Of a stretch of 64,000 bases of DNA, positions 1 through 64,000 are shown in pieces (within the stretch, counting starts at the first letter, position 1; every line of letters begins with the position of its first letter). Below the pieces are notes generated by a model, which saw nothing but the letters and a program-made list of their open reading frames with translations, made no database searches and was not told the DNA's origin. The stretch is taken from the NCBI GenBank assembly GCA_965648905.1, contig CBFGIT010000001.1, positions 96,001 through 160,000 of the forward strand. Reading direction: 5' to 3'. A program made the translations under genes and the position numbers. The stretch is from a candidate division WOR-3 bacterium. Lineage in GTDB: Bacteria > Hydrothermota > Tepidihabitantia > Tepidihabitantales > Tepidihabitantaceae.

Positions 1-1812
1 CGTGAGCGGGTCGAAGTCGACGTACTGGACCAGCGGCGAGAGGATGGCGTCGTCTTCGGGCGGAGCAGGCGAGGCAGAGTGCGGCGTATCGGAGGAAGGC
101 GGGGAGGTGAAGGTGAAAAACCCGAAGGTGAGGTCGGGCCGGGCCTGGACTAGGGCAGTAATCCGTTCTGAGTCGGGGCCAAGAGTGGTGACGAGGAAGT
201 CGGCGACCGAGTGCAGCGCCGCCTCAAATGCACGTTCCCAGCCCGGACGGATCGAGAGGAATTGACTGACGCTGCCGAACAGGGTGTCGCCGAGCAGGGT
301 CCGGCAGACTTCGGCCTGGTCGGCCCGAGTTCGGGTTCTGAGCACGGCGAGGTCGGTTTCGCGCCGGACCCGTTCCTGATTGAGGCGGGTGTGGGCGTTC
401 CGGAGGTCTTTGAGCCGCTGGTTCAGGCCAGCCAGTTCGGTGCGCAGGGTTTCGGTGCGCCGGCAGATGGCCGCGACACTTTCGCGGAGCACGGCCCGAG
501 TCGCGTCGGCCTGCTCAAGTGCGGCCCGGGTCTCGGTCAGTCGGGCCGCAAGCGCGGCCTGTTCTTCGGCCAGCCGGGCCTGTTCCTCCGACTCGTTCTC
601 CTTCAGCGCCTCGACCCGGGCGAGTTCGGCCTGGAGCGCGGCCTGCTGTTCCATGAGGTCCTTGAGCTGGTGCTGCAGCGCCGCGTCGTGGTTCTTGAGG
701 CTGTAGAGCTTTTCTTCTCCGGCCCGAGTCGCCGACCGCTCGGCTTCAAGTGTCTGCTGATACCGGGCTACCAGTTCGCCGGCTTCGGCCAGCCGGGCAA
801 TGGTCCCGGCAAAGGCCTGTTCGAGCCGGGCAACACTTTCCAAGAGAACCTGGCGTTCCTGGTCGGTGCGGGCCGCGGCCGCGGCAAGGAAGTCAATCCG
901 CTGCCGGGCCAGCAGAATCCTGCCCTCGAGTTCGGCAACGACCCGGCGTTGCTCGTGCACCCGGCCGGCGGCCTGGTCCCGAGTCGCCTGAAGGTCGCGG
1001 AGTCTGGCCCGCTGGGTCTTGAGCGTCTCGTCGAGCCGGTGGATTTCATTGATGCGGGCACTGGCTGCCTGTTCCAGGACGCGGGCATCGGCCTGAAGAC
1101 GAGCCTGCTCGCGCTCGAGTTCGTCGTATTCTTCCTTGAGCGCGGCCAGGCGCAGCTCGTTTTCCTCGGCCCGGAGCCGGTTGTGGGCCCGGAGCCGGGC
1201 GGCCTGACGAGCAAGGCTGCGCACGAGCCGCTCGCGCTCGGCAATGATGTCGTCAAGGCGGAGAAGGTCGGCCTCGGTCAGGGCGAGTTTGCGTTGACAT
1301 TCGTCTTTGGCGTCCTGGTACTTGGCCAGGGTCGCGGCCTCCTCGAACATCTTACGGATGTTGCCCGAGATGATTTCGCGCATCTGACGGAGGTCGAAGA
1401 TTGAGTAGGCACGGGTGCCGGTGCCCGAGGACAGAAAGACGTCCTGAATATCCTTGAGCCGGCAGGGTTGACGGTTGAGGAAGTACTCGCTTTCTCCCGA
1501 GCGGAAGTAACGCCGGCGGATTTCGATCTCTGAGGCTGGCCCGGCGTCGTCGTCCGCGGCCAGTACCAGTCTGACCTCGGCGTAGTTGGTCGGCGGAACG
1601 GTGGCGGTGCCGCCGAAAACAACGTCTTCGTTACGGCCACAGCGCAGCAGGGAGAACGACTGCTCGCCGAGAACCCAGCGCAACGAGTCGAGCACATTGG
1701 TCTTGCCGCAGCCATTGGGCCCGACAATCGCATTGATGCCCGGCGCGAAGCGCAGTACGGTCCTTTCCTGGAAAGACTTGAAGCCGATGAGCACGAGCTC
1801 GCGGATGCGCAC
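1..1812 (-). CDS. smc: Chromosome segregation protein SMC (5' part, runs off the left edge)
   Basis: Minus-strand translation from GTG 1812 reads VRIRELVLIGFKSF...AIVGPNGCGKTNVLDSLRWVLGEQS...DVVFGGT (SMC N-terminal Walker A), then long coiled coil. Absent from the ORF track because no stop lies in the window. Confidence 0.93.
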   Translation of the reverse strand, partial: MRIRELVLIGFKSFQERTVLRFAPGINAIVGPNGCGKTNVLDSLRWVLGEQSFSLLRCGRNEDVVFGGTATVPPTNYAEVRLVLAADDDAGPASEIEIRRRYFRSGESEYFLNRQPCRLKDIQDVFLSSGTGTRAYSIFDLRQMREIISGNIRKMFEEAATLAKYQDAKDECQRKLALTEADLLRLDDIIAERERLVRSLARQAARLRAHNRLRAEENELRLAALKEEYDELEREQARLQADARVLEQAASARINEIHRLDETLKTQRARLRDLQATRDQAAGRVHEQRRVVAELEGRILLARQRIDFLAAAAARTDQERQVLLESVARLEQAFAGTIARLAEAGELVARYQQTLEAERSATRAGEEKLYSLKNHDAALQHQLKDLMEQQAALQAELARVEALKENESEEQARLAEEQAALAARLTETRAALEQADATRAVLRESVAAICRRTETLRTELAGLNQRLKDLRNAHTRLNQERVRRETDLAVLRTRTRADQAEVCRTLLGDTLFGSVSQFLSIRPGWERAFEAALHSVADFLVTTLGPDSERITALVQARPDLTFGFFTFTSPPSSDTPHSASPAPPEDDAILSPLVQYVDFDPLT

Positions 1813-1880
1813 GAGCAAATATAGAAACCTCGTCCGCACAAGTCAACTGACGCTTGAACTGAATCGGCTGCGACCGAGCG

Positions 1881-3005
1881 TCAGGGAGCCGGGGCTCGGG
1901 GCGGATTGCGCATCCTGAGCTCGGCAAGGCGCGTCGCCAGGGTGGCGCTGTCCATGCCGGTGGTGTCGAACGGTAGTCTATCGCCCGAGTCGGAAACGGG
2001 CAGCACATGGTCGGCCGTAACGTAAGCCGGGACCGAGAAGTTCTGCTGAGTCATGAAGTCGAGCGCGTCAAGTTCGGCCTCATCGTGAAGGAATGCCCGG
2101 GCCTGTTTCTCGATTTCACGATAGACCGGCAGGTAGCAGGATAAGGTCATGCCGTAGCGGTTGAGGGTGACGTCGGCTCCGTACCCGACCAGCACCGCCG
2201 GTCTGATGGCGGCCGGTTGGAATCCGGCCCGGCGGAGCTGGCCGGCAATCTGGTTGACTTCCGGGCCGGTCAGGTCGGTGTCCGGGCCGAGAACTGCCAG
2301 GACCCGGCGCAGCAGACCGTCACCGAGGCGGGTATTGGCCAGCCACCAGGTACGGCAGATAATCTGTTTCACCAGCGTGACCGCGTTGCGACAGCGGTCA
2401 ACATCGTCGAAAGGCAGGTTGTTGCGTTGCCGGGCCAGCTTGAGTGCGGCTTCGCGGTCAGCGAGCCGCCGACCACGGACATCGAGCACGCCGACAAACG
2501 AACGGAGCAGGTCATAGACGATGCGGAACGAGTCGAAGTCAAAGGCAATCGAGCGGTGGATAGCGATGCCGAGCAGATGCTCGAGGGTCCGGCGCAGCAG
2601 TTGGTCGCCGCCGATGGCATAGGTGTGGTTGACCTTCTCCATGTTGGCGAAGTCGACGGCCGAGGCGGCACGGGTGATGCCGGGTACCTCGACCAGCAGG
2701 TCGCGCGGCACTGCGACCAGATTGACCGCAGGCCGGTCGAAGTTGATGTGGCCGATGATGATGATGTCGGAATGGGATCGTTCTTCCCGTCTGATGCGGA
2801 TGGTGCCGCGGTCTTCGGACGGATTCAGCGCCCGGGCGTCTTTGCCGACGATAAGGATATTCAGGCTGCCGGTCGGGCCGGTCGGCAAGGCATCGGTGTG
2901 CTGGGTCCGGGAAGGCAGGAAGAGATAGAGCGCCGCACCGAGCAGGATGACCGAAAGCAGGACCAATGCCGGCATGAGCAACCCGCGGTGTTTCTTCATC
3001 CGCAC
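1881..3005 (-). CDS. LytR-CpsA-Psr (LCP) family protein
   Basis: N-terminal TM helix; NILIVGKD, SDIII, VPRDLLVE, KVNHTYAIGG motifs. Confidence 0.85.
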   Translation of the reverse strand: MRMKKHRGLLMPALVLLSVILLGAALYLFLPSRTQHTDALPTGPTGSLNILIVGKDARALNPSEDRGTIRIRREERSHSDIIIIGHINFDRPAVNLVAVPRDLLVEVPGITRAASAVDFANMEKVNHTYAIGGDQLLRRTLEHLLGIAIHRSIAFDFDSFRIVYDLLRSFVGVLDVRGRRLADREAALKLARQRNNLPFDDVDRCRNAVTLVKQIICRTWWLANTRLGDGLLRRVLAVLGPDTDLTGPEVNQIAGQLRRAGFQPAAIRPAVLVGYGADVTLNRYGMTLSCYLPVYREIEKQARAFLHDEAELDALDFMTQQNFSVPAYVTADHVLPVSDSGDRLPFDTTGMDSATLATRLAELRMRNPPRAPAP

Positions 3006-4277
3006 CTAGTCGGCGACGCTCAGCCGAATCGGGTAGCCGGCGAACCTGACCAGCTTCCTCAATTCCGAGGCCGCGAACCGCTCCCAGGCCGGGTCGAGAG
3101 CGCAGGGCCGACTCAGCCGCAGAAGAAAACGGGGCGGCCGGATTCCGACCTGGCTCAGTCCCAGGACCCGCACGTCAGGCCGGGGTGGGTGGGACTCAAG
3201 TCGGGGCAGGACGTCCTGACGCAGCCGTGAGCGGGGAATCGTCTTCGCGCCCGAATCCCATACCCGGCCGGCACGGCGCACGATTTCACTGACACCCTGG
3301 CCGTGCAAGACCGAGGAGAAGACGACCGGCACATGGCTGACAAAAGCCAGCTCCTTCTTCACCCAGGCACGCACCAACTCCCTCTTGTCCTCGGGAACAA
3401 GGTCCAGCTTGTTGGCGACGATGACCATGCCTTTGTTCCGCTCTTCGACCAGGTTGACCACGCGCTTGTCCTGGTTGGTCGGCCCGTCAAATGCATCGAA
3501 CATCACTAGGGCGACGTCGCAGCGCTCAATCTGGTCAATCGCCCGAGTTACTGAGTAGTACTCGACCGCCTCTCTGACCCTGGGCTTGCGGCGGATACCA
3601 GCAGTGTCGAGCAGCCGCCAGACCCGGCCGTCAAGCTCGAACTCGTCTTCGACCACATCGCGGGTTGTGCCCGGCGTGGCGGTCACGATTGAGCGCTGCC
3701 GACCGAGCAGCGCATTGAGGAGAGATGACTTGCCGACATTGGGCCGGCCGAGGATCGCCAAGACCAGTGCGGCGGGGGTCGAGCTGCGACCAACTGAAGG
3801 GAGGCGGGCCACGACCGCGTCGAGTAGTTCGTCAACGCCGGTTCCCTGCTCCGCGGACATCGGCACCACGAGTTCGGCACCAAGTTTGTGGAACTCGCCG
3901 GAGTCAAAGACCCGCTTTCGGTCGAGCTTGTTGACGGCAACGATGAAACGACGCCCGGCCCGGCGCAGGCGCGCCGCGATTTCTTCGTCGAGCGGCGCAA
4001 GCCCGGCAGCACCGTCGGTGACAAGCACGATTACCCGGGCGTCGGACAAGGCAATCTGAACCTGGCGCTCGACTTCCCGCGCGATTTCCTCGGCCGAATC
4101 CGGCACCAGCCCGCCGGTATCGACGACCTTGAATCGGCGGCCGAGCCAGTCTGCTTCGCGGATGATACGGTCTCGGGTGATACCCGGCTGCTGGAGCGTA
4201 ATGGCAACCCGACCGCCCACCAGGCGGTTGAAGAGCGTTGACTTGCCGGTATTGGGCCGGCCGACGAGAACGACGAT
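3006..4277 (-). CDS. der: Ribosome biogenesis GTPase Der (EngA); no canonical start codon
   Basis: Two G domains (VGRPNTGKST/DTGG/NKLD and GRPNVGKSS/DTAG/NKLD). The first G1 lies upstream of the track ORF; only ATC 4277 or ATA 4286/4289 is available before an in-frame TAG at 4293-4295. Confidence 0.9.
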   Translation of the reverse strand: MVVLVGRPNTGKSTLFNRLVGGRVAITLQQPGITRDRIIREADWLGRRFKVVDTGGLVPDSAEEIAREVERQVQIALSDARVIVLVTDGAAGLAPLDEEIAARLRRAGRRFIVAVNKLDRKRVFDSGEFHKLGAELVVPMSAEQGTGVDELLDAVVARLPSVGRSSTPAALVLAILGRPNVGKSSLLNALLGRQRSIVTATPGTTRDVVEDEFELDGRVWRLLDTAGIRRKPRVREAVEYYSVTRAIDQIERCDVALVMFDAFDGPTNQDKRVVNLVEERNKGMVIVANKLDLVPEDKRELVRAWVKKELAFVSHVPVVFSSVLHGQGVSEIVRRAGRVWDSGAKTIPRSRLRQDVLPRLESHPPRPDVRVLGLSQVGIRPPRFLLRLSRPCALDPAWERFAASELRKLVRFAGYPIRLSVAD

Positions 4278-4347
4278 GAAGGCTATTATAGACTAACCCG
4301 GACCGAAGCCAAGTTTGGCCCGGGCGGATCTCTCGGCCGCTACTCAG

Positions 4348-5085
4348 CTAAGTAGCCTGCGTTCGGCCTGACCTTGCGGCCTTGGCCCAAGCCTCGCAGG
4401 ACCGGGGGTTGTAGAGCACCGTGGTGCCGGTTCGGCTGGCTGCGCCCGGGCCGAACCCGGCGCTGTCCTGTCCGGCGGCGGCATCAACAAGATGACGACA
4501 CTCGTGGCCCGGGCGGCAGAAGTGATGAGGCAGGTACTCGAAATATCCGGGCAGACCGTTGCCGGGTAGACAGGCAAGAGCGAGATGGTCCGGTTCGAGT
4601 CTCTGCACGAGATCAGGCATGTTTGTGTATCGGGGCAGCTCGGAGAGCTCCAGTCCGACCGTCCTGAACCCGGCGTCGCGGAGAACGGCAAACTGATGCT
4701 CCAGGTCGCTGGTCCTGGTCGCCCGCAGTTCAACCCGGTCAAACCCGGACTCGAACAGGACCTTGGCTCGACCGGTGTCTACGGTCTCGGGCAGCACGAC
4801 CAAGGTTTGTTCGACCGGCAAAATGGAGACCGAGTCGTAGAGCACCTGGAGGATGCGGTAGAGCTGGTTCAGGCTCAGGCAGGACGGGCCGCACCCGCCG
4901 AAGTAGACTGTGCTGAAAGTACGACCTTTGAGTGCCGGCGCTCGAGCAGCAATCTCCCGGCAGAGCGCCGAAACGAACCTGTCTCCGGCCTGGGGGGAGA
5001 ACTCGACCGGACGAACGCCGGTGCGCCAGTCCGGTTCCTGACCAAACGGCACGGAGACAAACACGCCGCCGGCCGGTTTGGCCAT
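4348..5085 (-). CDS. Degenerate HemN/HemW-like radical SAM-fold protein lacking CxxxCxxC
   Basis: FVSVPF and TVYFGGCGPSCL resemble HemN YIHIPFC and TIYFGGGTPS; GFGPGAAS resembles GLGAGA; the cluster cysteines are absent. Confidence 0.6.
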   Translation of the reverse strand: MAKPAGGVFVSVPFGQEPDWRTGVRPVEFSPQAGDRFVSALCREIAARAPALKGRTFSTVYFGGCGPSCLSLNQLYRILQVLYDSVSILPVEQTLVVLPETVDTGRAKVLFESGFDRVELRATRTSDLEHQFAVLRDAGFRTVGLELSELPRYTNMPDLVQRLEPDHLALACLPGNGLPGYFEYLPHHFCRPGHECRHLVDAAAGQDSAGFGPGAASRTGTTVLYNPRSCEAWAKAARSGRTQAT

Positions 5086-5094
5086 CTGCCTGCT

Positions 5095-5904
5095 CTAGCG
5101 GACGATGCGGCCAATGCGACTCAGCCGCACGGCCCACGGCGACAGGACGATGCGGGCAATGTTCGGTGCGGCCGACGACGAGAAGTAGAGGACGAGCGGC
5201 TTGCCCTTGAGGTGCCTCAGTTCGAGCGGGCCCCAGAACCGCGCATCTTCAGAGTTATCGCGATTGTCGCCCATCACGAAGATACAGCCTTCCGGCACAA
5301 CCACCGGGCCGAACCGGTCGCGGATATAGGGCGACAGTTCAGTCTGGTAGAACCGCCGGTCCTGCCACAGTCGGGCGAAGTCGGCCGGCATCGGGTCGAA
5401 CCCGGGCAAGGTGCGGTAGTCCTTATGCACGACGAACGGCTCAGATTGGAGCCGGCCGTTGATATGAAGCTGTTTGTCACGGTACTCGACCGTGTCGCCG
5501 GCCACGGCCACACAGCGCTTGATGAAGTTACGCGGCACGTACCAGTTGAAGAAACGGGTCTGCCGGTCCCAGAACAGGGGCAGAAGCTGCAGCCCGGGTG
5601 GAAAGAGCCGGACAAAACGCTCAGGCGGACCGGGCAGGTCGCCATCCACCGGGAACCGGAATACGACGATGTCACCGCGCTTCGGGCTGGACACAGGGAC
5701 CACGGTCCGGTCGGAGAAAGGCAGTTTCACGCCGTAGACGAACTTGTTGACGAGCATGAAATCGCCGATGAGGATCGTGTCCTCCATCGAGCCGGTCGGG
5801 ACCATGAACGCCTCAACGAGGAAAGAGCGGATGAGCAGGACCGCGAGGATGACCGGGGTCCATTCCCGGGCGAAGTTCCTGACCGACGAGCCAAGACGCT
5901 TCAT
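5095..5904 (-). CDS. lepB: Signal peptidase I
   Basis: VPTGSMEDT (catalytic Ser), FIKRC (Lys), GDNRDNSEDARFWG; TTGACG-17-TATACT promoter upstream supports the ATG at 5904. Confidence 0.95.
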   Translation of the reverse strand: MKRLGSSVRNFAREWTPVILAVLLIRSFLVEAFMVPTGSMEDTILIGDFMLVNKFVYGVKLPFSDRTVVPVSSPKRGDIVVFRFPVDGDLPGPPERFVRLFPPGLQLLPLFWDRQTRFFNWYVPRNFIKRCVAVAGDTVEYRDKQLHINGRLQSEPFVVHKDYRTLPGFDPMPADFARLWQDRRFYQTELSPYIRDRFGPVVVPEGCIFVMGDNRDNSEDARFWGPLELRHLKGKPLVLYFSSSAAPNIARIVLSPWAVRLSRIGRIVR

Positions 5905-7390
5905 CAGGTAGAACCGTGGCAGCAGAGCATAACCTGTCAGTATAGAACCCAGCTCAGGTTGCGTCAAGCCAGGCCACCAGCCCCTAGTTCCGACATTGGG
6001 ACCTCGATTCCGGTGAAAAAAGAAGCTGCTCCCCTCGTATCACCTGCGTCCAAACACTATATGACAGTTCACCCGTCAGGTGAAGAAAGGAGCAGCCAGA
6101 TGTTTAGACCAATGCTAACCCAGAAACGGCTCGACTTCCAGCTTGCGCCAACCTCCGATACTATCACCAGTCGGGCCTGCCCGCGCCCAGGCAGGCGGGC
6201 AGGTCTGGCCCTGTTTTCAGGAAGCCGCGCTGGCACTGGGTGTCCGCAGGAGCCATCTTGGCAGTCGATTCTCACTCTGCCTTCGGCCTTTGTCCGCACT
6301 CCTGCCTCCTTTCGTCTTTTCTGCACCTCTGCCATTCTGCACTCTGCAATCTGTATTCTGCCTTCGTCCTACCATATGACCATCCCCTGGCTGGTAAGGG
6401 GGACGGTTCCCCTTTCGGAACCCCCTGCCCCGACCCCGGCCGAAACCCGTTGGGCAGCCCCAGGCGAAGCGGCTACGCCTTCCCCTGCCCCAGTCCTTTC
6501 GGCAACCCCTGCGCCTGTCGCCGCCCCGGGGGGTTCGGCGGCCCGCGCCCAGGCCCGATGCGTTCGCGGGTCCCCAACCCAGACCCAGACCGGTGCCGAC
6601 CCCCCTGCCCATCCGCCCGCGCCTCCCCTTGCCCAGACCACCGCAGTACCCCTCAGCCCGGCAGAGAAGACGACACCAGAGACCATCCGGACCATCCGGT
6701 TTGCCCGCAAGCGTCTGATAACGGCCGATGCCACAAATGTGTCCGCACTCCGAAACCCATCAGACGACGGTCTACTTAGTCAATCGGACTACCAACCGCG
6801 TGATCCCATCAAGTCCGAAGCTCAATATCGGGATTGGGGACCAGGGGGCCGGAATCTCTCCTGTCGTGGTCACGATTCCGGCAGCGGGCAGAGCAGTCCT
6901 ACCGCTTCTCTCACCACTGCCCACGCGAGCGCTGCCAGACCCGGTGTCGAGTCCGGCCCTGCGCACGACCGCCAACCTGCCCCCGGACCAGCCTTGGGGC
7001 CCGCAACCGCAACCGGCAGCCCTGATGCTGCCCGTCCTGCAACCGCACCCGCCGCCACAACCGGCAAGACATCTGACTCCAGCTCCGACGCGGCAGATGC
7101 CGGCCCAGCCGGCTTCTCGCCCGAACTCGGGTTCGGCAAGGGGAGCCACTCCCCCACTCGCTCCCAGAGCCACCCGAAAGACCCGGCGCGAAACTGAGGA
7201 CTAGGCTCCAAGTCTCGCAAATGCAAGACTTAACCCGACTGGTCGTGCTTGTGCAATGCGCGGCTCTAGTCAACGCCGGCCTGACTGCATTCCGCCTGGG
7301 GTTTGTCTCTTGGCTTCTACTCTGCCTGTCGCTGTGTCGCCGCCGCTTTGGCCGTCAGTGCCCAGGGGCCAGTGCCTGACGCGCACGCAC

Positions 7391-7437
7391 TGCACCATGC
7401 GGTGCAAGCTTGACTTGGTCGCATTGCGCTCTAGACT
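7391..7437 (+). promoter_or_regulatory. Putative cas operon promoter with upstream inverted repeat
   Basis: TGCACC-ATGC-GGTGCA (7391-7406) just before TTGACT-16-TAGACT (7410-7437). Confidence 0.5.
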
Positions 7438-7510
7438 TCGACTCAACAAGCTGCCCCGGCAGAACGCATTGGTTCGGGCAATGCCGCCTGCCGGGGAGCG
7501 CGAGGGAAAG

Positions 7511-8425
7511 ATGAGAGTTGTACGTCTGAGTGTAGAACTGACCGCTCGTGAACCGGCCCGGCTGCCGCGTTACAAAGGCGCTGTTGTCCGCGGCGGTTTC
7601 GGACTTGCGTTTCGGCGGGTGAGCTGTCCGTTCCCGAAACGCGAGTGTGCTGACTGCCTGCTCGTGAAGCAGTGCGTCTGGTCGTACGTCTTCAACACGC
7701 CCCGACCGGACAACGCCACGGTCATGCGCAAATACGAAACCATTCCCCGGCCCTTTGTCATCGAGCCGCCAGAAGACCAGCGCACCCGGCTTGAGCTCCG
7801 CGACCAACTGCAGTTCGGACTTGTCCTGGTCGGCCGGGCAATCGAGCACATCCCCTACTTCATCTACGCCTTTGAGCAGATGGCCGAGCAGGGGCTGGGA
7901 ACAGGCCGGGGCCGGTTTGCCCTGACCGCGGTCCGACAGGATGGTACGCTCTTTTTCGACAGCAGGGCCAAGTGCTTTGTCACCCCGCTCAGGACGATGT
8001 CACTCGAGCTGGCACCCGGCGCTGACAACCCGGCCCGCGTCACCCTCTACTTCACAACTCCGCTCCGAATCATCCACGAAGGCAGAATGGTACGCCGACC
8101 CGAGTTCCATATCCTGATGCGGGCTCTGCTCCGGCGTCTCGGCCTGCTTGCCTACTTTCATGACCAGCCGGTCGAGCTTGACTACAAGACCCTTATCGGG
8201 CAAGCTGAGAGCGTACCGATGGTGGACTGCGCCCTTGCCCGAGTCGAATGGCGCCGCTTCTCCTCGCGTCAAGACCGCGTGGTCGAGATGGAAGGCATGG
8301 AAGGCAGGGCGACGTACGAAGGCAATGTTGGTCTGTTCCTGCCCTTCCTGAAAGCGGGCGAAATACTCCACGTCGGCAAGGGCACAACTTTCGGCATGGG
8401 CAAATACAAGATGGAGGTGAGATGA
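7511..8425 (+). CDS. cas6: CRISPR pre-crRNA endoribonuclease Cas6
   Basis: GAVVRGGFG, Cys cluster, PRPFVIEP, C-terminal G-rich loop HVGKGTTFGMG; ATGA overlap with cas10. Confidence 0.92.
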   Translation: MRVVRLSVELTAREPARLPRYKGAVVRGGFGLAFRRVSCPFPKRECADCLLVKQCVWSYVFNTPRPDNATVMRKYETIPRPFVIEPPEDQRTRLELRDQLQFGLVLVGRAIEHIPYFIYAFEQMAEQGLGTGRGRFALTAVRQDGTLFFDSRAKCFVTPLRTMSLELAPGADNPARVTLYFTTPLRIIHEGRMVRRPEFHILMRALLRRLGLLAYFHDQPVELDYKTLIGQAESVPMVDCALARVEWRRFSSRQDRVVEMEGMEGRATYEGNVGLFLPFLKAGEILHVGKGTTFGMGKYKMEVR

Positions 8426-10653
8426 ATAACAACGAAGACCGCGAGTTTCAAACCGTCGTCCTCGCTGCCCTGCTCCACGACATCGGCAAATTCGCTCAAC
8501 GGGCCGGAGTAGTCCCGGGCGGCTACGAACATTTCACCGAAGACGACCACGGTGCTCACGGCGCTCACGGCAAGTGGGGCGCATGGTTTGTCGAGCATTA
8601 CCTGCCTGACGAGTATAAAGCCGCTGGTGCCGCCGTGCTATTCCACCATCGACCCCAAGACCCTGTCACAGAGCTGGTCGCGCGTGCTGACCGTCTTTCT
8701 GCCGGTGAAAGAAACCTGGATTCGGGAGGAGACACATCTAAGTCCAGGCTCGTGCCGATTCTCGGCCGGGTCTATCGTCCGGCGTGGGCCGAAAACGGGT
8801 TCCGACTGAGGCCGCTGTCCATTAGGAAGGACGACGTCTTCCCATTGTGTCCGCAGTCGACTCCGGGTCTCACCGATGAGTACGCTTCTCTCTGGTCCCA
8901 GTTCGCACGCGACGTCGCTGTCCTGCGCAGCAGGAATCTGTCGTTCAGCGCACTGCTCATGACCATGCTTCATCTGCTCCACAAGTACACGTGGTGTATC
9001 CCTAGTGCCGTGTGGGGCTCAGAACCGGACATATCGCTTTATGACCATCTGAAGTCAACCGCAGCTATTGCCGCGGCCCTGTTCAGGTCAGGTCAGCCGG
9101 GCAGGTTCCGGCTCGTGGGCGGCGACATTTGCGGCATCCAGAACTTCATCTATCGACTCGCATCACCGGATGAAGCCCAGGCGGGCATGGCACAACGTCT
9201 GCGCGGCCGTTCGTTCTACGTAGCGCTGCTGGCCGATACAATAGCGGCGGCGGTGCTTGATGAGCTGGCACTGCCCGTGACCAACGCCCTATGGTGCGGC
9301 GGTGGCAACTTCACCATTCTGGCGCACGACATGGCCAACACGCGCGAACTCGAGGTCAGACTGGAAAACTGGCTCTTGGAGCGCTTCCAAGGAGAACTCG
9401 GACTGGCACTCGCCTTTGTGGACATCGACGAGACAGGGCTAGTCAACCTAGCCGACTCCTTGGGCCGACTTGGCCATGAGCTTCAGAAGGCGAAGCAGCA
9501 CAGGTTTGCGTCAGTGGAATGGCATCAGCCGTTCGCATTGACCGGTGAAGTGTGCCGCGTCTGCGGGAAAGACAGTGTCGAAGCTCTCTGTGCTGCATGC
9601 CGACAACACGAGCGGGTCGGCCAGGCAATCCCCCGCAGCAGATACTTGTACCGCGTAGCAGCGGCAGAGGAAGACAGTCAAGACCCGATCACGGAGTTCC
9701 GCGAGTTCGGCGCTGCTTGGGGCTTGGCCGGCGACCTGAGCGACGTGCCAAAGGGAGCCACAGAGGTCTACGCACTCAACACCACGGAGATGCCCCTTGC
9801 GTCAGTGCCACCACACGTCGGATGCGGCTTCAGGCTCCTCGCCCAGCGGGTTCCGGGTGACGGTCACGGCATCCTGACCTTTGACGAGATGGAACGCCGG
9901 AGTACCGGTGCGAAGTTCCTCGGCGCCTTGCGAATGGATGTGGACAATCTAGGCAAGACGTTTGGCTTCGGACTCGGCCAAAACAAGACGCTGTCCAGAA
10001 TTGCCGCACTAAGTCGGTCGATTGACCTTTTCTTCAGCGGCTACCTGAATGAGCTTGCTTCAGACTTCGAAACAGCCTACGTACTGTACGCCGGTGGAGA
10101 CGACGTCTTTGTTGTTGCTGCCTGGGACGAGGCTGTGGCCGTGGCGCGCCGGATCCGGGACGAACTGATGGCCTACTCCTGTGACAACGACCACGTGTGC
10201 ATCTCCGCCGGATTACACCTCTTCAAGCACGCATTCCCGATCGGCATCGCGGCCGGGCTGGCACGGGAAAAGCTGGAGAATCTGGCGAAGAAGAATGCGT
10301 CTGAAGGTCGCGAGAAAGATTCTCTCGCCGTCTTTGAATTCCCCTGCACCTGGCACAGAGCACGCGAAGCGCTCGCTCTTGCAGCAGAGGTGCTCAGACC
10401 GAGCATCGAGTCGAAACACTTGTCGCGACGCTTCTTGTACAACCTGCTAGACATCTATCGCACCCATTTCCGCAACGGAGTCGAGCACATTGGCTGGGTA
10501 CCCAGGTTTCGGTACCTGCTGAAGCGCAACGTCCCTGCAGAGGTCGACGGCCACCCCAATGAGCTGTATGCTACGCTTCTGGCGAAAATGCCGACGATGA
10601 TGAGACTCACGCCCCTCTGGGCAAATTGGGTTCTACTGGCAACAAGAGACTAA
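8422..10653 (+). CDS. cas10: Type III-A Cas10/Csm1
   Basis: HD motif LLHDIGK, DISLYDH, LRGRSFY, MDVDNLG, intact YAGGDD palm; GGAGGTGA RBS. Confidence 0.96.
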   Translation: MNNNEDREFQTVVLAALLHDIGKFAQRAGVVPGGYEHFTEDDHGAHGAHGKWGAWFVEHYLPDEYKAAGAAVLFHHRPQDPVTELVARADRLSAGERNLDSGGDTSKSRLVPILGRVYRPAWAENGFRLRPLSIRKDDVFPLCPQSTPGLTDEYASLWSQFARDVAVLRSRNLSFSALLMTMLHLLHKYTWCIPSAVWGSEPDISLYDHLKSTAAIAAALFRSGQPGRFRLVGGDICGIQNFIYRLASPDEAQAGMAQRLRGRSFYVALLADTIAAAVLDELALPVTNALWCGGGNFTILAHDMANTRELEVRLENWLLERFQGELGLALAFVDIDETGLVNLADSLGRLGHELQKAKQHRFASVEWHQPFALTGEVCRVCGKDSVEALCAACRQHERVGQAIPRSRYLYRVAAAEEDSQDPITEFREFGAAWGLAGDLSDVPKGATEVYALNTTEMPLASVPPHVGCGFRLLAQRVPGDGHGILTFDEMERRSTGAKFLGALRMDVDNLGKTFGFGLGQNKTLSRIAALSRSIDLFFSGYLNELASDFETAYVLYAGGDDVFVVAAWDEAVAVARRIRDELMAYSCDNDHVCISAGLHLFKHAFPIGIAAGLAREKLENLAKKNASEGREKDSLAVFEFPCTWHRAREALALAAEVLRPSIESKHLSRRFLYNLLDIYRTHFRNGVEHIGWVPRFRYLLKRNVPAEVDGHPNELYATLLAKMPTMMRLTPLWANWVLLATRD

Positions 10654-10663
10654 AGGAGGCAAT

Positions 10664-11086
10664 ATGCCCACGACACTAGATGATTTCGTGACAAGCATCA
10701 GATCCAAGAGCTGCTTGGACGACGATATGATGGCGAAGGCCGAGAAGCTGGGCCAGGAGCTGGGAGGAGTCACCACCAGCAAGATGCGTCAGTACTTCGA
10801 CGACATCAAAGGCCTACGGCGCATGGTCGAGAGCAGGGCAAGTGCGCAGCAGGTCAAGGTGAAGCTGCGCCTCGTGCAGTCGCGGCTTGCCTATGACGTA
10901 GGCCGGGCCAGCAAGAAACAGCGGCCCGACATGGAGAAACTCAAGCGCTTCCTGGACGCAGGTATCTCTCGGGTCTTGAACAGCAACGACGCCTGCCAAG
11001 CGGTCAAGGACTTTGCCGTGTTCTTCGAATGCGTCTATGGGTACTTCTACTCCAACGCCAAACCGGAGAATGAGGAGGAAAGATGA
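10664..11086 (+). CDS. csm2: Type III-A small subunit Csm2
   Basis: TTSKMRQYFD, LAYDVGR, FFECVYGY; position in operon. Confidence 0.9.
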   Translation: MPTTLDDFVTSIRSKSCLDDDMMAKAEKLGQELGGVTTSKMRQYFDDIKGLRRMVESRASAQQVKVKLRLVQSRLAYDVGRASKKQRPDMEKLKRFLDAGISRVLNSNDACQAVKDFAVFFECVYGYFYSNAKPENEEER

Positions 11087-11919
11087 GCTACAGGTTTCTA
11101 GGAAACATCATAGTGACCGGCACAATCAAGTGCGAAACCGCCTTGCACATTGGTGGCACAGTCGAAGGTTATGAAATCGGTGGGATGGATAACCCCGTTA
11201 TCCGTGAACCCGTAACCGGGTATCCCTACATACCAGGGTCTTCGCTCAAAGGGAAGATGCGCAGTCTGCTGGAATGGGCCAAAGGTCACGTACAGGTTGC
11301 CGAGGTCGACAAGAACGGCAAGAAAAGGGAAGTTGGCGAGGTCCACAGTTGCAGCAGAGCAGACTGCCCGGTCTGTCGTTCATTTGGCACACCGGCCGAA
11401 CAGACCAGAATCGTGGGGCCGACTCGGCTCTTGGTGCGGGACGCACACCCGACCGAAGACACCAAGAAGAACCTCGACCGTCTGCAACTCGAAAAGGGCC
11501 TTCCCAAGGCCGAATGGAAGTCGGAGAACTATATGAACCGCGTAACAGCACAGGCCACGCCGCGGACCATCGAGCGTGTTCCACAGGGCGCGGAGTTCGC
11601 GCTTGAGTTGGTCTACGGGCTGTACCGGGTAGAAGGCGAACAGGACATTGTCGACATTGGTCACCTGCAGTACGTGATTGAAGCGATGCGCCTGCTGGAA
11701 GACTCGGCACTGGGCGGGTATGGTTCGCGCGGCTCCGGCAAGATTTCGTTCGACCTTGCCGGGAGTGTCCTTCTCCGAACAACCGCCGACTATGAGACGG
11801 GCAAGCCCGGTATACCGCTTGACTTTGGCTCTCTCAAGGACGCAGACGTTGGCAAGCTTAAAGAGCAGGTGAAAAGGCACCTGGCCCAGGCAGATGAAGG
11901 CGCTGACGCTACATCTTAG
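11083..11919 (+). CDS. csm3: Type III-A RAMP Csm3
   Basis: LHIGG, IGGMDNPVIR (catalytic Asp), PYIPGSSLKGKMR, LGGYGSRGSG. Confidence 0.95.
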   Translation: MSYRFLGNIIVTGTIKCETALHIGGTVEGYEIGGMDNPVIREPVTGYPYIPGSSLKGKMRSLLEWAKGHVQVAEVDKNGKKREVGEVHSCSRADCPVCRSFGTPAEQTRIVGPTRLLVRDAHPTEDTKKNLDRLQLEKGLPKAEWKSENYMNRVTAQATPRTIERVPQGAEFALELVYGLYRVEGEQDIVDIGHLQYVIEAMRLLEDSALGGYGSRGSGKISFDLAGSVLLRTTADYETGKPGIPLDFGSLKDADVGKLKEQVKRHLAQADEGADATS

Positions 11920-12901
11920 GTCCCCGTCGGGATTCAAGGATACCCTGCCTCGCTCTGATACGCTGTTCGGCGCGGTCTGTTGGGGCATCTGGCTACTATA
12001 CGGTGAAGTGAGGCTCAGGCAGTTCCTTGCGAGCTACGCGAACGAGAATCCTGCGCTAGTAGTGTCGTCGGCATTTCCTTACTTGGTAAGCGACGGACAG
12101 ACAACACATCTCTTCCCCAAACCAAAGTCCTGCCCCGCGACACCGCCAGCCGACGAGCGCCACTTCGGGCTTGCCAAGCGTTTCCGAAAGGTCAGATACC
12201 TGGACGACGCGTTGTTCCAAAAGGTCATCGAAAACGGCCTGACCAATCAGGACCTGTGGGATTCGCTGGTTCGGAATGAGACAACTCTTTCAGATGACCA
12301 ACAGGTTCTCTCGCACGTCCGCTCGAAAGGCCCCGGCTTGAAGCTTGAGGTGGTACCTGGCAATGCAATCGACCGGCTCGCCGGAGGTACGCTTGAAGGC
12401 ATGCTCTACCATTCGACCGAATGGTTCTTCGGCCCGGACACGGGGGCGTTCTTTCTTGCCCGCCTTGCTGAAGAATGGGAGAAGGAAGCGCTCGCGGTGT
12501 TCCGCTACTACGGGGACAAAGGGCTGGGCGGCGACAGCTCGGTCGGCAAGGGCAACTACAAACTCGACGTAAATGATGGCTTGCCGTATCGAGAGCCGTC
12601 CGACGGCAAGCGCTGGGTGACGTTGTCGCTGTACTATCCGAAACCGGCTGAGTGGGATTTCTGCCGGAACAATCCCGAACAATCCTGGTACTCGGTGATA
12701 CGGCGCAAGGGCAGAGTCGAGAGCGCCTTCAGCCCGACTACCAACTCCTGGAAGAAATCTGTGCTGATGCTTGAAGAAGGGTCGAGCTTCCCTGTCATTG
12801 ACGGAATCGGTGAGTACGGGATGCTGCCCGAGGTTGGGGCAAGACCGGATGGTGCCAAGGTGCTCCAAAATGGGCTTGCTTTCCCGGTCAAGATGAGGTG
12901 A
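11894..12901 (+). CDS. csm4: Type III-A RAMP Csm4
   Basis: RSDTLFGA, VSSAFPY, GLGGDSSVGKG, EEGS. Confidence 0.93.
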   Translation: MKALTLHLRSPSGFKDTLPRSDTLFGAVCWGIWLLYGEVRLRQFLASYANENPALVVSSAFPYLVSDGQTTHLFPKPKSCPATPPADERHFGLAKRFRKVRYLDDALFQKVIENGLTNQDLWDSLVRNETTLSDDQQVLSHVRSKGPGLKLEVVPGNAIDRLAGGTLEGMLYHSTEWFFGPDTGAFFLARLAEEWEKEALAVFRYYGDKGLGGDSSVGKGNYKLDVNDGLPYREPSDGKRWVTLSLYYPKPAEWDFCRNNPEQSWYSVIRRKGRVESAFSPTTNSWKKSVLMLEEGSSFPVIDGIGEYGMLPEVGARPDGAKVLQNGLAFPVKMR

Positions 12902-12904
12902 ACC

Positions 12905-14080
12905 ATGAGCACAAGAGCAACAGACACCTATGAACTGAAGCTCACCCCACTCAGTCCGATCCACATCGGAACTGGCCGCGAGTACTTTCCCCAAGAGTAC
13001 TGTCTTGTCAGCGATCCAGACCGCGTCCTTATTGTAGACCTGAACTCGCTGATTCAGAAGTACCCGGACATTGCCGAACAGAGCTTTGCGGCTGGGAGAC
13101 GCGAACCCCTCTGGAAAACCCCGGCTGGCAACCTGGTCCGACAGGATAAGTCATTGGTTCTATACTCTGACAAGACCGACCGCCATACTGCCGGCGACAT
13201 CAAGACTTACGCCGAGCGCGGCAACGCCGCAACCATACGGGAGTTTACCAAGACGGCAAACTCGCAACCCTACATTCCTGGCAGTTCCGTCAAAGGCGCG
13301 GTTCGTACGGCAATCGCGTACGCCCTGCTCAGCAGTTCGGCTGAGATGTTCACCCGGTTCAAGCGTGCGGTTGTATTGACCGACAATGGCAGGGTTAGGC
13401 AAGGAGACAAGGAGGCAGTCGAGCACGCGGTGTTCGGCGACAGCGGAGACGCACACGAAGACATCATGCGCGTCTGGTCGTTCAGCGACTCATCCTCGCT
13501 GGCCTGTGACCGGACGCTCACTGTGGTGAAGGGCAAACGGCTGTCAAGCACTGGGCCGCTCGGGTATGAGAACTACTATGAGGTCCTGACCGAGACGAGT
13601 GGTCCGCTTCTGCTTCGATCGGCATTTGACCGTGCGTTGGCAGCGTCGGGCGCATGGACGAGCAAGACGTTGTCCGGTCTGCCCAAGACCATGAAAGATG
13701 TTTTCTCGTGCCTGAATCAGTTTGCTGACGACATCATCGCGTATGAACTTACCTATTTCGATAGGCATCCAGCCAAGCCGCAGGAAGTCGTGAACTTCTA
13801 TCAAACCCTCAAGCAGCGACGCGAGCACGGCGAGGTTCTGCTCTGTCTAGGCAAGGGCACTGGTTGGCATAGGAAGACCATAGGCCAGCTTCTGCGCAAG
13901 GACCGAAGCTCCATCTTCCGCGACGTCGTAAGCGCGTACAGCCTCGGCAAGGGCCAACGCCGCTTCACAGACTTTCCGACCTCCCGTGAGATGGCCGTTC
14001 GCGCCCGCATGCCGGGCGTGTTCGGTTGGGCCAGAATTGAACAGATGAGCAGCAAGCAACCAGATGGGAGAACCAGATGA
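12905..14080 (+). CDS. csm5: Type III-A RAMP Csm5
   Basis: LSPIHIGTG, PYIPGSSVKGAVRTA, LGKGTGWHRKT. Confidence 0.92.
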   Translation: MSTRATDTYELKLTPLSPIHIGTGREYFPQEYCLVSDPDRVLIVDLNSLIQKYPDIAEQSFAAGRREPLWKTPAGNLVRQDKSLVLYSDKTDRHTAGDIKTYAERGNAATIREFTKTANSQPYIPGSSVKGAVRTAIAYALLSSSAEMFTRFKRAVVLTDNGRVRQGDKEAVEHAVFGDSGDAHEDIMRVWSFSDSSSLACDRTLTVVKGKRLSSTGPLGYENYYEVLTETSGPLLLRSAFDRALAASGAWTSKTLSGLPKTMKDVFSCLNQFADDIIAYELTYFDRHPAKPQEVVNFYQTLKQRREHGEVLLCLGKGTGWHRKTIGQLLRKDRSSIFRDVVSAYSLGKGQRRFTDFPTSREMAVRARMPGVFGWARIEQMSSKQPDGRTR

Positions 14081-15306
14081 CAGCTTACATTGCCACTGTC
14101 GGCACGAGTGAGGCACGCAAGGGTGACATTGTTGCCGCCCTGTCTTTGTCCGCAGGCCAGATGACCCCCGGTTTCGTTCTGCTGTTGGCCACAGAGAAAT
14201 CTAGGCCCAACGCCGACGCCATCCTCCAGCAACTTGGCCGCGACGACAGCAACTCGCTTATCTACGTCCTCGAGGCCGAGCCTGAACACGCGCAGAACAT
14301 CTATAACGAAACGATTGACGTCATAACGCGGACGCTGAGCCGGCACCATATTCGGCCCGACGACGCCACCGCTGACATTACGTCAGGAACCAAACCGATG
14401 TCCGCAGCTCTGACCTTGGCCGCAGTTAAGCTCGGAATCGGCTATCTACGGTACGTGGCGGTCGAGAAGACTGCTAACAAGGAGGTCTGTACCGGCACCG
14501 AGGAGCTTCGGACGTTCCGGCCACTGGGCTTCCGTGCATCGCTCCTGCTCGACTCGGCGGTCAACCTGATGCGCCAGTACCGTTTCGATGCTGTCCGGCA
14601 ACTGCTTGAACCCATGCCCGAACACCTGTTGAGCGAATCTGAGAGGGCGACAAGGACCTGTCTCCTCTGTCTGGCGCGTGCATATTCCCACTGGGACATG
14701 TTCCGCCACACGCACTTTCAGGGCGAGTACGGCAAGGCGCGCTTTGGCGGCTTACCCGAGCTTCAGCAGTTCCGGCCTCAGCCCGACACGGTGCGAACGG
14801 TCTTGGAACTGGGCGTGGCTCTTGAGCAGGGCAAGCCGACCGACCTGGCTGTCGTCGACCTCATCAACAACGCCCGTCGCCGCATCGAAGAAGGCAAGTT
14901 CGACGACGCGACCGCCCGGCTCTACCGTGCCACCGAGATGCTTGCTCAGTGGCGACTGCACACCAAGCACGGCATCGACACTTCCGATGTTGACATCAAC
15001 AAGGTGCCACAGGCTTCGCGTCAATGGCTGGAGTACAGCCGCGACAACACCGACAAGAAAATCAGAGTCGCCTGCGAACGCGGCTACCGGCTTCTCTTCG
15101 ACCTGGGTGACCCGCTGGGCCCTGCTTTCAAAGACATCAAAGGCAATCTCCGGACTCGCAACGACTCCATCCTGGCCCACGGGCTCACGCCTGTCACCGA
15201 GGAAGTCTGCAACAGCCTGCGCAAAGCGGTCGAGAAGATGGCGAAGGAGGCCATCGCCGACTACGACTCGAAGTCCGCTCTGCTCCGGTTTCCCTGGAGC
15301 AGGTAG
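14077..15306 (+). CDS. csm6: CARF-HEPN cOA-activated ribonuclease (Csm6-like, TIGR02710-type)
   Basis: CARF motifs ATVGTS and DITSGTKPMS; DDATARLYRATE; HEPN RNDSILAHG. Confidence 0.85.
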   Translation: MTAYIATVGTSEARKGDIVAALSLSAGQMTPGFVLLLATEKSRPNADAILQQLGRDDSNSLIYVLEAEPEHAQNIYNETIDVITRTLSRHHIRPDDATADITSGTKPMSAALTLAAVKLGIGYLRYVAVEKTANKEVCTGTEELRTFRPLGFRASLLLDSAVNLMRQYRFDAVRQLLEPMPEHLLSESERATRTCLLCLARAYSHWDMFRHTHFQGEYGKARFGGLPELQQFRPQPDTVRTVLELGVALEQGKPTDLAVVDLINNARRRIEEGKFDDATARLYRATEMLAQWRLHTKHGIDTSDVDINKVPQASRQWLEYSRDNTDKKIRVACERGYRLLFDLGDPLGPAFKDIKGNLRTRNDSILAHGLTPVTEEVCNSLRKAVEKMAKEAIADYDSKSALLRFPWSR

Positions 15307-15414
15307 CCACCGGCCGACCAGCCGGTGGCACAGGCGGTCCGCGCCTGCTGCTCTTTGACAATTTGGAGTGAAACCGACCCCAACACATCATCGACCAAAC
15401 CTGAGGCGGACACA

Positions 15415-16404
15415 ATGGCTACCCTCTATGTGACTGAACAAGGCGCCAAGCTCACCCGTGAATCACGCCGTCTCCTGGTCGTACGCGGCGACGAAACTCT
15501 GCTTGACGTCCCGACCATCAAAGTCGAACGCGTGCTCATCTTCGGCTACTGCCAGATTACCACCCAGGCGCTCGAACTCCTGCTCAACGAAGGCATTCCG
15601 ACCGCGTTCCTCTCCATGGAAGGCCGGCTCAAAGGCACACTCGAACCGACGAAATCGAAGAACATCCCGCTGCGCGTGGCCCAGTACGAAACCTGCCGCC
15701 AGCCCGACTTCTGCCTCACCATGGCCAAACGCATCGTCGCCGGCAAAGTCAAGAACCAGTCGCGGCTGGTACAGCGCTTTGCTCACAACCGGCCCGAGCT
15801 CGACTTCGCCCAGGTGCAGGCCGACCTTGCCCGCCTGCACAGCGAGGTTGACCACAAGACCGCGGCCGGCGGCCTGCTGGGAATTGAAGGACACGCGACC
15901 GCCGTCTACTTCGACGCCTTCCGCCAGATGTTCCAGCAGCTCTCCTTCGAACGCCGCACGCGCCGGCCGCCAACCGACCCGGTCAACTCGCTCCTGAGCC
16001 TCGGCTACACCATGCTCGCCAACGAATACCTCTCAGCCGTCGCCGCCGTCGGACTCGACCCGCACCTGGGCTACTTCCACTGCGTCAGCTACGGTCGCCC
16101 CTCGCTCGCGCTCGACCTCTGCGAAGAGCTCCGCCACCCGCTTGTCGACATGCTCACGCTCGACCTGGTCAACCGCGCCATCCTCAAAGAAGACGACTTC
16201 AACCAGGAGCAAGGCGGCTTCATGCTCAAACCCGAAGCGAGAAAGCGTTACTTTGCCAAGTACGAACGCCGCATGACCATCCGGTTCAAACACCCGCGCA
16301 CCGGCCAGACTACCAACGTTCGTTCGATAATCCGCGACCAGGCGCTGGCGATGGCGCACGCGATTCAAGAGAAGAAACCCTATGAACCATACTACATCGG
16401 ATAG
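15415..16404 (+). CDS. cas1: CRISPR-associated endonuclease Cas1 (no RT or Cas4 fusion)
   Basis: LYVTEQG, LLGIEG, PPTDPVNSLLSLGY, GYFH, LALDLCEELR; GAGG RBS before ATG 15415. Confidence 0.96.
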   Translation: MATLYVTEQGAKLTRESRRLLVVRGDETLLDVPTIKVERVLIFGYCQITTQALELLLNEGIPTAFLSMEGRLKGTLEPTKSKNIPLRVAQYETCRQPDFCLTMAKRIVAGKVKNQSRLVQRFAHNRPELDFAQVQADLARLHSEVDHKTAAGGLLGIEGHATAVYFDAFRQMFQQLSFERRTRRPPTDPVNSLLSLGYTMLANEYLSAVAAVGLDPHLGYFHCVSYGRPSLALDLCEELRHPLVDMLTLDLVNRAILKEDDFNQEQGGFMLKPEARKRYFAKYERRMTIRFKHPRTGQTTNVRSIIRDQALAMAHAIQEKKPYEPYYIG

Positions 16405-16413
16405 AGGTGGCAG

Positions 16414-16713
16414 ATGAACCAGACCAGCTCCGACCAGTGGCACGTTGTCGTCAGCTACGACATCAAGAGCGACCGCCGCCGCAACAAGGTATGCAAGGCC
16501 ATGAAAGACTACGGCGAACATATCCAGTACAGCGTCTTCGAATGCCTGCTCAAGCCCAAGGACCTCGACCGGATGGCAAAGCGCGTCCAGTCGCTGATTG
16601 ACGAAGCCGAAGACAACGTTAGAATATACGTGCTTTGCGCTGCCTGCCGTGACCGGGCCAGGGTTATCGGCCAGGGCCAGGTCATAGAAGACCCTGACGT
16701 TCTGGTGGTTTAG
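16414..16713 (+). CDS. cas2: CRISPR-associated endonuclease Cas2
   Basis: VVSYDI, IQYSVFEC, DNVRIY. Confidence 0.96.
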   Translation: MNQTSSDQWHVVVSYDIKSDRRRNKVCKAMKDYGEHIQYSVFECLLKPKDLDRMAKRVQSLIDEAEDNVRIYVLCAACRDRARVIGQGQVIEDPDVLVV

Positions 16714-16805
16714 TTCTGGGTTGACGGCAAGAGGCGCAAGAACAGGGGTCTCAACCCAAACGGCCTACTTAAGCTACTGTTTAGCAATAGCTTACAAGGC
16801 CGAGG
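16714..16805 (+). promoter_or_regulatory. CRISPR leader
   Basis: Between cas2 and the first repeat; relatively AT-rich, with dyad TAAGCTACTG-TTTAG-CAATAGCTTA. Confidence 0.75.
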
Positions 16806-17693
16806 GTCAGAATCCTCGCCCTGATGAAAAAGGGATTACGACCTGTAGGCTTACACCCACAGCACGAACACTCAATTGTCGTCAGAATCCTCGCCCTGAT
16901 GAAAAAGGGATTACGACAAGCCGTCCGGTGACTCCCAGTTGTCGTCGTAGCAGGCACGTCAGAATCCTCGCCCTGATGAAAAAGGGATTACGACGCAGAC
17001 GCCAGACTCAAGCTCGACCCAGCTCTGCTGCGTCAGAATCCTCGCCCTGATGAAAAAGGGATTACGACGCTTCTCTGTCAGCGAGTACGAAGCGCGGCCT
17101 ATCGAGTACCGAGTCAGAATCCTCGCCCTGATGAAAAAGGGATTACGACCAAGGTCCAAAGAACCCCATGACGATCACGGAGCATCCAGATTCGGTCAGA
17201 ATCCTCGCCCTGATGAAAAAGGGATTACGACGAGGAGTTCGCAGCGCTTCTGAGAATCGGCGCGAAGTGGGTCAGAATCCTCGCCCTGATGAAAAAGGGA
17301 TTACGACGTGTCGGTGGTTCAAGCGTGTCGTTCTCATCCTGCGTTGAGTCAGAATCCTCGCCCTGATGAAAAAGGGATTACGACCTGACGTGGTGGGCGA
17401 AGATACGCTCGTTCTGGTTCTGCCTGTCAGAATCCTCGCCCTGATGAAAAAGGGATTACGACCCCACATAGGGACCCCAATACCCTGCGCATACATTTCT
17501 CTGGGTCAGAATCCTCGCCCTGATGAAAAAGGGATTACGACCTATCGGTGAGCCTTACTGCCACCTTCCCAACACCAGGTATGTCAGAATCCTCGCCCTG
17601 ATGAAAAAGGGATTACGACTTCAAGAGGGTGTCCACGAACTCCAGCAGGTAGTTGCGGTACGTCAGAATCCTCGCCCTGATGAAAAAGGGATT

Positions 17694-18353
17694 TACCGCG
17701 CCTGACGGCGCAAAGGCAGATTGCAGATTGCAGAATGCAGAAGTCAAAATGCCGGGCCGTCCGATGCTTTGACCTTTGCACTTTGCATTTTGCCTTTTGA
17801 CTTGCGCGCGCAGCGCGCCAGTCCTCGCCCTGATGAAAAAGGGATTACGACACCGCCTTTACGAGAGGCGGAAGACTAAGTGCGACGCTCACGTCAGAAT
17901 CCTCGCCCTGATGAAAAAGGGATTTACCGCGCCTGACGGCGCCAAGGCAGAGTGCAGATTGCAGAATGCAGAAGTCAAAATGCCGGACCGTCCGATGCTT
18001 TGACCTTTGCACTCTGCATTTTGCCTTTTGACTTGCGCGCGCAGCGCGGTGGAATCCTCGCCCTGATGAAAAAGGGATTTGCCGCACCTGACGGCGCCAA
18101 GGCAGAGTGCAGAATGCAGAAGTCAAAATGCCGGACCGTCCGATGCTTTGACCTTTGCACTCTGCATTTTGCCTTTTGACTTGCGCGCGCAGCGCGCCAG
18201 TCCTCGCCCTGATGAAAAAGGGATTTACCGCGCCTGACGGCGCAAGGGCAAAAGGCAGATTGCAGAATGCAGAAGGCAAAATGCCGGGCCGTCCGACACT
18301 TTGACCTTTGCACTCTGCATTTTGCCTTTTGACTTGCGCGCGCAGCGCGCCAG
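17694..18353. mobile_element. Four copies of a 121-130-bp non-autonomous palindromic element inside CRISPR repeats
   Basis: Copies at 17694-17821, 17925-18054, 18080-18200, 18226-18353, each flanked by the repeat core TCCTCGCCCTGATGAAAAAGGGATT; arms are inverted heptamer runs; GC hairpins at both ends. Confidence 0.8.
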
Positions 18354-18532
18354 TCCTCGCCCTGATGAGAAAGGGATTACGACTTGACGGGCGGCGAGAG
18401 TTGAGTATGCTCTGCACGATGCCGAGTCAGAATCCTCGCCCTGATGAAAGAGGGATTACGACATGGCGCGTCGTGCCGGAACTGACGATTGGGCTACTAA
18501 CCGCTACCTACGTAGCGTAGCTAAAGAGGTGG

Positions 18533-18736
18533 TTGATGAACTCACTGCACAAAGCTTTGGAAGAGGTGAAAAATCGGGAGCAGACGCCCGAGGAAGCAGA
18601 GAAGGCGCTGGAAAGCCTGTTGTCAGAGGCGAAGAGCTTCCTCGAGAGAAATGGATTTCCATTGACCACAGAGAATTTGCAAGGCGCTTTGATAATCATC
18701 CGGGCTGGCAGAAGAATGAAGAGGGATTCAAGTTAG
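18533..18736 (+). CDS. Small hypothetical protein (67 aa) inside the terminal giant spacer
   Basis: GAGGTGG RBS, helical charged sequence; overlaps a second open frame starting at 18463. Confidence 0.4.
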   Translation: MMNSLHKALEEVKNREQTPEEAEKALESLLSEAKSFLERNGFPLTTENLQGALIIIRAGRRMKRDSS

Positions 18737-18870
18737 CGCACGATGCGCTATCGAACATCCCGGAGCTATCTACCCAATTGCAGCGGCTGGAGAACGGGGA
18801 ACTGCATCCCCGGCTGGCGCTACAGATAGTTGACGCCTACGACCAGGCGCGGTTTCGGTCAGAATCCTCG

Positions 18871-20511
18871 CTAAGGAGTCTGCTCCGACTCTGGCAATTC
18901 TGCTTCTCGCATCTCGGCGATTTCGAGTATCTCGACTGCGCGCAGAGCCGCCTGCTTCACGATGCGCGGCTGCTTGCTCAAAGGCCAGGGCCTTGCCATT
19001 CTACGCAACTGGGGCAGAGCGCGGGTCACCCGGAGCCCGGCCAGTCCGTCAATCGCCGCAGCACGGATTTCCGGCTCCGGGTCGTCAAGAGCGGCGAGAA
19101 GGAATTCGGCGCCAATCGGATTGCCAATCTCGCCAACCGCACGCAGGGCGCAGGCCCGCACCAGGTCGCTCTCATCCTTCAGCCGGTCGAGCAGCGGCAT
19201 GGTCGCACGAAAGTCGCGCAGTTTGCCCAGTGCCTCAGCCGCCATTGCTCTCACGACCGGGTCACGGTCGGAAAGCGCGTTGACGAGCGCCGGTGCGGCC
19301 CGGCTTTCACCAATCTCGCCGAGCGCCTGGGCTGAGACGATTCTCACCCAGACCGTCGCATCAGAAAGACCCTGAATCAGCCGTTCGCAGGCTCCCTTGT
19401 GCCGCAGCCGGCCAAGCACATCGGTTGCGCGCACGCGCACCTCGACCAGATTATGGCCGAGCAACTTGAACGTCGGGTCAAGGGCCAGAGCGGCCTGGGC
19501 CTCAAGACCGTTTGCTGCGGCCGCGGCAACTTTCGGGTCCTCGTCTGCCAGCGCAGCAGCCAACAGCTCGGCCGAACGAGAGTTGTGAATCCGGCCCAGG
19601 GCTGATACCGCTGCCAGCCGTACCCGGTCATCAGCATCGGTCAGCACGCCGGCCAGTGCCTCAATGCAGCTCGGGTCGCCGATACCGCCGAGCACCTCGG
19701 CCGCCGATGCCCGCACGGTCGGATTCTCGTTCACCAGCAGCTCCGCGACCGGAATCAGGGCGGTCTTTCCCTGGTCGAGCAGCGCGGTCATCGCATTCAG
19801 CCGGTCGGAAAGGTCCTCAGATGCAAGCGCACGAATCAGCGGGTCCACGGCCTGAACGCTGACGCTGCGCAAAGCCTCAAGTGCGGCGCGGCGGACTTCC
19901 GGGTCCGGGTCTTCGGATGATATGCGGGCGAGCAGCTCCACTGCCTTGCGGTGGCGGAGCCGACCCAGGGCAGTGGCTGCGGCGCAGCGCATTTCCGGGT
20001 TGTCATCGGCCATCTCATCCATCAGCGCATCAACGGTCGAAGGGTCCCGGATTTCACCCAGCGCGCGCGCGGCCGCGATGCGCACCGAATCGACCAGGTC
20101 GCGCAGCAGGTCAAGGAGCGGAGGGATAGCAGCACGGCCGCCAATTCGGCCCAGGGCCACAGCAATTGCCGCACGGGTCTCAGGGTCGCGGTCGGTCGCA
20201 TTACGGGCCAGCAGTCCGACCGCCGAATCAAGGCCCAGCCGGCCAATCAACTCCGGAACCAAAGTCCCAACCGGCCCCTGCCAGTTACTGACGCAGCGGC
20301 TTACCGGCTCGATTGCAGCCGTTCCCAGTGCGACCAGCGCATCGGCCGCACGGCGCCTGATGCTCTCATCCGGGTCAGAAAGCAGCAAAACCAGCGCACC
20401 CGCAGCCTCGCTGCCGCCGATGTTTGCCAACCGGTCCACTGCCTGACCACGAACAACCGGGTCCGTGCTGTGCAGGTCAGAAACGACCCCGCTCAGCGAG
20501 AGATGCTTCAC
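18871..20511 (-). CDS. HEAT/PBS-lyase-like repeat protein
   Basis: Many VRxxAAxALGxIG repeats; GTGA overlap with cutA. Confidence 0.9.
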   Translation of the reverse strand: MKHLSLSGVVSDLHSTDPVVRGQAVDRLANIGGSEAAGALVLLLSDPDESIRRRAADALVALGTAAIEPVSRCVSNWQGPVGTLVPELIGRLGLDSAVGLLARNATDRDPETRAAIAVALGRIGGRAAIPPLLDLLRDLVDSVRIAAARALGEIRDPSTVDALMDEMADDNPEMRCAAATALGRLRHRKAVELLARISSEDPDPEVRRAALEALRSVSVQAVDPLIRALASEDLSDRLNAMTALLDQGKTALIPVAELLVNENPTVRASAAEVLGGIGDPSCIEALAGVLTDADDRVRLAAVSALGRIHNSRSAELLAAALADEDPKVAAAAANGLEAQAALALDPTFKLLGHNLVEVRVRATDVLGRLRHKGACERLIQGLSDATVWVRIVSAQALGEIGESRAAPALVNALSDRDPVVRAMAAEALGKLRDFRATMPLLDRLKDESDLVRACALRAVGEIGNPIGAEFLLAALDDPEPEIRAAAIDGLAGLRVTRALPQLRRMARPWPLSKQPRIVKQAALRAVEILEIAEMREAELPESEQTP

Positions 20512-20900
20512 CGTCGTGCTCCAGCACGCTTGTTCTCCGTCCCACCGGCACGCCCCTTCGTGCTCCTGCCCCGACGGGCGACCGGCCTGGTTTCCGCGGC
20601 CAGCCACTCAAGGTATGCCCGGCTGCCGGCTGCGACCGGCAAGGCGATGATTTCCGGCGTGTCATAGGGGTGCAGGGCCCCGAGTCTGCGCACGAGAGCA
20701 TTATAGCGCGAACCGGTGGTCTTGACAAGGCACAGCCATTCGCCCGTAGTCTCCTCCTTGTTCTGCCACCAGTACGTGCTCTCGACCGGGCCAAGGACCT
20801 GCACGCACGCAGCCAGCCGTGCCTTGACCAGCTCGCGGGCGATATGCCGGGCCACAGCGCGGGTCGGTGCAGTCGTCATAACCTGCAGATACTCTGGCAC
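20508..20900 (-). CDS. cutA: Divalent-cation tolerance protein CutA
   Basis: LAACVQV, STYWW, HPYDTPEIIALP, YLEWL. Confidence 0.93.
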   Translation of the reverse strand: MPEYLQVMTTAPTRAVARHIARELVKARLAACVQVLGPVESTYWWQNKEETTGEWLCLVKTTGSRYNALVRRLGALHPYDTPEIIALPVAAGSRAYLEWLAAETRPVARRGRSTKGRAGGTENKRAGARR

Positions 20901-21091
20901 TGATGACAGTTTCCCCTTTGGAACGGCTAAGTCAAGAATGAACCGGCCCGGTCTTTCTTGACACTGACAGCCAGGCAGTATTATCTGTTCGGGTCCTGAC
21001 GCCCCGCCTTTGTCCGGATGCGGCGGTGCGAGCGCTCTGGTACGCGGGCGGGACAGGACAAAGGCAGAGAAAGACCGAGAAAGGAGATACC

Positions 21092-21772
21092 ATGAGGCAT
21101 GCAACTATGCTGGTGCTGGTCGGTGTCATTGCTGTTGCCGGCATCACGCGGGCGCAGTCGGGTTTGGGGCTGAGCATCAAGCCGGGCTTCACCCTGAATG
21201 CAGCGCACATCGGCTACAAGGCCGACAATCTGTTCATTGGCGGCGGCCTGGAGTTCGCCAGCGTGTCGCTGTCGGGCAGCTTCGAGCATACCTACACCGA
21301 CACGTGGGGTCCACGTGACACGACGATTTCAGAGAAATACAGTACCAAGCAGGAAGCAAGCGTCTTCCTGCCCCAGGTCGCGTTCAAGGCGCTGTTCGGC
21401 GGTCCAGGTGAAGGGGAAGCTGACCGCGGCTATGCCCGGCCCTATCTCTGGGGCAGCCTCTTCTACTCAATCGCATCGGTTAGGTCATCCTTCACCTACG
21501 GGGACTCAACCAAACACGATACCATCGCTGAGAAGCTTCTGAACGACGTCCTGAGCGGCAATCTGGGCGGTACGGTTGCAGTGGGCGGGGAGTACTACAT
21601 CGCCAAGAGCCTCTCGCTCAGCGGCGAGTTCGGCTGCCGGTTCGTGTTCGGCGGCGTGAAACAGGAGTTCCGTAACGAGGAGTCTTACTATGTGAACGAC
21701 GTAACCAAACTCGACGGTAAGCTCGGGCTGGGTGTAACCTACACGACCCTTGGTCTGAACTTCTACTTCTAG
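21092..21772 (+). CDS. Outer-membrane beta-barrel protein
   Basis: AGGAG RBS, signal peptide, amphipathic strands (GGEYYI, LSGEFG), C-terminal LNFYF. Confidence 0.75.
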   Translation: MRHATMLVLVGVIAVAGITRAQSGLGLSIKPGFTLNAAHIGYKADNLFIGGGLEFASVSLSGSFEHTYTDTWGPRDTTISEKYSTKQEASVFLPQVAFKALFGGPGEGEADRGYARPYLWGSLFYSIASVRSSFTYGDSTKHDTIAEKLLNDVLSGNLGGTVAVGGEYYIAKSLSLSGEFGCRFVFGGVKQEFRNEESYYVNDVTKLDGKLGLGVTYTTLGLNFYF

Positions 21773-21789
21773 CTCCTGTCAACCACTTC

Positions 21790-21820
21790 GGCCGGCCCAC
21801 GTCGCAAGACGCGGGCCGGC
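21790..21820. terminator. GC-rich hairpin with GCAA loop
   Basis: GCCGGCCCACGTC-GCAA-GACGCGGGCCGGC after the OMP gene; weak U tract. Confidence 0.45.
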
Positions 21821-21885
21821 TATGCTTGTAGAGCGGAATGGGGCAGTTACTGCCAGGGTAGATTACAGGCAAGATGCCCGCGAAG

Positions 21886-21914
21886 TTGACTTCACTACTG
21901 GCAGTTCCTAGAAT
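21886..21914 (+). promoter_or_regulatory. Sigma70-type promoter, leaderless arrangement
   Basis: TTGACT-17-TAGAAT, then 7 nt to ATG 21922. Confidence 0.7.
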
Positions 21915-21921
21915 AGGGAAT

Positions 21922-22671
21922 ATGTTTGCCTATCGCGGAGCAGTCACTTGGTCAGCCGCGGTCGTGCTTGCGGCGCTGGCCTGCTCGGACGCGCCGGTCG
22001 TGCCGGTCCAGCCTACCAGCCGCAATGTCCTGACCGAAATGGTGTTCGTTGACTCGACTTGAGGGTACTGCGCGCTCGCGGTGCGGGCGCTGGACAGCTT
22101 GTCGAACAACCGCTATGACTCGGCAATGCCGGTAGTCATGTATATGGCAGTTGGCAGATTCCGGGTCACGGAAGAGGACAGTGCACGCCGTTCGCCGCCC
22201 AAGCACCTCTATCTCGATGGCACCCGGGTCCTGAACATGGATGACTACGGCTCGACTCAGTACGGCAGTGTGTTTGCTGCCAGCATCGACGTGGCGAAGT
22301 CGCGGCCGAGCTTTATGTCTCTCGCGGTCGAGAGCACGTATGCCGACACGGCCGATGGTGTCTGCGTCGTGATGGTCACCGCGGATTCGGTTGCGCTTGG
22401 CGCGGACTTGCGTCTTGTGGCCGTTGTCACCGAGGACAGCGTCGTTACGTCCGGCTTCCTCGGCGCCAAGTGGGACCACATGGCCCGCCGCATCGTCCCG
22501 GACTATTCCGGCAAGAGCATTAGCCTTGCGCGCGGGGACACGCTCTACGACACGCTGCGATTCTCAACCACGGGCTGCAATCCGGCAAAGCTGGCGGCAG
22601 CCGTCTACCTGCGCGACGCGCAGGACAACAGCATTGTTCAATCCCTGCGCGTACGCGCTTTCAACCATTAG
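21922..22671 (+). CDS. Omp28-like thioredoxin-fold lipoprotein, putative selenoprotein (UGYC)
   Basis: Lipobox LAC; RNVLTEMVFVDST-TGA(22060)-GYC continues in frame into the 22081 ORF; VAVVTED and HMARR resemble the Omp28 domain; SECIS-like hairpin follows. Confidence 0.8.
22072..22090 (+). promoter_or_regulatory. Putative bacterial SECIS element
   Basis: GCGCUCGC-GGU-GCGGGCGC, 8-bp stem, 9 nt after UGA, G-led apical loop. Confidence 0.65.
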
Positions 22672-22680
22672 GAGGAGATC

Positions 22681-23247
22681 GTGAGACATCTGGCATGGAC
22701 TCTGTTCGGTCTTGTGTTCGCGGCGGGCGCGGCCCTCGCATCTGCGGCTGAGGAGAAGTACCCGAAAGCACCCAACTTCACCCTGAAGGACGTCAACGGC
22801 AAGTCCTACACCCTGGACTCGCTGCTTCAGAACGGCCCGGTCTATATGGAATGCTGGGACCTGCCTTGCGTCAACTGTATCGCCGAGCTCGATGCCCTGA
22901 TGCCGATTTACGACTCGCTGAAGGCCCGTGGGCTGCAGATAGTGGCCCTGTCGGTTGACAAGCCGGCGGACGAAGCCCGGGTCAAGGCGTTCGTGAAGAG
23001 CAAGAAGTGGCCCTACATCTGCCTCCTGGACCAGCAGAACAAGGTGAAGAAGGCCTACAATATCATCATCAAGCCCACCGCGTATCTCATCAATACCAAG
23101 GGTGAGATTGTCTTCACGCACATCGGGTACAAGAAGGGCGACGAGAAGAAGATCAAAGCCGAGTTCCTGAAATGGCTGCCTGAAGAGCCGGCCAAGGCTG
23201 AACCGGAGACCGAGCCGGAGAAGCCGGTCAAGAACAAAGACAAGTAA
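22681..23247 (+). CDS. TlpA/ResA family thiol-disulfide reductase
   Basis: Signal peptide, APNFTLKD, WDLPCVNC, PTAYLIN. Confidence 0.88.
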   Translation: MRHLAWTLFGLVFAAGAALASAAEEKYPKAPNFTLKDVNGKSYTLDSLLQNGPVYMECWDLPCVNCIAELDALMPIYDSLKARGLQIVALSVDKPADEARVKAFVKSKKWPYICLLDQQNKVKKAYNIIIKPTAYLINTKGEIVFTHIGYKKGDEKKIKAEFLKWLPEEPAKAEPETEPEKPVKNKDK

Positions 23248-23253
23248 CGCTCA

Positions 23254-24729
23254 GTGGCACGGAGAACCAGTATCAGCCTGGCCTGTCTACTGGCGGCGTT
23301 GCCCGCACTGGCCGCCGAACTCTCGATTCAGGGCGTGAATCGCGCCGAGTCCTGGGCGTTTTTCGATTCGGTCTACTCCACGCACTCCGAGGACAAGCTC
23401 GACCTTGACATCGGCTACGGCGACCTGAATGGCTCGCTCGGCCTGTTCCTGTATGAGCCGTCCAAGCCATGGCTGGGCGCACGCCAGCCGATGCGGCTTC
23501 TGGACTATACCATCGCCTACGCGCCCGAGCATTTCGAAGTGCTCTACGGCAAGTACTACCAGACCTTTGGCAAAGGACTGGCCCTGCGCGCTTACTCTGA
23601 CGATGACTTCCGGCACTACAAGAGCCTGCACGGACTCAGAGGCACTGCCCACCTGCCATTCTCGACCGACGTCGTGCTCCTGGGTGGCCGGCTGCGCGAC
23701 ATCTTCTTCCAGGAGAATACCTACAAGACCCTGAACAACACGGACACAACCGACCAGGTCCTGGGCGCGGACCTCTCTACGCGACCAGTCGGTTTCTTTG
23801 GGTTCGGCGGCCGTTATGTGCGCATCAACGGCGAGCGCGACCTGACGCCCAAGGCGTTCAACGAGTTCATCGGCGGCAATGTCTCGACCACGCTCGGCCC
23901 GGTTGACCTGTACGCCGAGCTGTGCCAGCGCCTCGGCACCAAACCCGGCATCGGCGGCCGCGAAAAGGGCCTGGGCTACTACCTGAGCGCGACCGCGTCC
24001 TTTCCCGGCTACTCGCTCCTTGGCGAGTACATGGACTACGACAATCTAAGCCATCCTGCGGCCGGATATCACTACAACGACCCGCCCACGCCCATCAAGT
24101 CCGGCGTGGCCATCGACCGTGGTGTCGACGAGCTGGGCTTCGGCGTCACAGGCACGGCCACACCCCTCGACCCGTTGTACCTCGAGGCCAACTACGGCAA
24201 GCTGTATCGGCACAAGGACAGCCTGACCGGTGTGGTCGAGTGGGAAGGCAAGACTCGCTACTCGCTCGGGACCGAATGGACCTTTGAGGCGAAGTTCAAC
24301 CACATGGTGCAGCAGAACATCGAGTTGCACGTCGCGAACCGCACCACCGACAAACCGACTGTACTCATCAACTACCTGCTGGGGCAACACACCTTCGCGC
24401 TTGAGGCCGAGTACAACTCCGTCACCGAGGACACCGGCCACATGGAAACTCCGTGGCAGTATCACGAGACCGCGCTCGCCCTGAGCTACGGCTTGGGCGA
24501 GGCACTGCTTCTTACCGCGGGCTGGCAGGGCGTGGATTTAAAGCTCGAGCGGCGCTACAACGGCCAGCAGTCGTGGCCGATGTTCGAAACCGTGTGGAAC
24601 ATCAACGAGCGGAACGTCCTACGCGTGCGGCTCGGAGCCGAACGCGGCGGCTACACCTGCTCGGGCGGTGTCTGCCGGTTCGAGTCGCCGTTCCGGGGTG
24701 TGAAGGCGCAGCTTATCAGCCGGTTCTAG
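23254..24729 (+). CDS. Outer-membrane beta-barrel with C-terminal CSGGVC motif (DUF6029-like)
   Basis: Signal peptide, GKYYQTFGKGLALR, GGYTCSGGVCR, terminal F. Confidence 0.7.
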   Translation: MARRTSISLACLLAALPALAAELSIQGVNRAESWAFFDSVYSTHSEDKLDLDIGYGDLNGSLGLFLYEPSKPWLGARQPMRLLDYTIAYAPEHFEVLYGKYYQTFGKGLALRAYSDDDFRHYKSLHGLRGTAHLPFSTDVVLLGGRLRDIFFQENTYKTLNNTDTTDQVLGADLSTRPVGFFGFGGRYVRINGERDLTPKAFNEFIGGNVSTTLGPVDLYAELCQRLGTKPGIGGREKGLGYYLSATASFPGYSLLGEYMDYDNLSHPAAGYHYNDPPTPIKSGVAIDRGVDELGFGVTGTATPLDPLYLEANYGKLYRHKDSLTGVVEWEGKTRYSLGTEWTFEAKFNHMVQQNIELHVANRTTDKPTVLINYLLGQHTFALEAEYNSVTEDTGHMETPWQYHETALALSYGLGEALLLTAGWQGVDLKLERRYNGQQSWPMFETVWNINERNVLRVRLGAERGGYTCSGGVCRFESPFRGVKAQLISRF

Positions 24730-24730
24730 C

Positions 24731-24868
24731 ATGAAGCGGAGAATAGCGTTTGTCGTGCTGGCCGTGGTCGGTGTCGCCGCCATTGCCTTAGGTATTGCCA
24801 AAGGCGACCCGGAGACAATCCACCGCTTCGCGGCCCAGATATGACTATCCTGCATGGGGCTCGTGTAG
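24731..24868 (+). CDS. Small membrane peptide, CD1871A-like CxxC family, putative selenoprotein (ULSC)
   Basis: MKRRIAFVVLAVVGVAAIALGIAKGDPETIHRFAAQI-TGA-LSCMGLV*; resembles the AxxICLxCIG family that precedes 4Fe-4S membrane proteins; not in the ORF track. Confidence 0.8.
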
Positions 24869-24875
24869 CCCTGTG
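24853..24875 (+). promoter_or_regulatory. Putative bacterial SECIS element
   Basis: CAUGGGGCU-CGUGU-AGCCCUGUG, 9-bp stem, 8 nt after the UGA at 24842. Confidence 0.65.
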
Positions 24876-24891
24876 AACTAGCATCCAACCC

Positions 24892-26502
24892 GTGACCCAG
24901 GACCGGTTCGACATCAGCAGGAAGACACGAATAATAGTCTTCGCCCTCATCTCGGGCAGTGCGGTCATCGTCACCCTGCTGCTCAAGTTCCTCGGCCGAT
25001 TCGACTGGGGCGTGCTGTACTACGGCTTTGCCACCGTACTCGGCCTCGGGCTTTTTCTCGCCTTGTTTCTGGGTCGGCCCACGGTATTGCGCCGCTGGCT
25101 CTCTTTTCTCACCATATCGCTGACCGGTCTTATCGCGGCCGCGTCGCTTTCGTTCGGCCAGGGCCTCCCCTTTGGCCGGGTGCTCGTCTTCGGCTGGGTG
25201 CCGTTCACCCTTATCATGCTCGCCACGGTCGTGTACGTCCGACGCCGGGTTGCGCCCTACCGCGTCGTTCACATCATCGCCGCAGTAATGCTCAACTCCT
25301 ACATCGTCGCCTACCTTCAGAGCAAGGTGTTGTTCCAGGGTTTCTTCAAGTACGTGCCGCAGCCGATTCTGAACTGCTATGGCGGGCCGCTGGCGGTGTT
25401 CGCCTGCCCGATCGGCTCGACCCAGCAGATGATTGGCATGAAGTTCCTACCCTGGCTGCCGCTCGGCGTATTCATCGTTGTCGGTGCAGTCGTGGGCCGG
25501 GCTGCCTGCGCCTGGCTTTGCCCGTTCGGCATGTGGCAGGACCTGCTGTACAAGGTCAAGGTCGGCCCCAAGGCTGGTGCCAAGCGCTGGGCCGGGCTCG
25601 GCCTCATCGCGGCCATTACTCTGGTCATCGGCGCAGCGCTGGTTACGTGGCTCAAGCTGCCTTGGGTTGCGGTGTTCATCTACGCGTGGCTGCCGTTCAA
25701 TCTGCTCGTGCTGGCCGTCGTTCTCCGCGGCAAGCTTGCTCTGCCCGCGAAGATGTGGATTGGCAGCTTCCTCGCCGCCGTCGGCCTTGCCGCGGTTGTC
25801 TGGTTCAAGCACGAAATCGGGTATGCGGTCGCGGCCGGTTTCGTGGGCATGGTACTGCTGGGCCTGACCGGCCGCTGGTTTGCGGCTGGGGCGAGTGCGG
25901 TTGCCGGTCTGCTTCTGGGTTGGCTCGGCAACCCCGCGTTTCACCTCGGTCCTTTGTCCGGGCTCGGCCTTGGTGTTGCCTTGGCGGTGGCCGGCTTCGC
26001 CTTGGTCTTCGTGCTCGATATCCTCCTCAAGCTGTCTTTGCCCTCGAACTTCCTCAAGTTCGGCATGCTGCTGCTTGTGGCCGGCGTGGCGTCGTACCTC
26101 ACGGCCGAGCCGTGGTTCTGTAAACTCTGCCCGCAAGGCACGTTCGGCGCCGGCATTCCGCTTGTGCTCTGGGACCCGGTCGGCGCACTGCGCGGGCTGG
26201 TCGGCTGGCTGTACTTTGTCAAACTCGGCATCCTGCTTTTCACCATCGTCGCGGCCATCGCCGTCAAGCGGCCTTTCTGCCGCGTGGTCTGCCCAATCGG
26301 CGCTATCTATGCCCTGTTCAACAAAGCCAGCCTGCTGCACCTTGAATTCCCTGGCAGGGATGCGTGCACCAACTGCGGCATCTGCAAGAGAGTCTGCCCG
26401 ATGGACATCGACCCGCATCTCGCCCAGAACCAGCTTGAGTGTATCCGCTGCGGCGAGTGCACCACCGCCTGCCCCAAATCCGGTCTCAAGTTCCGCGTCT
26501 AG
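24892..26502 (+). CDS. Polytopic 4Fe-4S-binding membrane protein (NapH/CcoG-like)
   Basis: LNCY..ACPIG, GRAACAWLCPFG, FCKLCPQG, FCRVVCPIG and two CxxCxxCxxxCP motifs. Confidence 0.88.
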   Translation: MTQDRFDISRKTRIIVFALISGSAVIVTLLLKFLGRFDWGVLYYGFATVLGLGLFLALFLGRPTVLRRWLSFLTISLTGLIAAASLSFGQGLPFGRVLVFGWVPFTLIMLATVVYVRRRVAPYRVVHIIAAVMLNSYIVAYLQSKVLFQGFFKYVPQPILNCYGGPLAVFACPIGSTQQMIGMKFLPWLPLGVFIVVGAVVGRAACAWLCPFGMWQDLLYKVKVGPKAGAKRWAGLGLIAAITLVIGAALVTWLKLPWVAVFIYAWLPFNLLVLAVVLRGKLALPAKMWIGSFLAAVGLAAVVWFKHEIGYAVAAGFVGMVLLGLTGRWFAAGASAVAGLLLGWLGNPAFHLGPLSGLGLGVALAVAGFALVFVLDILLKLSLPSNFLKFGMLLLVAGVASYLTAEPWFCKLCPQGTFGAGIPLVLWDPVGALRGLVGWLYFVKLGILLFTIVAAIAVKRPFCRVVCPIGAIYALFNKASLLHLEFPGRDACTNCGICKRVCPMDIDPHLAQNQLECIRCGECTTACPKSGLKFRV

Positions 26503-26515
26503 CTCTGCCAGCCTT

Positions 26516-26555
26516 GGGACACGATCCGAAATGTCGGACATTTCGGTCATGTCCC
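26516..26555. repeat. Imperfect palindrome (REP-like or terminator)
   Basis: GGGACACGATCCGAAATGTC-G-GACATTTCGGTCATGTCCC. Confidence 0.55.
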
Positions 26556-26601
26556 GAGAGGTCTTTGTGTCTTCTCGCCTTTGTGGTAAAATCCCGCGCC
26601 C

Positions 26602-27498
26602 ATGCGCAAACCTGACTGGCTGAGAACCCGGCTGCCCTCAGGTCCTGAGTTCGACCGCGTCAACCGCGAACTCCGCGTCCGCGGACTAAATACGGTCTGC
26701 AGTTCGGCCCGCTGCCCGAACCTGGCCGAGTGCTGGGGCAAAGGCACGGCAACCTTCATGATTCTCGGGCGTACCTGCACGCGCCACTGCCGGTTCTGCT
26801 CGGTCGCTTCTGGCAACCCGCACGGCGCACTCGACCCGGACGAACCCCGCCGCGTGGCCGAAGCCGTGGCCGAACTCGGTATCACTTACGTCGTGCTCAC
26901 CTCGGTGGACAGAGACGACCTGCCGGATTTGGGGGCAGGCATATTTGCCGAGACGGTTCGGCAAGTCAGAATGCAGAGTGTAGAATGCAGAATGCAGAGC
27001 GCTCGCGCAGGAATTGGCAATCGGACATCGGAGACACCGCTGGTCGAGGTCCTGACGCCGGATTTTGGCGGTCGCGAAGACCTGGTAAGGCTGGTGGTCG
27101 AAGCCGGGCCAGACGTGTTCGGCCACAATCTTGAGACCGTCGAGCGCCTGACGCCTGCTGTCCGCGACCGCCGGGCTTCGTATCGCCGCTCGCTTGCGGT
27201 GCTCGCCATGGTCAAACGACTCGCGCCGCAGATGACCACCAAGAGCGGCCTGATGGTCGGGCTGGGCGAAACCGATGAAGAACTGCGCCAGGCCCTTGCC
27301 GACCTGCGCTCGGTCAACTGCGAGCTGGTCACGGTGGGCCAGTACCTGCAGCCCGCACGAACCTGCCTGCCGGTCCAGCGCTACCTGACCCAGGAAGAAT
27401 TCCTCGCACTTGAGCACGAGGCCCGAACCATGGGCTTCAGGAACGCTTTCTGCGGCCCACTCGTGCGCAGCTCGTACCATGCCGCCGAGCTGGCCTAG
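26602..27498 (+). CDS. lipA: Lipoyl synthase
   Basis: RKPDWL, CSSARCPNLAEC, CTRHCRFC, TKSGLMVGLGE, VRSSYHA. Confidence 0.97.
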   Translation: MRKPDWLRTRLPSGPEFDRVNRELRVRGLNTVCSSARCPNLAECWGKGTATFMILGRTCTRHCRFCSVASGNPHGALDPDEPRRVAEAVAELGITYVVLTSVDRDDLPDLGAGIFAETVRQVRMQSVECRMQSARAGIGNRTSETPLVEVLTPDFGGREDLVRLVVEAGPDVFGHNLETVERLTPAVRDRRASYRRSLAVLAMVKRLAPQMTTKSGLMVGLGETDEELRQALADLRSVNCELVTVGQYLQPARTCLPVQRYLTQEEFLALEHEARTMGFRNAFCGPLVRSSYHAAELA

Positions 27499-27501
27499 AC
27501 C

Positions 27502-28872
27502 ATGAACACGCTCTCGTCTAAGGAAATCGATAACGGTCTGCGCGTCTCGATTGTCGAGGGTTCGTTCGCGACCCTGTATGCCACGCTCGCGGGCGGGATG
27601 TTCCTGAATGGCCTTGCGCTCTTTCTCGGCGCCAACTCATTCCAGATCGCTCTGCTCTCGGCCATCCCGGCACTGGTCACCGGCTTCTCGTTCCTTGCCG
27701 GATTCCTCGTGCGCCGGGCCGGCCGCCGTAAGCCGCTCGTACTCTGGACCGCGGGAGTCGGCCGCGCAGTCTTCATCGTCATCGTGCCCTTCCTGCTGCT
27801 CCAGCTCAAAGTCGGCCTCCTGCTCTTCTTCGCCACCATCGTGCTGTCAAGCATCCTTATGGCCATCGCCGGCACAACCTGGCAGTCGTGGATTTCCGAC
27901 CTCGTACCTGAAGAACGCCGGGGCCGGTTCTTCGGTCTGCGCAACGCGATTCATGGCCTTATCGGCGTCCTGACCGCGCTCACTGCCGGCCGCGCAATGG
28001 ACTTCTTGAAGTCACGGGGGCATGAGCTTACCGGCTACGGCCTTGCCTTTGGTCTGGCGGTTGTGTTCGGCCTCATCTCCACTCTGCTGCTCACCCGCCA
28101 GCCTGAACCAGCCATGCCTGAGAAACCGCCGGTCAGCCTGCGCGAACTGCTTTTTGGGCCACTCAAAGAACCGCAGTTCCGGCGCCTCACGACTTTCCTT
28201 GCGGTCTGGTTCCTCACCGGCACGCTCGCCTCGCCGTTCTACATGGTACACCTGCTCAAGAACCTGCATTTTTCCTTCACCGCCATCGGCGTCTACTCGA
28301 TAATCGGCGGGCTGACCGGACTCGTGTTCCAGCAGTTCTGGGGCCGGGTCATAGACAAATTCGGCTCGCGGCCGGTCACTATCCTCAACTTCTCCCTGGT
28401 CGGAATCATGCCGCTGCTCTGGATAATCGCCACCCCGACCTTTCGCCTGCCGATCTGGCTCGACGGCCTGCTCAATGGCATCATCTGGTCTGGTGCAAGC
28501 CTGGGACTCTGGAACCTGCTCCTTGACTTGGCCGACAACCCGCAGCGCAAAGAAAGCTACTTTGCCATCTACGGCGTGGTCACGGGCGTGGGCGCGTTCC
28601 TTGCCTCACTTCTTGCGGGCGCGGTCGCACAGGCCCTGTCCGGACTCCGCCTGCAGATTGCCGGATACACCTTCTTCAACTACGACGTGATGTTCCTTGC
28701 GTCCGGCCTCGCACGGTTCGCGTCTCTGCCCCTGCTGGCACGCGTGCACGAGCGGGACTCGAAGTCGGTGCGTCACACCGTGCGGGTCTTAGGCTCCCTT
28801 GCGCTCTGGCGTCTGAATGCGGGCAAAGACATGCTTCTCGACACCCTCGGCCTGCGCCAGCGAGAAGACTAA
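27502..28872 (+). CDS. MFS transporter
   Basis: About 12 TM helices, WISDLVP..RGRFFG, WGRVIDKFGSRP. Confidence 0.9.
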   Translation: MNTLSSKEIDNGLRVSIVEGSFATLYATLAGGMFLNGLALFLGANSFQIALLSAIPALVTGFSFLAGFLVRRAGRRKPLVLWTAGVGRAVFIVIVPFLLLQLKVGLLLFFATIVLSSILMAIAGTTWQSWISDLVPEERRGRFFGLRNAIHGLIGVLTALTAGRAMDFLKSRGHELTGYGLAFGLAVVFGLISTLLLTRQPEPAMPEKPPVSLRELLFGPLKEPQFRRLTTFLAVWFLTGTLASPFYMVHLLKNLHFSFTAIGVYSIIGGLTGLVFQQFWGRVIDKFGSRPVTILNFSLVGIMPLLWIIATPTFRLPIWLDGLLNGIIWSGASLGLWNLLLDLADNPQRKESYFAIYGVVTGVGAFLASLLAGAVAQALSGLRLQIAGYTFFNYDVMFLASGLARFASLPLLARVHERDSKSVRHTVRVLGSLALWRLNAGKDMLLDTLGLRQRED

Positions 28873-28971
28873 CCGCTCGTCAACACGTTGCTGGAGCTAC
28901 TGGCGTCTGCGACTAACCGGCACGGCCGCAAGGCGTGCGGTTGACTTGCCTTCTGCTGCTGGTAGATTCCC

Positions 28972-30069
28972 GTGGTGCTAAAAGCGTCCTCTGGCTTCAC
29001 GCGAACGGTCTGCCTTGCCCTCGCGCTGGTGCTTTCTGCCTGCGACAGACCAAGCCCGCGACGCCGCCCCCGGCCACGTAGAAGCGTCACCGTACAGCAG
29101 CGGGGGCCAACAGAGAAACCAGTGCCTGCGTCGTCACCGGACTCGCTGCGCTACGAAAAACCGGTCATGGACCAACGGGTCCGCCAAGTGCCCGATGAAC
29201 TCAGCCGCGCAGTCAGACAAGACCCTGAGACCCATCTGCCCAAGCTGGTCGCATTCCTGGTCAGAGACTGCCACACCGACTCGGCCAAGGCCCGGGTAAT
29301 CCACGACTGGCTGGCCGACAATGTCGCCTACGATGTGCAGGGCTATGCCTCTGGTCGGTTGCCGAGCGGAAGGCCGGCTGACGTGCTTCGCACGGGCAGG
29401 TCGGTATGTCAGGGATTCGGCAACTTGTTCGAGCAGATGTGCAGGCTCGCCGGACTCGAGTGTGTCACCATTTCCGGATATGGCCGAGGCTACTCCTTCC
29501 GCCTCTTCGAAAACGAAGACCCAGCCAAGAGCAACCATGCTTGGAACGCCGTCCGAATCGAAGGCCGCTGGCGCCTGGTCGACGTCACCTGGGACGCCGG
29601 TCACATCGCTGGCAGGCAGTACATCAAAGACTACAACCTAGATTACTTCTTCCTCGACCCGAGTGCTTTCATCTTCACCCACTTTCCAGCCGACCCTTCC
29701 TGGCAGTTGCTGACACCGGCACTGACCCCGCAACAGTTCACTAACCTGCCCTTCCTGCGCGGCAACTTCTGGACCTATAAGCTCAAGTTCACTACTCAAT
29801 TCTCGCGAGTCAACCGAGTTGACCGCAAATTGGAGTTCTCAATCATAGCGCCGCCTAACGTCTCAGTGCTGGTCAACCTGTTGTCTGAAGACGAGCGCGA
29901 GATTCCATCAGCGGCCACGGTTCGCCGCGACGGCTGCGCACACGACATAGCGGTCACCTTCCCCAATCCAGGCCGCTGGCTCGTGAGGGTCTATGCTACG
30001 GCCAGCTTGCCTTCAGACATGCACCCTGGGGTCGCGGACTTAGGGTGCCGACTCGATATGTGTCGCTAG
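28972..30069 (+). CDS. Transglutaminase-like lipoprotein
   Basis: Lipobox LSAC; catalytic triad SVCQG, HAWNAV, VDVTW. Confidence 0.85.
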   Translation: MVLKASSGFTRTVCLALALVLSACDRPSPRRRPRPRRSVTVQQRGPTEKPVPASSPDSLRYEKPVMDQRVRQVPDELSRAVRQDPETHLPKLVAFLVRDCHTDSAKARVIHDWLADNVAYDVQGYASGRLPSGRPADVLRTGRSVCQGFGNLFEQMCRLAGLECVTISGYGRGYSFRLFENEDPAKSNHAWNAVRIEGRWRLVDVTWDAGHIAGRQYIKDYNLDYFFLDPSAFIFTHFPADPSWQLLTPALTPQQFTNLPFLRGNFWTYKLKFTTQFSRVNRVDRKLEFSIIAPPNVSVLVNLLSEDEREIPSAATVRRDGCAHDIAVTFPNPGRWLVRVYATASLPSDMHPGVADLGCRLDMCR

Positions 30070-32186
30070 CGCCGACTCTGCTCCGAGGCATTTGGCCCCG
30101 CGCCGGTAACCCCGTCGCTGCCATCCGTTGGCTCCGACGTACTCGACGGCCCCTTGTTACCTTTCTGCGGCAGCTTCTCAAGCGCCGACGACGCGGCTGC
30201 CATGACGATGGAAACCAGAAGGAAGATAATCACGCCCCAGAACTGAGTCGGGAACGACACGACCTGTCCCCGCCCAAGACACCAGAGCAGGGACAAAGGC
30301 CAAACCATTGGGAGGAGGGGTATGACAAAGAGGAGTGGGTAGACGAGCCACATCCAGCGGGCAGGGACGCGCTTCAGGGCTAGCCGCTTGAGGGATCCCA
30401 ATTGACGGAGCCAAAAATGAGTTGCCAGCGCAGAAGCAAAGAGGACCAGCAGAAATAGCATTGCTGCAGGTATCCCGCGCGGGCGCGCGAACGAACCCAC
30501 GATGACAACACTCCACCATCCCAGGACCACGAGCTCAGCCAAAGCTAACAGCCGCGGCGGTTGCCATGTTGGACAACGTCGGAGCCGCACTGTCGCGCTC
30601 ACGCAGTACACGGCGGCAAGGAAGAGTATCGTTAAGACTACGATTGCCCGGTCGCAGTCGGGGATGATGTAGTCATTGCTGCTGGTTGAGATGTCGATGC
30701 GCGAATTGGCGCGGTCGTGGTCAACCGTAATCAGACTCAGGCGCCTCAGGTCGAAGCTCATGAAACTGGGCGAACCCCCGATATCGGTGAATATCGACTG
30801 CTCCGCCCCGGTTCTGCCAACCCGAGCGGCCTCAGACAACGCCATTGCCCCCCGCAACAGATCGCCACCGGGGTCTGACGATACGAGAGCGACAACCTCT
30901 CGACGACCGGGTCTGTACGTGACCGCAATCTCCTTCTTCCCCGAAATAGCTTTCATCTGCCTGGACTTACCATTCAGTCTGATTCCCAAGGCTTCCATGC
31001 CCGGTAATGAGAAGATGTGGGTAGTACAACGTGCTGCAGCCGACAAGAGCCATGGTGTCACAGCCGAGAGTTGGACGAATCGACCATCTCGTTCGACAGC
31101 GAACGGCCCGAGCTTCTTCTTCGGCAACTCAGAGTTGCACCAGTACGGAGGGTAGATGCAGATGGTGGTCGACTCACCAGTTGCTGAGAAGTCCAGTACA
31201 AATGGTTCAGCAGTACACAGCATCGCCAGTAAGCGGTCGATTGCCTCCCGCACCCTGGCAACGAGGACGGCTGGGTCCCTGTACTGCCATACCCTGACGG
31301 TCAGCGCGGTGTCGCTCAGATCCAGCCTCGGGCACAGGCGCTGCCACAACCTGCCGCGGTAGTATCTGGTCGTGTCACGTGGCCCCTTCTGGAGAAAGAC
31401 AGGGAGCAACACGACCAGTTCGTTGGCTGACTCGAAGAGCCGGACAGAGTTCTCAAACGACGAATCAGCCCGAGCCAAGTTTTCGCCATTGAGTACGACG
31501 CATGAGTTGTCTGACTCCTCGCTCCAGATGCCATCCGTGAGGATGATCGCGAGCTTCACCTTTCTGTCCTTGAGCTCATAACACGCGCGCGGTTCATCCT
31601 CTCTCCGGTCCTGCCCGAACCACCTGAACAAGTCGACCAACCTAGTCTGGGTGTCGGTGCAGCGCACCCTGTCGCACGGATCGAACCCGCGAACGGCATT
31701 ACCGAAGAGAAAAATGGGAATCCTTGTGCCGACGCGCACGACTGAGCCAGGCCGCTTCGCGACCATGTCGAGTAGGGTTTCGACAGCGTGACAGCTTTGT
31801 GAGACATCGAGGAACAAGGCAACCTCGACCGTCTGGTCCAGAGCACTGTAATCTAGCCCGGTCTCCACAACACACTGAGCAAGCTTCCTGTCAAGGAACA
31901 AACCCCGCTTGATCTTACACACGTACTGCACGAGTTTCCCGGCTTGCTCGCTCATGGGGGAGGTTCCTTCGATCTTCTGTTGTATGTACTCCTCAACATC
32001 CCTTCGCACTTGACCTGTCGGCAGCGTATCGTGTCGCAATATCAATTCCCGGCGGATGGACTGGTACGTAAGCACCGTGTCCTTCTTGTCGTATGCACGC
32101 AGGAACGTGCTGATCTGTTCGCACAACGAGTCACTCAGTACACCGAACGAGCTGACCAACACTGCCGACAACATGATAGTGTACAT
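30066..32186 (-). CDS. Exported/membrane vWA-domain protein
   Basis: Signal peptide, MIDAS-like LFLDVSQS and IILTDG, several C-terminal TM helices. Confidence 0.65.
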   Translation of the reverse strand: MYTIMLSAVLVSSFGVLSDSLCEQISTFLRAYDKKDTVLTYQSIRRELILRHDTLPTGQVRRDVEEYIQQKIEGTSPMSEQAGKLVQYVCKIKRGLFLDRKLAQCVVETGLDYSALDQTVEVALFLDVSQSCHAVETLLDMVAKRPGSVVRVGTRIPIFLFGNAVRGFDPCDRVRCTDTQTRLVDLFRWFGQDRREDEPRACYELKDRKVKLAIILTDGIWSEESDNSCVVLNGENLARADSSFENSVRLFESANELVVLLPVFLQKGPRDTTRYYRGRLWQRLCPRLDLSDTALTVRVWQYRDPAVLVARVREAIDRLLAMLCTAEPFVLDFSATGESTTICIYPPYWCNSELPKKKLGPFAVERDGRFVQLSAVTPWLLSAAARCTTHIFSLPGMEALGIRLNGKSRQMKAISGKKEIAVTYRPGRREVVALVSSDPGGDLLRGAMALSEAARVGRTGAEQSIFTDIGGSPSFMSFDLRRLSLITVDHDRANSRIDISTSSNDYIIPDCDRAIVVLTILFLAAVYCVSATVRLRRCPTWQPPRLLALAELVVLGWWSVVIVGSFARPRGIPAAMLFLLVLFASALATHFWLRQLGSLKRLALKRVPARWMWLVYPLLFVIPLLPMVWPLSLLWCLGRGQVVSFPTQFWGVIIFLLVSIVMAAASSALEKLPQKGNKGPSSTSEPTDGSDGVTGAGPNASEQSRR

Positions 32187-32265
32187 ACGTCAGCTAACTC
32201 CCTTCTCATGAACCTGCACGTAATAACCAGCAGCACAGCTATCTATAGTCAACGCGTTGCCCGAT

Positions 32266-33798
32266 CTACTGCTTGACCAGCCTCGCCCCGCCCCAAACCG
32301 ACCAGTCCCAGTAATTGTTCTCAACAGTCTCTACGATGAGGTCCATCTGCTGCGCGCCTTCGACGGAGACGGAAACGGTCTTGCGGTCATCCCAGTCCAT
32401 GACTCCGCTGTCATAGACCTTCTTGCCGTCGAGCCAGACCTGGAAGATGACGCTGCCGCGGCCACCCGCAAAGTCGCCCGGCACACCACGTCTGGGATTG
32501 CCGGCGTCCCATAGTCCGATGTCGCTTTCAAACCGCTTGTACCGCCCGTTCAGTTTCCACCGCAGCCTAGCTGGTGCGTGTGTATGAAGTCCTCGTCGGT
32601 AGGTCGTTCCGCAGATGACAATGGGTCGTCCTCTGAAAGCGTCCTTCTCTAGTTCACACTGTTCAACTTCGGCCGGCTGAAGGTCGCTGACGTACACCGT
32701 TTCCTCGGGCGGCGGTGGCGGCTTGGTGGCGTGTTCAATATGTCGAAGGATGACCGCATCCAGATAGGTCTCTGCTTTGTGCGTGATCGTCCAGTCTTGG
32801 TCATAGACCACAACCGCGGGCGGCTTGACGTCGAGCCTGCGAAGGAAATCCCGTTCGGCAATGGCGTTCTCGAAGCTGATGCCGGCTCCGGCCACGAATC
32901 TCCGGGCCTCAACAGTATCGTCCGGATACGCCAGCACGCCGATGACTCTGAGCAGGTCTGAGCGAGTCTGCCGCGCCAACCGGTCAAGGGTTTTCATGTC
33001 CTCCTTCGTGCGCGCGTCGAGCGGGGTCCAGAAGTAGAAAACAGTCCGGGTGGGTAGGACCGGCCGACTTGATACCGAGTTGCGTCCGTCGAGTGCTGGC
33101 AAACGGAACTGCTCAGCAGCGGCTACGGATTTCCTTCTGGCCGGCGTTGGGGCTAACGGCGGGGGCATCCTGCTGCTCCGTACGTCTTCAGCAGACGTGA
33201 ACGGCACGCCAACCGCAAGCCTAGCCGCGGCATAAAGAGTACCAACTACCGGCGAGCCGGACGGCCCTATCAGGAGATATCCGACCTCCAGTCCGGTGAT
33301 GGCAAACAGGTGCAAGGCAGCATACAATGCGTAGTGCTTGCTGCCTTTCATCCCCCAGGCATTGCCCGTAGCCACGAAGGACAGGCTACTGAAATAGCCA
33401 ACCTTCCCAGCCATAATGGTGGTATCGGGATCGCTCAGCGGAAGGAGAAAACGCAACTCTGGCGTGAACAACCCGTAGCTCTCCATAGCCGACGGCCCAC
33501 AGGACCAGCCGTCAGCCACCGTGACACCAACACCAATCCCCGGCATGAGGCGGTTGCTGCCGCCAAGGCCATAGGTGAGTTTTAGGGCCTCGAACCTGCC
33601 CGTGAGTTTGTCAGGGCCAACTGGGAAACCAACCTCAGCGCCAACGAGCTCGAAGTAGTACCACTTGGCCATTAGTGGACTAAGTGATGCTATCAAGGCG
33701 ACAATCGTGCACACTCGGAAGGCCACCGTCTGAATCAACGGACTGCGAAAAGCGAACGATGACCTCGCGGAAACGAAGCTGGTGCCATACGTTTTCAC
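32266..33798 (-). CDS. Exported protein with Cys-less thioredoxin-like domain and C-terminal NPCBM/NEW2 domain
   Basis: FRLPALDG, VFYFWTP, PAVVVYD; RGLHTHAP, GSVIFQVWLDGKKVYDSG, DWSVWGGARL. Confidence 0.7.
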   Translation of the reverse strand: MKTYGTSFVSARSSFAFRSPLIQTVAFRVCTIVALIASLSPLMAKWYYFELVGAEVGFPVGPDKLTGRFEALKLTYGLGGSNRLMPGIGVGVTVADGWSCGPSAMESYGLFTPELRFLLPLSDPDTTIMAGKVGYFSSLSFVATGNAWGMKGSKHYALYAALHLFAITGLEVGYLLIGPSGSPVVGTLYAAARLAVGVPFTSAEDVRSSRMPPPLAPTPARRKSVAAAEQFRLPALDGRNSVSSRPVLPTRTVFYFWTPLDARTKEDMKTLDRLARQTRSDLLRVIGVLAYPDDTVEARRFVAGAGISFENAIAERDFLRRLDVKPPAVVVYDQDWTITHKAETYLDAVILRHIEHATKPPPPPEETVYVSDLQPAEVEQCELEKDAFRGRPIVICGTTYRRGLHTHAPARLRWKLNGRYKRFESDIGLWDAGNPRRGVPGDFAGGRGSVIFQVWLDGKKVYDSGVMDWDDRKTVSVSVEGAQQMDLIVETVENNYWDWSVWGGARLVKQ

Positions 33799-36700
33799 TT
33801 CTTGTGCAGCCGATAGTTGAAGAACTGCTTCCCTTCGGTTACGGTCTCCAGCGCGAGGTGAGATTCGTAACCCTCCTTGGTGAGTACAAACGTATGTTGT
33901 CCGGCAGTCAGGTACGCTTCGGTCGTGGTGTAGCCGTATGACGTGCCGTCAATATGAACCAGCGCACTCTCGGGCTTTGAGTCAATCCGGACCTTCAGTA
34001 ACTGGCTGAGGGCGAAGGATAGTTGCGACGCTCCTGGCTCAACCGTTCTCCGTTCGCCTGATACAGTTGCGTACCCAGGTAGAAACAGGTCAAACCTGTG
34101 CTGGCCTAGCTCCAGATCAACCGTCGTTGGGGTCTTGCCCCAGGGCGTGCCGTCGATCGTAAGACTGGCGCCTTTGGGCTCGGACTCGATGCGCACTGAC
34201 TGCTTGCGGCGCACAGCAGAGGTCTCCTGCGGAGGAAAAAGTGGTGGCTTCGCTGAGCGCTTCTCTTCTGGCAGGGGATTCTTTGGCCTCTCCGTATTCG
34301 TCTCTTTCTCAGCAAATGCGTCCAGCGATACGAGCCCGAACCGACCTTCGCTTCGCCGGAATCTGACGGTACGGCCGCTCACGTCCACCACCTCAATACT
34401 TTCGCCTGGTGTGAGATGCCCATCCGGTCGATTGGTAGCGTAGTCCACAACAGGGGCTGCGCTCAGGACTTTGCGGAACTTGCCGTAAGGAAGAAAGGCG
34501 TCACTGTGAATCCAGCCCTCGCCTTGCGGGGTTCTGACCGAGTACCAGCGCTCGTCGCCGAGTGTTGAATCAACAACCTTGACTGTCGCGCCTGCTGACA
34601 GGGTTGCCTTGATAACGGAGTAGCGGTCCGCGCCTTCGCGCAGGTTCACCGACTCGCGTACGACTGTTTCGGTGCGGCCGCGAAACGCCCCGGCGTAGCA
34701 GTTCCATGCCTGCGGAGCTACACGACCGAGTAGCAAACCGCACAATCCCAACGGCACGAGTACCGCCCAATGCAGGTAGGCGTAGAGGTGCTCCTTAGGG
34801 ATGAGAGTAGTCAGGAGAACTGTGTAGAATGGCACGAGACCAAACAATACCTGAGGAGCTGCAAGAAAGACAAGCCCTGCGCTGAACACCCAGCACATTG
34901 CCTTCCAGAGCCACTGGGCACGCAGGAACAAGCCCAGAAACAAGGCTCCGAGCGCGACCGCAAGCACTGCAATGTCGAAGAGCGACCAGATTACGCCTGA
35001 GGTCGTGGCGAAGTAGGGCAGAAAGGCGAGCCCCGGAAACAAGGCGAGAAGGACAGCGGCCCAACGGTAGTCGGTCGTTGGTGCTGGCTTTGGTTTCCTG
35101 ACCGGTTTGCGTAGGGTTATCTTTCCCCACTTGACACCAGGTTTGACGTAGTCGGCCTTCCAGCCTGGCGGAAACTCCTCCAGCTTGAGCAATTCACGCC
35201 ACCTTTGTCTGAGCTTGTCCAGGTTGTCCAGTGTCGCCCGTTCTTCCTTGGTCATGTCAGCGCGATAGTCCGACGGCGTTAGCGCATCCAGCAAGTTCAG
35301 TGCCTGCTCCTGGACCTGCTTGTTCATGAGGTCCAGTTTCCACTTCGGAGCAAAGCTGGAGAGGTCGTCTGAGCGGTTCTTGACCTTGGTCATGAAGGTC
35401 TGGGCTCTGGCGATGTGCTGCGGTACACGCTCTACTCTTCTGACGAGCTCATTCAGCAAGTTGCCGGTCTCTTTGACAAGGTCGTCCATCTTTTCGTGCG
35501 CCTCGACCTTGGCCTTGCGAAGAACCTTCTCTCCGGCCCGGTATCCAACCTGAACAACCTTGTCAACCGTGAGGTCGGAATCACTGGTGAGTTTGTCTCG
35601 GTTGACAACCTCCACTTCGTGCTTCAACTGGTGCTCGGTAAGACCGCCTTTCGGGTGTATTTCCTGAACACCAAGCTTGTCCAGCCACCCACTCAGAAGC
35701 TCGCCCTGCTTCTCCGTGCGCAGCAGGTCAAACAGGCCAAGGCACTGCTCCGGCTCAGCCATCCCCTTTCGGGCCAGGCCGAGGACAAGGGCAAGGGAAC
35801 CAGCCTTGGCCCCAAGTTTCTCTTCGGTCTCACGTGCCAGCTTCCAGAGCGGCGGTTCATCGAGGGCCAGCTCAACCACGGCCTTCTTCTCCATGTCGGC
35901 GGACGCGAGTCTGAGACCGGGTTCAATCACACGAGCAACCAGGAGCTTGCCCTCCTGCGCGATGAACTCCTTCACGTTCTCCGGTGGTTGGGCGCCGCGG
36001 AACTCGTAGTTACCCAGTTCGGCTGGCGTGATGCTGGTGTCAATTACCGGCTCGACCAGTTCCAACCCGCCAAGACGGGCGATGTCTTCGTAGTCGGCCC
36101 GCTGGAAGCCGGCGCGGATGAGCTCCGCAGCCAGCTCGAAGAACACACGCTGGTCATGGTGTCTGGTCAGGAGCGACTGTACGAGCTGCTCGATCGTCTC
36201 AACGCGCTTCTTGTCGAGCTGGGCTGCCCGGCGGCGCACCGCGGTCCGCACCTTGTCAGCAGCGCTCTTGACCGGAGCGGCGCGGCTGCGCAGAGTCAGC
36301 ACACCGCGGAAAGCATCGTGGAAGCATTCCTTGGACGAAAACACATTGATGTCTGAACGACCGACGCGCTCAAGCACCAGCCCGGCCAGGGTCCTGAGTC
36401 CTTCGGTTCCGGCCCAGTCGCTCAGAATCAGGGTACGACATTGCGCATCGGGGTCAAGGTCTTTGACTGCCTTGGCAAGCGCAGGCAGCGTTGCCTCAAG
36501 CCCAGGGACTTCTGCCGATGCGAAGACAAATGGGCCGCTCCAGCGTTCCTCTCCCTGCAGCGCTGCCTGGAAGTCAGCGAATATCTGGTTCTCGTGCTCG
36601 GGGAATAGACGCAGGTGCTGCTCCAGTTCCTCGCGTTCTGCCTTGAGCCTGTTCCAGATCGCCTGCAAAGACAAGTCCGGCAACTCCTGTTGAGCCGCGA

Positions 36701-37058
36701 TGTCATAGTCCTTGACCACGCCGGCAAGCGCGGAACTGAATCCAATCGTCAGCACCAGAGTTGGCCCGCGCGACTTCTCGGCAAAGGCGTAGTAGACAGC
36801 CAAAAGTCGCGGCATAGGCGCCACCCGCTTGGCCAGCCGTTTGGGCAGGTCTACGCCAGCGAACACTGCAAGTTCCTTGGCTTTCATGACTTCGGGCAGG
36901 TCGACCAAGCTCGCGTTCTTGGGCGGCAACGTCCTCAGGTCGCCTACGCCGGTGCCTACTGCTATCGTGTACGTATCCTTGTCCCGCCACCGGTCAACAA
37001 TCGTCAATGATGCGGGCTTCGGCCGGCTGGCTTGATTCTCAGGTTGACTGGATGGCAT
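33795..37058 (-). CDS. Membrane protein with tandem GrpE-like domains, SH3b and PEGA domains
   Basis: LGVQEI..VDKVVQVGYRAGEKVLRKAKV and VARVIEPGLRL (GrpE head); TM block; VNLREG..WYSV..GWIH (SH3b); two IxSxPxxAxxxIDG (PEGA). Confidence 0.72.
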   Translation of the reverse strand: MPSSQPENQASRPKPASLTIVDRWRDKDTYTIAVGTGVGDLRTLPPKNASLVDLPEVMKAKELAVFAGVDLPKRLAKRVAPMPRLLAVYYAFAEKSRGPTLVLTIGFSSALAGVVKDYDIAAQQELPDLSLQAIWNRLKAEREELEQHLRLFPEHENQIFADFQAALQGEERWSGPFVFASAEVPGLEATLPALAKAVKDLDPDAQCRTLILSDWAGTEGLRTLAGLVLERVGRSDINVFSSKECFHDAFRGVLTLRSRAAPVKSAADKVRTAVRRRAAQLDKKRVETIEQLVQSLLTRHHDQRVFFELAAELIRAGFQRADYEDIARLGGLELVEPVIDTSITPAELGNYEFRGAQPPENVKEFIAQEGKLLVARVIEPGLRLASADMEKKAVVELALDEPPLWKLARETEEKLGAKAGSLALVLGLARKGMAEPEQCLGLFDLLRTEKQGELLSGWLDKLGVQEIHPKGGLTEHQLKHEVEVVNRDKLTSDSDLTVDKVVQVGYRAGEKVLRKAKVEAHEKMDDLVKETGNLLNELVRRVERVPQHIARAQTFMTKVKNRSDDLSSFAPKWKLDLMNKQVQEQALNLLDALTPSDYRADMTKEERATLDNLDKLRQRWRELLKLEEFPPGWKADYVKPGVKWGKITLRKPVRKPKPAPTTDYRWAAVLLALFPGLAFLPYFATTSGVIWSLFDIAVLAVALGALFLGLFLRAQWLWKAMCWVFSAGLVFLAAPQVLFGLVPFYTVLLTTLIPKEHLYAYLHWAVLVPLGLCGLLLGRVAPQAWNCYAGAFRGRTETVVRESVNLREGADRYSVIKATLSAGATVKVVDSTLGDERWYSVRTPQGEGWIHSDAFLPYGKFRKVLSAAPVVDYATNRPDGHLTPGESIEVVDVSGRTVRFRRSEGRFGLVSLDAFAEKETNTERPKNPLPEEKRSAKPPLFPPQETSAVRRKQSVRIESEPKGASLTIDGTPWGKTPTTVDLELGQHRFDLFLPGYATVSGERRTVEPGASQLSFALSQLLKVRIDSKPESALVHIDGTSYGYTTTEAYLTAGQHTFVLTKEGYESHLALETVTEGKQFFNYRLHKK

Positions 37059-37128
37059 TTTCTTGCCCGGTCGGTCTTCGTCCAGTTGTCATGGCTTCTC
37101 GCGCCACCCCGTCCGTTCCCCTTCTGAG

Positions 37129-38322
37129 CTATCCGGTCTGCTCGACAACCACCCTTGGCTTGCGCAGGACCTCGCCAGTAGTGATGATGCGGTAGCCCGG
37201 CCCTTCGACCTCGGCGACTCGCACCTTCTCGCCGTAGCCGACAACGCGCACGATATCCAGGGACGCGCTGTCACCCACGGGGTCGTGCTTACGCGGAGCG
37301 AATTCCTCGACGCCGAGGTTTCGCATCAAACTCCCGCGCTCGGACTTCAGCTCATTGGTGTTCGTCTTGTCAAGGAGGTCGCAGAACGCGATGGGACGAT
37401 GGTAGACGGCAAGCTCGGTTAGTGCCCGGTCGAGCCGGTCAAGTGCGATGCCGAACTGGTTTCTGTCCTCGTCGAGTGTCGTCGGGTTGGTCCGCTCGGC
37501 CTTGCGTGTTAACTGCGCAAGGTTGTCTGCCATCTCCGTGGCGCCAAGGTAGATGCGGTACCTCTGTCCCATGTCAGAATCCCCCGCAGAGCTTGACCTC
37601 AGTTTCCTTACAAGCGCGCTCGTCGCTTGGGCTGTCGCGAGTATCGGGTGTCGAGCCTCGATGTCCTTCAGTGCGTCCCTGGCTCGCTGGGTAAAAGCCT
37701 GCTTTGCTTCCTTGAACCGCGCCGACTCCTGTTCTGACTGCAACTGCCTTATCTGGCCGGCCACCAATTGCGGCATCTTCGACAGCGCCTCGCGGGTCGC
37801 TGCGTCAGCCTGGTCTCGGGCCTTTGTCTGCTCATCGAGTCGCTGCTTCACCTCTGCCACATCATCGTGCAGTTTCTTCAGAGATTGCCTAAGACCCTCG
37901 AAGTCCGAACTTCTCTTATCGACTTCAACGTCTGGCTTCGACGCTTGCTCGCCTCTTCGCAGTATCCGAATTGAGGCTATCAGCAACGCGAGTCCGACAC
38001 CAAGCAGCGCTGTACTGAGCGCCAGGACAACCAGGGCTGTTACTGACACTCGAACCGCAGTACGGTCGGGTTCCTGCTGACCGCTGCTGTCAGGTAGTGC
38101 GGTGTCTGTATCGGGAGCGTGACTGCTCTCCTGCGCGGCAACTGCCGAAACGACGTCCTGTCCTGCGAGACTCCCGCTGTCTTGCTCGCTGGCCGTGCTT
38201 TCTGGCACAGGTTCACCCTTGTCCTGCTGCTGGGACGCGGGGCGTCTGCCCGCGCCGACCGCCAGCAATACAAAGAAGCAGGCTGCAATCATCAGGCCGG
38301 CCCGACTCATGGCAGTCCTCAT
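37129..38322 (-). CDS. Membrane-anchored GrpE-like protein
   Basis: Signal/TM segments, coiled coil, C-terminal LGVEEF..VAEVEGPGYR..GEVLRKPRVVV. Confidence 0.72.
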   Translation of the reverse strand: MRTAMSRAGLMIAACFFVLLAVGAGRRPASQQQDKGEPVPESTASEQDSGSLAGQDVVSAVAAQESSHAPDTDTALPDSSGQQEPDRTAVRVSVTALVVLALSTALLGVGLALLIASIRILRRGEQASKPDVEVDKRSSDFEGLRQSLKKLHDDVAEVKQRLDEQTKARDQADAATREALSKMPQLVAGQIRQLQSEQESARFKEAKQAFTQRARDALKDIEARHPILATAQATSALVRKLRSSSAGDSDMGQRYRIYLGATEMADNLAQLTRKAERTNPTTLDEDRNQFGIALDRLDRALTELAVYHRPIAFCDLLDKTNTNELKSERGSLMRNLGVEEFAPRKHDPVGDSASLDIVRVVGYGEKVRVAEVEGPGYRIITTGEVLRKPRVVVEQTG

Positions 38323-40979
38323 CGCGATTTCACCTCCATCTTCTCACGCTTGCCGCCAATCTCGCAATACGCCTCAAGCTCGCCTTTGTCGGTTATCTTC
38401 AGGATGACCGGAATATCCCTGACGTTGGTTGACTGGACATTCTGCTCAAGCTGGTATGTGCGGTACGGGACTGTCTGGGGCTCCTGTCCCAAGGAGAGGT
38501 TCTCCTCCAATCGAAGCTCAAGCCCCGACCTGCTTGCGGCCTTGACAAGTTTGAGACCAGGTTTATCGGACCTGAACTCTTTTCCGTACTCCGCGCCCCA
38601 TGGCACAAGTGCCCTGAACGCCAAAGCGCCGGAGGCATCCCCTGTTGCGGCGCCGAGTCGGCCGACCTGCCGCCACCAGCGCCGCTCGCCCTGCAATTTG
38701 AACTCATCTGACACGCGCGTGTAAATAATCGCGCCCAAGGAAACACACTCCTTCAGGATAGGTCTGCCTGCGGAATCCCGGACGTAGTCAGTGCCCTCCG
38801 CAAACCGCGAGAACACCTGGGGCACTGTCGGCAGCAGAGAAGCCTTGCCGCACAGCAGAAGCCGGTCGGCCTTCTTCAGGTTGCATCTCCCCATGAAGAG
38901 GTCCATCTCCCTTTCGAAGTCCCGCAGGTATTTTCGTGCAATGCCGAGAATGTCGTCGATGGAAGCGTCTAGTTTCATTTGCTTTCCCCGCGCTATGTTC
39001 ACCGGGATTGCGCCCAGCTTCCTGATCTCCTTTATCCAGGTTCTGTATCTTTCGTTCTCTGGAATCGCGTGCAAGCTGCCGAGGCATTCCTCAAGCAGCC
39101 GATCGTCGCGGGGCACCAGAGGGTAGTCCGTCGTGGACTGCTCGCCGGCACCGGGTTTCACCACCTCTGATACCGCCAACTTGACCAGCTCAGGCGCCAC
39201 TGGCTCGAGATCTGGCGGCACGTCTCCCTGCTTCGCGATGTAACGCCCAACTTCAAGAGTCAGGACTGTGCCCCCCAGATTCTGGTCACCCCATGCACCG
39301 ATGACCTCTACCGTCTCTGGGCAACGACTGGTGCTCTCCCCCCGGTTACTCTGTGTTACGCGGAAAAGGGTAACATCAGTTGTGCCGCCGCCAAAGTCCA
39401 TGACCAGCAGAGTATACTCCGACCGAGACTTGATAGACTCGTCTCTGCGAGCACCACTGTAGAGGTAGTAAATGCCGGCTGCGAGCGATTCGTCAACCAC
39501 CTCCGGGTCCGCCACCTCCAGCCCCTTTGCTTGCGCGGCCTTCACGAACACGTCCCTCAGCACTTCGCGCTGATGAAGCGTGAACCTGGTAGGGACAGTG
39601 AACACCAGCCGCGTTGGCCGCGCTTTCAACTGACGTCGTGTGAGACGAAGCAACTCCATCACCGCGTACTGAGCAACGTCCTCGGCAGGTATCTCGCGCT
39701 CTTCGCCCTGCAGCACAAGCTTCTCAACGGCCCCAGTGCCAACCCGCGGCTTCACCGCACGGACGTAGCTCTCCCTGCGCAACCTCCCCAGTCGTGCAGC
39801 CTCCCTGCCGATGTCAAACACATACGGGGGTGTCCGGTCTTGCTTGTAGTCCCTGAAGTAGACGTCGGATATGATGACCGTCTCAGAGTCCTCAAGCACG
39901 AGATTGACCGGCTTCTGGCCATCCCAGCGGGCAACGGCCGATGCGCTCGTACCATAGTCGACAGCCAAGTCGTCCTTATAGACATCGTCCACAATCCGGG
40001 CATTGACTCTGCAGGTAGAAATTCTGGGGGCGTTGGACTTGAACTCGATCGTAACCGGTATACTGCCACGCGCCTTGGCCGTGGTCCGGGCCTCCAGCTT
40101 GACCTCGGCTGAGCCGCCGGCAGGAACCTCGCTCGCGCCAAGCTCGTAGGACCAACTCGCTTCAGGGTTGTCGCACTCCAGGACGACTTGCTCGATACGC
40201 AACGGGTCGTCGCCGACGTTCTGCAGCTTGACTTTAGTGGTACCACGGTCCTCAGGGTGTGTGTCGAAGTACTGAAGCTGACCGTCGGGAAAGACTATCT
40301 CCGGCGGGCGCTTGACTATCGCCTTGAACGTGCCGGTTAGAATCAGACTGCCAGTTCCGCTGCCGCGCGTCAGTGTGAAGCTGACCTTGGCTTCTCCGCG
40401 CTGCCGTGGGTCAACCTGCACGGGCACTTGAGCAGTTCCCTGGGCCAGCTTGACCGGTTGCCTCGGAACCTTGATACTCAGCAGATTCGGCTGGTCTACT
40501 TCTAATTCCAGGTCAGCCTCCAGGGCACAGTCCGAGGTGAAGCTGAGCATTGCCTCGGCTGAACCGAGGTAGACACTGACGTCTTTGACCGTGATGCTGC
40601 GCGGAGCAGGGAAGAGCCATATTTCGGCTTCGTTCAAGACCCCGAGGTCGTCGTAAACTGAGACGAAACACGACCTTGGAAACACCCCCGCCTGTCCCGG
40701 GTCGACAGTAATCTCGACTCTGGTTTCGTGCTGGCCGACGCTGCGATCTTGCCCAGAGATTCGGACCCACTGTTCGTGCTGGAATCTAAGCACCGAGAAA
40801 GCGCCTGGCGAGCGGTCACGAACCTGGAACGACTCGGTAACCGACGTGCGCTTCTCCCGGTCAACGTAGAGGTTGACCGTCTCAAACAACTCGTGCCCGC
40901 AGAGTGAGCAGTACCGGTCGCCGGACAGCGGCTCCCAGTTGCCACACTTGGGGCATCTCTCTTGTGGCGCCGGTCTCAT
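38319..40979 (-). CDS. Atypical Hsp70-family ATPase with N-terminal zinc ribbon and Ig-like domains
   Basis: CPKC..YCSLCG; LQNVGDDPLRI (Ig-like); AVDYGTS, FTVPTRF, DESLAAG, MDFGGGTTDV, LCGKASLLP, CVSLGA. Confidence 0.88.
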   Translation of the reverse strand: MRPAPQERCPKCGNWEPLSGDRYCSLCGHELFETVNLYVDREKRTSVTESFQVRDRSPGAFSVLRFQHEQWVRISGQDRSVGQHETRVEITVDPGQAGVFPRSCFVSVYDDLGVLNEAEIWLFPAPRSITVKDVSVYLGSAEAMLSFTSDCALEADLELEVDQPNLLSIKVPRQPVKLAQGTAQVPVQVDPRQRGEAKVSFTLTRGSGTGSLILTGTFKAIVKRPPEIVFPDGQLQYFDTHPEDRGTTKVKLQNVGDDPLRIEQVVLECDNPEASWSYELGASEVPAGGSAEVKLEARTTAKARGSIPVTIEFKSNAPRISTCRVNARIVDDVYKDDLAVDYGTSASAVARWDGQKPVNLVLEDSETVIISDVYFRDYKQDRTPPYVFDIGREAARLGRLRRESYVRAVKPRVGTGAVEKLVLQGEEREIPAEDVAQYAVMELLRLTRRQLKARPTRLVFTVPTRFTLHQREVLRDVFVKAAQAKGLEVADPEVVDESLAAGIYYLYSGARRDESIKSRSEYTLLVMDFGGGTTDVTLFRVTQSNRGESTSRCPETVEVIGAWGDQNLGGTVLTLEVGRYIAKQGDVPPDLEPVAPELVKLAVSEVVKPGAGEQSTTDYPLVPRDDRLLEECLGSLHAIPENERYRTWIKEIRKLGAIPVNIARGKQMKLDASIDDILGIARKYLRDFEREMDLFMGRCNLKKADRLLLCGKASLLPTVPQVFSRFAEGTDYVRDSAGRPILKECVSLGAIIYTRVSDEFKLQGERRWWRQVGRLGAATGDASGALAFRALVPWGAEYGKEFRSDKPGLKLVKAASRSGLELRLEENLSLGQEPQTVPYRTYQLEQNVQSTNVRDIPVILKITDKGELEAYCEIGGKREKMEVKSR

Positions 40980-41025
40980 GCGGGTCTTCTCCTAGTATCG
41001 TACGCCGCTGCCCGCGGACGTCATG

Positions 41026-44000
41026 CTAGAGACCTGACCGGTCGACCCAGGCTTCCTTCTTCAACGCCGGGAACTTGGCGTACTGGGGCCAGTCGAGGAA
41101 CTCACCGACCTGGTTTCTGACCCAGTCAGCCAGCGCGTCTCCGGCAAGGCCTTTCGGAGGCAACTCCAGATTGCCCGCAGCCTGCGAGACCGCCTTGTGC
41201 TTTGCGTCCACAAGCTCGTGTTCCGATGTCCCAACTGTGAAGCCGGGCTGCGAGGAGAGATACATGAGGACGTAGCTATACGCCTTACGCTCCTGCTCGC
41301 TCAACGCTGCCTCACGCTCGCTGATAACAGCCAGCAACCGACCTCGAAGCCCAGCGTCATGCATCAAAGTATCCATGGCTTCTTTGCGGTTTTTCCCGAG
41401 TTCGATGTCAGCAATACGGCCGACTTTGACCTTGCAGTACCCATATGCCGTCACGCGGTCCTTCTCGTAGCGCCGGATGACTCCCAAAATCGAGCCAAAC
41501 AGCAGGGCCTCAAGTGACTCCTTGGCGACGTGCGCGTCCTGTTCGGAGTACAACACCAGGTCATCAAATTGCCCTTCCCAGCGCTTGTCCAGGTGGAGCG
41601 GTATCTGGTAGTAGAGCTTGCCGAACTGCCGATTCTCACGCAGGTCCCGGTAGAATGAATAATAGGCATCGTGACAGGCACCGGAGACGACCGGTACGGC
41701 CGGCAGAGGAAAGGCATAGCAGATTGTGTACAAGAACACCTCACTCTTCCGTGTGGACTTGAGAACCTGAAGCTGGTAGTCACGGGAGGCCAGCGCACCG
41801 CCAAGCTCCTTCTCTAGTGCATCAACGGTGTTCTTGTCCGCATCGGCTGATACACCCAGGTAGGCTTCGCGCTTAGCTTTGACCGGCTTGCCACCAAAGT
41901 GACCGGTCAGCTTGACCAGGGGCAGTCCGGCCAGAGCCAGATCGGTCGCCCAAGCCTTCAGGGACTTCTTGGTGAACTCGGGGTGGGTAAGCACGTCCTC
42001 GTCGCGCGGGTATGAAGCAAAGTCCTGAGTGAATCGGTTGTCGCAGAACTTGGCAAGCAGCGCGCGTACCCTCTCCATGCTCTCTTGAAAACGGAAGTCA
42101 GCAAACTCAAGCAGCGACATTGGTCTTGGCAGCCCTTCGTGGGCCAGGAAGCCCTTGGCTTCGCTTGCGGCAGACACTGGTTCTCCACGGAGCCTGTAGA
42201 AGCCGGGCCAGTCGCGGTCATAGTTGAATATGCGTATGAAGAGCACATCGTCACCAGGGCGGAGGCGTGCGGTCTTTTCTTCCAAGAACGGCCCAGTCAT
42301 GGCCTCCATGTCGGTTAGGAATTGTGGCAACCGGGATGTGCGACTGACAAGATACGACGCCGCATCCATGACCGCCTGCTGGCACAGCCCGTAGAGCACC
42401 GCCTCGGCTCGGGCAAAGCCAAACTGCGCCTCGGCGTCCTTGACTTTGTCGGCAAGCAACTTGACCGAGAAGTCGCGTTCGTTCAATAGGCCGACCTTAC
42501 TGTTCGTCACAGCCTCGGTGAGCTCGTCAAGGAACCGGTCCCTCTCTCCCTGCCAGAGACCGGCGTCCTTCTCGGCCCTTTCGCGGCGCTTCGCGCAATC
42601 GGACTGGTCGGACGTGAACACGGTCTGAAGCTGCTCTTGGATTCTCGCCAGATACCCGGTCTTCTCGGCCAGCAGCCCGCGCAGTCCTCGTCCCGGTTCC
42701 TCCAGGCACCTGACCAACCATTGCTCCATTACGGTCTTCAGTTGCTCGGTGACCGCGGGCAGCTTCACCTTGAGCCGATGCGGAATATTGATGTCGGCGT
42801 CCAGCCGAGCCGTGTCCATGCCAACGTAATGCGTGTCCACGTCGTTGAGCGCCTTGCGTGCTTCCTCGATGTCGGCAAGCGTGCAACTGCCGGCTTTCGA
42901 GCGCAGGCCGGCAACTGCGCTGTCTGCTGCCTGCGTGAGTTTGTCGCGCCAGCCGGTGTCGAATCTGCGCGCAACGCCATCCAGCGTGAGCCCGAAGTCA
43001 GCCAAGTCGTGCTGGATGCTTCCGACCATGTCTGGGTCGGCGCAAGGCCGGACCCAGTAGCTGGCAATGTCGTGGCCAAGTTGGGCAGCGCAGGCGCCGC
43101 GGAGGGCATCAACCGGTATCTCAATCTTGCTCATGCCAAATGACCCGTAGCGCCGTGAGTACTCCTGAACCAGAGCCATCTGATCAACCTTGACGTTGGC
43201 GCCTTCGCCGCCTTCTAGGTACTGAACAACGTTGCTGTAGCTTGAGCGCTTGATAGTCGAGAAAGCACTGGGCATGAAGTCCATGTAGAGCGACTCGGCA
43301 ACCATGCGGAATAGCTCCTTCCTGGACTTGATGCCAACCTTCTCGTTCTCGGCACCAAGAACGTAAGTAACGTCAACCGGTGGACCCACGAGGGATTGCG
43401 GGTCGCCTTTTGTCCAGACTACATCGAACGTGGCTATTCCCTTCTTGCGTTTTTCGGACCTGGCCTGGCTGTCACCGGTCTGCTCACTGCCGGAATCGGC
43501 CTCGTCCACACAGAATGTGTAGTGCTCAAGCTCCTTGAGCGCGGCATAGGCATTGGCATAAGAGCGCTTGGACTGCTCGTCACTGAGGCTGCGGAAGTAT
43601 ACATCCGGCAGAACGCAGATGCCGGCAACGTGTTTGAACTGCTTCTGCATCTTTTTCTGAAGCAGAGTCAGCAGAAACGTCGTGTCCAGGAACGAACCGC
43701 CGCCCGTGCCACCCGCGACTGAGAAAACAATGAACACCTGAACGCCCAGGTCGAAGTCGTTCATTGTCGTTCCCGGCAGGAACTCCTGGGTCGCGCGGAG
43801 GTCCGGGAGCATGAGGAGGTCCCGGGAGAGCTTGTCGATGATCCCTTGCACCCGCTCGTGGTGGTAGAAGAACGCCAGCCGACCAATGGAACGGACGTTG
43901 CCGGCACCATCAGAGATTTTCCCGCCTTTCCGCTCTACTTCCGGGTACAGCCAGTCATGAATGTAGCCCCAGCGACCCCTGTTGTCAAAGACGTCAACAA

Positions 44001-44274
44001 AAGCCTGTCCAACTTCACCCTCGAGCAGCGCAAGGCTGTCTGTGTCAGTGAATCTGACCGACTCGTAGATGATATCTAGTGGCTCTCCCCACGCGCCTCC
44101 AGCTCTGATGTCGGTATCCAGCCACAGGTAGGCAACGCAAGGCAACCCGGGCATGTTGAAGTTCTCGTAGAACTTTCTTCGGAGCCGCAGCAGTACTTCC
44201 TTCCCGGTTCCGCCCAGGCCGATGAACAGGGTCGGCCTGATTGCACCGCCCTTCTCTTCTCTTGCAGGTGGCAT
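41026..44274 (-). CDS. Large tubulin/FtsZ-like GTPase (Tubulin_2/FtsZl1 type)
   Basis: PTLFIGLGGTG, GAGNVRSIGRL, SVAGGTGGG signature, ANAYAALKEL; long helical C-terminus. Confidence 0.9.
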   Translation of the reverse strand: MPPAREEKGGAIRPTLFIGLGGTGKEVLLRLRRKFYENFNMPGLPCVAYLWLDTDIRAGGAWGEPLDIIYESVRFTDTDSLALLEGEVGQAFVDVFDNRGRWGYIHDWLYPEVERKGGKISDGAGNVRSIGRLAFFYHHERVQGIIDKLSRDLLMLPDLRATQEFLPGTTMNDFDLGVQVFIVFSVAGGTGGGSFLDTTFLLTLLQKKMQKQFKHVAGICVLPDVYFRSLSDEQSKRSYANAYAALKELEHYTFCVDEADSGSEQTGDSQARSEKRKKGIATFDVVWTKGDPQSLVGPPVDVTYVLGAENEKVGIKSRKELFRMVAESLYMDFMPSAFSTIKRSSYSNVVQYLEGGEGANVKVDQMALVQEYSRRYGSFGMSKIEIPVDALRGACAAQLGHDIASYWVRPCADPDMVGSIQHDLADFGLTLDGVARRFDTGWRDKLTQAADSAVAGLRSKAGSCTLADIEEARKALNDVDTHYVGMDTARLDADINIPHRLKVKLPAVTEQLKTVMEQWLVRCLEEPGRGLRGLLAEKTGYLARIQEQLQTVFTSDQSDCAKRRERAEKDAGLWQGERDRFLDELTEAVTNSKVGLLNERDFSVKLLADKVKDAEAQFGFARAEAVLYGLCQQAVMDAASYLVSRTSRLPQFLTDMEAMTGPFLEEKTARLRPGDDVLFIRIFNYDRDWPGFYRLRGEPVSAASEAKGFLAHEGLPRPMSLLEFADFRFQESMERVRALLAKFCDNRFTQDFASYPRDEDVLTHPEFTKKSLKAWATDLALAGLPLVKLTGHFGGKPVKAKREAYLGVSADADKNTVDALEKELGGALASRDYQLQVLKSTRKSEVFLYTICYAFPLPAVPVVSGACHDAYYSFYRDLRENRQFGKLYYQIPLHLDKRWEGQFDDLVLYSEQDAHVAKESLEALLFGSILGVIRRYEKDRVTAYGYCKVKVGRIADIELGKNRKEAMDTLMHDAGLRGRLLAVISEREAALSEQERKAYSYVLMYLSSQPGFTVGTSEHELVDAKHKAVSQAAGNLELPPKGLAGDALADWVRNQVGEFLDWPQYAKFPALKKEAWVDRSGL

Positions 44275-44285
44275 GTTATCCTCCT

Positions 44286-44885
44286 CTAGTTTCCTTTAGC
44301 ATCTTGCCTGGTCCTGCCAGACCCTGGGTCGGCAACGTCCGGCCGGGAGAACCTGCTGCCCGCAGGCTCGGCCTCCTCGGTTCCGGTGGACCAGTCGCTG
44401 TTGTCTTCAGCCGTCGGTGTGATTACCGGCAGGACGAACCAGCACAAGGCGGCAGTTGCTGCCGCGACAACGATAGCTACGAGAATCAGCACCCAGCCCA
44501 GCGCGCGCGCCATCAGCACTATCGCCACGATGAAGAGCAGTCCGGCAGCCCCGGCAAGCCAGTACCAGGAGAATGTGCCGGCCAACCCGACCGCAACCGC
44601 GGCAGCCAGAAAGCACACGGCGTACCCAAGTCCGGCCGAAGCTGCTGAAGCGACCGAGGCGTCCTGACGCAGCAGCTTGCGGTACACACCCCGGCCTGCG
44701 ACCCAGCCGAGGAAGACTGCGACCAGCATTACGACAATCCTTGCTATCCACAGGAACCCTTCAACTAAGTGAGCAGTCACGCTCCACTGCAGCGCCTGGG
44801 TTGTGACTACGAAAGTGCTGATGAACACAAGCGCGATGAATACGAGCCAGTATAACGGGCCGAGTCCATGTCGTTCTTTGGCCAT
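44286..44885 (-). CDS. Hypothetical polytopic membrane protein
   Basis: About 5 hydrophobic helices; AGGAGG RBS. Confidence 0.75.
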   Translation of the reverse strand: MAKERHGLGPLYWLVFIALVFISTFVVTTQALQWSVTAHLVEGFLWIARIVVMLVAVFLGWVAGRGVYRKLLRQDASVASAASAGLGYAVCFLAAAVAVGLAGTFSWYWLAGAAGLLFIVAIVLMARALGWVLILVAIVVAAATAALCWFVLPVITPTAEDNSDWSTGTEEAEPAGSRFSRPDVADPGSGRTRQDAKGN

Positions 44886-44904
44886 GTTACCTCCTGGTAG
44901 GGCC

Positions 44905-46434
44905 TTATGAGTCACTGGGACGACCGCGCCTTTCGGGCCGTTCCTTTCGATCTTCTCTGGTCTTTCTGCGTATCGGACCGCAGACCATCAGTATCGTCGT
45001 GCCGTCGTGCCGCTTCAGAGAGAACTCAAGACCCGGCACTAGTCTGACGTACTCCTGCCCGTCAGTCAGCCTGTACCGCATCGCCGGCCGGAAAACGTGC
45101 CCGACGTCAACCTTCCCCAGCGTATCACGCTCCATAATCAGCTCGCCGGTATCGCTGTCAATCCGGCACTGGACATCCCGGTCGTGCAGCCGGGCAAAGA
45201 CCTGGAGCCGCCGCTGCCCCAGCAATGGTTTGACCAGCCGATAAGTCACCAGGCACGCGGCGATGACCAGTGCCAGTATCACGAGCAGCAGCAGGGCCGG
45301 CAAGGGCCCGTAGTCGGCCTCCAGCGGTATCGTCACCAGAGTGCTGCAACTGACGGTTCTTTCGCTCAACTCAGCGGGCAGTCGGTTGATTCCGAACACC
45401 TTGCCCTCGCGACGAGCATCTTCCGGAGTAGCCGCGTCGTACTTCGTCTGGTACTCGCGCGTCAGCGACAGGTCGCTTGGCCGGATGCTGACGACCACCG
45501 GCAGTTCCATCGGTGCATTGACCCTGCCGCCGGCGAACGCTGCCTTCAGCAGGCTGCCGGTCAGCGTCACCTTGCTCTTGTAGCGCATCTTGAACCCGGG
45601 ACCGGTGCTCTGGCCCGGACCCAGCCCCGGAAGTGTAGTGGGCTGAACGCTGTACTTCACAGGTGCGAGGCCGAGCCCGGACTTGCCTGCTGCGGCCGTG
45701 CGAATCAGTCTTGGCGTGTCGATCTTCGCACTCGAGAAGCTGATATGGCTGAAGCAACTGACGAATCCAATCTGGACCGAATCGCAGATGCTCTGGCCCA
45801 GGATGTACTTGCGGGCCCGGGGTTTGTGCACCGGCTCGGCCTTCACGGTGTTCCGGCCCAGAGGCTTAACGAGGAGTGCTTCGGTCTGGTAGTTCTTCTG
45901 AACACGCCCGGAAAGAGCGCTCTTCATCTGCTCGAACCGCGCGTCCTGGTTCCAGTCAAGCAGCAGCGCATACACGGTCAAGCCCTGTGTTCCCGCAGGC
46001 TGCAGAATCGGAAAGAAGTAGACCTTCTTGACTCGAGGTCCTTTGAGCAACTCGTAGAACTTGTCCAGGTGTGCGCCTTCCGGATTGCCCGGCTGGTGCT
46101 GGATGTTGTCGGTGACAATCCAACCGATGTCGTACTTGCGGTCGAGCACGTACTTCGCCGCCTTGTCAATCTCGGTGAACGACCAGGCGAAGTTCTCGTA
46201 GGCAAAATCCTTGTCGCCTGTTGACTTGACCGGCTTGACTTCTGTGCTGAACACGGCCAGGTCGGGCTTGCCGTACTCGCTGCATACGGCAAGCAGGACA
46301 CGGGTGAGGTCTTCGACTGAACCGCGCTCGAAGTAAGGCTTCATGCTGCCTGACCGGTCAACGAGCACTACCTGACCGGCCAGTGCAAGTTGGCCAAGAA
46401 GGACGAATCCGACCAGCCGTGTCAACCTTGCCAT
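44905..46434 (-). CDS. Exported vWA-domain protein with C-terminal TM anchor
   Basis: Signal peptide, VLVDRSGSM MIDAS, IVTDN, TM helix, short cytoplasmic tail. Confidence 0.78.
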   Translation of the reverse strand: MARLTRLVGFVLLGQLALAGQVVLVDRSGSMKPYFERGSVEDLTRVLLAVCSEYGKPDLAVFSTEVKPVKSTGDKDFAYENFAWSFTEIDKAAKYVLDRKYDIGWIVTDNIQHQPGNPEGAHLDKFYELLKGPRVKKVYFFPILQPAGTQGLTVYALLLDWNQDARFEQMKSALSGRVQKNYQTEALLVKPLGRNTVKAEPVHKPRARKYILGQSICDSVQIGFVSCFSHISFSSAKIDTPRLIRTAAAGKSGLGLAPVKYSVQPTTLPGLGPGQSTGPGFKMRYKSKVTLTGSLLKAAFAGGRVNAPMELPVVVSIRPSDLSLTREYQTKYDAATPEDARREGKVFGINRLPAELSERTVSCSTLVTIPLEADYGPLPALLLLVILALVIAACLVTYRLVKPLLGQRRLQVFARLHDRDVQCRIDSDTGELIMERDTLGKVDVGHVFRPAMRYRLTDGQEYVRLVPGLEFSLKRHDGTTILMVCGPIRRKTREDRKERPERRGRPSDS

Positions 46435-47876
46435 ATCAGCGCCCTCATCTCCTGCTGGTTGGTGACGTAGATGTGCATGAGGCCATTTCCAATCGGGATG
46501 AACGTGACACCTTCAGCATAGTCCTTCAGTTGTGCCACACGCAGCTCTCCATGTTCGCGTGCCGGGCCGTAGAATCTGATGGTGCCGCCCGCGGTCGGCG
46601 CAACTCGACCGATGGTCACGCCGCTCACATGGCCGGGCAGGCCGTCAGGGACGAGTTCCTCATCCTCTGTCAGCTTAGTGAAGCTGCAACCGCTGTATTT
46701 GACAATCGCCCCCTTGGTGTGGAGTAGTGGTTCACCCGTCTCGCTATCCTGACAAATGACCATCGACTCACCCTTAGGCAGGATGGCAGGTGTACACACG
46801 AGCCTGGAATCGAGACTGCCGATAACGGAGAGCGCCGGCTTTCCGTTTCTCGTCCCAAGCACATAGGCAGAACTAGAGCTCACAAAGCAGGGCATGGTGC
46901 CAACTGCGGTATGCACACCCGCACTCTGCCGTCCCTCCTGGGGTGTCAGGAATGGCTGGAACCCCTTGGGCCAGTCAAGTGCCGCAACGCCGTTGTCTGA
47001 CAACACATGCACGGCCTCGGCCGTGTAGCAGAAAACACGCCCGCGGAAGAACCACGGGCCTGCCACCTGACCTTCGGTGACGACAGGAATTGCCTTTGCG
47101 TTCTCGGGCGCGTCACGCGGAACTTGGACGAGTTCAGCAGCAGTCCCTTTCTGAGCTAGCAGATACCACGCGCCGAGGCTGGGGTCTTCTGCCAGCAGGT
47201 GGCAGTTGTTCTCGATGTCCGACAGGAAGCGGTCGTGTCCGACAGCGGAGCAGACCTGATGCCAGCCCCTGGTCACCAGGTTAACGGCAACCAGATGCTC
47301 GCTGCTGGCAGCCAGCCCCACCGGGACCTTTGTCTTGTCTGACTTGCTCGACCGCACGGAGAGCAGCAGCGAGGAACGTCCGAACTCCTCGGGCAGAGAG
47401 ACAATCAACTCGGCTTGCTTGGCGCGAAGCGCCAGCCGGTAGAAACGGCCGCTTGCGGTCAAGAACCAAAGGAACTGGGCCAACATCTTCGGTGGTTCGC
47501 GGATGACGTCTGGCACTTCAACCAGTTGTGGAGTTGGGGGCTCAGGCAACTGTTTGCCTTCGGTCGAGGAAGGAACCGTAGAGGTCGAAGGGCCGCCAAA
47601 GCCAGGGTAGTACCGACTCAGGGTGCGGCTGATATTGGTGAAGTCGGAGATTCTTGCTCTATTGACTTCCCCGCCGCAGCACCGACAGAACTGCGCCAAG
47701 GTCTGATTGACGGCACTGCACTTCGGCTTCGCGCAGACACTCGCCGGTCGTCCGCACTCAGCGCACCACGCTGCGTTGTCAATACGTTCCATCACGCTGC
47801 TGTTACAGCCTGGGTATGGACAACCAGTCCGGAAACGTTCCGGATAACGTGAATCTATGCCGACGTCTTCTGCCAT
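46422..47876 (-). CDS. Zinc-ribbon hypothetical protein, probable beta-propeller C-terminus
   Basis: CPYPGC, WCAECG, CAKPKC, FCRCCG; GAGG RBS before ATG 47876; TTGACT-16-TATATT promoter upstream. Confidence 0.7.
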   Translation of the reverse strand: MAEDVGIDSRYPERFRTGCPYPGCNSSVMERIDNAAWCAECGRPASVCAKPKCSAVNQTLAQFCRCCGGEVNRARISDFTNISRTLSRYYPGFGGPSTSTVPSSTEGKQLPEPPTPQLVEVPDVIREPPKMLAQFLWFLTASGRFYRLALRAKQAELIVSLPEEFGRSSLLLSVRSSKSDKTKVPVGLAASSEHLVAVNLVTRGWHQVCSAVGHDRFLSDIENNCHLLAEDPSLGAWYLLAQKGTAAELVQVPRDAPENAKAIPVVTEGQVAGPWFFRGRVFCYTAEAVHVLSDNGVAALDWPKGFQPFLTPQEGRQSAGVHTAVGTMPCFVSSSSAYVLGTRNGKPALSVIGSLDSRLVCTPAILPKGESMVICQDSETGEPLLHTKGAIVKYSGCSFTKLTEDEELVPDGLPGHVSGVTIGRVAPTAGGTIRFYGPAREHGELRVAQLKDYAEGVTFIPIGNGLMHIYVTNQQEMRALIWQG

Positions 47877-48187
47877 TCTGGTTCTGATTACCTCACAAAC
47901 TAACGGCTCGTCTCCTCTTGAGGCCAAACTGGCCGACTGAATAGGAAAATATACGTACCTTGGCCTGGCAGTCAAGCACTTCCTCGACTCTCCGGAACCA
48001 TCATGGACAACCCACCGAAGTTGTGGCGTGTGGGAGGCATGGATCAAAGGTCGGGAGGTGAATTGGCGCTCGTGGTGGCTCAATTTCGCTTTCAGGACGT
48101 GGACGACTGTGTCGTTGACAGCCCTGGGGGCAGAAGTATACTGCTCCTCGTGACCACGCAGTCTGAGCCGGTTGCCCCAATCCGAGC

Positions 48188-49324
48188 ATGAAGCGCCCAG
48201 GCTTCTGGCGGCGGTCGAGAAGGATGATGCGGAGGCTGCCGTACTCGCTCCGCATCGGGCTTGTGCTGCTCGGCGTGTTCTGCGTTCTGGTGCTGGCCGT
48301 GTACCTGGCTGAGAGGCCGGCACAGAGTCGCGCCGGGCGCCGGTACGACGTCCTGGACGCACTCAGCATGGTGCTTTTCCTGCTGGGGGGCGACCCGGGT
48401 ACCGATGACCCGCTTACCGACCTCGGTCGTGTGCTCAGGCTCATCACTTTTGTACTGGGTGTCGGGTTGGTTGCGGTCGTAATCGGGCGCGTGGCGGTCT
48501 ACATTATGCAGCGGCAAAAGGAGGCAGGAGTGCATCCAGATACAGAAGGCCACATCATCATCTGCGGATGGAACAGCCGCGGTGACCGAATCGTCCGGGA
48601 GCTGCACGCACCGGACGCTGCCCCGGAGACAACAGTTTGCATTATCACCGAGAAAGAGACGAACGAGAAGTTGCTCCGCGACGCGAGCCCGGTTGAGTAC
48701 GAAAACGTGTACTTCGTGAGGCAGGACCCGACGTCTCACTCGGTACTGAAGCAACAGCGGGCGCATCGGGCGCGGAGCGTAATCATCCTGATGGACGAGG
48801 ACTGTCCTGACCCGGACGGCAAGGCCGCGCTGATTGCGCTGGCGATCAGCAACCTGGAGCGCGAGAGCGCTCTCCCCCGAAAGCCCCACATCGTTGCCGA
48901 GGTCGGCAATCACCGCAAGGTCGAGCACCTGAAGGATGCGGGCGTGGACGAGTGGGTCTGCGCCCATGACTTCGGGTTGGGAATACTTGCCCAGGCAGCA
49001 TTGACGCAGAAGATTACCGAAGTCTACCAGCATCTGCTTTCGCGCTCTCCGGACACCAACGAGCTGTACATCGTGGGGCAGTCAAACTACCCGGCGCAGC
49101 TTGTCGGGAAGTCATTTGCCGAGGCCGCAAGTCTGATTTCCCGGAACCGGTCAACCCATAACCCGGTACTGCTGCTGGGCGTCAGGCGCGGCGAGCGGCT
49201 GATAATGAATCCAAAAGGGCACGAGCTGGAACGCATCGAGCCGAACGACGCTCTGGTGGTGATGGCTTACGAGGCTCCGAACCTGGTCTTGCCAGACGGA
49301 GCGACTGATGAGAGTCAGGGATAG
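48188..49324 (+). CDS. Two-TM channel-like protein with RCK (TrkA-N/C) domains
   Basis: GHIIICGWN, ARSVIIL, HIVAEV, AGVDEWV, MNPKG. Confidence 0.82.
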   Translation: MKRPGFWRRSRRMMRRLPYSLRIGLVLLGVFCVLVLAVYLAERPAQSRAGRRYDVLDALSMVLFLLGGDPGTDDPLTDLGRVLRLITFVLGVGLVAVVIGRVAVYIMQRQKEAGVHPDTEGHIIICGWNSRGDRIVRELHAPDAAPETTVCIITEKETNEKLLRDASPVEYENVYFVRQDPTSHSVLKQQRAHRARSVIILMDEDCPDPDGKAALIALAISNLERESALPRKPHIVAEVGNHRKVEHLKDAGVDEWVCAHDFGLGILAQAALTQKITEVYQHLLSRSPDTNELYIVGQSNYPAQLVGKSFAEAASLISRNRSTHNPVLLLGVRRGERLIMNPKGHELERIEPNDALVVMAYEAPNLVLPDGATDESQG

Positions 49325-49330
49325 TACAGC

Positions 49331-50278
49331 GTGCTCAGTCGGACTGGCCTGAGACTGCTCGCGCTGATAGCATGCTGCTCGTGCCTGGTGCTGCTCGAGT
49401 GTCCGGAAACGCGAGCACCGGTCTCACCCGTAGACATCGTCCCTGCGGGCAGTGCATTTGTGCTGGTTGCGGACTGGACCGTAACGCGCACGGACGCGTG
49501 CCTGCGGAAGACAGCAAACGCTGATGAAGTCGAGCGGCAGTTGGCCGGAATCGGGCTGGCCGGGGCTGATCTGTCTGAAGTCGCTGTCTGTGCATTAGCA
49601 GCAGACCCGGGTAATTCCGAGGCAATTGTCGCTTCAGGTTCTTTCCGGCCGCGGGCTGTCCTGCAGTCGCTGCGCGAACAGGGCTGGACTCCGCTGACAT
49701 ACCACCGTTACCGTGTTGCCCGGTCCCCGTCCGGCGAAGAATGCGCTGCTGCCATCGGCTCCAATGTCATCGCCCTGGGCAAGGAAGCCGGGGTTGCTGC
49801 CGTGCTCGATGTGGCACGCGGTGAAACCGAACCTTTCACCAGGCAGGAGCCGTACGACCGGATGGTCGGTCGGTACCGGCGCAAGGGACAACCGGTGTAT
49901 GCGGTTGTGGTGGTGCCACAGGAAGCCCAGGACATGGGCCAGGCAGCGCTCAGCCTTTCGGCATTTGGCTGCGGTCTTCTGGGCCTGGACGCAGTCGGCT
50001 CGGTCCTGAGCAGCATTCCTTCAACCAGTGCCATGGGCGTGTGCATCGCCCCGGCCAAGGGCATCTACCGGAGTGAAATAGGAATGGTGCTGAGCGACGA
50101 GAAAGCGGCAAGCATGATTACGGGCAGCATCGGGCTGCTCAAGGGCCTTACCTCGATACTCAGCGGGGGCCACGAAGGAAGAGAAACGCTGGCCCAGGCC
50201 GACAAGCTATCCTCCACCCGCGACCGCGAAATCGTCTACATCGCCGTGATGATGACCGCGGAGGAAGTCCTGCACTGA
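49331..50278 (+). CDS. Hypothetical exported protein
   Basis: Signal-like N-terminus; 6 nt downstream of the channel gene. Confidence 0.65.
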   Translation: MLSRTGLRLLALIACCSCLVLLECPETRAPVSPVDIVPAGSAFVLVADWTVTRTDACLRKTANADEVERQLAGIGLAGADLSEVAVCALAADPGNSEAIVASGSFRPRAVLQSLREQGWTPLTYHRYRVARSPSGEECAAAIGSNVIALGKEAGVAAVLDVARGETEPFTRQEPYDRMVGRYRRKGQPVYAVVVVPQEAQDMGQAALSLSAFGCGLLGLDAVGSVLSSIPSTSAMGVCIAPAKGIYRSEIGMVLSDEKAASMITGSIGLLKGLTSILSGGHEGRETLAQADKLSSTRDREIVYIAVMMTAEEVLH

Positions 50279-50378
50279 GCGGAGGCGCCCTACTTTCATC
50301 GCTTCGTGCCTGTCAAGTGATCTTGCAGTCACGACGGTGGTTGCAGAAAGACACGGGTGCTCCGTTCCTCTGTCGGTG

Positions 50379-50774
50379 CTAAGAGGATCGCATTGCTTCC
50401 ACGAACGTGTGTACGCTAACGGCCAGGGCACTCATGGACCTGTCAAGCACGGGCTTGACTGCCTCGGGCGTAGCACAGAACATCTCAATGGTAGCCCAGA
50501 CGTTATCCTCAACCGGGAAAACCTTGGCAACTTTGGTGTCTGCAGTCGCCTTGACCGACGCCATAATGACCTTGGCGCGCTCCTCTTCGCTTTCAATCTT
50601 CCAGAAGTTGGGATACACGATCCTGAAGAACTCCTCGTCTTTGTCCTGCAAGATAATGTAGTAGGTACGACCTTCACGCATGAACTTGACATCGCCGTCT
50701 CGGTCTATCTCGGGACGGTAGCCGAGTTCTGCCAGATACTCTCTGTACATGCCGATTCTAGTTGCCTTATCCAT
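50379..50774 (-). CDS. YbjN/type III chaperone-fold-like protein
   Basis: YLAELGYRPEIDRDGDVKF, AKVF; AGGAG RBS. Confidence 0.65.
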   Translation of the reverse strand: MDKATRIGMYREYLAELGYRPEIDRDGDVKFMREGRTYYIILQDKDEEFFRIVYPNFWKIESEEERAKVIMASVKATADTKVAKVFPVEDNVWATIEMFCATPEAVKPVLDRSMSALAVSVHTFVEAMRSS

Positions 50775-50843
50775 TTCGCCAACTCCTTTGTGTTTGTGTG
50801 TTACCAAGATAGCACAGCTTTGTCCGGTCTTTTGCCGAAACCC

Positions 50844-51056
50844 TCACGGCTGGTGTACACCTCCATATGGGTATCGGCACTTCATGAGTCTCATCACCAC
50901 GAGTCTTAGTGCGGTCGAGACCCGGTACTTGTCTAGGGCTTGCACGGCGTATTCGGAACACGTGGGCGTGAACCGGCACTGCCCCGGGGAGATAAACCTC
51001 GACAGACGCGCCTGGTAGAACCTAATCGCTCCAATCAATACTCGTCTCAAGTGCAC
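50844..51056 (-). CDS. yidD: YidD-like membrane protein insertion efficiency factor
   Basis: IRFYQ, CRFTPTCSEYAVQAL, RLMKC, GGVHQP. Confidence 0.82.
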   Translation of the reverse strand: MHLRRVLIGAIRFYQARLSRFISPGQCRFTPTCSEYAVQALDKYRVSTALRLVVMRLMKCRYPYGGVHQP

Positions 51057-51096
51057 CGTATCACGTCGCCTGAAGGCGGACTATGCGAGTTCGTAG

Positions 51097-51297
51097 CTAC
51101 TTTGCCAGGGAGCAGTCACTTCTCGCGTCGTCCCATAGCTTGCATTTGTCGCGGACGCAATCTGTCGGCTCCCAGATCTCGTACGGTATCTTCTGCTCAG
51201 GAGTCGCGCCCATACCCAAGCAGCCGCTCTTGGCAGGAATTACCTCATACTTGGTCTTCGAAACCCACGAGAACGGACACATTGTACCTTTGCCCAT
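51097..51297 (-). CDS. Small Cys-rich hypothetical protein
   Basis: GGAG RBS; CPF...CVRDKCKLWD..C. Confidence 0.6.
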   Translation of the reverse strand: MGKGTMCPFSWVSKTKYEVIPAKSGCLGMGATPEQKIPYEIWEPTDCVRDKCKLWDDARSDCSLAK

Positions 51298-51338
51298 AGA
51301 TATCTCCCATAATAGCGGCCATCTAACGTATCTCCCTT

Positions 51339-51488
51339 CTACACCTTACCGGTTCCCTTGCAGTTGGGACACCTGCGCACGCCGTGGTCGCACGTACACT
51401 TGCCGTGGATGATGCCCAGGCTGCCGGTCCCGTTGCAGTCCTTGCACTTGACTACACCCTTACCATTGCATGTTGGACATGTTGCCAT
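51339..51488 (-). CDS. Stand-alone DnaJ-type zinc-finger microprotein (49 aa)
   Basis: MATCPTCNGKGVVKCKDCNGTGSLGIIHGKCTCDHGVRRCPNCKGTGKV; GGAGGTGA RBS; below the ORF-track cutoff. Confidence 0.8.
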   Translation of the reverse strand: MATCPTCNGKGVVKCKDCNGTGSLGIIHGKCTCDHGVRRCPNCKGTGKV

Positions 51489-51494
51489 TTTCAG

Positions 51495-52046
51495 TCACCT
51501 CCCCTCTCTTCTTCGTTCCCTAGCACAGACAGCGTTCCCTACTGCGTTCAGCAGTGGTCCGAAAACACACACCCTCAGCAATCGACGGAGAGCAGCACTC
51601 CGGGCCGCCACACTCGCAACGGACGGGGCAAGCCGGTAGTAGACGGCTGCGAGAACCCGTCCCGCCGGAGATTCGGAAAGCACCTCGTCGCGGAATCGCC
51701 TCAGAATGATAGCCGCTTCGGCCATTGACGAACCGTACACTGCCGTGGCGATGAAGCACCGACTGCATCCACCTGCGGTAACAGATGAGTTCGTGGTTAT
51801 GGTTGAATATGTATTCGGCATGGAGTACGCCAGCCCGCTCGGCTCCTCGGACCGTAACCTCGTCGTGCAGATGTACCGTTCCCTGTGTCTCCCCTTGGTA
51901 GTATACCTGCGCAAAGCTGTCAGAGGGTAGCGCCAGTCTGAATTTAAGAACCGGAATCGCGCGCCCATCGGGTCTGGACCAGGCGGGTATCGGGGGGTGC
52001 TTCTGCTCGACCTGGGGTTGGTCATCAACGATGCCTCGTACTTCAA
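51495..52046 (-). CDS. CFI-box-CTERM domain protein
   Basis: CFIATAVYGS..LRRFRDEVL..GR..YYRLAP. Confidence 0.72.
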   Translation of the reverse strand: MKYEASLMTNPRSSRSTPRYPPGPDPMGARFRFLNSDWRYPLTALRRYTTKGRHRERYICTTRLRSEEPSGLAYSMPNTYSTITTNSSVTAGGCSRCFIATAVYGSSMAEAAIILRRFRDEVLSESPAGRVLAAVYYRLAPSVASVAARSAALRRLLRVCVFGPLLNAVGNAVCARERRREGR

Positions 52047-52679
52047 CGGCCGGCAAACCTGGTCTCCTCATCCACGGTCGCTTCGTTAAACCTCCCATGA
52101 ACTGCTATTGACTTAGGATCCCGACCCCTTCGCTCTCCCTGGTCACGGTTGGCGACAACCGTCCGCACAATAGATGACAGACTAGCAATGCACCGGCCTG
52201 ACACGCCGCGCCGACTTTCCGCAACCGGCATCTCCAGCGCTATCGCCAGCGTTCCGGTCCCGGGTTGTCTGCGGACGACAACAAGCACGTCCGCTTCTCT
52301 ACCACAAGCGTACACTGTACCTCTCGCCGCTCTCCCAAGACGGCTCCTTTAGCACCAAGATTGCCTGCAGGTTGTCACTCGGGCCTCGGACGCTGACGGT
52401 TCGAGAACTCGCTCGGCGGGATTACAGGTGCTTTTGCCGAGACGACCCGAACCCTGCCTCAAGACCGAGGCAATATATAACCTACCCCTAGAGTCTAGTC
52501 AAGTTTTCCGAACTGCCTGTTGCACCGACTCGGCGCCGGGTTCGACTGCGCGGTTTGGTTGGCCGTGCTGGCGACTTGGTCGTGTTCTTGTGCGAGGGCG
52601 GAGGTAAGGGAGAGGGGAGCTGGTGAAGTCAGAAGGCAGACATCAGAATGCAGAAGTCAGAGCAAAGGCAGAGGGGAGC

Positions 52680-53426
52680 CTAGACCGGAGGCAGACGGTC
52701 GAGCTCGCCGGTCTTCTCCTGCCGGCCAAACCAGTCAACCACTGATTCCTGCACGCGGTCGATGCTTGCCGCGGGCACGAGGTTCTGTTCCACAAGCCAG
52801 GCCCGCGCTTTGTCGAGCATCCTCTGCCGCACTTCGGGCGGCTTGCCCCGAGTGCGGTTCAAGACGCCGAGGACCTTGCGCGCGTGGTCGAATAGAAGCT
52901 TCGCATCCTGCCAGTTCCGGTCCAGGTGCTCGGCATCGATGATGTTTTTCACGTAGAGGTGCAGTTCCTCACGCAGGAGCGCGGCCCGGGCAAGCTTTCT
53001 GGCCCGCAGTTGACGTTTGTCTGCTGGTTCCGGCCACCCGCCTCTTGCTCGGCGCGCCGCAGCCTGCTTGACGTCGTACTTGAGCACCTCGGTCGCGGTC
53101 TTTATCGGCAGGTTGGCAGCAAGTTGACCGACTGCAACTGCTCCAGCCTGCTCAGGTGCAGTCGGCAATGACGTGTAGCGGTCGAGGATGTCTTTCAGGT
53201 CGTCGAACGAAGCCTGGCACGCGCGCAGGTAGTCGGCAACCGTGCCGATGCCGAGGTTCGGAACCCTGCCCTTCTCAATGTCACCGATCATGTGGTGGCT
53301 GCCTTTGCACTCGCGGCCCATCAGGATTGCAACCTGGGCCTGGGTCAGCCCGGCACGCAGGCGCAGTTCGCGCAGCCGCGCGCCAATCTCCTTGGCTGGC
53401 TTGAATGGTTCTTTGGCTCTCGGCAT
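52680..53426 (-). CDS. XRE-family HTH transcriptional regulator
   Basis: IGARLRELRLRAGLTQAQVA..IEKGRVPN. Confidence 0.82.
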   Translation of the reverse strand: MPRAKEPFKPAKEIGARLRELRLRAGLTQAQVAILMGRECKGSHHMIGDIEKGRVPNLGIGTVADYLRACQASFDDLKDILDRYTSLPTAPEQAGAVAVGQLAANLPIKTATEVLKYDVKQAAARRARGGWPEPADKRQLRARKLARAALLREELHLYVKNIIDAEHLDRNWQDAKLLFDHARKVLGVLNRTRGKPPEVRQRMLDKARAWLVEQNLVPAASIDRVQESVVDWFGRQEKTGELDRLPPV

Positions 53427-53440
53427 CAGCTTTCCAGAAC

Positions 53441-53472
53441 ACACGCATGATAGTAATTACTATCATGCGTGT
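53441..53472. promoter_or_regulatory. Perfect 32-bp palindrome overlapping the XRE gene promoter
   Basis: ACACGCATGATAGTAA|TTACTATCATGCGTGT; on the minus strand TTGACA-17-TATCAT overlaps it. Confidence 0.8.
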
Positions 53473-53843
53473 CAACTCACCCGTGCCTGTAAGTCTGCGA
53501 TTTGCATGCTGATATGTGAATTGGCCGCGCAGGACTCCCCGGCTCCCCAGAGAGTATCGGCAATAACGTTGAACGTGCTTTCGGGCTGAGTTGTACTCCA
53601 GGCGTTGCCGCAGGTGTCTTCTGTTATCCTTGGCCGAGTGCTGCCAGAAGTGCTGCCTCGCGTAATAGGCCAGGCAGTCAGCCTGCCATAAGCTGAACCA
53701 GCAGCCTGAGCAGTTCTTCCGGCAGTTGAGCAGGCCGATGGTTGCCGGTTCAGGCCTGCGGTTAGCGCTCTTTCCTAACCTGTCTTGCGACCCGTGCTTC
53801 GAGCTGTGGAACCAGGGTCAAGCTACGGCTGCGCTGGCCCGGG

Positions 53844-55457
53844 CTATTCGGCTAGAATCGCCTTGGCAGCAGAGGAAGCAGGGCCATCAACAAGCCGGAA
53901 CAGGTAAATCCCGGCGCCGCACCGGTGGCCCTGTTCGTCAAAGCCGTCCCAGACGACCCGGTCAGTCGCTGCGAGCGTGCGTACGAGGTTGCCCGCGGCA
54001 TCGTAGACTTGAAGTCGCGCTGCCGGAGTGCGCAGAGGCGTAAACTCGGCCACAAACGGCGGCGTGCCGATGGTGGGCGTGACACGCTTGAGCCGGGCCG
54101 GCGTCCGAGGTGCAACTGGTTCGCTTGCACCAGTGGCAGTGTGCGCACCGGCGAGTCTGGCAATGGTCGCGACCGCGGTCTTGACAACTTCGGTTGCCAT
54201 CGGCAGGTTGTTGGTCCCGCAGTTGGTGTAGTAGAGCGGGCCGATGGTGTCGCCGATGGTATGGTACATCGGGGTGAAGTCCCGCTCAATCCCGCAGAAG
54301 GCAACATAGCCGCGCTGCCAGAATGAATGATGGTCAGAGTAAGGCGCGTAGCTCACCATTGACTTCAGGGTCTTGAGCTGGGCAAAGGTGTCGGCCTGGG
54401 CGATGAAGTAGTCGACAAGCCATTCGCAGTTCGGGTTGGAGCGTTTGCCGATGACCTCAAAGGTGTCCAGGTACTGCCGGCCATAGGAAATCATGTCGAA
54501 GTTGAGCACGGCCTGAATCGAGTCGCCGCGACGATAGCAGCGGGCGGCAAAGCTGTCTGAGCCGTAAAGGCCCTGTTCTTCGCCCGCGAATCCGATGAAC
54601 CAGACCGTATGGTCGAACTCGATGTCGGCAAAAACCCGGGCCGCCTCGAGCACTGCAGCCGCACCTGAGCCGTTGTCGTCTGAGCCCGGGCAGCGGTTCG
54701 GCGCGTAGTCAGAAGTGTTGTCAACGTGGCCGCAGATGATGTAGATGCGCCGGGGGTTGAGTCGGCCGCGTTTGACGCCGATGGCATTTGGTGCGTAGTT
54801 GGAGCGGAAAGGTTCGAGTGCGGTCGAGTCGCAGTTGTACTCTATGAACCGGTCGCGCATCCATTCCATGGCCCGACGGCAGGAGTCAGTGGTCGAGTAG
54901 CGGGTGTAGAACGCGACCAGGCGTTCGATGTTGCTCCGGAACGAGTCCTGGCTGACACGGTTGACGAGGTTCTGGACCAGCGAGTCGGTGACCTTGGGCA
55001 GGCTGGGTTGGGTCTGACGAGAGCCGGAAAAAACCATCGGTTCCTGCGAAACCCGGCACAGTTCGACCGGCAGTTGGTTGAGCTGGAGGATATTCTCCTC
55101 GGTTGTGGCTAGGAGAACACCGTGGTTATCCTGAGTCAGTATCCGGCCGTGCTCTGCCAGCATAGTCCGGTCAAAGCCGGGCCTGGGCGTGACGTAGACG
55201 TAACACTCGGCAGAAGGACGAAGGTCGAAGGACGAAGGTCGAAACTGGTCGAGCAGTGCGACGCCGGTGCTGACAGACTTGAGTGCTTCTTCGGGCGCAC
55301 GCACCAGGCACCAGTTGTCGAGTTCCAGAAGGACATCAGCCCCAAGCCTGGTCAGAGCTTCGGGGTTCATGCCGTCAACCCGGGCAAGCCAGTTCGGGCC
55401 AGCAAATGCCGGCAGGGCAGTGAGACAGACCGCAATCAGCAAGCAGGCAGATTTCAA
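53844..55457 (-). CDS. M28 family peptidase with C-terminal FlgD-Ig/sorting domain
   Basis: GHVD, GSDDNGSG, GEEQGL, NFDM, SDH, YHT; VYDAAG..WDG..GIYLFRL; TTG start with AAGGA RBS. Confidence 0.88.
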   Translation of the reverse strand: MKSACLLIAVCLTALPAFAGPNWLARVDGMNPEALTRLGADVLLELDNWCLVRAPEEALKSVSTGVALLDQFRPSSFDLRPSAECYVYVTPRPGFDRTMLAEHGRILTQDNHGVLLATTEENILQLNQLPVELCRVSQEPMVFSGSRQTQPSLPKVTDSLVQNLVNRVSQDSFRSNIERLVAFYTRYSTTDSCRRAMEWMRDRFIEYNCDSTALEPFRSNYAPNAIGVKRGRLNPRRIYIICGHVDNTSDYAPNRCPGSDDNGSGAAAVLEAARVFADIEFDHTVWFIGFAGEEQGLYGSDSFAARCYRRGDSIQAVLNFDMISYGRQYLDTFEVIGKRSNPNCEWLVDYFIAQADTFAQLKTLKSMVSYAPYSDHHSFWQRGYVAFCGIERDFTPMYHTIGDTIGPLYYTNCGTNNLPMATEVVKTAVATIARLAGAHTATGASEPVAPRTPARLKRVTPTIGTPPFVAEFTPLRTPAARLQVYDAAGNLVRTLAATDRVVWDGFDEQGHRCGAGIYLFRLVDGPASSAAKAILAE

Positions 55458-55532
55458 GGTTGGATTCCTTTCAGGTATCAGGAGTAATGATACCAGCCCC
55501 AAGCCCGGTCGTCAAAACAGCGGCCGGGCTGG

Positions 55533-56996
55533 TCAGTCGGAGAGCTTGAGCAAGACGAGGGCTGAAGCCTCGGTCTCCGGGCTGTGCGCGACGTAGACGC
55601 CAGCCGGCACAGGCCGTCCGCTCTTGTCGCAGCCGTCCCACTCAACGCAATCGTAACTCAACGGTTTGAGTATGCGCAGGACCCGGCCATCTGCGCCGGT
55701 GATTGTAATCGCACCGTTATCGCGTGTGCCGGAGAGGGTCGTCTTCCGGCTGAACGGGTTGGGCCAGGAGTGCAACCGACCAGCCCTGCTGGCCGTGCCG
55801 GCTTCGGCGACGTCGGTGCTGCCGACATAGAAGCTGTCCTGGGCCGTTGTCACCTGATTCATGCCGTCGCTGAACCGGAAAGAGAATCGGTGCCAGCCTG
55901 GGCTGAACTTGGCAAGCTCGCGCCCGAACCGGACTCCGGCCTCGTAGCGGTGGCTTGCCGGCACAAGGTAGTATGGATTGCCGTCGACAAGCAGACCACG
56001 CTCGGTCGGCAGGTTGGAGTCAACATCGGTGTAGGTGACCGTGAAGACGAAATATGTGCTGGGTGAGCCAGAGCGCGGGTTCACGTGCGGGTCGGTCAGT
56101 GTCGGACCGCGGTTCTGACCGATAGCAAACGACGGCGTGCGCGTGGCGTAGTAGTTCGCCGGCGCAGTGGTGTCGCGCAGGGCCGCACCGCCGATGGGAT
56201 AGATAGCCTGGGTGTTGGCCGCGACCGAAAGAAATCCCGACGTGTTGGGCCAGGGCCCGAACTTCGGATGACCGACCATGTCGCTTGCGTCGCAGCGTAA
56301 ATGGAGCCGGTTGCCGCTGGTCGAAGCATCGGCATTGCCGATACGCTCGTAGCTCGCTGCGTACCGGTTGATGAGATAGAGCCCGGTGGTGAACACGCCC
56401 GGTACGTTGGCGTAACTGAGCGAGAAGGCATAGGTGTCGGTCGGTGCCTCCGGATTCACAAAGCCGATGGAGTAGATGAACCACGGCTGCGGAAAGGTGT
56501 AGAGCGGCCAGCTTGTGTGGTTGTTCGTGAGCGAGCCGTAGAACTTGTTTCCTGAGTAGCCGACCCATGCGCCGGTCAGGTCGACCCAGTTGCCTTCCGG
56601 GTCGATGGCGTCGCCGGTCGGGTCATTGGCCGCAAGCGCCAGAAGATTCATGCCCGGCGGCCAGGTATTAGTTGAGTTGTACGGGCTCTGGGTAGCGATG
56701 TTGGCCGCGCTGAGACCGCGCAGATAGTACCAGACCGTGCCCGAACTGCCGACCGCAAAGGTAGCCACGTGCGTGCTCTCATAGCCCGGGTCGGCCATGC
56801 GCGACATCGGCAGCTCAATCCAGCTTGCCTGGTTGTCGGTCGAGTAGAACAGACGTCCGACTGACAGGTCCTGGCCCGACGTGGCGATCTCACCGTTCAC
56901 AGTCACATGTCCGCCTGCGGCCGGCGCAGAGTTGCAGACATCGGTCAAAGTCGGCGTGGCCGAAGCGAGGAGAAGCACGACCGCGAACGCGCTCAT
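55533..56996 (-). CDS. Secreted protein with C-terminal FlgD-Ig/sorting domain
   Basis: Signal peptide; WPNPFS..WDGCDKSGRPVPAGVY. Confidence 0.75.
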   Translation of the reverse strand: MSAFAVVLLLASATPTLTDVCNSAPAAGGHVTVNGEIATSGQDLSVGRLFYSTDNQASWIELPMSRMADPGYESTHVATFAVGSSGTVWYYLRGLSAANIATQSPYNSTNTWPPGMNLLALAANDPTGDAIDPEGNWVDLTGAWVGYSGNKFYGSLTNNHTSWPLYTFPQPWFIYSIGFVNPEAPTDTYAFSLSYANVPGVFTTGLYLINRYAASYERIGNADASTSGNRLHLRCDASDMVGHPKFGPWPNTSGFLSVAANTQAIYPIGGAALRDTTAPANYYATRTPSFAIGQNRGPTLTDPHVNPRSGSPSTYFVFTVTYTDVDSNLPTERGLLVDGNPYYLVPASHRYEAGVRFGRELAKFSPGWHRFSFRFSDGMNQVTTAQDSFYVGSTDVAEAGTASRAGRLHSWPNPFSRKTTLSGTRDNGAITITGADGRVLRILKPLSYDCVEWDGCDKSGRPVPAGVYVAHSPETEASALVLLKLSD

Positions 56997-56999
56997 GCG

Positions 57000-58562
57000 C
57001 TAGTCCACAAGCACGAGTTTTGCTGTGCCTTCCGGAGAAGTGCCAGCCCGGCGGACGAAGTACAGGCCGGGCCCAAGCCGCCCGGACGACTGTCGAACCA
57101 GTTGGCCGCTGGCATCGTAAACTTGAACCTGAGTTCCAGATGGTGCGGTAATGCCGAGCCGGCTGCGGCTGACGGTCGGGCCAACCCCAGGCCACAGGCG
57201 TGCGGCGGAGGGCATAGCGCGCTCTCCTGCCCCGACCAACTGATGCGCACCGGCAAGCTTGGCAATGGTGGCGACTGTGGCTTTGACGACTTCAGTGTAC
57301 ATCGGCAAATTGTTGGTGCCGCAGTCAACATAGTGGAACGGGCCGATGGTATCGCCGGTCGTGTGGTACTTGGGCGTGCGGTCGTGGTACCTTCCCCGAA
57401 TCGCAAGATAGCCATAGCGCCAGAACGAGGCGTGGTCCGAGTTGGCGGTGTTGAGCATGGTATCCTTTGCCTTGAGCTCGGTGAAGGTGTCGGCCAGGGC
57501 AAGGAAGTAGAGCGCCATGTTCCGGGTCTCAGGCAGGTTCGAGGTCCAGACCACGGTAATCGAGTCGTCGCGGCCGTAGGAGACCATGTCGAAGTTGATG
57601 GCAAGTGCAATCGAGTCGCCGCGCTGGCGGCAGGCGTAGACAAAGCTGTCCGACCCGACCAAACCCTGTTCTTCGCCTGAGAACCCGAGGAACCAGACCG
57701 TGTTCTCGAACTCGATATCGGCGCAGACCCGGGCAACCTCAAGCACTGTGCCCATGCCTGAGGCATTATCGTCTGAGCCGGGCGCATAGCCGGAAGGGGC
57801 GAGTTCCGATGTATTATCGATGTGGCCGCTGACAACGTAGATGCGGTTCGGGTTGACCGTGCCGCGCTTGACTCCGATGACGTTCGGTGCGTAGTTCGCC
57901 CGGAACGTGTGCAGGGCGGTCGAGTCGCAGTTGTACTCTTCAAGCCGGGCGCGTACCCAGTTGGCTGCGCTGCGGCAGGAGTCGGTGGTTGAATAGCGGG
58001 TGAAGAACGCGATGAGCCGACGCAGGAACGCCTCAAGCGTATCCTGGCTGACGCGACTGACCAAGGTCCAGACCAGACTGTCATCGACAACGCAGGGTTC
58101 GGGTTGCCGGAGCTGGCTGAAAACCATTGGCCGCATCGGAATGCGGCAAAGTTCGACCGGCAGTTGGTTGAGGCTCGTGATACCGTCTTCGGTTGTGCGC
58201 AGGAGTACGCCGGACTGGTCTCGGGCCAGCACATCGCCCCAGCCGGCCAGCGCGTCCTGGTCAATGCCGCGGTCGCTGCTGACGTAGACGTAGCACCGGG
58301 CAGAAGGACGAAGGTCGAAGTCCGAAGGTCTAAGCTGGTCAAGCTGCTCGACAATGAAGCCACGGGCCAGACTCGCCGGCGTGGCCGTCCCGACTCTCGC
58401 GATGCAGCCGTCGCCAAGCAGGAAGAGCACGTCAGCACCAGCCTGGGCAACGTCGGCCGGGGTCTGGCTCGGCCCAAGCCGGATACGAACCAGCAGGTCG
58501 TCGGCCCCAGCCAGAGCGCCCCACAGGCAGAACACGGTTATCGCCATCCTCATTGGCTTCAT
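57000..58562 (-). CDS. M28 family peptidase (paralog of 53844-55457)
   Basis: GHID, GSDDNASG, GEEQGL, NFDM, SDH, YHT. Confidence 0.88.
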   Translation of the reverse strand: MKPMRMAITVFCLWGALAGADDLLVRIRLGPSQTPADVAQAGADVLFLLGDGCIARVGTATPASLARGFIVEQLDQLRPSDFDLRPSARCYVYVSSDRGIDQDALAGWGDVLARDQSGVLLRTTEDGITSLNQLPVELCRIPMRPMVFSQLRQPEPCVVDDSLVWTLVSRVSQDTLEAFLRRLIAFFTRYSTTDSCRSAANWVRARLEEYNCDSTALHTFRANYAPNVIGVKRGTVNPNRIYVVSGHIDNTSELAPSGYAPGSDDNASGMGTVLEVARVCADIEFENTVWFLGFSGEEQGLVGSDSFVYACRQRGDSIALAINFDMVSYGRDDSITVVWTSNLPETRNMALYFLALADTFTELKAKDTMLNTANSDHASFWRYGYLAIRGRYHDRTPKYHTTGDTIGPFHYVDCGTNNLPMYTEVVKATVATIAKLAGAHQLVGAGERAMPSAARLWPGVGPTVSRSRLGITAPSGTQVQVYDASGQLVRQSSGRLGPGLYFVRRAGTSPEGTAKLVLVD

Positions 58563-58848
58563 GGCACAAGATGGTAGGCGCTTTGATGTGCCGTGTCAAC
58601 GTGCGCTCCGGGTCGTGCTTGCATTGCCGGCTTGCTCAGGTATGATACCGCCACGCTGTCAATGCACTGTTCCTGATTATGGCCAGACACATCACCGACC
58701 TGATTCGGCGCCGGCTTCTGGTCTTGTTCGAAGTCACCCCGCCGAGAAAACGGCACACCATTGACAAGGCACATGTTGCCAAGGAACTGCAACCGGTGTA
58801 CACTGAAGAGTCTTCCATGCAAGAGATGCTATCACAGGACTGGAGATA

Positions 58849-59586
58849 ATGAAAAGAATAACCCGCAAGAAGTCCGCATACCGAACCAGCCGTGCCTTGG
58901 GCGCCTCAGCCATCTTCCGTGGCACGAAGATTGAGCGCGCCGGGGGCGAGCGGCTCTGGCAGCATGTTGACCTTCAAGCCGTCGTGGTTCGACACTGGAA
59001 GCTGCTCAAGTCCAGCGCACCCGCGGCTCAGATAAGGAGAGCGCAGCAGATGGCCCTGACCCTGATCCGGCACCACAACAAGCGCGGCATCTGGCACGGC
59101 GAGTACGTCTACGGCATCTTCCTCGGCCGGGCAACACCCAAGGCGCTTACCCTGCTCCACCCGGGCTCTGAACAGGAAATGGCACAACTTAAGCTCTCGT
59201 CCGGGCTACTGCGCCGTCTGCGCGGCCGCTTCGACGACGAGCCGTTCCATGCCGCCCTGCTGGTTGCGACCATCGGGCCCTATGTGACTCAGGAAGTCAA
59301 CCGGTTGACCGCAACCGGCCAGGTTGCCGATGCGTTCTTCCTGCACGGCCTGGCTGCGGAGATGGTTGAAGGCCTTGCCCGGTTCTGCCAGGCGCAGATG
59401 CCGGAGTTTCCGGACTGGGCCCGGGCGGTGCGTTACGGCCCGGGGTCTGAGGTCTGGCCCGGGCTTGACGAGCAGCGCACCGTGTTCGAGGTGCTGATGG
59501 CCGAGCGGATCGGCGTCGAACTGACCAAGACGTGGCAGATTGTGCCCGAGCACTCCTTGAGCGCCATCGTCCTGCCCGCGGTCTAG
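58849..59586 (+). CDS. Stand-alone methionine synthase activation-domain-like protein
   Basis: VATIG, LHGLAAEMVEGLA, RYGPG, IGVELT..IVPEHSLSAIV. Confidence 0.75.
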   Translation: MKRITRKKSAYRTSRALGASAIFRGTKIERAGGERLWQHVDLQAVVVRHWKLLKSSAPAAQIRRAQQMALTLIRHHNKRGIWHGEYVYGIFLGRATPKALTLLHPGSEQEMAQLKLSSGLLRRLRGRFDDEPFHAALLVATIGPYVTQEVNRLTATGQVADAFFLHGLAAEMVEGLARFCQAQMPEFPDWARAVRYGPGSEVWPGLDEQRTVFEVLMAERIGVELTKTWQIVPEHSLSAIVLPAV

Positions 59587-59629
59587 CCGCCGGTCGCACC
59601 GCAGAATCAGCCCTGACCGCGATAACTTG

Positions 59630-59658
59630 TTGACAGGGCTGTCGGTTGCGGCTATAAT
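59630..59658 (+). promoter_or_regulatory. Consensus sigma70 promoter of the polysaccharide operon
   Basis: TTGACA-17-TATAAT. Confidence 0.85.
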
Positions 59659-59795
59659 AAAACTGCGTCAGATTCAGGCTCCCGGCAGAGGAGCTTCCCG
59701 GCAGTAAGACCCTTTTGACAAACTGACCACCGCGATGCGGCAGTAGTGTCCGCATGGTCTGCGGCCGCGTGGCCGCAAAAACTTGGAGGAATGGT

Positions 59796-61532
59796 TTGCC
59801 GTACTCGTCCGGGGGAGAGAAGTCTGCCGGGGCAGAACTGCCCCAGCTCGAAGTCCAGAGACAATCATCCGCCGTCACCCGCCAGCAGTCGGTTGCCGTC
59901 ATCGGCACCGGCTACTGGGGAAAGAACCTGGTCCGGGTGTTCAACCGGCTCGGAGCTTTGCGCGCGGTCTGCGACCGTGAACCGGGCCGGCTGACCGGGC
60001 TCGCAACCGGGCCAGACGTGGCACGACTAGACGACCCAGAACAGGTGCTTGCTGACCCGGCAATCGAACGGGTGGTGATTGCCACTCCGGCCAGCACCCA
60101 CTATGAGCTCTGCCGCAAAGCGCTCACCTCGGGCAAAGACGTATTCGTCGAGAAACCGCTGGCCCTGACAGTGCGCGAAGGGGCTGAGCTGGTCGAGCTG
60201 GCCGAGCAGACCGGCCTGATACTTATGGTCGGTCATATCCTCAGATATCATCCGGCGGTGCTCAGGCTGAAGGAGATGATTGACCGCGGCGAGCTGGGCC
60301 GGGTCGAGTACATCTACTCGAACCGGCTCAACCTGGGCAAGCTGCGTACCGAAGAGAACATCCTCTGGAGCTTCGCACCCCATGACATCTCGGTGATCCT
60401 CGCGCTGGCCGGCAGCCTGCCCGAGGCAGTGTCATCCCACGGCGAGGCGATTCTCCAGCGTTCCATCTTCGACGTCACCCTCACCTCGCTCCAGTTTTCT
60501 TCCGATATCCACGCCCACACCTTTGTGTCGTGGTTACATCCATTCAAAGAGCAACGCCTGGTCGTGGTTGGAAGCGAGCAGATGGCGGTGTTTGAGGATT
60601 CGGCGTCTTCGGACAAGCTGACGGTCTATCCGCACCGGGTCGAGTGGCACTCGGGTCGAGTCCCGGTCGCAGTCAAAGGCGAACGCCGGGTCGTGCCGGT
60701 CCCGGCCGAAGAACCGCTGGAGAATGAGTGCTGCCACTTCCTCGAAAGCTGCGCTACCCGGATTCCGCCCCGAACCGACGGGTACGAAGGTCTGGCCGTG
60801 CTCCAGGTCCTGGCTGCGGCTGAAGAGTCGCTCCGGTCCGGTGGCAAGGTTGTGGCCTGCGACCGCAAATGCGAACAACGTGCGCAGGTCAGAATGCAGA
60901 ATGGCGAACGGCGAATGGCGAACGGCGAAAAGCAAGCTTATGTCCACCCGACCGCAATCATCGACCAGGACGTTGAACTCGGAGCCGGTACCAAAGTCTG
61001 GCACTGGACCCATGTCTCCAAAGGAGCCCGCATCGGCCAGAACTGCGTCTTCGGTCAGAATGTCTTTGTCGCCGATAACGTCACGGTCTGCGACAACTGC
61101 AAGGTGCAGAACAATGTATCGCTCTATAAAGGTGTCGTATTAGAACAAGATGTGTTCTGCGGCCCGTCGTGTGTGTTCACGAATGTGCTTGACCCACGGG
61201 CCTTCATCGAAAAGAAGTCAGAGTTCCGGCCTACGCTTGTTCGTCGCGGGGCATCGATTGGTGCAAATGCGACCGTAGTCTGCGGTCACACTTTGGGTGA
61301 GTACTGTCTGGTTGCCGCGGGCGCAGTCGTGACCAAGGACGTACCGGCCCATGCGCTGGTCGCCGGTGTGCCGGCCAAAGTGATAGGCTGGGTCTGCCGT
61401 TGCGGCGCCCGGCTGGCGTTTGAGCCTCAGCCCGGGACCACTCAACATGCTCGATGCGGGACCTGCGGCGAACGCTACACCCGGGACGAGAGCGGAACCG
61501 TGAAGAACGAGAAACAGGAAGAGGTGGCGTGA
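59796..61532 (+). CDS. Fused Gfo/Idh/MocA dehydrogenase and hexapeptide N-acetyltransferase (WbpB/WbpD-like)
   Basis: VIGTGYWG, FVEKPLA, PHD; then YVHPTA, KVQNNVS, VFTNV..PR; TTG start after GGAGGA (start uncertain). Confidence 0.88.
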   Translation: MPYSSGGEKSAGAELPQLEVQRQSSAVTRQQSVAVIGTGYWGKNLVRVFNRLGALRAVCDREPGRLTGLATGPDVARLDDPEQVLADPAIERVVIATPASTHYELCRKALTSGKDVFVEKPLALTVREGAELVELAEQTGLILMVGHILRYHPAVLRLKEMIDRGELGRVEYIYSNRLNLGKLRTEENILWSFAPHDISVILALAGSLPEAVSSHGEAILQRSIFDVTLTSLQFSSDIHAHTFVSWLHPFKEQRLVVVGSEQMAVFEDSASSDKLTVYPHRVEWHSGRVPVAVKGERRVVPVPAEEPLENECCHFLESCATRIPPRTDGYEGLAVLQVLAAAEESLRSGGKVVACDRKCEQRAQVRMQNGERRMANGEKQAYVHPTAIIDQDVELGAGTKVWHWTHVSKGARIGQNCVFGQNVFVADNVTVCDNCKVQNNVSLYKGVVLEQDVFCGPSCVFTNVLDPRAFIEKKSEFRPTLVRRGASIGANATVVCGHTLGEYCLVAAGAVVTKDVPAHALVAGVPAKVIGWVCRCGARLAFEPQPGTTQHARCGTCGERYTRDESGTVKNEKQEEVA

Positions 61533-62653
61533 TGATCCCGATGCTTGACCTGAAGCGTGAGTATGAGTTCATGAAGCAGGATATCGATGCAGCTCTGAGC
61601 CGGGCCATGGAGCACCAAGCCTGGATTATGGGGCCTGAGGTGAAGGAGCTGGAGACTAAGGTTGCCGAGTACATCGGCACCCGCTTCGCCCTGGGTTGTG
61701 CGTCAGGAACCGATGCATTGGTCCTGGCCCTGCGTGCGCTGGCGCATGTTCGACACGGCAAGGAGTACTTCAGCCGCGAGGACGAGGTCATCACCACTTC
61801 GTTCACGTTCACCGCGACCGGCGATGCCATCATCCGGGCGGGCGCGACTCCGGTGTTCGTGGACATCGAGCCCGGAACTTTCAATCTGGACCCGGCTCTG
61901 GTGCGCGCCGCAATCACCCCCCGTACAGTCGGAATCGTCCCGGTCCATCTCTACGGTCAGGCCTGTCGGATGGATGAAGTGATGGCGATTGCCCGTGAAC
62001 ACAGGCTGTTTGTGGTTGAGGATGTGGCCCAGGCATTTGGCGCCAGCCTCGCCGGCACAAAATGCGGAGCCTGGGGTGATTGCGGTGCATTCAGCTTTTT
62101 CCCGTCAAAGAACCTGGGCGGGTTCGGCGACGCCGGCATGGTCACGACCAGTGACCCGGCTCTGGCCGCAATGGTCGACATGCTCCGCCGGCACGGGGGC
62201 AAGGACAAGTACAACGTCGACCATCTGGGCTACAACAGCCGGCTGGACACACTCCAGGCCGCGGTTCTCCTTGCCAAACTGAAGCACCTTGACACGTTCA
62301 ACAGTCTGCGCCGGCGGATTGCCGGCCACTACTCACAGGCCTTCACTTCGCTTTCGGGTATTACCATTCCAACTGCCTGCAACGGGAATCATGTGTTCCA
62401 CCAGTATACCATCCGCTCCCGCAGCCGCGACCGCCTCGCCGAAGAACTGAAGAAACGCGGGGTCGCGACCATGGTCTACTACCCCGTGCCCCTGCATCAG
62501 ATGAAGGTCTTTGCCGGCCGCTCCTGCACCCCCGCCCCGCTCGAGCATTCGGAAGAAGCCTCCCGGGAAGTCCTCAGCCTGCCGATTGAGCCGCTACTCT
62601 CCGACAAGGAGCTCGCACTGATTGTGACCGCAGTAACCGAGGCGGCCACGTGA
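61532..62653 (+). CDS. DegT/DnrJ/EryC1/StrS aminotransferase (WbpE-like)
   Basis: SGTDAL, PVHLYGQ, EDVAQA, SFFPSKNLGGFGDAG, NSRLDTLQA. Confidence 0.93.
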   Translation: MIPMLDLKREYEFMKQDIDAALSRAMEHQAWIMGPEVKELETKVAEYIGTRFALGCASGTDALVLALRALAHVRHGKEYFSREDEVITTSFTFTATGDAIIRAGATPVFVDIEPGTFNLDPALVRAAITPRTVGIVPVHLYGQACRMDEVMAIAREHRLFVVEDVAQAFGASLAGTKCGAWGDCGAFSFFPSKNLGGFGDAGMVTTSDPALAAMVDMLRRHGGKDKYNVDHLGYNSRLDTLQAAVLLAKLKHLDTFNSLRRRIAGHYSQAFTSLSGITIPTACNGNHVFHQYTIRSRSRDRLAEELKKRGVATMVYYPVPLHQMKVFAGRSCTPAPLEHSEEASREVLSLPIEPLLSDKELALIVTAVTEAAT

Positions 62654-62688
62654 AAGGGGAAGGACAGCGGCAAAAGGCAGAATAGAGA

Positions 62689-64000
62689 ATGCAGACTGCG
62701 GAGTGCGGACCGGCCGGAGCGCAGGGCGCAGGGCGCAGGGCGTCCCTGGTGGCGATGCTGGCCGGAACAGCAGCCCTGCTGGTTGCCCTCGGGGCCTGGT
62801 TTGGCCCGCGGCTCTGGCTGCCTGTTCTCGGCCTCGGTCTCGCCGCCGCGCTGCTGAAGTGGCCCGAGGTATGCCTGCTGCTCTTCCTCACCGCGGGCAC
62901 GTTCAAGCTGGAGCTGGCGACCCTGCTTCAGTCCGAGATTGACGTCACCCTGGTTCTTGCCTTGGTCCTGGGGCTTGGTCTGGGCCTGCGCCTTCTCCGC
63001 CCACCGTCATCACCCCTCAATCAGCAGTTATCCATCACTCGTCACTCATCACCATTTCTTCCCTTCCTCGGCCTTGCCCTCCTCGTGCTGGTATCTGCGC
63101 TGGTTCACCCCGACACAACCTATGGCTCGGCCAAGGCGGTCCGTTTTGCCAGCCTGACCGGGCTGGCGCTCGCTGCCGGGTACATGGTTCTGAAGGACCG
63201 CGCGCGGCTGACGCGATTCCTTGCCGGCAGTGCCCTGATGGGGGTAATGATGGTAGTCATGGGCCGCGTCACCTCTGCCGGCCTGACCGCGTTCAACGCC
63301 ACCCACATCGCCACCGGCCGAATCATCGGACTGGGCCTGCTTGGCGCGCTGTACCTGATGCTCCGTGTCCGGAGCAAACCGGGCCGGGTTGTGCTGCTCG
63401 CCGCGATCGTAGCGCTCGGTTTCGGTTTTCTGTATTCGGGCAGCCGGGGCAGCCTGGTCGCGCTTCTGGCAAGCGTGCTCTCTGTTGCCGTGGCTGCGTT
63501 CCGGTTCCGCCGGGGTCGGCGTCTGGTGATTGCCATGGCTGTGGTCCTGGGGCTGGCCGCCACAACTGTCACGTTCGTGTTTCCGGCTGCGGCCGAGACA
63601 ATGAACTCGCGGGTTGTCGCGGTCTTTGAGGACGCAGGTTCGGTCGGCTCGGCAACAGGACGGCTGCACCGGGCCGAGGACGCCTTGGAGCTATTCCGCG
63701 ACCATCTAGTGTTCGGGGTCGGCATCGGCGGGTTCGACTTGGCGCGCGGGTATGCGGACGGTCAGCGCGGAGATTACGCGCACAACATCCTGCTCGAGGT
63801 CGGCTGCGAACTGGGGATACTTGGTCTGGCCCTGCTCCTCGCCCTGATACTTCCAGCCCTGTCCCGCTCAACCCGGGCTCTGGCCCTGACCCGGACCCGG
63901 GACGAGTTCGCGACTGCGGCGGTGCTCCTTGCAGTACTCGTCTACTTCCTGGTCAATGCCATGTTTTCCGGTGACCTGAACGACAACCGCCTCCTCTTTG
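62689..64000 (+). CDS. O-antigen ligase/Wzy family protein (runs off the right edge)
   Basis: Hydrophobic open frame from ATG 62689; SGSRG, FGVGIGGF, YAHNILLEVGCELGILG. Confidence 0.85.
   Translation, partial: MQTAECGPAGAQGAGRRASLVAMLAGTAALLVALGAWFGPRLWLPVLGLGLAAALLKWPEVCLLLFLTAGTFKLELATLLQSEIDVTLVLALVLGLGLGLRLLRPPSSPLNQQLSITRHSSPFLPFLGLALLVLVSALVHPDTTYGSAKAVRFASLTGLALAAGYMVLKDRARLTRFLAGSALMGVMMVVMGRVTSAGLTAFNATHIATGRIIGLGLLGALYLMLRVRSKPGRVVLLAAIVALGFGFLYSGSRGSLVALLASVLSVAVAAFRFRRGRRLVIAMAVVLGLAATTVTFVFPAAAETMNSRVVAVFEDAGSVGSATGRLHRAEDALELFRDHLVFGVGIGGFDLARGYADGQRGDYAHNILLEVGCELGILGLALLLALILPALSRSTRALALTRTRDEFATAAVLLAVLVYFLVNAMFSGDLNDNRLLF

Follow-up and report, generated by a model that had tools for sequence, protein, structure and literature searches.

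Heptamer-armed hairpin cassettes between partial CRISPR repeats of a type III-A array and its relatives, with probable recurrent entry beside the Cas6 site

The window analysed here, a stretch of 64,000 nucleotides from a candidate division WOR-3 bacterium (genome G000), carries a type III-A cas operon on the + strand (7256..16713) comprising cas6, cas10/csm1, csm2-5, a gene for a TIGR02710 CARF protein, cas1 and cas2. The matches to cas10/csm1, csm2-5, cas1 and cas2 all exceeded their curated cut-offs and, together with the adjoining array, identify the locus as type III-A; the cas6 match fell below its curated cut-off (E 3e-6), and the 359-aa cas1 product had no RT match. The gap between cas2 and the first repeat (16714..16805, + strand) is a putative leader, a role suggested by its position and by decay at the opposite end of the array, and BLAST recovered only this single copy in the genome. 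Upstream of the operon, the window also contains an 859-bp non-coding element (5981-6839) whose terminal inverted repeats are imperfect and which is flanked by a target duplication of 5 bp (5976-5980 and 6840-6844). Other contigs hold about 15 related copies of this 859-bp element, complete or partial; several of them sit immediately upstream of promoter-like sequences. No DDE_Tnp_1 partner for it was found in the genome.

The array has 18 repeat cores (16806-18462) and a consensus repeat of 37 bp. Its regular part (16806..17661, +) consists of 11 intact 37-bp repeats and 11 spacers, and all 13 ordinary spacers of the array measure 37-45 bp. No spacer had a clear match to its own genome (best E 0.017), and an Rfam search matched CRISPR-DR32 to the array on the + strand under the gathering score, other Rfam matches being chance miRNA-like ones. 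We take the Cas6 cut to lie 8 nt before the repeat end, following the usual 8-nt handle rule and the predicted hairpin, at whose base the cut would fall. The last full-length repeat (18426..18462, +) has one substitution and is followed by a post-array segment (18463..18871, +) of 394 bp (18463-18856) that leads into the first 15 nt of a repeat. This 394-bp sequence is single copy and of lower GC (54%), and includes a 66-codon ORF (18538-18738) for which Pfam and Atlas searches were empty; a contig of the public run X1 runs from it on into repeat sequence. The long gene-bearing 'spacer' on contig C2 of the relative G037 resembles this segment.

The trailer half of the array holds four palindromic inserts of 121-130 bp, one single and three in tandem, between repeat cores of 25-28 bp, in agreement with the coordinates and lengths of the preliminary description. 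Repeat 12 (17662..17693, +) lacks its last 5 nt and ends 3 nt past the inferred Cas6 cut, where copy 1 (128 bp, 17694..17821) begins with a left GC hairpin, followed by a heptamer arm, a loop, an inverted heptamer arm and a right GC hairpin with a GCA loop. Behind it stands a repeat without its first 7 nt (17822..17851, +), which keeps the hairpin and the full 3' end and leads into a normal spacer (17852-17892). The next repeat (17893..17924, +) again ends 3 nt past the inferred cut and opens the tandem: copy 2 (130 bp, 17925..18054), whose final 3 nt also match repeat positions 5-7; a 25-bp linker core corresponding to repeat positions 8-32 (18055..18079, +); copy 3 (121 bp, 18080..18200); a second 25-bp linker core (18201..18225, +); and copy 4 (128 bp, 18226..18353). 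Both linkers are identical to the repeat. A 5'-truncated repeat (18354..18383, +) with one loop substitution and a full 3' end closes the tandem and precedes a normal spacer (18384-18425).

These junctions bear out the earlier claims that the upstream repeat loses its ACGAC end and the downstream repeat most or all of GTCAGAA: the left repeat retains 32 of 37 nt at all four inserts, and 7 nt are missing from the start of the right repeat (4 nt at copy 2). The terminal GC hairpins and opposed heptamer arms are likewise present, with one substitution in the left hairpin of copy 3, and copy 3 is indeed one heptamer shorter, being 7 nt shorter than copies 1 and 4. Divergence between pairs of the four copies ranges from 4.1 to 9.4%. 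As DNA, the copies folded more stably than shuffled sequences (z -3.2 to -7.4), their inverted heptamer arms making a long stem, and in RNA folds of the four units bounded by Cas6 sites the repeat hairpin formed in 4 of 4. None of the copies contains a four-helix-bundle ORF. The idea that the cores are more conserved than the elements, with one change per 100 bp in the array and one per 25 bp at the off-array locus described below, was dropped because the numbers are too small.

Repeats assembled from short reads invite the suspicion of an assembly artefact. Two contigs of run X1 cover the junction from copy 2 through the core to copy 3, one with at least 31 letters on either side of the core, and both carry alleles other than those of the window. 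Contigs of the cas1 region in run X1 (contigs, 4% of sampled words) show 2-8 differences per 150-515 nt, indicating that the run represents a related strain. This junction with new alleles and a similar tandem away from the array on contig C9 make an artefact unlikely, the four copies differ from one another by 4-9%, and five further genomes show the same design; we therefore assign this explanation, named in advance as a possible refutation, a negligible probability.

A search for the repeat core across 272 genomes matched 15 genomes besides this one, and a second pattern added more. Inserts between repeat cores numbered 14, with lengths of 79-450 bp, in six genomes of four families. The comparison of related arrays that had been proposed was productive: other heptamer cassettes turned up between the repeat cores of five relatives. 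BLAST between the five insert types found no mutual similarity, and the relatives' inserts lack the terminal GC hairpins of the window element. The full element was not found in the 271 other genomes of the phylum that were searched, 15 of which gave arm or single-end matches only.

G038 contains four units between cores, three of them tandem hairpin units with a 99-bp period and the fourth bearing a complete four-helix-bundle gene, and the gene-less and gene-bearing units have a common right end; the normal repeats of G038 are unassembled, and the G035 repeat served as the reference. G210, from the window's own family, carries a gene-bearing cassette between cores, and the genes in the G038 and G210 inserts match PF05635 above the cut-off. 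A gene remnant lies between cores in G037, and a 126-bp hairpin lies between a whole repeat and a cut core in G025. The main array of G035 carries a G038-type unit, while two leader-bearing mini-arrays of the same genome (contigs C7 and C15) carry a different hairpin class with the same right flank; G035 has in this way two unrelated hairpins in the same slot. The C7 and C15 hairpins share arm sequence with the G210 cassette (E 1e-4). G203 shows an empty form of the site, a state that can also come from deletion between cores.

Several further features of these arrays were recorded. In G035, the CRISPR leader together with the first repeat recurs without spacers at three further places (L322 and L323, contigs C7 and C15), each copy being followed by a heptamer hairpin. 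In G223 (L264, contig C57), about seven cas-proximal repeats are heavily degenerate at both ends but retain the hairpin and the two nucleotides that follow. Array remnants in G037 (L257, contig C31) and G034 (L268, contig C19) are followed by what appears by eye to be a broken cas6 gene.

The junctions of the 14 inserts follow a common rule. In 13 of them, across the six genomes, the left repeat copy extends 2-4 nt beyond the inferred Cas6 cut; the exception is the G025 insert, whose left repeat keeps all 8 nt. On the right, 16-25 nt ahead of the inferred cut are retained, exactly in 12 of 14 cases and with one loop change in the other two. Because the repeat hairpin begins 16 nt before the cut and the right copy keeps at least that many, the hairpin is always retained on the right. 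The duplicated sequence is 25-28 bp long in the window array and 18-24 bp in the relatives. Both flanking repeats are whole at none of the 14 inserts and the left one is whole at a single insert, and on this basis an ordinary protospacer with full repeat flanks was rejected.

Off-register integration by Cas1-Cas2, one of the two origins first suggested, seems unlikely. In 13 of 14 inserts the boundaries, 2-4 nt downstream of the inferred cut on one side and 16-25 nt upstream of it on the other, depart from a whole-repeat duplication. A modified account has Cas1-Cas2 integrating an excised genomic hairpin as an oversized spacer, after which selection against self-targeting removed the left handle and the right 5' end decayed. 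Consistent with it, the cas1-cas2 genes adjoin the array, the G025 insert comes after an intact repeat, long gene-bearing segments lie behind intact repeats on G037 C2 and at window positions 18463-18856 (such segments measure 290-394 bp), the right junction of copy 2 keeps 25 nt like a decayed repeat start, and the CARF effector would make self-targeting costly. Yet it requires two-sided trimming in 13 of 14 inserts, and the G035 inserts join at +3 even though no handle remains to be lost from the terminal repeat in that genome, where nothing of the downstream arm past +3 or +4 is duplicated. The inserts also far exceed the 37-45-bp spacers in length and lie at the trailer end, and Cas1 was found in only two of the five relatives with inserts, in assemblies 91-97% complete. 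We regard this account as unlikely.

In the same five assemblies an RT was found in two cases and a Y1 protein in none. The two RTs, in G035 and G025, are fused to Cas1 and adjoin arrays built on another repeat, which is why they were dropped as an enzyme source. These fusions (L324, G035:C8, 6748-9381, and L325, G025:C123, 992-3664) are 877 and 890 aa long, and their long N-terminal part looks Cas6-like by eye.

Heptamer arms are also associated with the ends of arrays. Using a threshold of at least 13 of 21 matches, chosen after inspection of the data, period-7 arms followed 12 of 19 array ends from 14 relatives (8 of the 14 genomes positive). On the upstream side they were present in 1 of 16 cases; the corresponding rates were 1.4% for 3000 random positions and 4.9% for 1682 stop codons of G000. 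The 19 ends omit, of 12 fetched regions, seven without a core at 3 mismatches (one of which, in G064, is an array with a different repeat) and one at a contig end; G009 and G004, whose arrays run off contigs, were also omitted. Small P values from such counts are overstated, because these genomes are related to one another, some insert types recur among them and the threshold was chosen post hoc. An arm followed 1 of 84 canonical repeat ends, namely that of G025, which is also among the 12, and outside the phylum 1 of 9 non-canonical repeat ends, in a planctomycete record (L192).

Truncated terminal repeats also occur alone: the last 5 nt are lost without any arm in G032, G034, G202 and G209 and in several arrays of other phyla, and the accessible text of PMC12839519 describes terminal repeats as mutating more. 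Since terminal repeats often lose their last bases anyway, the left boundary may reflect selection rather than insertion chemistry. This bears on an account without any targeting, in which cassettes settle without duplication behind a decayed terminal repeat and recombination between repeats later copies cores and moves units. The frequency of terminal truncation suits such an account, as do the many relatives that have an arm behind the last repeat and no second core, the 7 of 11 four-helix-bundle cassettes of G000 without a flanking direct repeat of at least 9 nt, and the element pair on C9, which has no duplication outside it. It explains poorly, however, why a 5'-cut core stands to the right of five unrelated insert types when no spacer behind would select for it, and how two different inserts came to occupy one slot; the arms also start, by eye, about 10 nt or less from the truncation instead of at scattered distances. 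We judge it improbable, and place it below the oversized-spacer account.

Genome-wide BLAST, as recommended in the preliminary description, located copies of the element off the array. At C9 71269-71525 the order element-core-element recurs with one change in the core, in a place with no array, and C11 has a solo copy that is about 22% diverged. A precise, duplication-free insertion at C9 was considered and set aside, as it rests on a 3-bp match that is too weak. A low-complexity stretch upstream of cas6 in the window (6852-7300) has an 81%-identical paralogue at C9:71528-71974, which ends exactly at the off-array pair, and a GATT junction is common to both contexts. The heptamer class is much more widespread, with 73 arm matches of at least three units genome-wide, 10 of them belonging to the array and C9 copies, versus none in one mononucleotide shuffle. 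Beyond these genomes, a metagenome scan for the left end of the element matched 48 times; neither heptamer arms nor a repeat core accompanied any of these matches, which we read as chance, and a viral scan for the junction gave none.

No transposase of the families searched lies near the inserts, as had been noted, and contig C1, which bears the array, has no Y1, IS110 or RT match at all. Elsewhere the genome holds two Y1 genes, three IS110 matches and two RTs; candidate mobility enzymes, none of them on the array's contig, are the RT of a DGR that also has avd, an RT resembling those of group II introns, the two Y1 proteins, IS110 and two tyrosine recombinases. The RT on C31 reads as a group II intron type by eye. 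DDE_Tnp_1 had no match anywhere in the genome.

The preliminary description had also proposed a MITE/REPIN-like parasite that targets the repeat. A non-autonomous mini-element, targeting and tandem multiplication all survive in the reading given below, which extends them to relatives, but the family label fails the tests specific to REPINs and MITEs. For a REPIN-like element moved by a RAYT/IS200-type HUH transposase one can cite the terminal GC hairpins, with GCA and GTCA loops at each strand's 3' end, the two Y1 genes, and the existence of tandem REPIN clusters with short linkers in the portion of PMC3116915 available. The left hairpin, however, has only nine matches in the genome at one mismatch or fewer, six of them inside these elements; the suggested check for such transposases found no element end within 1.5 kb of either Y1 gene; Y1 was found in none of the five relatives with between-core inserts; and the inserts of those relatives lack these hairpins. 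This origin is very unlikely. Inspection of the flanks for target duplications, also suggested, found no fixed short one, and a MITE of a DDE transposon was rejected on the same point: the duplication is 25-28 bp in the array and 18-24 bp in relatives, and none lies outside the C9 pair.

The genes in the relatives' cassettes point to a different kinship. G000 has 11 matches to PF05635, the four-helix-bundle family, of which two resemble DGR avd genes and six have inverted arms; arms of this element's own class bracket four-helix-bundle genes at C39 and C8:37018. None of the 11 lies near a repeat core. At the four of these loci that have a flanking direct repeat of at least 9 nt, the repeats are heptamer or nonamer arrays or DGR repeats. 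A gene-bearing parent with the terminal hairpins of the window element was not found. In four relatives, 3 of 10 four-helix-bundle loci lie near cores, so that these cassettes are not CRISPR specialists but generalists for which the array is a hot spot.

Other loci of G000 combine similar parts. A DGR-like locus (L105, C3:84000-94000) has avd, a template repeat, an RT and two target genes; upstream of it lies a distinct four-helix-bundle gene with heptamer arms, and a second avd with a repeat pair lies at C51 ~700-1200. At C29:7700-13820, four similar heptamer-containing repeats of about 120 bp, spaced 1.5-3 kb apart, form a cassette-array-like arrangement beside an IS110-family gene.

We infer that the window element is probably a gene-less version of a heptamer-armed four-helix-bundle cassette of the 23S-rRNA IVS type, and that cassettes of this lineage repeatedly enter type III-A repeats 2-4 nt past the Cas6 site, with duplication of 18-28 bp that include the repeat hairpin. 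The anatomy of the inserts, the geometry of their junctions, their recurrence with several insert types and the occurrence of both gene-bearing and gene-less forms are direct observations, and the likeliest explanation is that cassettes inserted repeatedly at the Cas6 site and a long stretch was duplicated. The insertion event itself would make the duplication: unrelated inserts have a 5'-cut core on their right, in many cases not followed by a spacer, and the simplest account appears to be that insertion duplicated the core. Once present, a unit of element plus core could multiply through recombination or slippage between cores, which would give rise to the tandem in the window, the tandem in G038 and the exported pair on C9.

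Such inserts may be tolerated because both Cas6 sites survive, and spacers downstream would still be processed. Since the hairpin persists in all four units, Cas6 should still cut and is predicted to release RNAs of 146-155 nt with a broken handle. An insert RNA lacking five of the eight handle bases should not load into Csm, which would avoid self-targeting of heptamer-bearing transcripts.

As for the first insertion, we tentatively favour, within this reading of cassettes entering at the Cas6 site, a nick-primed, RNA-linked route tied to that site. One boundary is fixed and the other variable, as in target-primed insertion as we understand that mechanism, and for this reason such a route seems preferable to whole-repeat duplication by Cas1-Cas2. 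A bolder version, about which we are doubtful, is that heptamer/four-helix-bundle cassettes are RNA-mobile parasites for which the Cas6 site serves as both landing pad and release signal. Cas6 would excise a unit-length RNA (146-155 nt) unable to load into Csm, and an Avd-like four-helix-bundle protein and an RT acting in trans might copy it into another repeat at the same position; the DGR RT and the group II intron RT are those in the genome on which such a process could draw. If true, this would be the mobility route that has been missing for IVS elements, as well as a novel mode of parasitising CRISPR arrays.

A full-text literature search, with subscription literature mostly outside its reach, found no precedent for the pattern of insertion into CRISPR repeats, and recurrent cassette insertion at one repeat position is apparently undescribed within the literature searched. 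The inserts indicate that mobile DNA can live in an array and leave the crRNA processing signals intact. According to the available parts of PMC4390879, mobile elements in arrays are very rare, the examples being one IS and one 132-bp MITE from an early survey and an IS insertion into a spacer, and arrays are described there as transposition-resistant. The cases here share with those insertions the presence of mobile DNA within an array, and differ in being recurrent at one repeat position with the processing hairpin kept on both sides. The likeness to REPINs and RAYTs, as far as the accessible text of PMC3116915 describes them, lies in a small palindrome that is not autonomous, ends in hairpins and forms tandem clusters; the element here differs in its few hairpin copies, none beside a Y1 gene, in its heptamer arms, and in that Y1 was not found in five of five relatives with such inserts.

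New spacers inserted by Cas1-Cas2, and casposons, resemble the inserts in that repeat sequence is duplicated around new DNA, whereas here only part of the repeat is duplicated, the inserts are 79-450 bp long and, in full arrays, they lie away from the leader. Casposon target duplications are of similar length. Small dispersed repeats, reportedly treated by Elhai in 2008, offer another comparison. Together with the intergenic heptamer repeats of Beggiatoaceae and cyanobacteria (PMC4679880, in the text available), they recall the genome-wide heptamer arrays near gene starts and stops and the tiny GC hairpins beside heptamers. The available text of PMC4679880 does not say how those heptamer repeats spread, and the paper nowhere uses the word CRISPR.

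The closest likeness in content is to the 23S rRNA IVS with an ORF (S23p/PF05635), for example the Coxiella IVS, which in the accessible sections of PMC4990558 shows inverted arms that pair into a long stem, tandem heptamers that differ in number by a single unit, and the four-helix-bundle ORF found here in the cassettes of gene-bearing relatives. IVS elements reside in rRNA, whereas these cassettes occupy CRISPR repeats and intergenic DNA and so are not IVS in the strict sense; the window copies differ further in having no ORF, extra terminal GC hairpins and, as in the relatives' arrays, a flanking duplication within the 18-28-bp range. According to the same sections, it is unclear where IVS elements come from, how they move and what their four-helix-bundle protein does. 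The CRISPR cases add what the rRNA cases lack: the target is defined, the site is seen both empty and filled, cassettes exist with and without the gene, and the junctions follow a rule that can be measured. Together these make the mechanism of IVS mobility testable with a minimal array. Hairpin cassettes in CRISPR repeats may thus provide a first testable clue to how IVS-type cassettes move.

Follow-up and report, generated by a model that had tools for sequence, protein, structure and literature searches.

Zorya (ZorAB) is an anti-phage system in which a wall-anchored membrane complex relays an envelope signal to cytoplasmic parts. For operons that combine the tubulin-like FtsZl1 with vWA genes, a role in membrane remodelling was proposed (Makarova and Koonin 2010, PMC2875224), and in the accessible part of that text FtsZl1 is partnered by GTPases, protein kinases and OmpA proteins, the terms 'Hsp70' and 'DnaK' being absent. 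Conflict systems containing tubulin, HSP70, GrpE and vWA proteins, always with a DO-GTPase/GAP1 core in the available portion of the article, have been described as well (Kaur et al. 2020, PMC7159879); these tubulin- and Hsp70-containing systems are themselves predictions.

Here, we analysed a 64,000-nucleotide stretch of DNA from a candidate division WOR-3 bacterium (the window, within which all coordinates are positions) carrying nine co-oriented, tightly packed ORFs (30066-47876, minus strand). An earlier sequence-only reading had called this set of genes a candidate undescribed system. We found no description of the gene combination in the literature, so this part of the claim stands, but the word is too strong, since conflict systems with tubulin, HSP70, GrpE and vWA had been predicted in the part of PMC7159879 that is available.

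Organization of the gene cluster

The cluster comprises the following features, the operon genes being numbered g1 to g9 in the direction of their reading.

47948..47975, minus strand: candidate sigma-70-like promoter, TTGACT-16-TATATT (10/12 matches, consensus match only)
46422..47876, minus strand: g1, double zinc ribbon, predicted to be cytoplasmic, followed by a beta-propeller (484 aa; conserved Cys, AF2 model, Foldseek)
44905..46434, minus strand: g2, signal-like N-terminus, divergent vWA domain with intact MIDAS, beta-rich region, TM helix 378-396 and small C-terminal domain (alignment, hydropathy)
44286..44915, minus strand: g3, small protein with four hydrophobic helices (hydropathy)
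41026..44274, minus strand: g4, Tubulin_2 (FtsZl1) GTPase domain and conserved tail of about 680 aa with no assigned fold (Pfam PF13809)
38319..40979, minus strand: g5, zinc ribbon, Ig-like region, Hsp70 nucleotide-binding domain (NBD) and C-terminal domain of about 130 aa without assigned fold (Pfam, family profile)
37129..38322, minus strand: g6, hydrophobic segments 4-22 and 97-115, then a long helix, a helical bundle and a GrpE-like C-terminal domain, predicted to be cytoplasmic (profile, predicted fold)
33795..37058, minus strand: g7, conserved N-terminal domain, GrpE-like modules, coiled coil, 4-5 TM helices (667-778), SH3 and two PEGA domains (Pfam, domain HMM, hhalign, hydropathy)
32266..33798, minus strand: g8, exported protein whose N-terminal part is hydrophobic and Gly-rich, with a possible Trx-like region lacking cysteines and an NPCBM domain at the C-terminus (Pfam NPCBM)
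30066..32186, minus strand: g9, exported or soluble N-terminal part with DxSxS (possible vWA) and 5-6 C-terminal TM helices (hydropathy, motif)
28972..30069, plus strand: transglutaminase-like lipoprotein with an Ig-like domain (Pfam Transglut_core, E 3.8e-16)

Four junctions of the operon are overlaps (g1/g2, 13 nt; g2/g3, 11 nt; g5/g6 and g7/g8, 4 nt each) and four are gaps (g3/g4, 11 nt; g4/g5, 46 nt; g6/g7, 70 nt; g8/g9, 79 nt). The arrangement initially proposed, nine packed genes behind one promoter, was recovered: the ORFs are real and the candidate promoter precedes the start of g1 by about 70 nt. Further consensus promoter matches occur inside the operon as well. Antisense ORFs within it (for example 35415-36356 and 45097-46224, both on the plus strand) were taken as coding-strand shadows. 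Five of the nine proteins have no Pfam match, and the cluster comes without a tRNA, an integrase or direct repeats at its flanks.

Tubulin-like GTPase and Hsp70

The assignment of g4 as a putative tubulin-like GTPase is supported by its match to Tubulin_2 (E 2e-57, 195 bits for a cut-off of 27, residues 16-402) and by the GLGGTGKE and AGGTGxG motifs, invariant across 13 homologues, which we take to be the T1 and T4 loops of tubulin/FtsZ. A sequence search of the PDB returned no solved relative of the family, and a scan of viral contigs gave just three weak partial matches. In the tree, a branch with support 93/95 separates the 15 Hsp70-linked tubulins from seven vWA-only Tubulin_2 proteins of the same phylum.

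The description of g5 as a zinc-ribbon/Ig/Hsp70 protein also held, with an N-terminal CxxC...CxxC, a weak DUF1573-type match for the Ig-like region (E 0.0019) and a Pfam HSP70 match (E 2e-8). When the family profile was compared with DnaK, the NBD alone was matched (E 8e-23, DnaK residues 3-351); no Hsp70 substrate-binding domain or lid was matched, and the last 130 or so residues matched nothing. The invariant residues include K410, E497, D528, T533 and D535, in stretches aligned to the IKR, NEPTAAA and DLGGGTFD motifs of DnaK, and presumably correspond to its catalytic positions; the phosphate-1, phosphate-2 and adenosine motifs expected of an actin-like NBD are present, DYGTTDS, DFGGGTTD and AGQSSxFP being conserved across 18 sequences. 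A housekeeping grpE-dnaK pair is present elsewhere in the same genome, and the g5 Hsp70 is therefore an additional copy, private to the operon as had been suggested. No J-domain protein was found among the nine operon proteins or the 53 neighbour proteins of related loci.

Membrane proteins with GrpE-like domains

Searched on its own, g6 has no Pfam match, and its homologue search found only two proteins, the window protein itself included. A profile of the GrpE-like domain has GrpE structures as its best two PDB matches (3a6m, E 6e-5; 8gb3, E 2e-4), and the predicted g6 fold appears to be of GrpE type, with a long helix, a helical region and a C-terminal beta-domain. Foldseek scores this fold modestly against GrpE (E 9e-4 to 1e-2, with low TM-scores), and VIA places generic helical bundles above GrpE for it. 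Profile and predicted fold together nevertheless bear out both the GrpE resemblance of these segments and the reading of g6 as a TM-GrpE protein.

In g7, Pfam recognizes SH3_3, two PEGA domains and GrpE, the last at the borderline (25.9 bits for a cut-off of 25.8); Pfam GrpE is also matched by six relatives. The domain HMM delimits one clear GrpE-like module (residues 397-522), whereas a candidate second one (residues 289-384) is weak, with an hhalign probability of 28%. The SH3, the PEGA domains and a single GrpE module of the original description are thus retained and the term "multi-GrpE" is not. Among the best representatives of the domain family of at least 300 aa, 113 of 128 carry TM-like segments upstream of the GrpE-like domain, two segments being the commonest pattern, and because of this we regard the family as receptor-like.

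Other proteins of the cluster

The zinc-ribbon call for g1, as for g5, was confirmed: Cys 19, 38, 41, 48, 53, 64 and 67 of g1 are invariant in 10 homologues. A Pfam search of g1 gave no match. Its AF2 model (pLDDT 74.6, pTM 0.77) is all-beta past residue 117, and the top Foldseek matches are propellers, namely the designed 8-blade Ika8 (E 1.5e-8), BamB and the WD40 domains of Fbw7/Cdc4. This beta-propeller behind the double zinc ribbon had been overlooked.

For g2, the proposed vWA-TM architecture agrees with the MIDAS residues D26, S28, S30, T87 and D109, invariant in 9/9 homologues, the Pfam matches of the family being sub-threshold (vWA-TerF-like in 5/9 members, best E 0.0027; VWA_2 in 3/9). 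The homologue search with g2 found only three proteins, its own window protein counted, and a PDB profile search with the family returned nothing significant. The small C-terminal domain is predicted to be cytoplasmic. A small ORF with two to six TM helices, like g3, lies immediately upstream of the tubulin gene in 14/14 related loci inspected.

The last two genes of the operon, g8 and g9, are found only in the window and in one relative, L071. The g8 orthologue of L071 is 52% identical; the NPCBM glycan-binding domain ascribed to g8 is clear (E 7e-30), and its Trx-like part is not, since the middle region matched nothing significant in the PDB and the sole hint is an E of 0.2 to a putative thioredoxin. 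The fast-evolving g9 (E 4.5e-21 to L071) had been called a vWA protein, which we could not confirm: no vWA or other Pfam match appears even at E up to 5, and a DVSQS motif (DxSxS) and language-model neighbours in vWA clusters at 0.86-0.87 are leads only. The P-loop-like string GIRLNGKS in g9 was dismissed as chance, no GTPase family being matched.

The transglutaminase-like lipoprotein gene, overlooked in the sequence-only reading, is convergent with g9 and overlaps its end by 4 nt. A convergent counterpart likewise flanks the operons of L071 (67% identity) and G217 (E 3e-92), and the same-genus genome G001 is without both the operon and this gene, which is a probable tenth member of the cluster. 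A kinship with the transglutaminase-like protein of L179 was rejected, there being no similarity.

Conservation, distribution and neighbouring genes

The core has the order Zn-ribbon/beta-propeller, vWA-TM, small multi-TM protein, tubulin-like protein, Zn-ribbon/Ig/Hsp70 and then TM-GrpE-like protein(s). The tubulin-like gene adjoins the Zn-ribbon/Ig/Hsp70 gene in 15 divergent loci, which share kinship and are not independent; they consist of 14 of the 141 loci fetched through Hsp70, plus G217, and since the relatives were collected via Hsp70 the count is not an unbiased census of adjacency. The g4-type tubulin is directly upstream of the g5-type Hsp70 in these 14 and in G217, and L078 has a caspase-FGE-sulfatase gene between the two. 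Genes g1 and g2 are found upstream in 8 of the 14 loci and in G217, and GrpE-like proteins follow the Hsp70 in 10/10 tubulin-linked loci with at least 1 kb of downstream sequence. The co-occurrence of tubulin, Hsp70 and GrpE singled out at the start is therefore a conserved trait.

In six of the seven other Tubulin_2 loci of the phylum, the gene immediately upstream of Tubulin_2 encodes a vWA protein, and none of the seven gave an Hsp70 or GrpE-like match; in two further loci (L099 and L100), genes of the Zn-ribbon, Hsp70 and GrpE-like types are present and a tubulin gene is not. The operon thus looks like a composite of two modules that also occur separately. One would consist of an exported MIDAS-vWA protein and the Tubulin_2 GTPase; the other would comprise the Zn-ribbon/beta-propeller protein, the lidless Zn-ribbon/Ig/Hsp70 ATPase and receptor-like membrane proteins with a GrpE-type cytoplasmic output.

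Strong matches to the g5-type Hsp70 are restricted to 2 of 272 genomes of the phylum and are absent from the 40 nearest relatives. G001 retains both flanks of the operon site and, next to the right flank, has a vWA-Tubulin_2 pair other than that of the window, accompanied by Cas10-palm-like and Cas_APE2256/HD genes. The operon occupies a variable stretch of the genome, and the module is rare and horizontally scattered.

Effector-type neighbours, recognized by domain-level matches only, are linked to the core in 5 of the 16 relatives scanned: TIR (L075), caspase-FGE-sulfatase (L078), metallophosphatase-FGE-sulfatase with a kinase-like protein (L088), RHS (L003) and cyclase-AAA_16-TPR, or cyclase-STAND (L076). 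OmpA-family genes (ZorB/MotB-like, also domain-level matches) are found in L075, L079 and L088, and other vWA-Tubulin_2 pairs of the phylum adjoin CRISPR-type, dCTP-deaminase-like and nuclease genes. These linked genes of the relatives hint at an immune role. In the window operon, Pfam reveals no recognizable enzymatic effector, and the nine proteins include no GTPase, kinase or FHA partner, in keeping with the initial description. None of them matches PADLOC-DB 2.0.0 better than E 0.0078, with two marginal matches at about 0.01, which agrees with a system outside that collection.

Proposed function

We propose that this horizontally scattered cluster encodes an accessory NTPase module that spans the envelope and most likely works as a conflict (immune) system, a reading for which we see the chances as about evenly balanced. 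It is favoured by the conserved core, the patchy distribution and the conflict-type linkage in relatives, and the switch parts look intact, as the Hsp70 ATPase motifs, the tubulin GTP motifs, the MIDAS and the GrpE fold are all kept. It is weakened by the want of an enzymatic effector in the window operon and of a PADLOC match, by effector-type neighbours in only 5/16 relatives and at the domain level only, by peptidoglycan/glycan-binding domains and OmpA neighbours that fit a structural envelope role equally well, and by the modest GrpE Foldseek scores and missing J-domain partner.

In such a module, outward-facing domains (the g2 vWA, the g7 SH3-PEGA, the g8 NPCBM and perhaps g9 and the transglutaminase-like lipoprotein) would sense an envelope disturbance (phage attack, cell-wall damage), and the TM helices would carry the signal across the membrane to g6 and g7, where the GrpE-like domains would receive it. 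These domains may have exchange activity on g5 and would then speed ADP release from the Hsp70, which would serve for switching, not for protein folding. The state of the Hsp70 would gate how the tubulin-like protein assembles with GTP at the membrane. Relatives may couple this platform to TIR, caspase, nuclease-like or RHS effectors, while in the window the output might lie in the polymer or in g3 and g9, both membrane proteins. As a whole, this chain from envelope events through nucleotide exchange on a lidless Hsp70 to gating of a tubulin-like polymer is speculative, and we hold it to be unlikely in this exact form.

In line with the FtsZl1 hypothesis, proposed in the accessible part of PMC2875224 for FtsZl1-vWA operons, the cluster would instead be a membrane-remodelling or envelope-organising cytoskeletal machine with no conflict role. 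Its polymer would shape or organise the inner membrane, with the wall and the outer layers held to it by the vWA, SH3-PEGA, NPCBM and OmpA-type parts, and its Hsp70/GrpE would handle assembly and disassembly. An operon dominated by membrane and wall-binding domains and devoid of an enzymatic effector fits this reading, and the OmpA-family genes of the three relatives agree with it; strong matches in just two genomes of the phylum and absence from the congener are, however, unlike a structural housekeeping system, and the TIR, caspase, RHS and nuclease-like genes of relatives, like the genes adjoining the phylum's vWA-Tubulin_2 pairs, point elsewhere. We judge it a serious but rather improbable account.

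The pairing of Hsp70 with GrpE is textbook chaperone logic, and together with the membrane anchoring of the GrpE-like proteins it would suit a dedicated assembly or quality-control chaperone whose sole task would be the folding, insertion or extraction of membrane and exported proteins made by the cluster itself (vWA, g9), with the tubulin as a scaffold and no transmembrane signalling. Yet the substrate-binding domain is unmatched in g5, no J-domain protein turned up in the nine proteins and 53 neighbours scanned, and a receptor-like GrpE-like family with variable outer domains suits sensing better, which leaves this option distinctly doubtful. Chance juxtaposition or mis-called ORFs, to which the five proteins without a Pfam match might point, has practically no chance of being right and is already refuted by the conservation data, given the same gene order in 15 loci at 20-70% identity, overlapping stop/start junctions and confident structure models.

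If the signalling chain attached to the conflict-system reading were true, a chaperone co-factor would be passing signals across the membrane as part of an immune or cytoskeletal machine of bacteria; we know of no Hsp70 system for which this principle has been described, and, to our knowledge, no function has been assigned since 2010 to the tubulin-like FtsZl1 proteins of bacteria. The cluster offers a defined protein set for asking whether Hsp70 nucleotide exchange can be a signalling step and whether a tubulin homologue acts in immunity or envelope surveillance, and it bears on the use made of roughly one thousand proteins with a GrpE-like C-terminal domain in metagenomes.

Comparison with known systems

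The likeness to Zorya is a functional analogy only, with ZorB/MotB-like OmpA proteins in three relatives; no ZorA, ZorC or ZorD matches were found, and the window operon is without MotAB-type genes. With the DnaK-GrpE(-DnaJ) cycle the cluster shares an NBD with conserved ATPase motifs and the GrpE-type helix and beta-domain. It departs from that cycle in that g5 has no substrate-binding domain match, a zinc ribbon and Ig-like domains precede the NBD, no J-protein was found, and the putative exchange factors are membrane-anchored with extra helical bundles.

As in the FtsZl1-vWA operons, in so far as the accessible text of PMC2875224 describes them, the gene of the Tubulin_2 protein g4 is preceded by one for a vWA protein, the membrane-protein partners are many, and OmpA-family genes accompany the operon's relatives, but the Hsp70-linked tubulins form a branch of their own.

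Along with these operons, the closest known systems are the GAP1-N2 DO-GTPase systems, for which the available part of PMC7159879 reports tubulin homologues with a helical tail, TM-bearing vWA proteins, HSP70 (some without the peptide-binding domain) and GrpE, N-terminal zinc ribbons, SH3 and PEGA domains beyond TM segments, and a membrane-proximal cluster with variable effector-type neighbours including FGE-sulfatase-type domains. Their defining DO-GTPase and GAP1 proteins are absent here: DO-GTPase1 and DO-GTPase2 (PF19975, PF19993) are missing from the whole genome (99.6% complete) and from the nine proteins, GAP1-N2 (PF20013), the one GAP1 domain searched for genome-wide, is missing as well, and the nine proteins gave no GAP1-type match. 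Corynebacterium glutamicum served as positive control for the DO-GTPase2 and GAP1-N2 searches. The window operon also has no FNIII, DnaJ or TPR components, and its GrpE-like domains would be outputs of membrane-spanning receptor-like proteins. Finally, the tubulin and HSP70/GrpE themes do not overlap in the available part of PMC7159879, whose accessible supplements lack the terms HSP70, Tubulin and GrpE and whose source data may list tubulin and HSP70 neighbourhoods, whereas the window operon combines them. The cluster can thus be seen as a compact version without the GTPase/GAP1 core, in which the tubulin-like GTPase, the lidless Hsp70 and the membrane GrpE-like proteins are inherited together.

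Organization of the operon and domains of the encoded proteins

Reading of the ORFs and their junctions bore out the co-oriented, packed layout of nine genes (g1 to g9, from first to last) proposed by the sequence-only reading. From g1/g2 to g8/g9 the junctions are, in order, overlaps of 13 and 11 nt, gaps of 11 and 46 nt, an overlap of 4 nt, a gap of 70 nt, an overlap of 4 nt and a gap of 79 nt.

30066-47876, minus strand: nine long ORFs (ORF reading)
47975-47948, minus strand: candidate promoter TTGACT-16-TATATT, roughly 70 nt before the g1 start codon (ATG at 47876)

The g1 ORF can be extended to 48362, an extension unlikely to be used.

Pfam families were matched in four of the nine proteins: Tubulin_2 in g4 (E 2e-57), HSP70 in g5 (E 2e-8, with a weak match to a DUF1573-type Ig-like domain), SH3_3, two PEGA domains and GrpE in g7 (GrpE at 25.9 bits for a cut-off of 25.8), and NPCBM in g8 (E 7e-30). 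Searches of the nine proteins against NCBIfam returned DnaK/HscA and GrpE matches only, all far below threshold, and a PADLOC check of the same proteins gave nothing useful. In g1, seven cysteines are invariant among 10 homologues, and the AF2 model (pLDDT 74.6, pTM 0.77) displays an all-beta body bearing a zinc-ribbon head, with beta-propellers as top Foldseek matches. The hydropathy of g2 indicates a signal-like N-terminus, followed by a single TM helix and then a small C-terminal domain. Its MIDAS residues D26, S28, S30, T87 and D109 are invariant in 9/9 homologues, and vWA families are the commonest weak Pfam matches of its members (5/9 and 3/9); the g2 family profile had no significant match in the PDB. 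Four hydrophobic helices are found in g3. The assignments of g8 as Trx-like and of g9 as vWA are leads.

Aligned with DnaK, the g5 family profile spans residues 3-351 only (E 8e-23), and the invariant residues of g5 fall within motifs aligned to the DnaK ATPase motifs. Thus, g5 is an Hsp70 nucleotide-binding domain without a recognisable substrate-binding domain, with a zinc ribbon and Ig-like region ahead of it. The "multi-GrpE" description of g7 held in part: the domain HMM delineates one clear GrpE-like module (residues 397-522), while the second, colinear candidate (residues 289-384) is weak, with an hhalign probability of 28%. The GrpE dimer is asymmetric, and the tandem of a strong and a weak module in g7 could imitate it.

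The GrpE-like domain profile, searched against 1.84 billion proteins, retrieved 1114 cluster representatives at E <=1e-3, of which 156 at <=1e-10. In nearly all of the best 150 listed of the 1114, the domain is C-terminal or nearly so; among those of the 150 with at least 300 aa, 113 of 128 have TM-like segments upstream of it by a crude hydropathy criterion, two segments being commonest. This gives the family an apparently receptor-like layout of outer part, TM helix, coiled coil and GrpE-like domain.

Conservation in relatives

A word-indexed search defined the g5 family as 38 proteins of about 900 aa, some from sources named candidate division WOR-3, Acidobacteriota and Bryobacteraceae. Through an alignment of 18 of the 38, 68 loci from genomes and 73 from metagenomes were fetched, and all their ORFs were searched with the nine window proteins. 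Among these loci, 14 have a g5-type Hsp70 with a g4-type tubulin directly upstream (in L078, a caspase-FGE-sulfatase gene sits between the two), and a fifteenth, from the phylum genome G217, retains g1 to g7 in order. The predicted co-occurrence of tubulin, Hsp70 and GrpE-like genes in other genomes is thus conserved. In 14/14 loci, the tubulin gene comes after a small multi-TM ORF, and GrpE-like proteins follow the Hsp70 in every locus with at least 1 kb of downstream DNA. Homologues of g1 and g2 lie upstream in eight of the 14 fetched tubulin-Hsp70 loci; g8 and g9 occur in the window and in L071 only, the latter locus having all nine genes. Seven further loci were inspected in detail: upstream DNA is too short in L074 and L076, L004, L007 and L008 have a distant Hsp70 only, and L099 and L100 are described below. 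The nine-gene cluster was not found in the 40 nearest relatives, and strong g5 matches among the 272 phylum genomes are confined to the window's genome and G217 (next best E 8e-12). The cluster is real, conserved and rare.

A variable stretch and its flanks

In the same-genus genome G001, the left-hand match to the window DNA ends at 28871 and the right-hand match resumes at 53842 (76% identity). Just before the latter lies, in G001, another vWA-Tubulin_2 pair, distinct from that of the window and accompanied by Cas10-palm-like, Cas_APE2256/HD and bAvd-like genes (L177, G001:C34:1-19000). Since both flanks are kept, positions from about 28.9 to 53.8 kb of the window (28872-53842) form a variable stretch where congeners have alternative tubulin-vWA systems.

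28972-30069, convergent with the operon: transglutaminase-like lipoprotein gene (sequence comparison)

This gene is gone along with the operon in G001. In L071 and G217 it adjoins the operon, and it is thus a probable member of the cluster.

Other features were observed in the window. A TrkA-N/RCK channel-like gene (48188-49324, plus strand), divergent from the operon, has a homologue (L179:2670-3887, 39% identity, E 2e-81) inside a tight vWA-Tubulin_2 gene string in G254, another phylum genome, together with transglutaminase-like and MlaD genes. A perfect 32-bp palindrome with 16-nt arms and no spacer (53441-53472) adjoins the start of the gene for an HTH_31 regulator (52680-53444, minus strand); because several G001 contigs contain short matches to the area, on both strands, it is a repeated operator-like element. 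The stretch 52596-52661, matching many G217 contigs and one G001 contig at 81-94% identity, is probably a dispersed repeat. ARAGORN called two unusually long candidate tRNA genes, at 748-842 (95 nt, Arg-tcg) and 59498-59593 (96 nt, Leu-aag).

Two modules, separate and joined

Tubulin_2 is present in 21 of the 272 genomes of the phylum. At seven other phylum Tubulin_2 loci, a clear vWA gene lies directly upstream in six, and none has an Hsp70 or GrpE-like gene. Conversely, L099:861-10791 and L100:536-8839 hold a tubulin-less module encoding zinc-ribbon/propeller-like, zinc-ribbon/Hsp70, GrpE-like membrane, TPR and amidohydrolase proteins. The vWA-tubulin pair and the zinc-ribbon/Hsp70/GrpE-like set therefore each occur alone, and the window cluster joins both. 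In a GTPase-domain tree built without the partial L077, the 15 Hsp70-linked tubulins split from the seven others (branch support 93/95, present in 96% of bootstrap trees), the two sets being sampled differently and several vWA-only rows standing on long branches. In L104, L009 and L088, too, the TPR-amidohydrolase pair comes after the GrpE-like gene, and dCTP-deaminase-like gene pairs immediately follow vWA-Tubulin_2 pairs in two phylum genomes (L181:6703-7648, L183:6090-7026).

Conflict-type neighbours and possible role

Conflict-type neighbours were found in 5/16 loci, as similarity of domains and not as system calls.

Table. Neighbouring genes in loci of relatives, by domain-level similarity
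L075: TIR
L078: caspase-FGE-sulfatase
L088: metallophosphatase-FGE-sulfatase and kinase-like protein
L003: RHS and WD40
L076: cyclase-AAA_16-TPR protein
L075, L079, L088: OmpA/MotB-like proteins

Contig C51 of the window's genome carries a second, additional Hsp70/GrpE cluster (L165:1114-11995, minus strand) with genes for three AAA ATPases (one fused to a protein kinase), an FGE-sulfatase, a HEAT protein, a 182-aa GrpE, a 540-aa divergent Hsp70 and a further FGE-sulfatase. This cluster has the look of a further module of the conflict or unfoldase type.

We infer a conflict role and a signalling mechanism for the cluster, the mechanism being proposed on the basis of topology and what is known of the families. 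An envelope event would be sensed by the outward domains, and the GrpE-like domains of g6 and g7, tethered by TM helices, would alter nucleotide exchange on the lidless Hsp70, whose state would gate how the tubulin-like protein assembles at the membrane; effectors of relatives may attach to this platform. The main alternative is a machine for membrane remodelling or envelope organisation, as proposed in PMC2875224. A role in chaperoning alone is less probable, as g5 has no recognisable substrate-binding domain and no J-protein was found among the nine operon proteins or the 53 neighbour proteins scanned.

Comparison with known systems

Kaur et al. 2020 (PMC7159879) describe GAP1-N2 DO-GTPase systems with tubulin-vWA, HSP70-GrpE and kinase themes, termed non-overlapping, and likewise report N-terminal zinc ribbons, and SH3/PEGA domains beyond TM segments. 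A 2026 preprint (10.64898/2026.10.19.760177) restates that HSP70-like NTPases can stand in for STAND NTPases as switches. No published description of this gene set was found in the literature, though the supplements of Kaur et al. 2020 may bear on the point. The window cluster shares the domain vocabulary of the systems in Kaur et al. 2020, but lacks both defining proteins, the DO-GTPase and GAP1: DO-GTPase1, DO-GTPase2 and GAP1-N2 had no match in the nine operon proteins or the 53 neighbour proteins scanned and were absent genome-wide, the control genome of Corynebacterium glutamicum being positive for DO-GTPase2 and GAP1-N2. It also unites two themes that Kaur et al. call non-overlapping. 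The cluster is a variant of a kind so far predicted only by computation.

Follow-up and report, generated by a model that had tools for sequence, protein, structure and literature searches.

Membrane-anchored and tandemly repeated relatives of GrpE encoded beside an Hsp70 and an FtsZl1 GTPase in a candidate division WOR-3 bacterium

Two neighboring genes, A and B, in the window (the whole stretch of 64,000 nucleotides that was analyzed) appear from sequence comparison to encode divergent relatives of GrpE, with a beta-head homologous to PF01025. GrpE is a soluble homodimer serving DnaK. TM segments are present in both A and B and tandem units in A, so that neither is a soluble single-unit GrpE. 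It is somewhat more likely than not, with a probability of roughly 0.55, that both are membrane-anchored, GrpE-derived docking or exchange cofactors of the Hsp70 encoded in the same operon (gene H) and not of the housekeeping DnaK. A and B may promote nucleotide exchange.

GrpE-type units of A and B

Gene A (33795..37058, minus strand, as are all features given below) encodes 1087 aa. An N-terminal domain (aa 15-250, 36309..37016) is followed by three GrpE-type units, unit 1 at aa 256-400 (35859..36293), unit 2 at aa 403-522 (35493..35852), and unit 3 at aa 523-655 (35094..35492). The head motifs lie at aa 374 (VARVIEPGLRL), aa 501, and aa 637. All three precede a membrane block at aa 666-776 (34731..35063) with five hydrophobic segments, or about five TM segments, whose K/R loops alternate in and out. 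Beyond the block, Pfam identified SH3_3 at aa 803-853 (E 1e-8) and two PEGA stretches (33801..34202, E 6e-23). A second bacterial SH3 domain at about aa 861-916 can be inferred from the relative P0002, in which Pfam found two SH3_3 stretches; the pair spans 34311..34652. The original prediction had described the heads, the TM block, and the SH3-like and PEGA domains beyond it, with a third head that was possibly degenerate, and this was confirmed.

Full-length relatives of A are P0002 (50% over aa 240-800), P0035, and an ortholog in a second genome (G122). The ortholog has two heads, both full length, a headless stalk, and one TM segment. A word-index protein search with A found P0002 as its only relative and nothing shorter. 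The open reading frames are intact and about 30-57% conserved in relatives. Chance motifs or a wrong reading frame as the source of the signal were ruled out by the intact orthologs and the coupled genes.

Gene B (37129..38322) encodes 397 aa, and its start overlaps the stop codon of H (ATGA). It had been described as a TM, coiled-coil, and GrpE-head protein, which it is, with a signal-peptide-like N-terminus in addition. A low-complexity spacer, a TM segment (aa 97-115), a coiled coil, and a GrpE-type stalk/hairpin and head (aa 207-397) with the YL..A landmark were identified. A total of 31 relatives were found (representatives at 50% clustering). The stalk Tyr, the LLD, and the head GY..G..L.KP.V landmarks are kept across the 32 B-family sequences, at a mean column identity of 17%, and the family profile lines up with the canonical GrpE landmarks YLRAxA, LLxxLD, G-EE, GY, and RPA.V. 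No new relatives came from a word-index protein search with B, no match from plasmids, and only coiled-coil noise from the full-length B profile against PDB. The pairing of B-type with A-type proteins probably recurs, in P0002 with P0003 and in P0018 with P0027, with a shared origin inferred.

The relationship to GrpE, on which the original prediction depended, holds by this landmark alignment and by a head profile that was built without canonical GrpE. Among 272 genomes, 10 contained matches to this profile, 14 in all. Members of the profile or their close kin account for ten of these matches, and each of the remaining four is a grpE gene that immediately precedes dnaK (E 1.6e-6 to 4.7e-4). 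Searched by sequence against PDB, the head profile retrieved GrpE at E 0.72 and 1.0, amid noise. When built from 31 closely related canonical GrpEs, a profile proved too narrow to retrieve anything useful. Unit 2 is the sole unit above the Pfam GrpE cut-off (aa 455-519, 25.9 bits vs 25.8; 31.5 bits if the piece is scanned alone), and the Pfam scan made no call for head 1 or head 3 of A or for the head of B. Residues 243-400 of A could be aligned with a profile made from B and its 31 relatives (hhalign E 2.3e-4, probability 44%). In the AlphaFold2 model, units 1 and 2 have a nearly identical strand pattern and order, both mostly at pLDDT 77-93. The fold-search match lists obtained with the model of A were filled by the N-terminal domain and not by the heads.

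Head 3 of A is degenerate or truncated. Unit 3 retains LLDAL...LLKLEE...KPG..W..LRKP and a helical hairpin of canonical length, and its head lacks the central hairpin, which is short by about 25-30 residues. This head is unfolded in the AlphaFold2 model (pLDDT 35-41). With a four-block motif score, unit 2 reached 38.1, unit 1 23.2, and unit 3 16.0. Six of the genome's 5903 six-frame open reading frames scored at least 20, four of them GrpE or GrpE-like (B, the canonical grpE, A, and the C51 copy). Ten scored above 16.0, six of these presumably by chance. The blocks were picked after the alignments had been viewed and B was included in the profile, so support for unit 3 from this score is moderate only.

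The GrpE-type units also differ from canonical GrpE in their helices. The LLD and GLEE blocks are separated by 15-19 residues in B and units 1 and 2, vs 34-36 in two short GrpEs, and the helical hairpin, which forms the four-helix bundle of GrpE, is about 18 residues shorter. Units 1 and 2 are without the long stalk. The Gly equivalent to residue G122 of E. coli GrpE is not kept in B or in any unit of A, including unit 3 with its long hairpin.

Membrane topology and the N-terminal domain of A

Topology was read from a hydrophobicity scale and a K/R charge count. A TM segment is present in 31 of 35 B-family sequences. The K/R excess is on the GrpE side in 29 of these 31, on the opposite side in one, and tied in one. 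This charge bias suggests that the GrpE-type heads of A and B are cytoplasmic and not outside, in agreement with the original prediction. A receptor-like layout had also been proposed, and the one-TM ortholog of A fits it, with SH3 and heads on opposite sides of the membrane.

The original prediction did not include the N-terminal domain of A or the FtsZl1-Hsp70-vWA operon around it, and with these two the mechanism set out below differs from the one first suggested. In the AlphaFold2 model of A, built on five rows, aa 15-250 is a predicted two-lobed actin-like ATPase fold (actin/Hsp70/sugar-kinase, ASKHA). The first 70 residues are at pLDDT 42-49 and the core mostly at 66-88, and the first lobe has a low pLDDT; a single-sequence fold of A gave a mean pLDDT of 37.9. 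The best four Foldseek matches are Hsp70 nucleotide-binding domains (NBDs; E 1.7e-5 to 4.3e-5), and an Atlas lead stood at 0.85-0.88. By VIA, Ssz1 matched at Z 11.9 (rmsd 4.6, 227 aligned), tied with actin and ROK kinases in a range of Z 11.9-12.4, rmsd 4.2-4.8, and 213-227 aligned residues, and HSP110 at Z 10.8. With this tie and only about 236 residues, no family can be assigned to the domain. Sequence searches with it against PDB, H, DnaK, and four MreB-sized proteins gave no significant match. An A-type N-terminal domain is also found in P0027, fused to a B-type unit.

The domain reads IVDRWRD, TIGFSS, and ILSDWAG where the phosphate-1 DxGT, phosphate-2 DxGGG, and adenosine GG motifs are expected, in a mapping by strand order, the sequence comparison with DnaK not being significant. 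It is probably a pseudo-ATPase with eroded nucleotide-binding motifs.

The operon and the proposed role of A and B

Gene H (38319..40979) encodes an 886-aa protein with a zinc ribbon, an Ig-like region, an Hsp70-like ATPase, and a short C-terminal part without an apparent lid. Its motifs are intact (DYGTS, K, DES, DFGGGTTD, and CGKAS) and it aligns with DnaK at an hhalign probability of 98.7. H is the presumed partner Hsp70 of A and B. Gene T (41026..44274) encodes a 1082-aa FtsZl1 GTPase (Pfam Tubulin_2, E 2e-57). It is preceded by genes for a five-TM protein of 209 aa (44286..44915), a vWA-like protein with a signal peptide and one TM segment (44905..46434; weak by Pfam, E 0.04), and a double-zinc-ribbon protein (46422..47876, with 47876 the probable start; weak by Pfam, E 0.08). 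Downstream of A, overlapping it (GTGA) and thus coupled, is a gene with a C-terminal NPCBM carbohydrate-binding domain (32266..33798). The last gene of the run encodes an exported multi-TM protein of 706 aa (30066..32186), in which a vWA-like DxSxS motif was read by eye and no family match was found.

The full gene context was examined at two loci, the window and the second genome. The order Z-V-TM-T-H-B-A is common to both, at 29-43% identity. The vWA-like protein has a 40% identical ortholog there, a multi-TM open reading frame without a BLAST match occupies the place of the five-TM gene, and the NPCBM gene has no match at that locus. Among 272 genomes of the phylum, A-type and H-type genes occur in the same two. 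A separate canonical grpE-dnaK is found elsewhere in the genome, and none of its three J-domain genes is within the operon. The GC content of the operon is 0.592 vs 0.623, lower than that of all 247 segments of 18 kb, which suggests that the operon is accessory. Five other FtsZl1 loci of the class, from six weak matches (about 24-39% over short stretches), showed no A, B, or H in flanks that in several cases end at a contig end. Locus pattern scans of metagenomes (one unrelated match), viral contigs, and species genomes gave nothing usable, and relatives sought in Acidobacteria genomes by way of a plasmid record were not found.

In the mechanism that we propose, B would homodimerize or pair with A, and would dock H at the inner membrane face and speed ADP release. 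A would span the envelope as a scaffold or receptor that holds the cell wall through SH3b and PEGA and whose tandem units form a built-in pseudo-dimer or a multivalent dock. The N-terminal domain of A, probably inactive, could tune H as an Ssz1/Hsp110-like partner or as an internal decoy. Local cycling of H would control FtsZl1 assembly at envelope sites, in what would most probably be an accessory role, either envelope surveillance or conflict. This gene content suggests a candidate means by which a private Hsp70 and a tubulin-like protein could be linked to the cell envelope. If so, Hsp70 nucleotide exchange would be a localized and possibly signal-gated switch. When the H NBD was modeled together with two chains of the soluble part of B, the complex scored 0.21 vs a mark of 0.32, with controls not folded. 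A more elaborate version, speculative and unlikely as it stands, is that A works as a receptor that gates a chaperone and inhibits itself within one chain. The dead Hsp70-fold domain would occupy the heads until a wall cue reached SH3b/PEGA, and the freed heads would activate H and license FtsZl1 polymerization at the threatened envelope site. Were this true, it would be transmembrane signaling with Hsp70 nucleotide exchange as its output.

It is possible, if somewhat unlikely, that the heads bind and localize H, and perhaps the N-terminal domain of A, and do not open the cleft. A and B would then be structural anchors of the H/FtsZl1 assembly to membrane and wall. The shortened four-helix-bundle region and the missing G122 equivalent speak for such docking, since G122D GrpE binds DnaK weakly and gives no exchange (PMC10825016), and the tandem units and truncated head 3 fit avidity better than catalysis. 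However, the stalk Tyr, LLD, and head landmarks are conserved throughout the B family, and H presumably needs exchange because its catalytic motifs are intact.

Alternatively, B-type proteins could serve the housekeeping DnaK in general as exchange factors or anchors at the membrane, perhaps in the quality control of membrane proteins, and the operon would have recruited one of them. A TM-anchored B relative stands amid housekeeping genes in all four genomes of family f21, and a Pfam HSP70 search there found only DnaK and an MreB-sized match of about 350 aa. No H-type Hsp70 was found in these genomes, and Tubulin_2 was found in one of the four, not on the contig of the B relative. Thus B-type proteins do not need the operon, and the few matches that the head profile made outside its own kin are canonical grpE genes. 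This reading is nevertheless quite improbable. A divergent Hsp70 could be missed in these genomes, which are 80-95% complete; B directly follows H in the window and in the second genome, and the architecture of A would be left unexplained. It is highly improbable that the heads are repurposed as generic interaction modules, for FtsZl1, vWA, or invader proteins, and that A, as a fusion in decay, has no Hsp70 role. Such decay would account for the truncated head 3 and for the difference between three heads and about five TM segments here and two heads, a headless stalk, and one TM segment in the second genome, and effector modules in conflict systems are "typically in inactive form" (Kaur et al., 2020, PMC7159879). 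The intact, conserved reading frames that consistently adjoin an Hsp70 argue against it. Membrane-anchored cofactors of H remain the preferred reading of A and B.

Comparison with known systems

A and B resemble GrpE (PF01025; PDB 1DKG, 3A6M, 4ANI, and 8GB3) in the stalk end, the helical hairpin, the homologous beta-head, and a gene beside an Hsp70. They differ in being membrane-anchored, with shortened bundle helices and no G122-equivalent Gly, and in A the units are also repeated in tandem within a single chain that carries an actin/Hsp70-fold domain and SH3/PEGA as fusion partners. The four-helix-bundle hairpin of GrpE contacts subdomain IIB of DnaK (PMC10825016, in the portion available). 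In the available portion of a 2025 review, GrpE is described as a homodimer, with no mention there of transmembrane, tandem, or fusion forms (PMC12987570). A full-text literature search, mostly at listing level, found no description of a membrane-anchored or tandem GrpE.

Ssz1 and Hsp110/Sse1 are Hsp70 paralogs that do not act as chaperones themselves and that control a partner Hsp70. Their NBD fold matches the N-terminal domain of A. That domain is shorter and ties with other families, and the analogy is functional only.

In the GAP1-N2 DO-GTPase conflict systems (Kaur et al., 2020, PMC7159879), as described in the portion available, there are also Tubulin + vWA and HSP70 + GrpE themes, a second HSP70 without a peptide-binding domain, and NTPase-TM-SH3/PEGA fusions. 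There, however, the tubulin and HSP70/GrpE themes are non-overlapping, whereas they are joined here, and GrpE is not described in that portion as membrane-bound, repeated, or fused. A term search for GrpE in two of the paper's supplements gave no matches; source-data tables, possibly not among these, could list such architectures. Membership in the GAP1-N2 systems was rejected. PF19993 and PF20013 (DO-GTPase2 and GAP1-N2) had no matches in the 99.6% complete genome, in which controls were detected, and no DO-GTPase/GAP1-N2 Pfam match was found in nine operon proteins. PADLOC 2.0 found nothing convincing among 10 proteins, with two weak helical matches on A (E 0.008-0.01).

The FtsZl1-vWA operons (Makarova and Koonin, 2010, PMC2875224) are likewise compared from the portion available. 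Common to them and the operon here are an FtsZl1 of about 1080 aa that has a coiled coil, a membrane vWA gene next to it, and membrane proteins particular to the lineage. By its gene content the operon here is of this FtsZl1-vWA type, with a vWA assignment that is weak by Pfam (E 0.04). It is unlike them in that Pfam matched none of its proteins to an OmpA, kinase, or P-loop GTPase family, and the GrpE/Hsp70 components are not discussed in the portion available. The table of that paper does hold a 1083-aa "GrpE" beside FtsZl1 in Chloroflexus aggregans (Cagg_1315), known here from its table entry, and a 1626-aa DnaK (amb2961) in a Magnetospirillum operon. Taken by its genes, the operon is a variant of the predicted FtsZl1 and HSP70/GrpE conflict operons. 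A biochemical handle on the FtsZl1 operons, which were predicted in 2010 and are without a tested function in the literature found, could come from small soluble fragments of the three proteins A, B, and H.

Layout and orientation of the GrpE-like proteins

Two neighbouring minus-strand genes, A (33795-37058, 1087 aa) and B (37129-38322, 397 aa), encode GrpE-like proteins. The three motifs quoted in the original prediction of tandem, membrane-tethered GrpE-like domains are found in A at aa 374, 501, and 637. All three lie upstream of a hydrophobic block (aa 666-776). The SH3 and PEGA domains placed beyond this block were recovered by Pfam as SH3_3 (aa 803-853) and two PEGA stretches. A Pfam GrpE match to A (aa 455-519) is marginally above the cut-off. 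When Pfam was run piecewise, unit 2 (aa 403-522) was the sole GrpE match, with none in unit 1 (aa 256-400), unit 3 (aa 523-655), or the C-terminus of B. Thus, the other heads needed independent tests. In an AlphaFold2 model of A 15-660 (five rows), units 1 and 2 were mostly at pLDDT 77-93. Each has three helices followed by a nearly identical series of strands; head 3 is unfolded. In the alignment, unit 3 keeps the flanking landmarks and lacks the central hairpin. With motif blocks that were picked post hoc, the score of unit 2 (38.1) was exceeded by none of 5903 ORFs, that of unit 1 (23.2) was reached by one unrelated ORF, and that of unit 3 (16.0) was surpassed by about six. Therefore, A contains two real heads and a third that is truncated.

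The heads were expected to be cytoplasmic, and three observations agree. A TM was detected in 31 of 35 B-family sequences examined; by charge count, K/R residues are in excess on the GrpE side in 29 of these 31. A has no hydrophobic segment at its N-terminus; charged and uncharged loops alternate across its five hydrophobic segments, which places SH3/PEGA outside the cell. The ortholog of A in G122, a second genome of the phylum, has one TM separating heads from SH3 domains, consistent with SH3 outside.

Relation to GrpE and to the Hsp70 fold

Among 1.84 billion entries, 31 representatives matched the C-terminal 223 residues of B at E 0.001 or better. Nearly all relatives of B have an N-terminal membrane helix and a C-terminal head. 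The B-family profile matches A over aa 243-400 (E 2.3e-4, probability 44%). Its alignment to canonical GrpEs is weak, yet in register along their length. A head-only profile, built without any canonical GrpE, gave 14 matches in 10 of 272 genomes of the phylum. Ten were profile members or close kin, and the remaining four were all grpE genes immediately upstream of dnaK. This profile had no significant match among PDB sequences; GrpE came up in the 14 rows at E 0.72 and 1.0.

In GrpE, the stretch from the LLD block to the GLEE block forms the four-helix bundle and is described as touching the subdomain IIB hairpin of DnaK (PMC10825016). This spacing measures 15-19 residues in B and in units 1 and 2, 33 in unit 3, and 34-36 in two short GrpEs. 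The substitution G122D in GrpE is described as abolishing nucleotide exchange (PMC10825016). The genome's own GrpE has the aligned glycine, which is absent from B and from every unit of A. A and B are GrpE-derived proteins rather than ordinary GrpEs, and exchange activity is not to be assumed.

The original prediction did not include the surrounding operon or the N-domain of A (aa 15-250), which had no Pfam match. The model of this domain has the fold of the actin/Hsp70/sugar-kinase superfamily, and its top four Foldseek matches were Hsp70 nucleotide-binding domains (E 1.7e-5 to 4.3e-5). VIA gave Z 11.9 to Ssz1 (rmsd 4.6, 227 aligned), with actin and ROK kinases tied, and Atlas gave only a lead toward MreB/EutJ/MamK-type families. 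No sequence comparison was significant and the first lobe is of low confidence, so good support extends to the superfamily but not to any one family within it. At the nucleotide-motif positions the sequence is IVDRWRD, TIGFSS, and ILSDWAG, with D-x-W and DWA invariant across four alignment rows; the domain is probably a pseudo-ATPase. A database relative, P0027, has an A-type N-domain fused to a single B-type unit, without a TM.

Operon and distribution

Tightly coupled upstream of B are genes for an Hsp70-like ATPase (H), an FtsZl1 of 1082 aa, a five-TM protein, a membrane vWA-like protein, and a double-zinc-ribbon protein. H consists of a zinc ribbon, an Ig-like region, and an Hsp70 with intact motifs. 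No J-domain gene was found within the operon. The GC content of the region is 0.592 versus 0.623, below all 247 windows tested. Coupled to the stop of A is a gene (32266-33798, minus strand) for a product with an exported N-terminal region, a middle that reads as thioredoxin-like, and an NPCBM carbohydrate-binding module; it had no match at the G122 locus. Downstream, on the plus strand, is a transglutaminase-like/KY-like gene (28972-30069), with a counterpart downstream of the G122 operon (L013:5639-6703, plus strand, 47% identity); it may encode a peptidase linked to the operon. Divergently upstream (48188-50278, plus strand) are a potassium-channel-like gene (PRK10537, NCBIfam, E 9e-8) and an exported-protein gene.

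The gene order is the same in G122, and the context of A and B rests on these two complete loci. In the G122 ortholog of A (L013:8931-11621), a headless B-like stalk precedes the N-domain, two full heads, a single TM, and SH3 domains; PEGA is absent. The headless copy of the B helical domain at its start hints that B and A pair through these helices. Divergently upstream of that operon are a Ser/Thr-kinase-like gene and a TM-PEGA gene (L014:4070-6428). H-type and A-type genes occur in the same two of 272 genomes, and a close FtsZl1 in two of 132 class genomes. Of the other FtsZl1 genes in the phylum (L015, L017, L018, L019, L020, L086), most adjoin a vWA-like gene. From translations, three have a branched-chain-amino-acid-type ABC transporter and a response regulator as neighbours; that of L017 adjoins CRISPR RAMP-like genes. 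At G000:C51 (L003, L078), the genome of the window encodes another private Hsp70, accompanied by a short GrpE-like gene and by genes read as AAA-type ATPase, kinase-like, and FGS-lectin-like.

Possible function and known systems

The proposed mechanism starts from the observed homology, topology, gene order, and co-occurrence. B and A would hold H at the membrane and stimulate nucleotide exchange on it. A, attached to the wall, would be a scaffold or receptor, and its dead ATPase-fold domain would modulate H; H would in turn govern FtsZl1 assembly. A probability of roughly 0.55 is given to this reading as a whole; binding, exchange, signal gating, and the FtsZl1 link are each putative. Given the missing glycine, A and B could instead dock without exchange activity, a tentative second choice. 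Service to DnaK is unlikely. The genome has a separate canonical grpE-dnaK. In family f21, a TM-anchored relative of B lies between housekeeping genes in each of the four genomes, with no H-type gene found. These proteins (L071:994-3360, L072:2422-4863, L073:13668-16082, L075:1-477; exported domain, TM, GrpE-like region) stand alone upstream of an aminotransferase-like gene and are about 800 aa where complete. They count against a strict link of A and B to H, as does the absence of a J-domain gene from the operon, and may be a membrane GrpE family working without a private Hsp70. That the heads are repurposed or decaying modules is more doubtful still.

Candidate biological roles are envelope surveillance or conflict on one side and membrane remodelling on the other. 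Patchy distribution and parallels with known systems favour an accessory conflict role, but PADLOC gave no support for it. FtsZl1-vWA operons were defined by Makarova and Koonin (2010; PMC2875224), whose supplement includes a 1083-aa "GrpE" and a large DnaK adjoining FtsZl1 in two organisms. Tubulin, HSP70+GrpE, second-HSP70, and NTPase-TM-SH3/PEGA themes described in GAP1-N2 DO-GTPase systems (Kaur et al., 2020; PMC7159879) parallel the operon of the window. The core genes of those systems were not found in this genome. The literature search found no account of a membrane-anchored or tandem GrpE, a point on which source-data tables could bear. A and B are a real, unusual architecture within an operon type that is itself only predicted.
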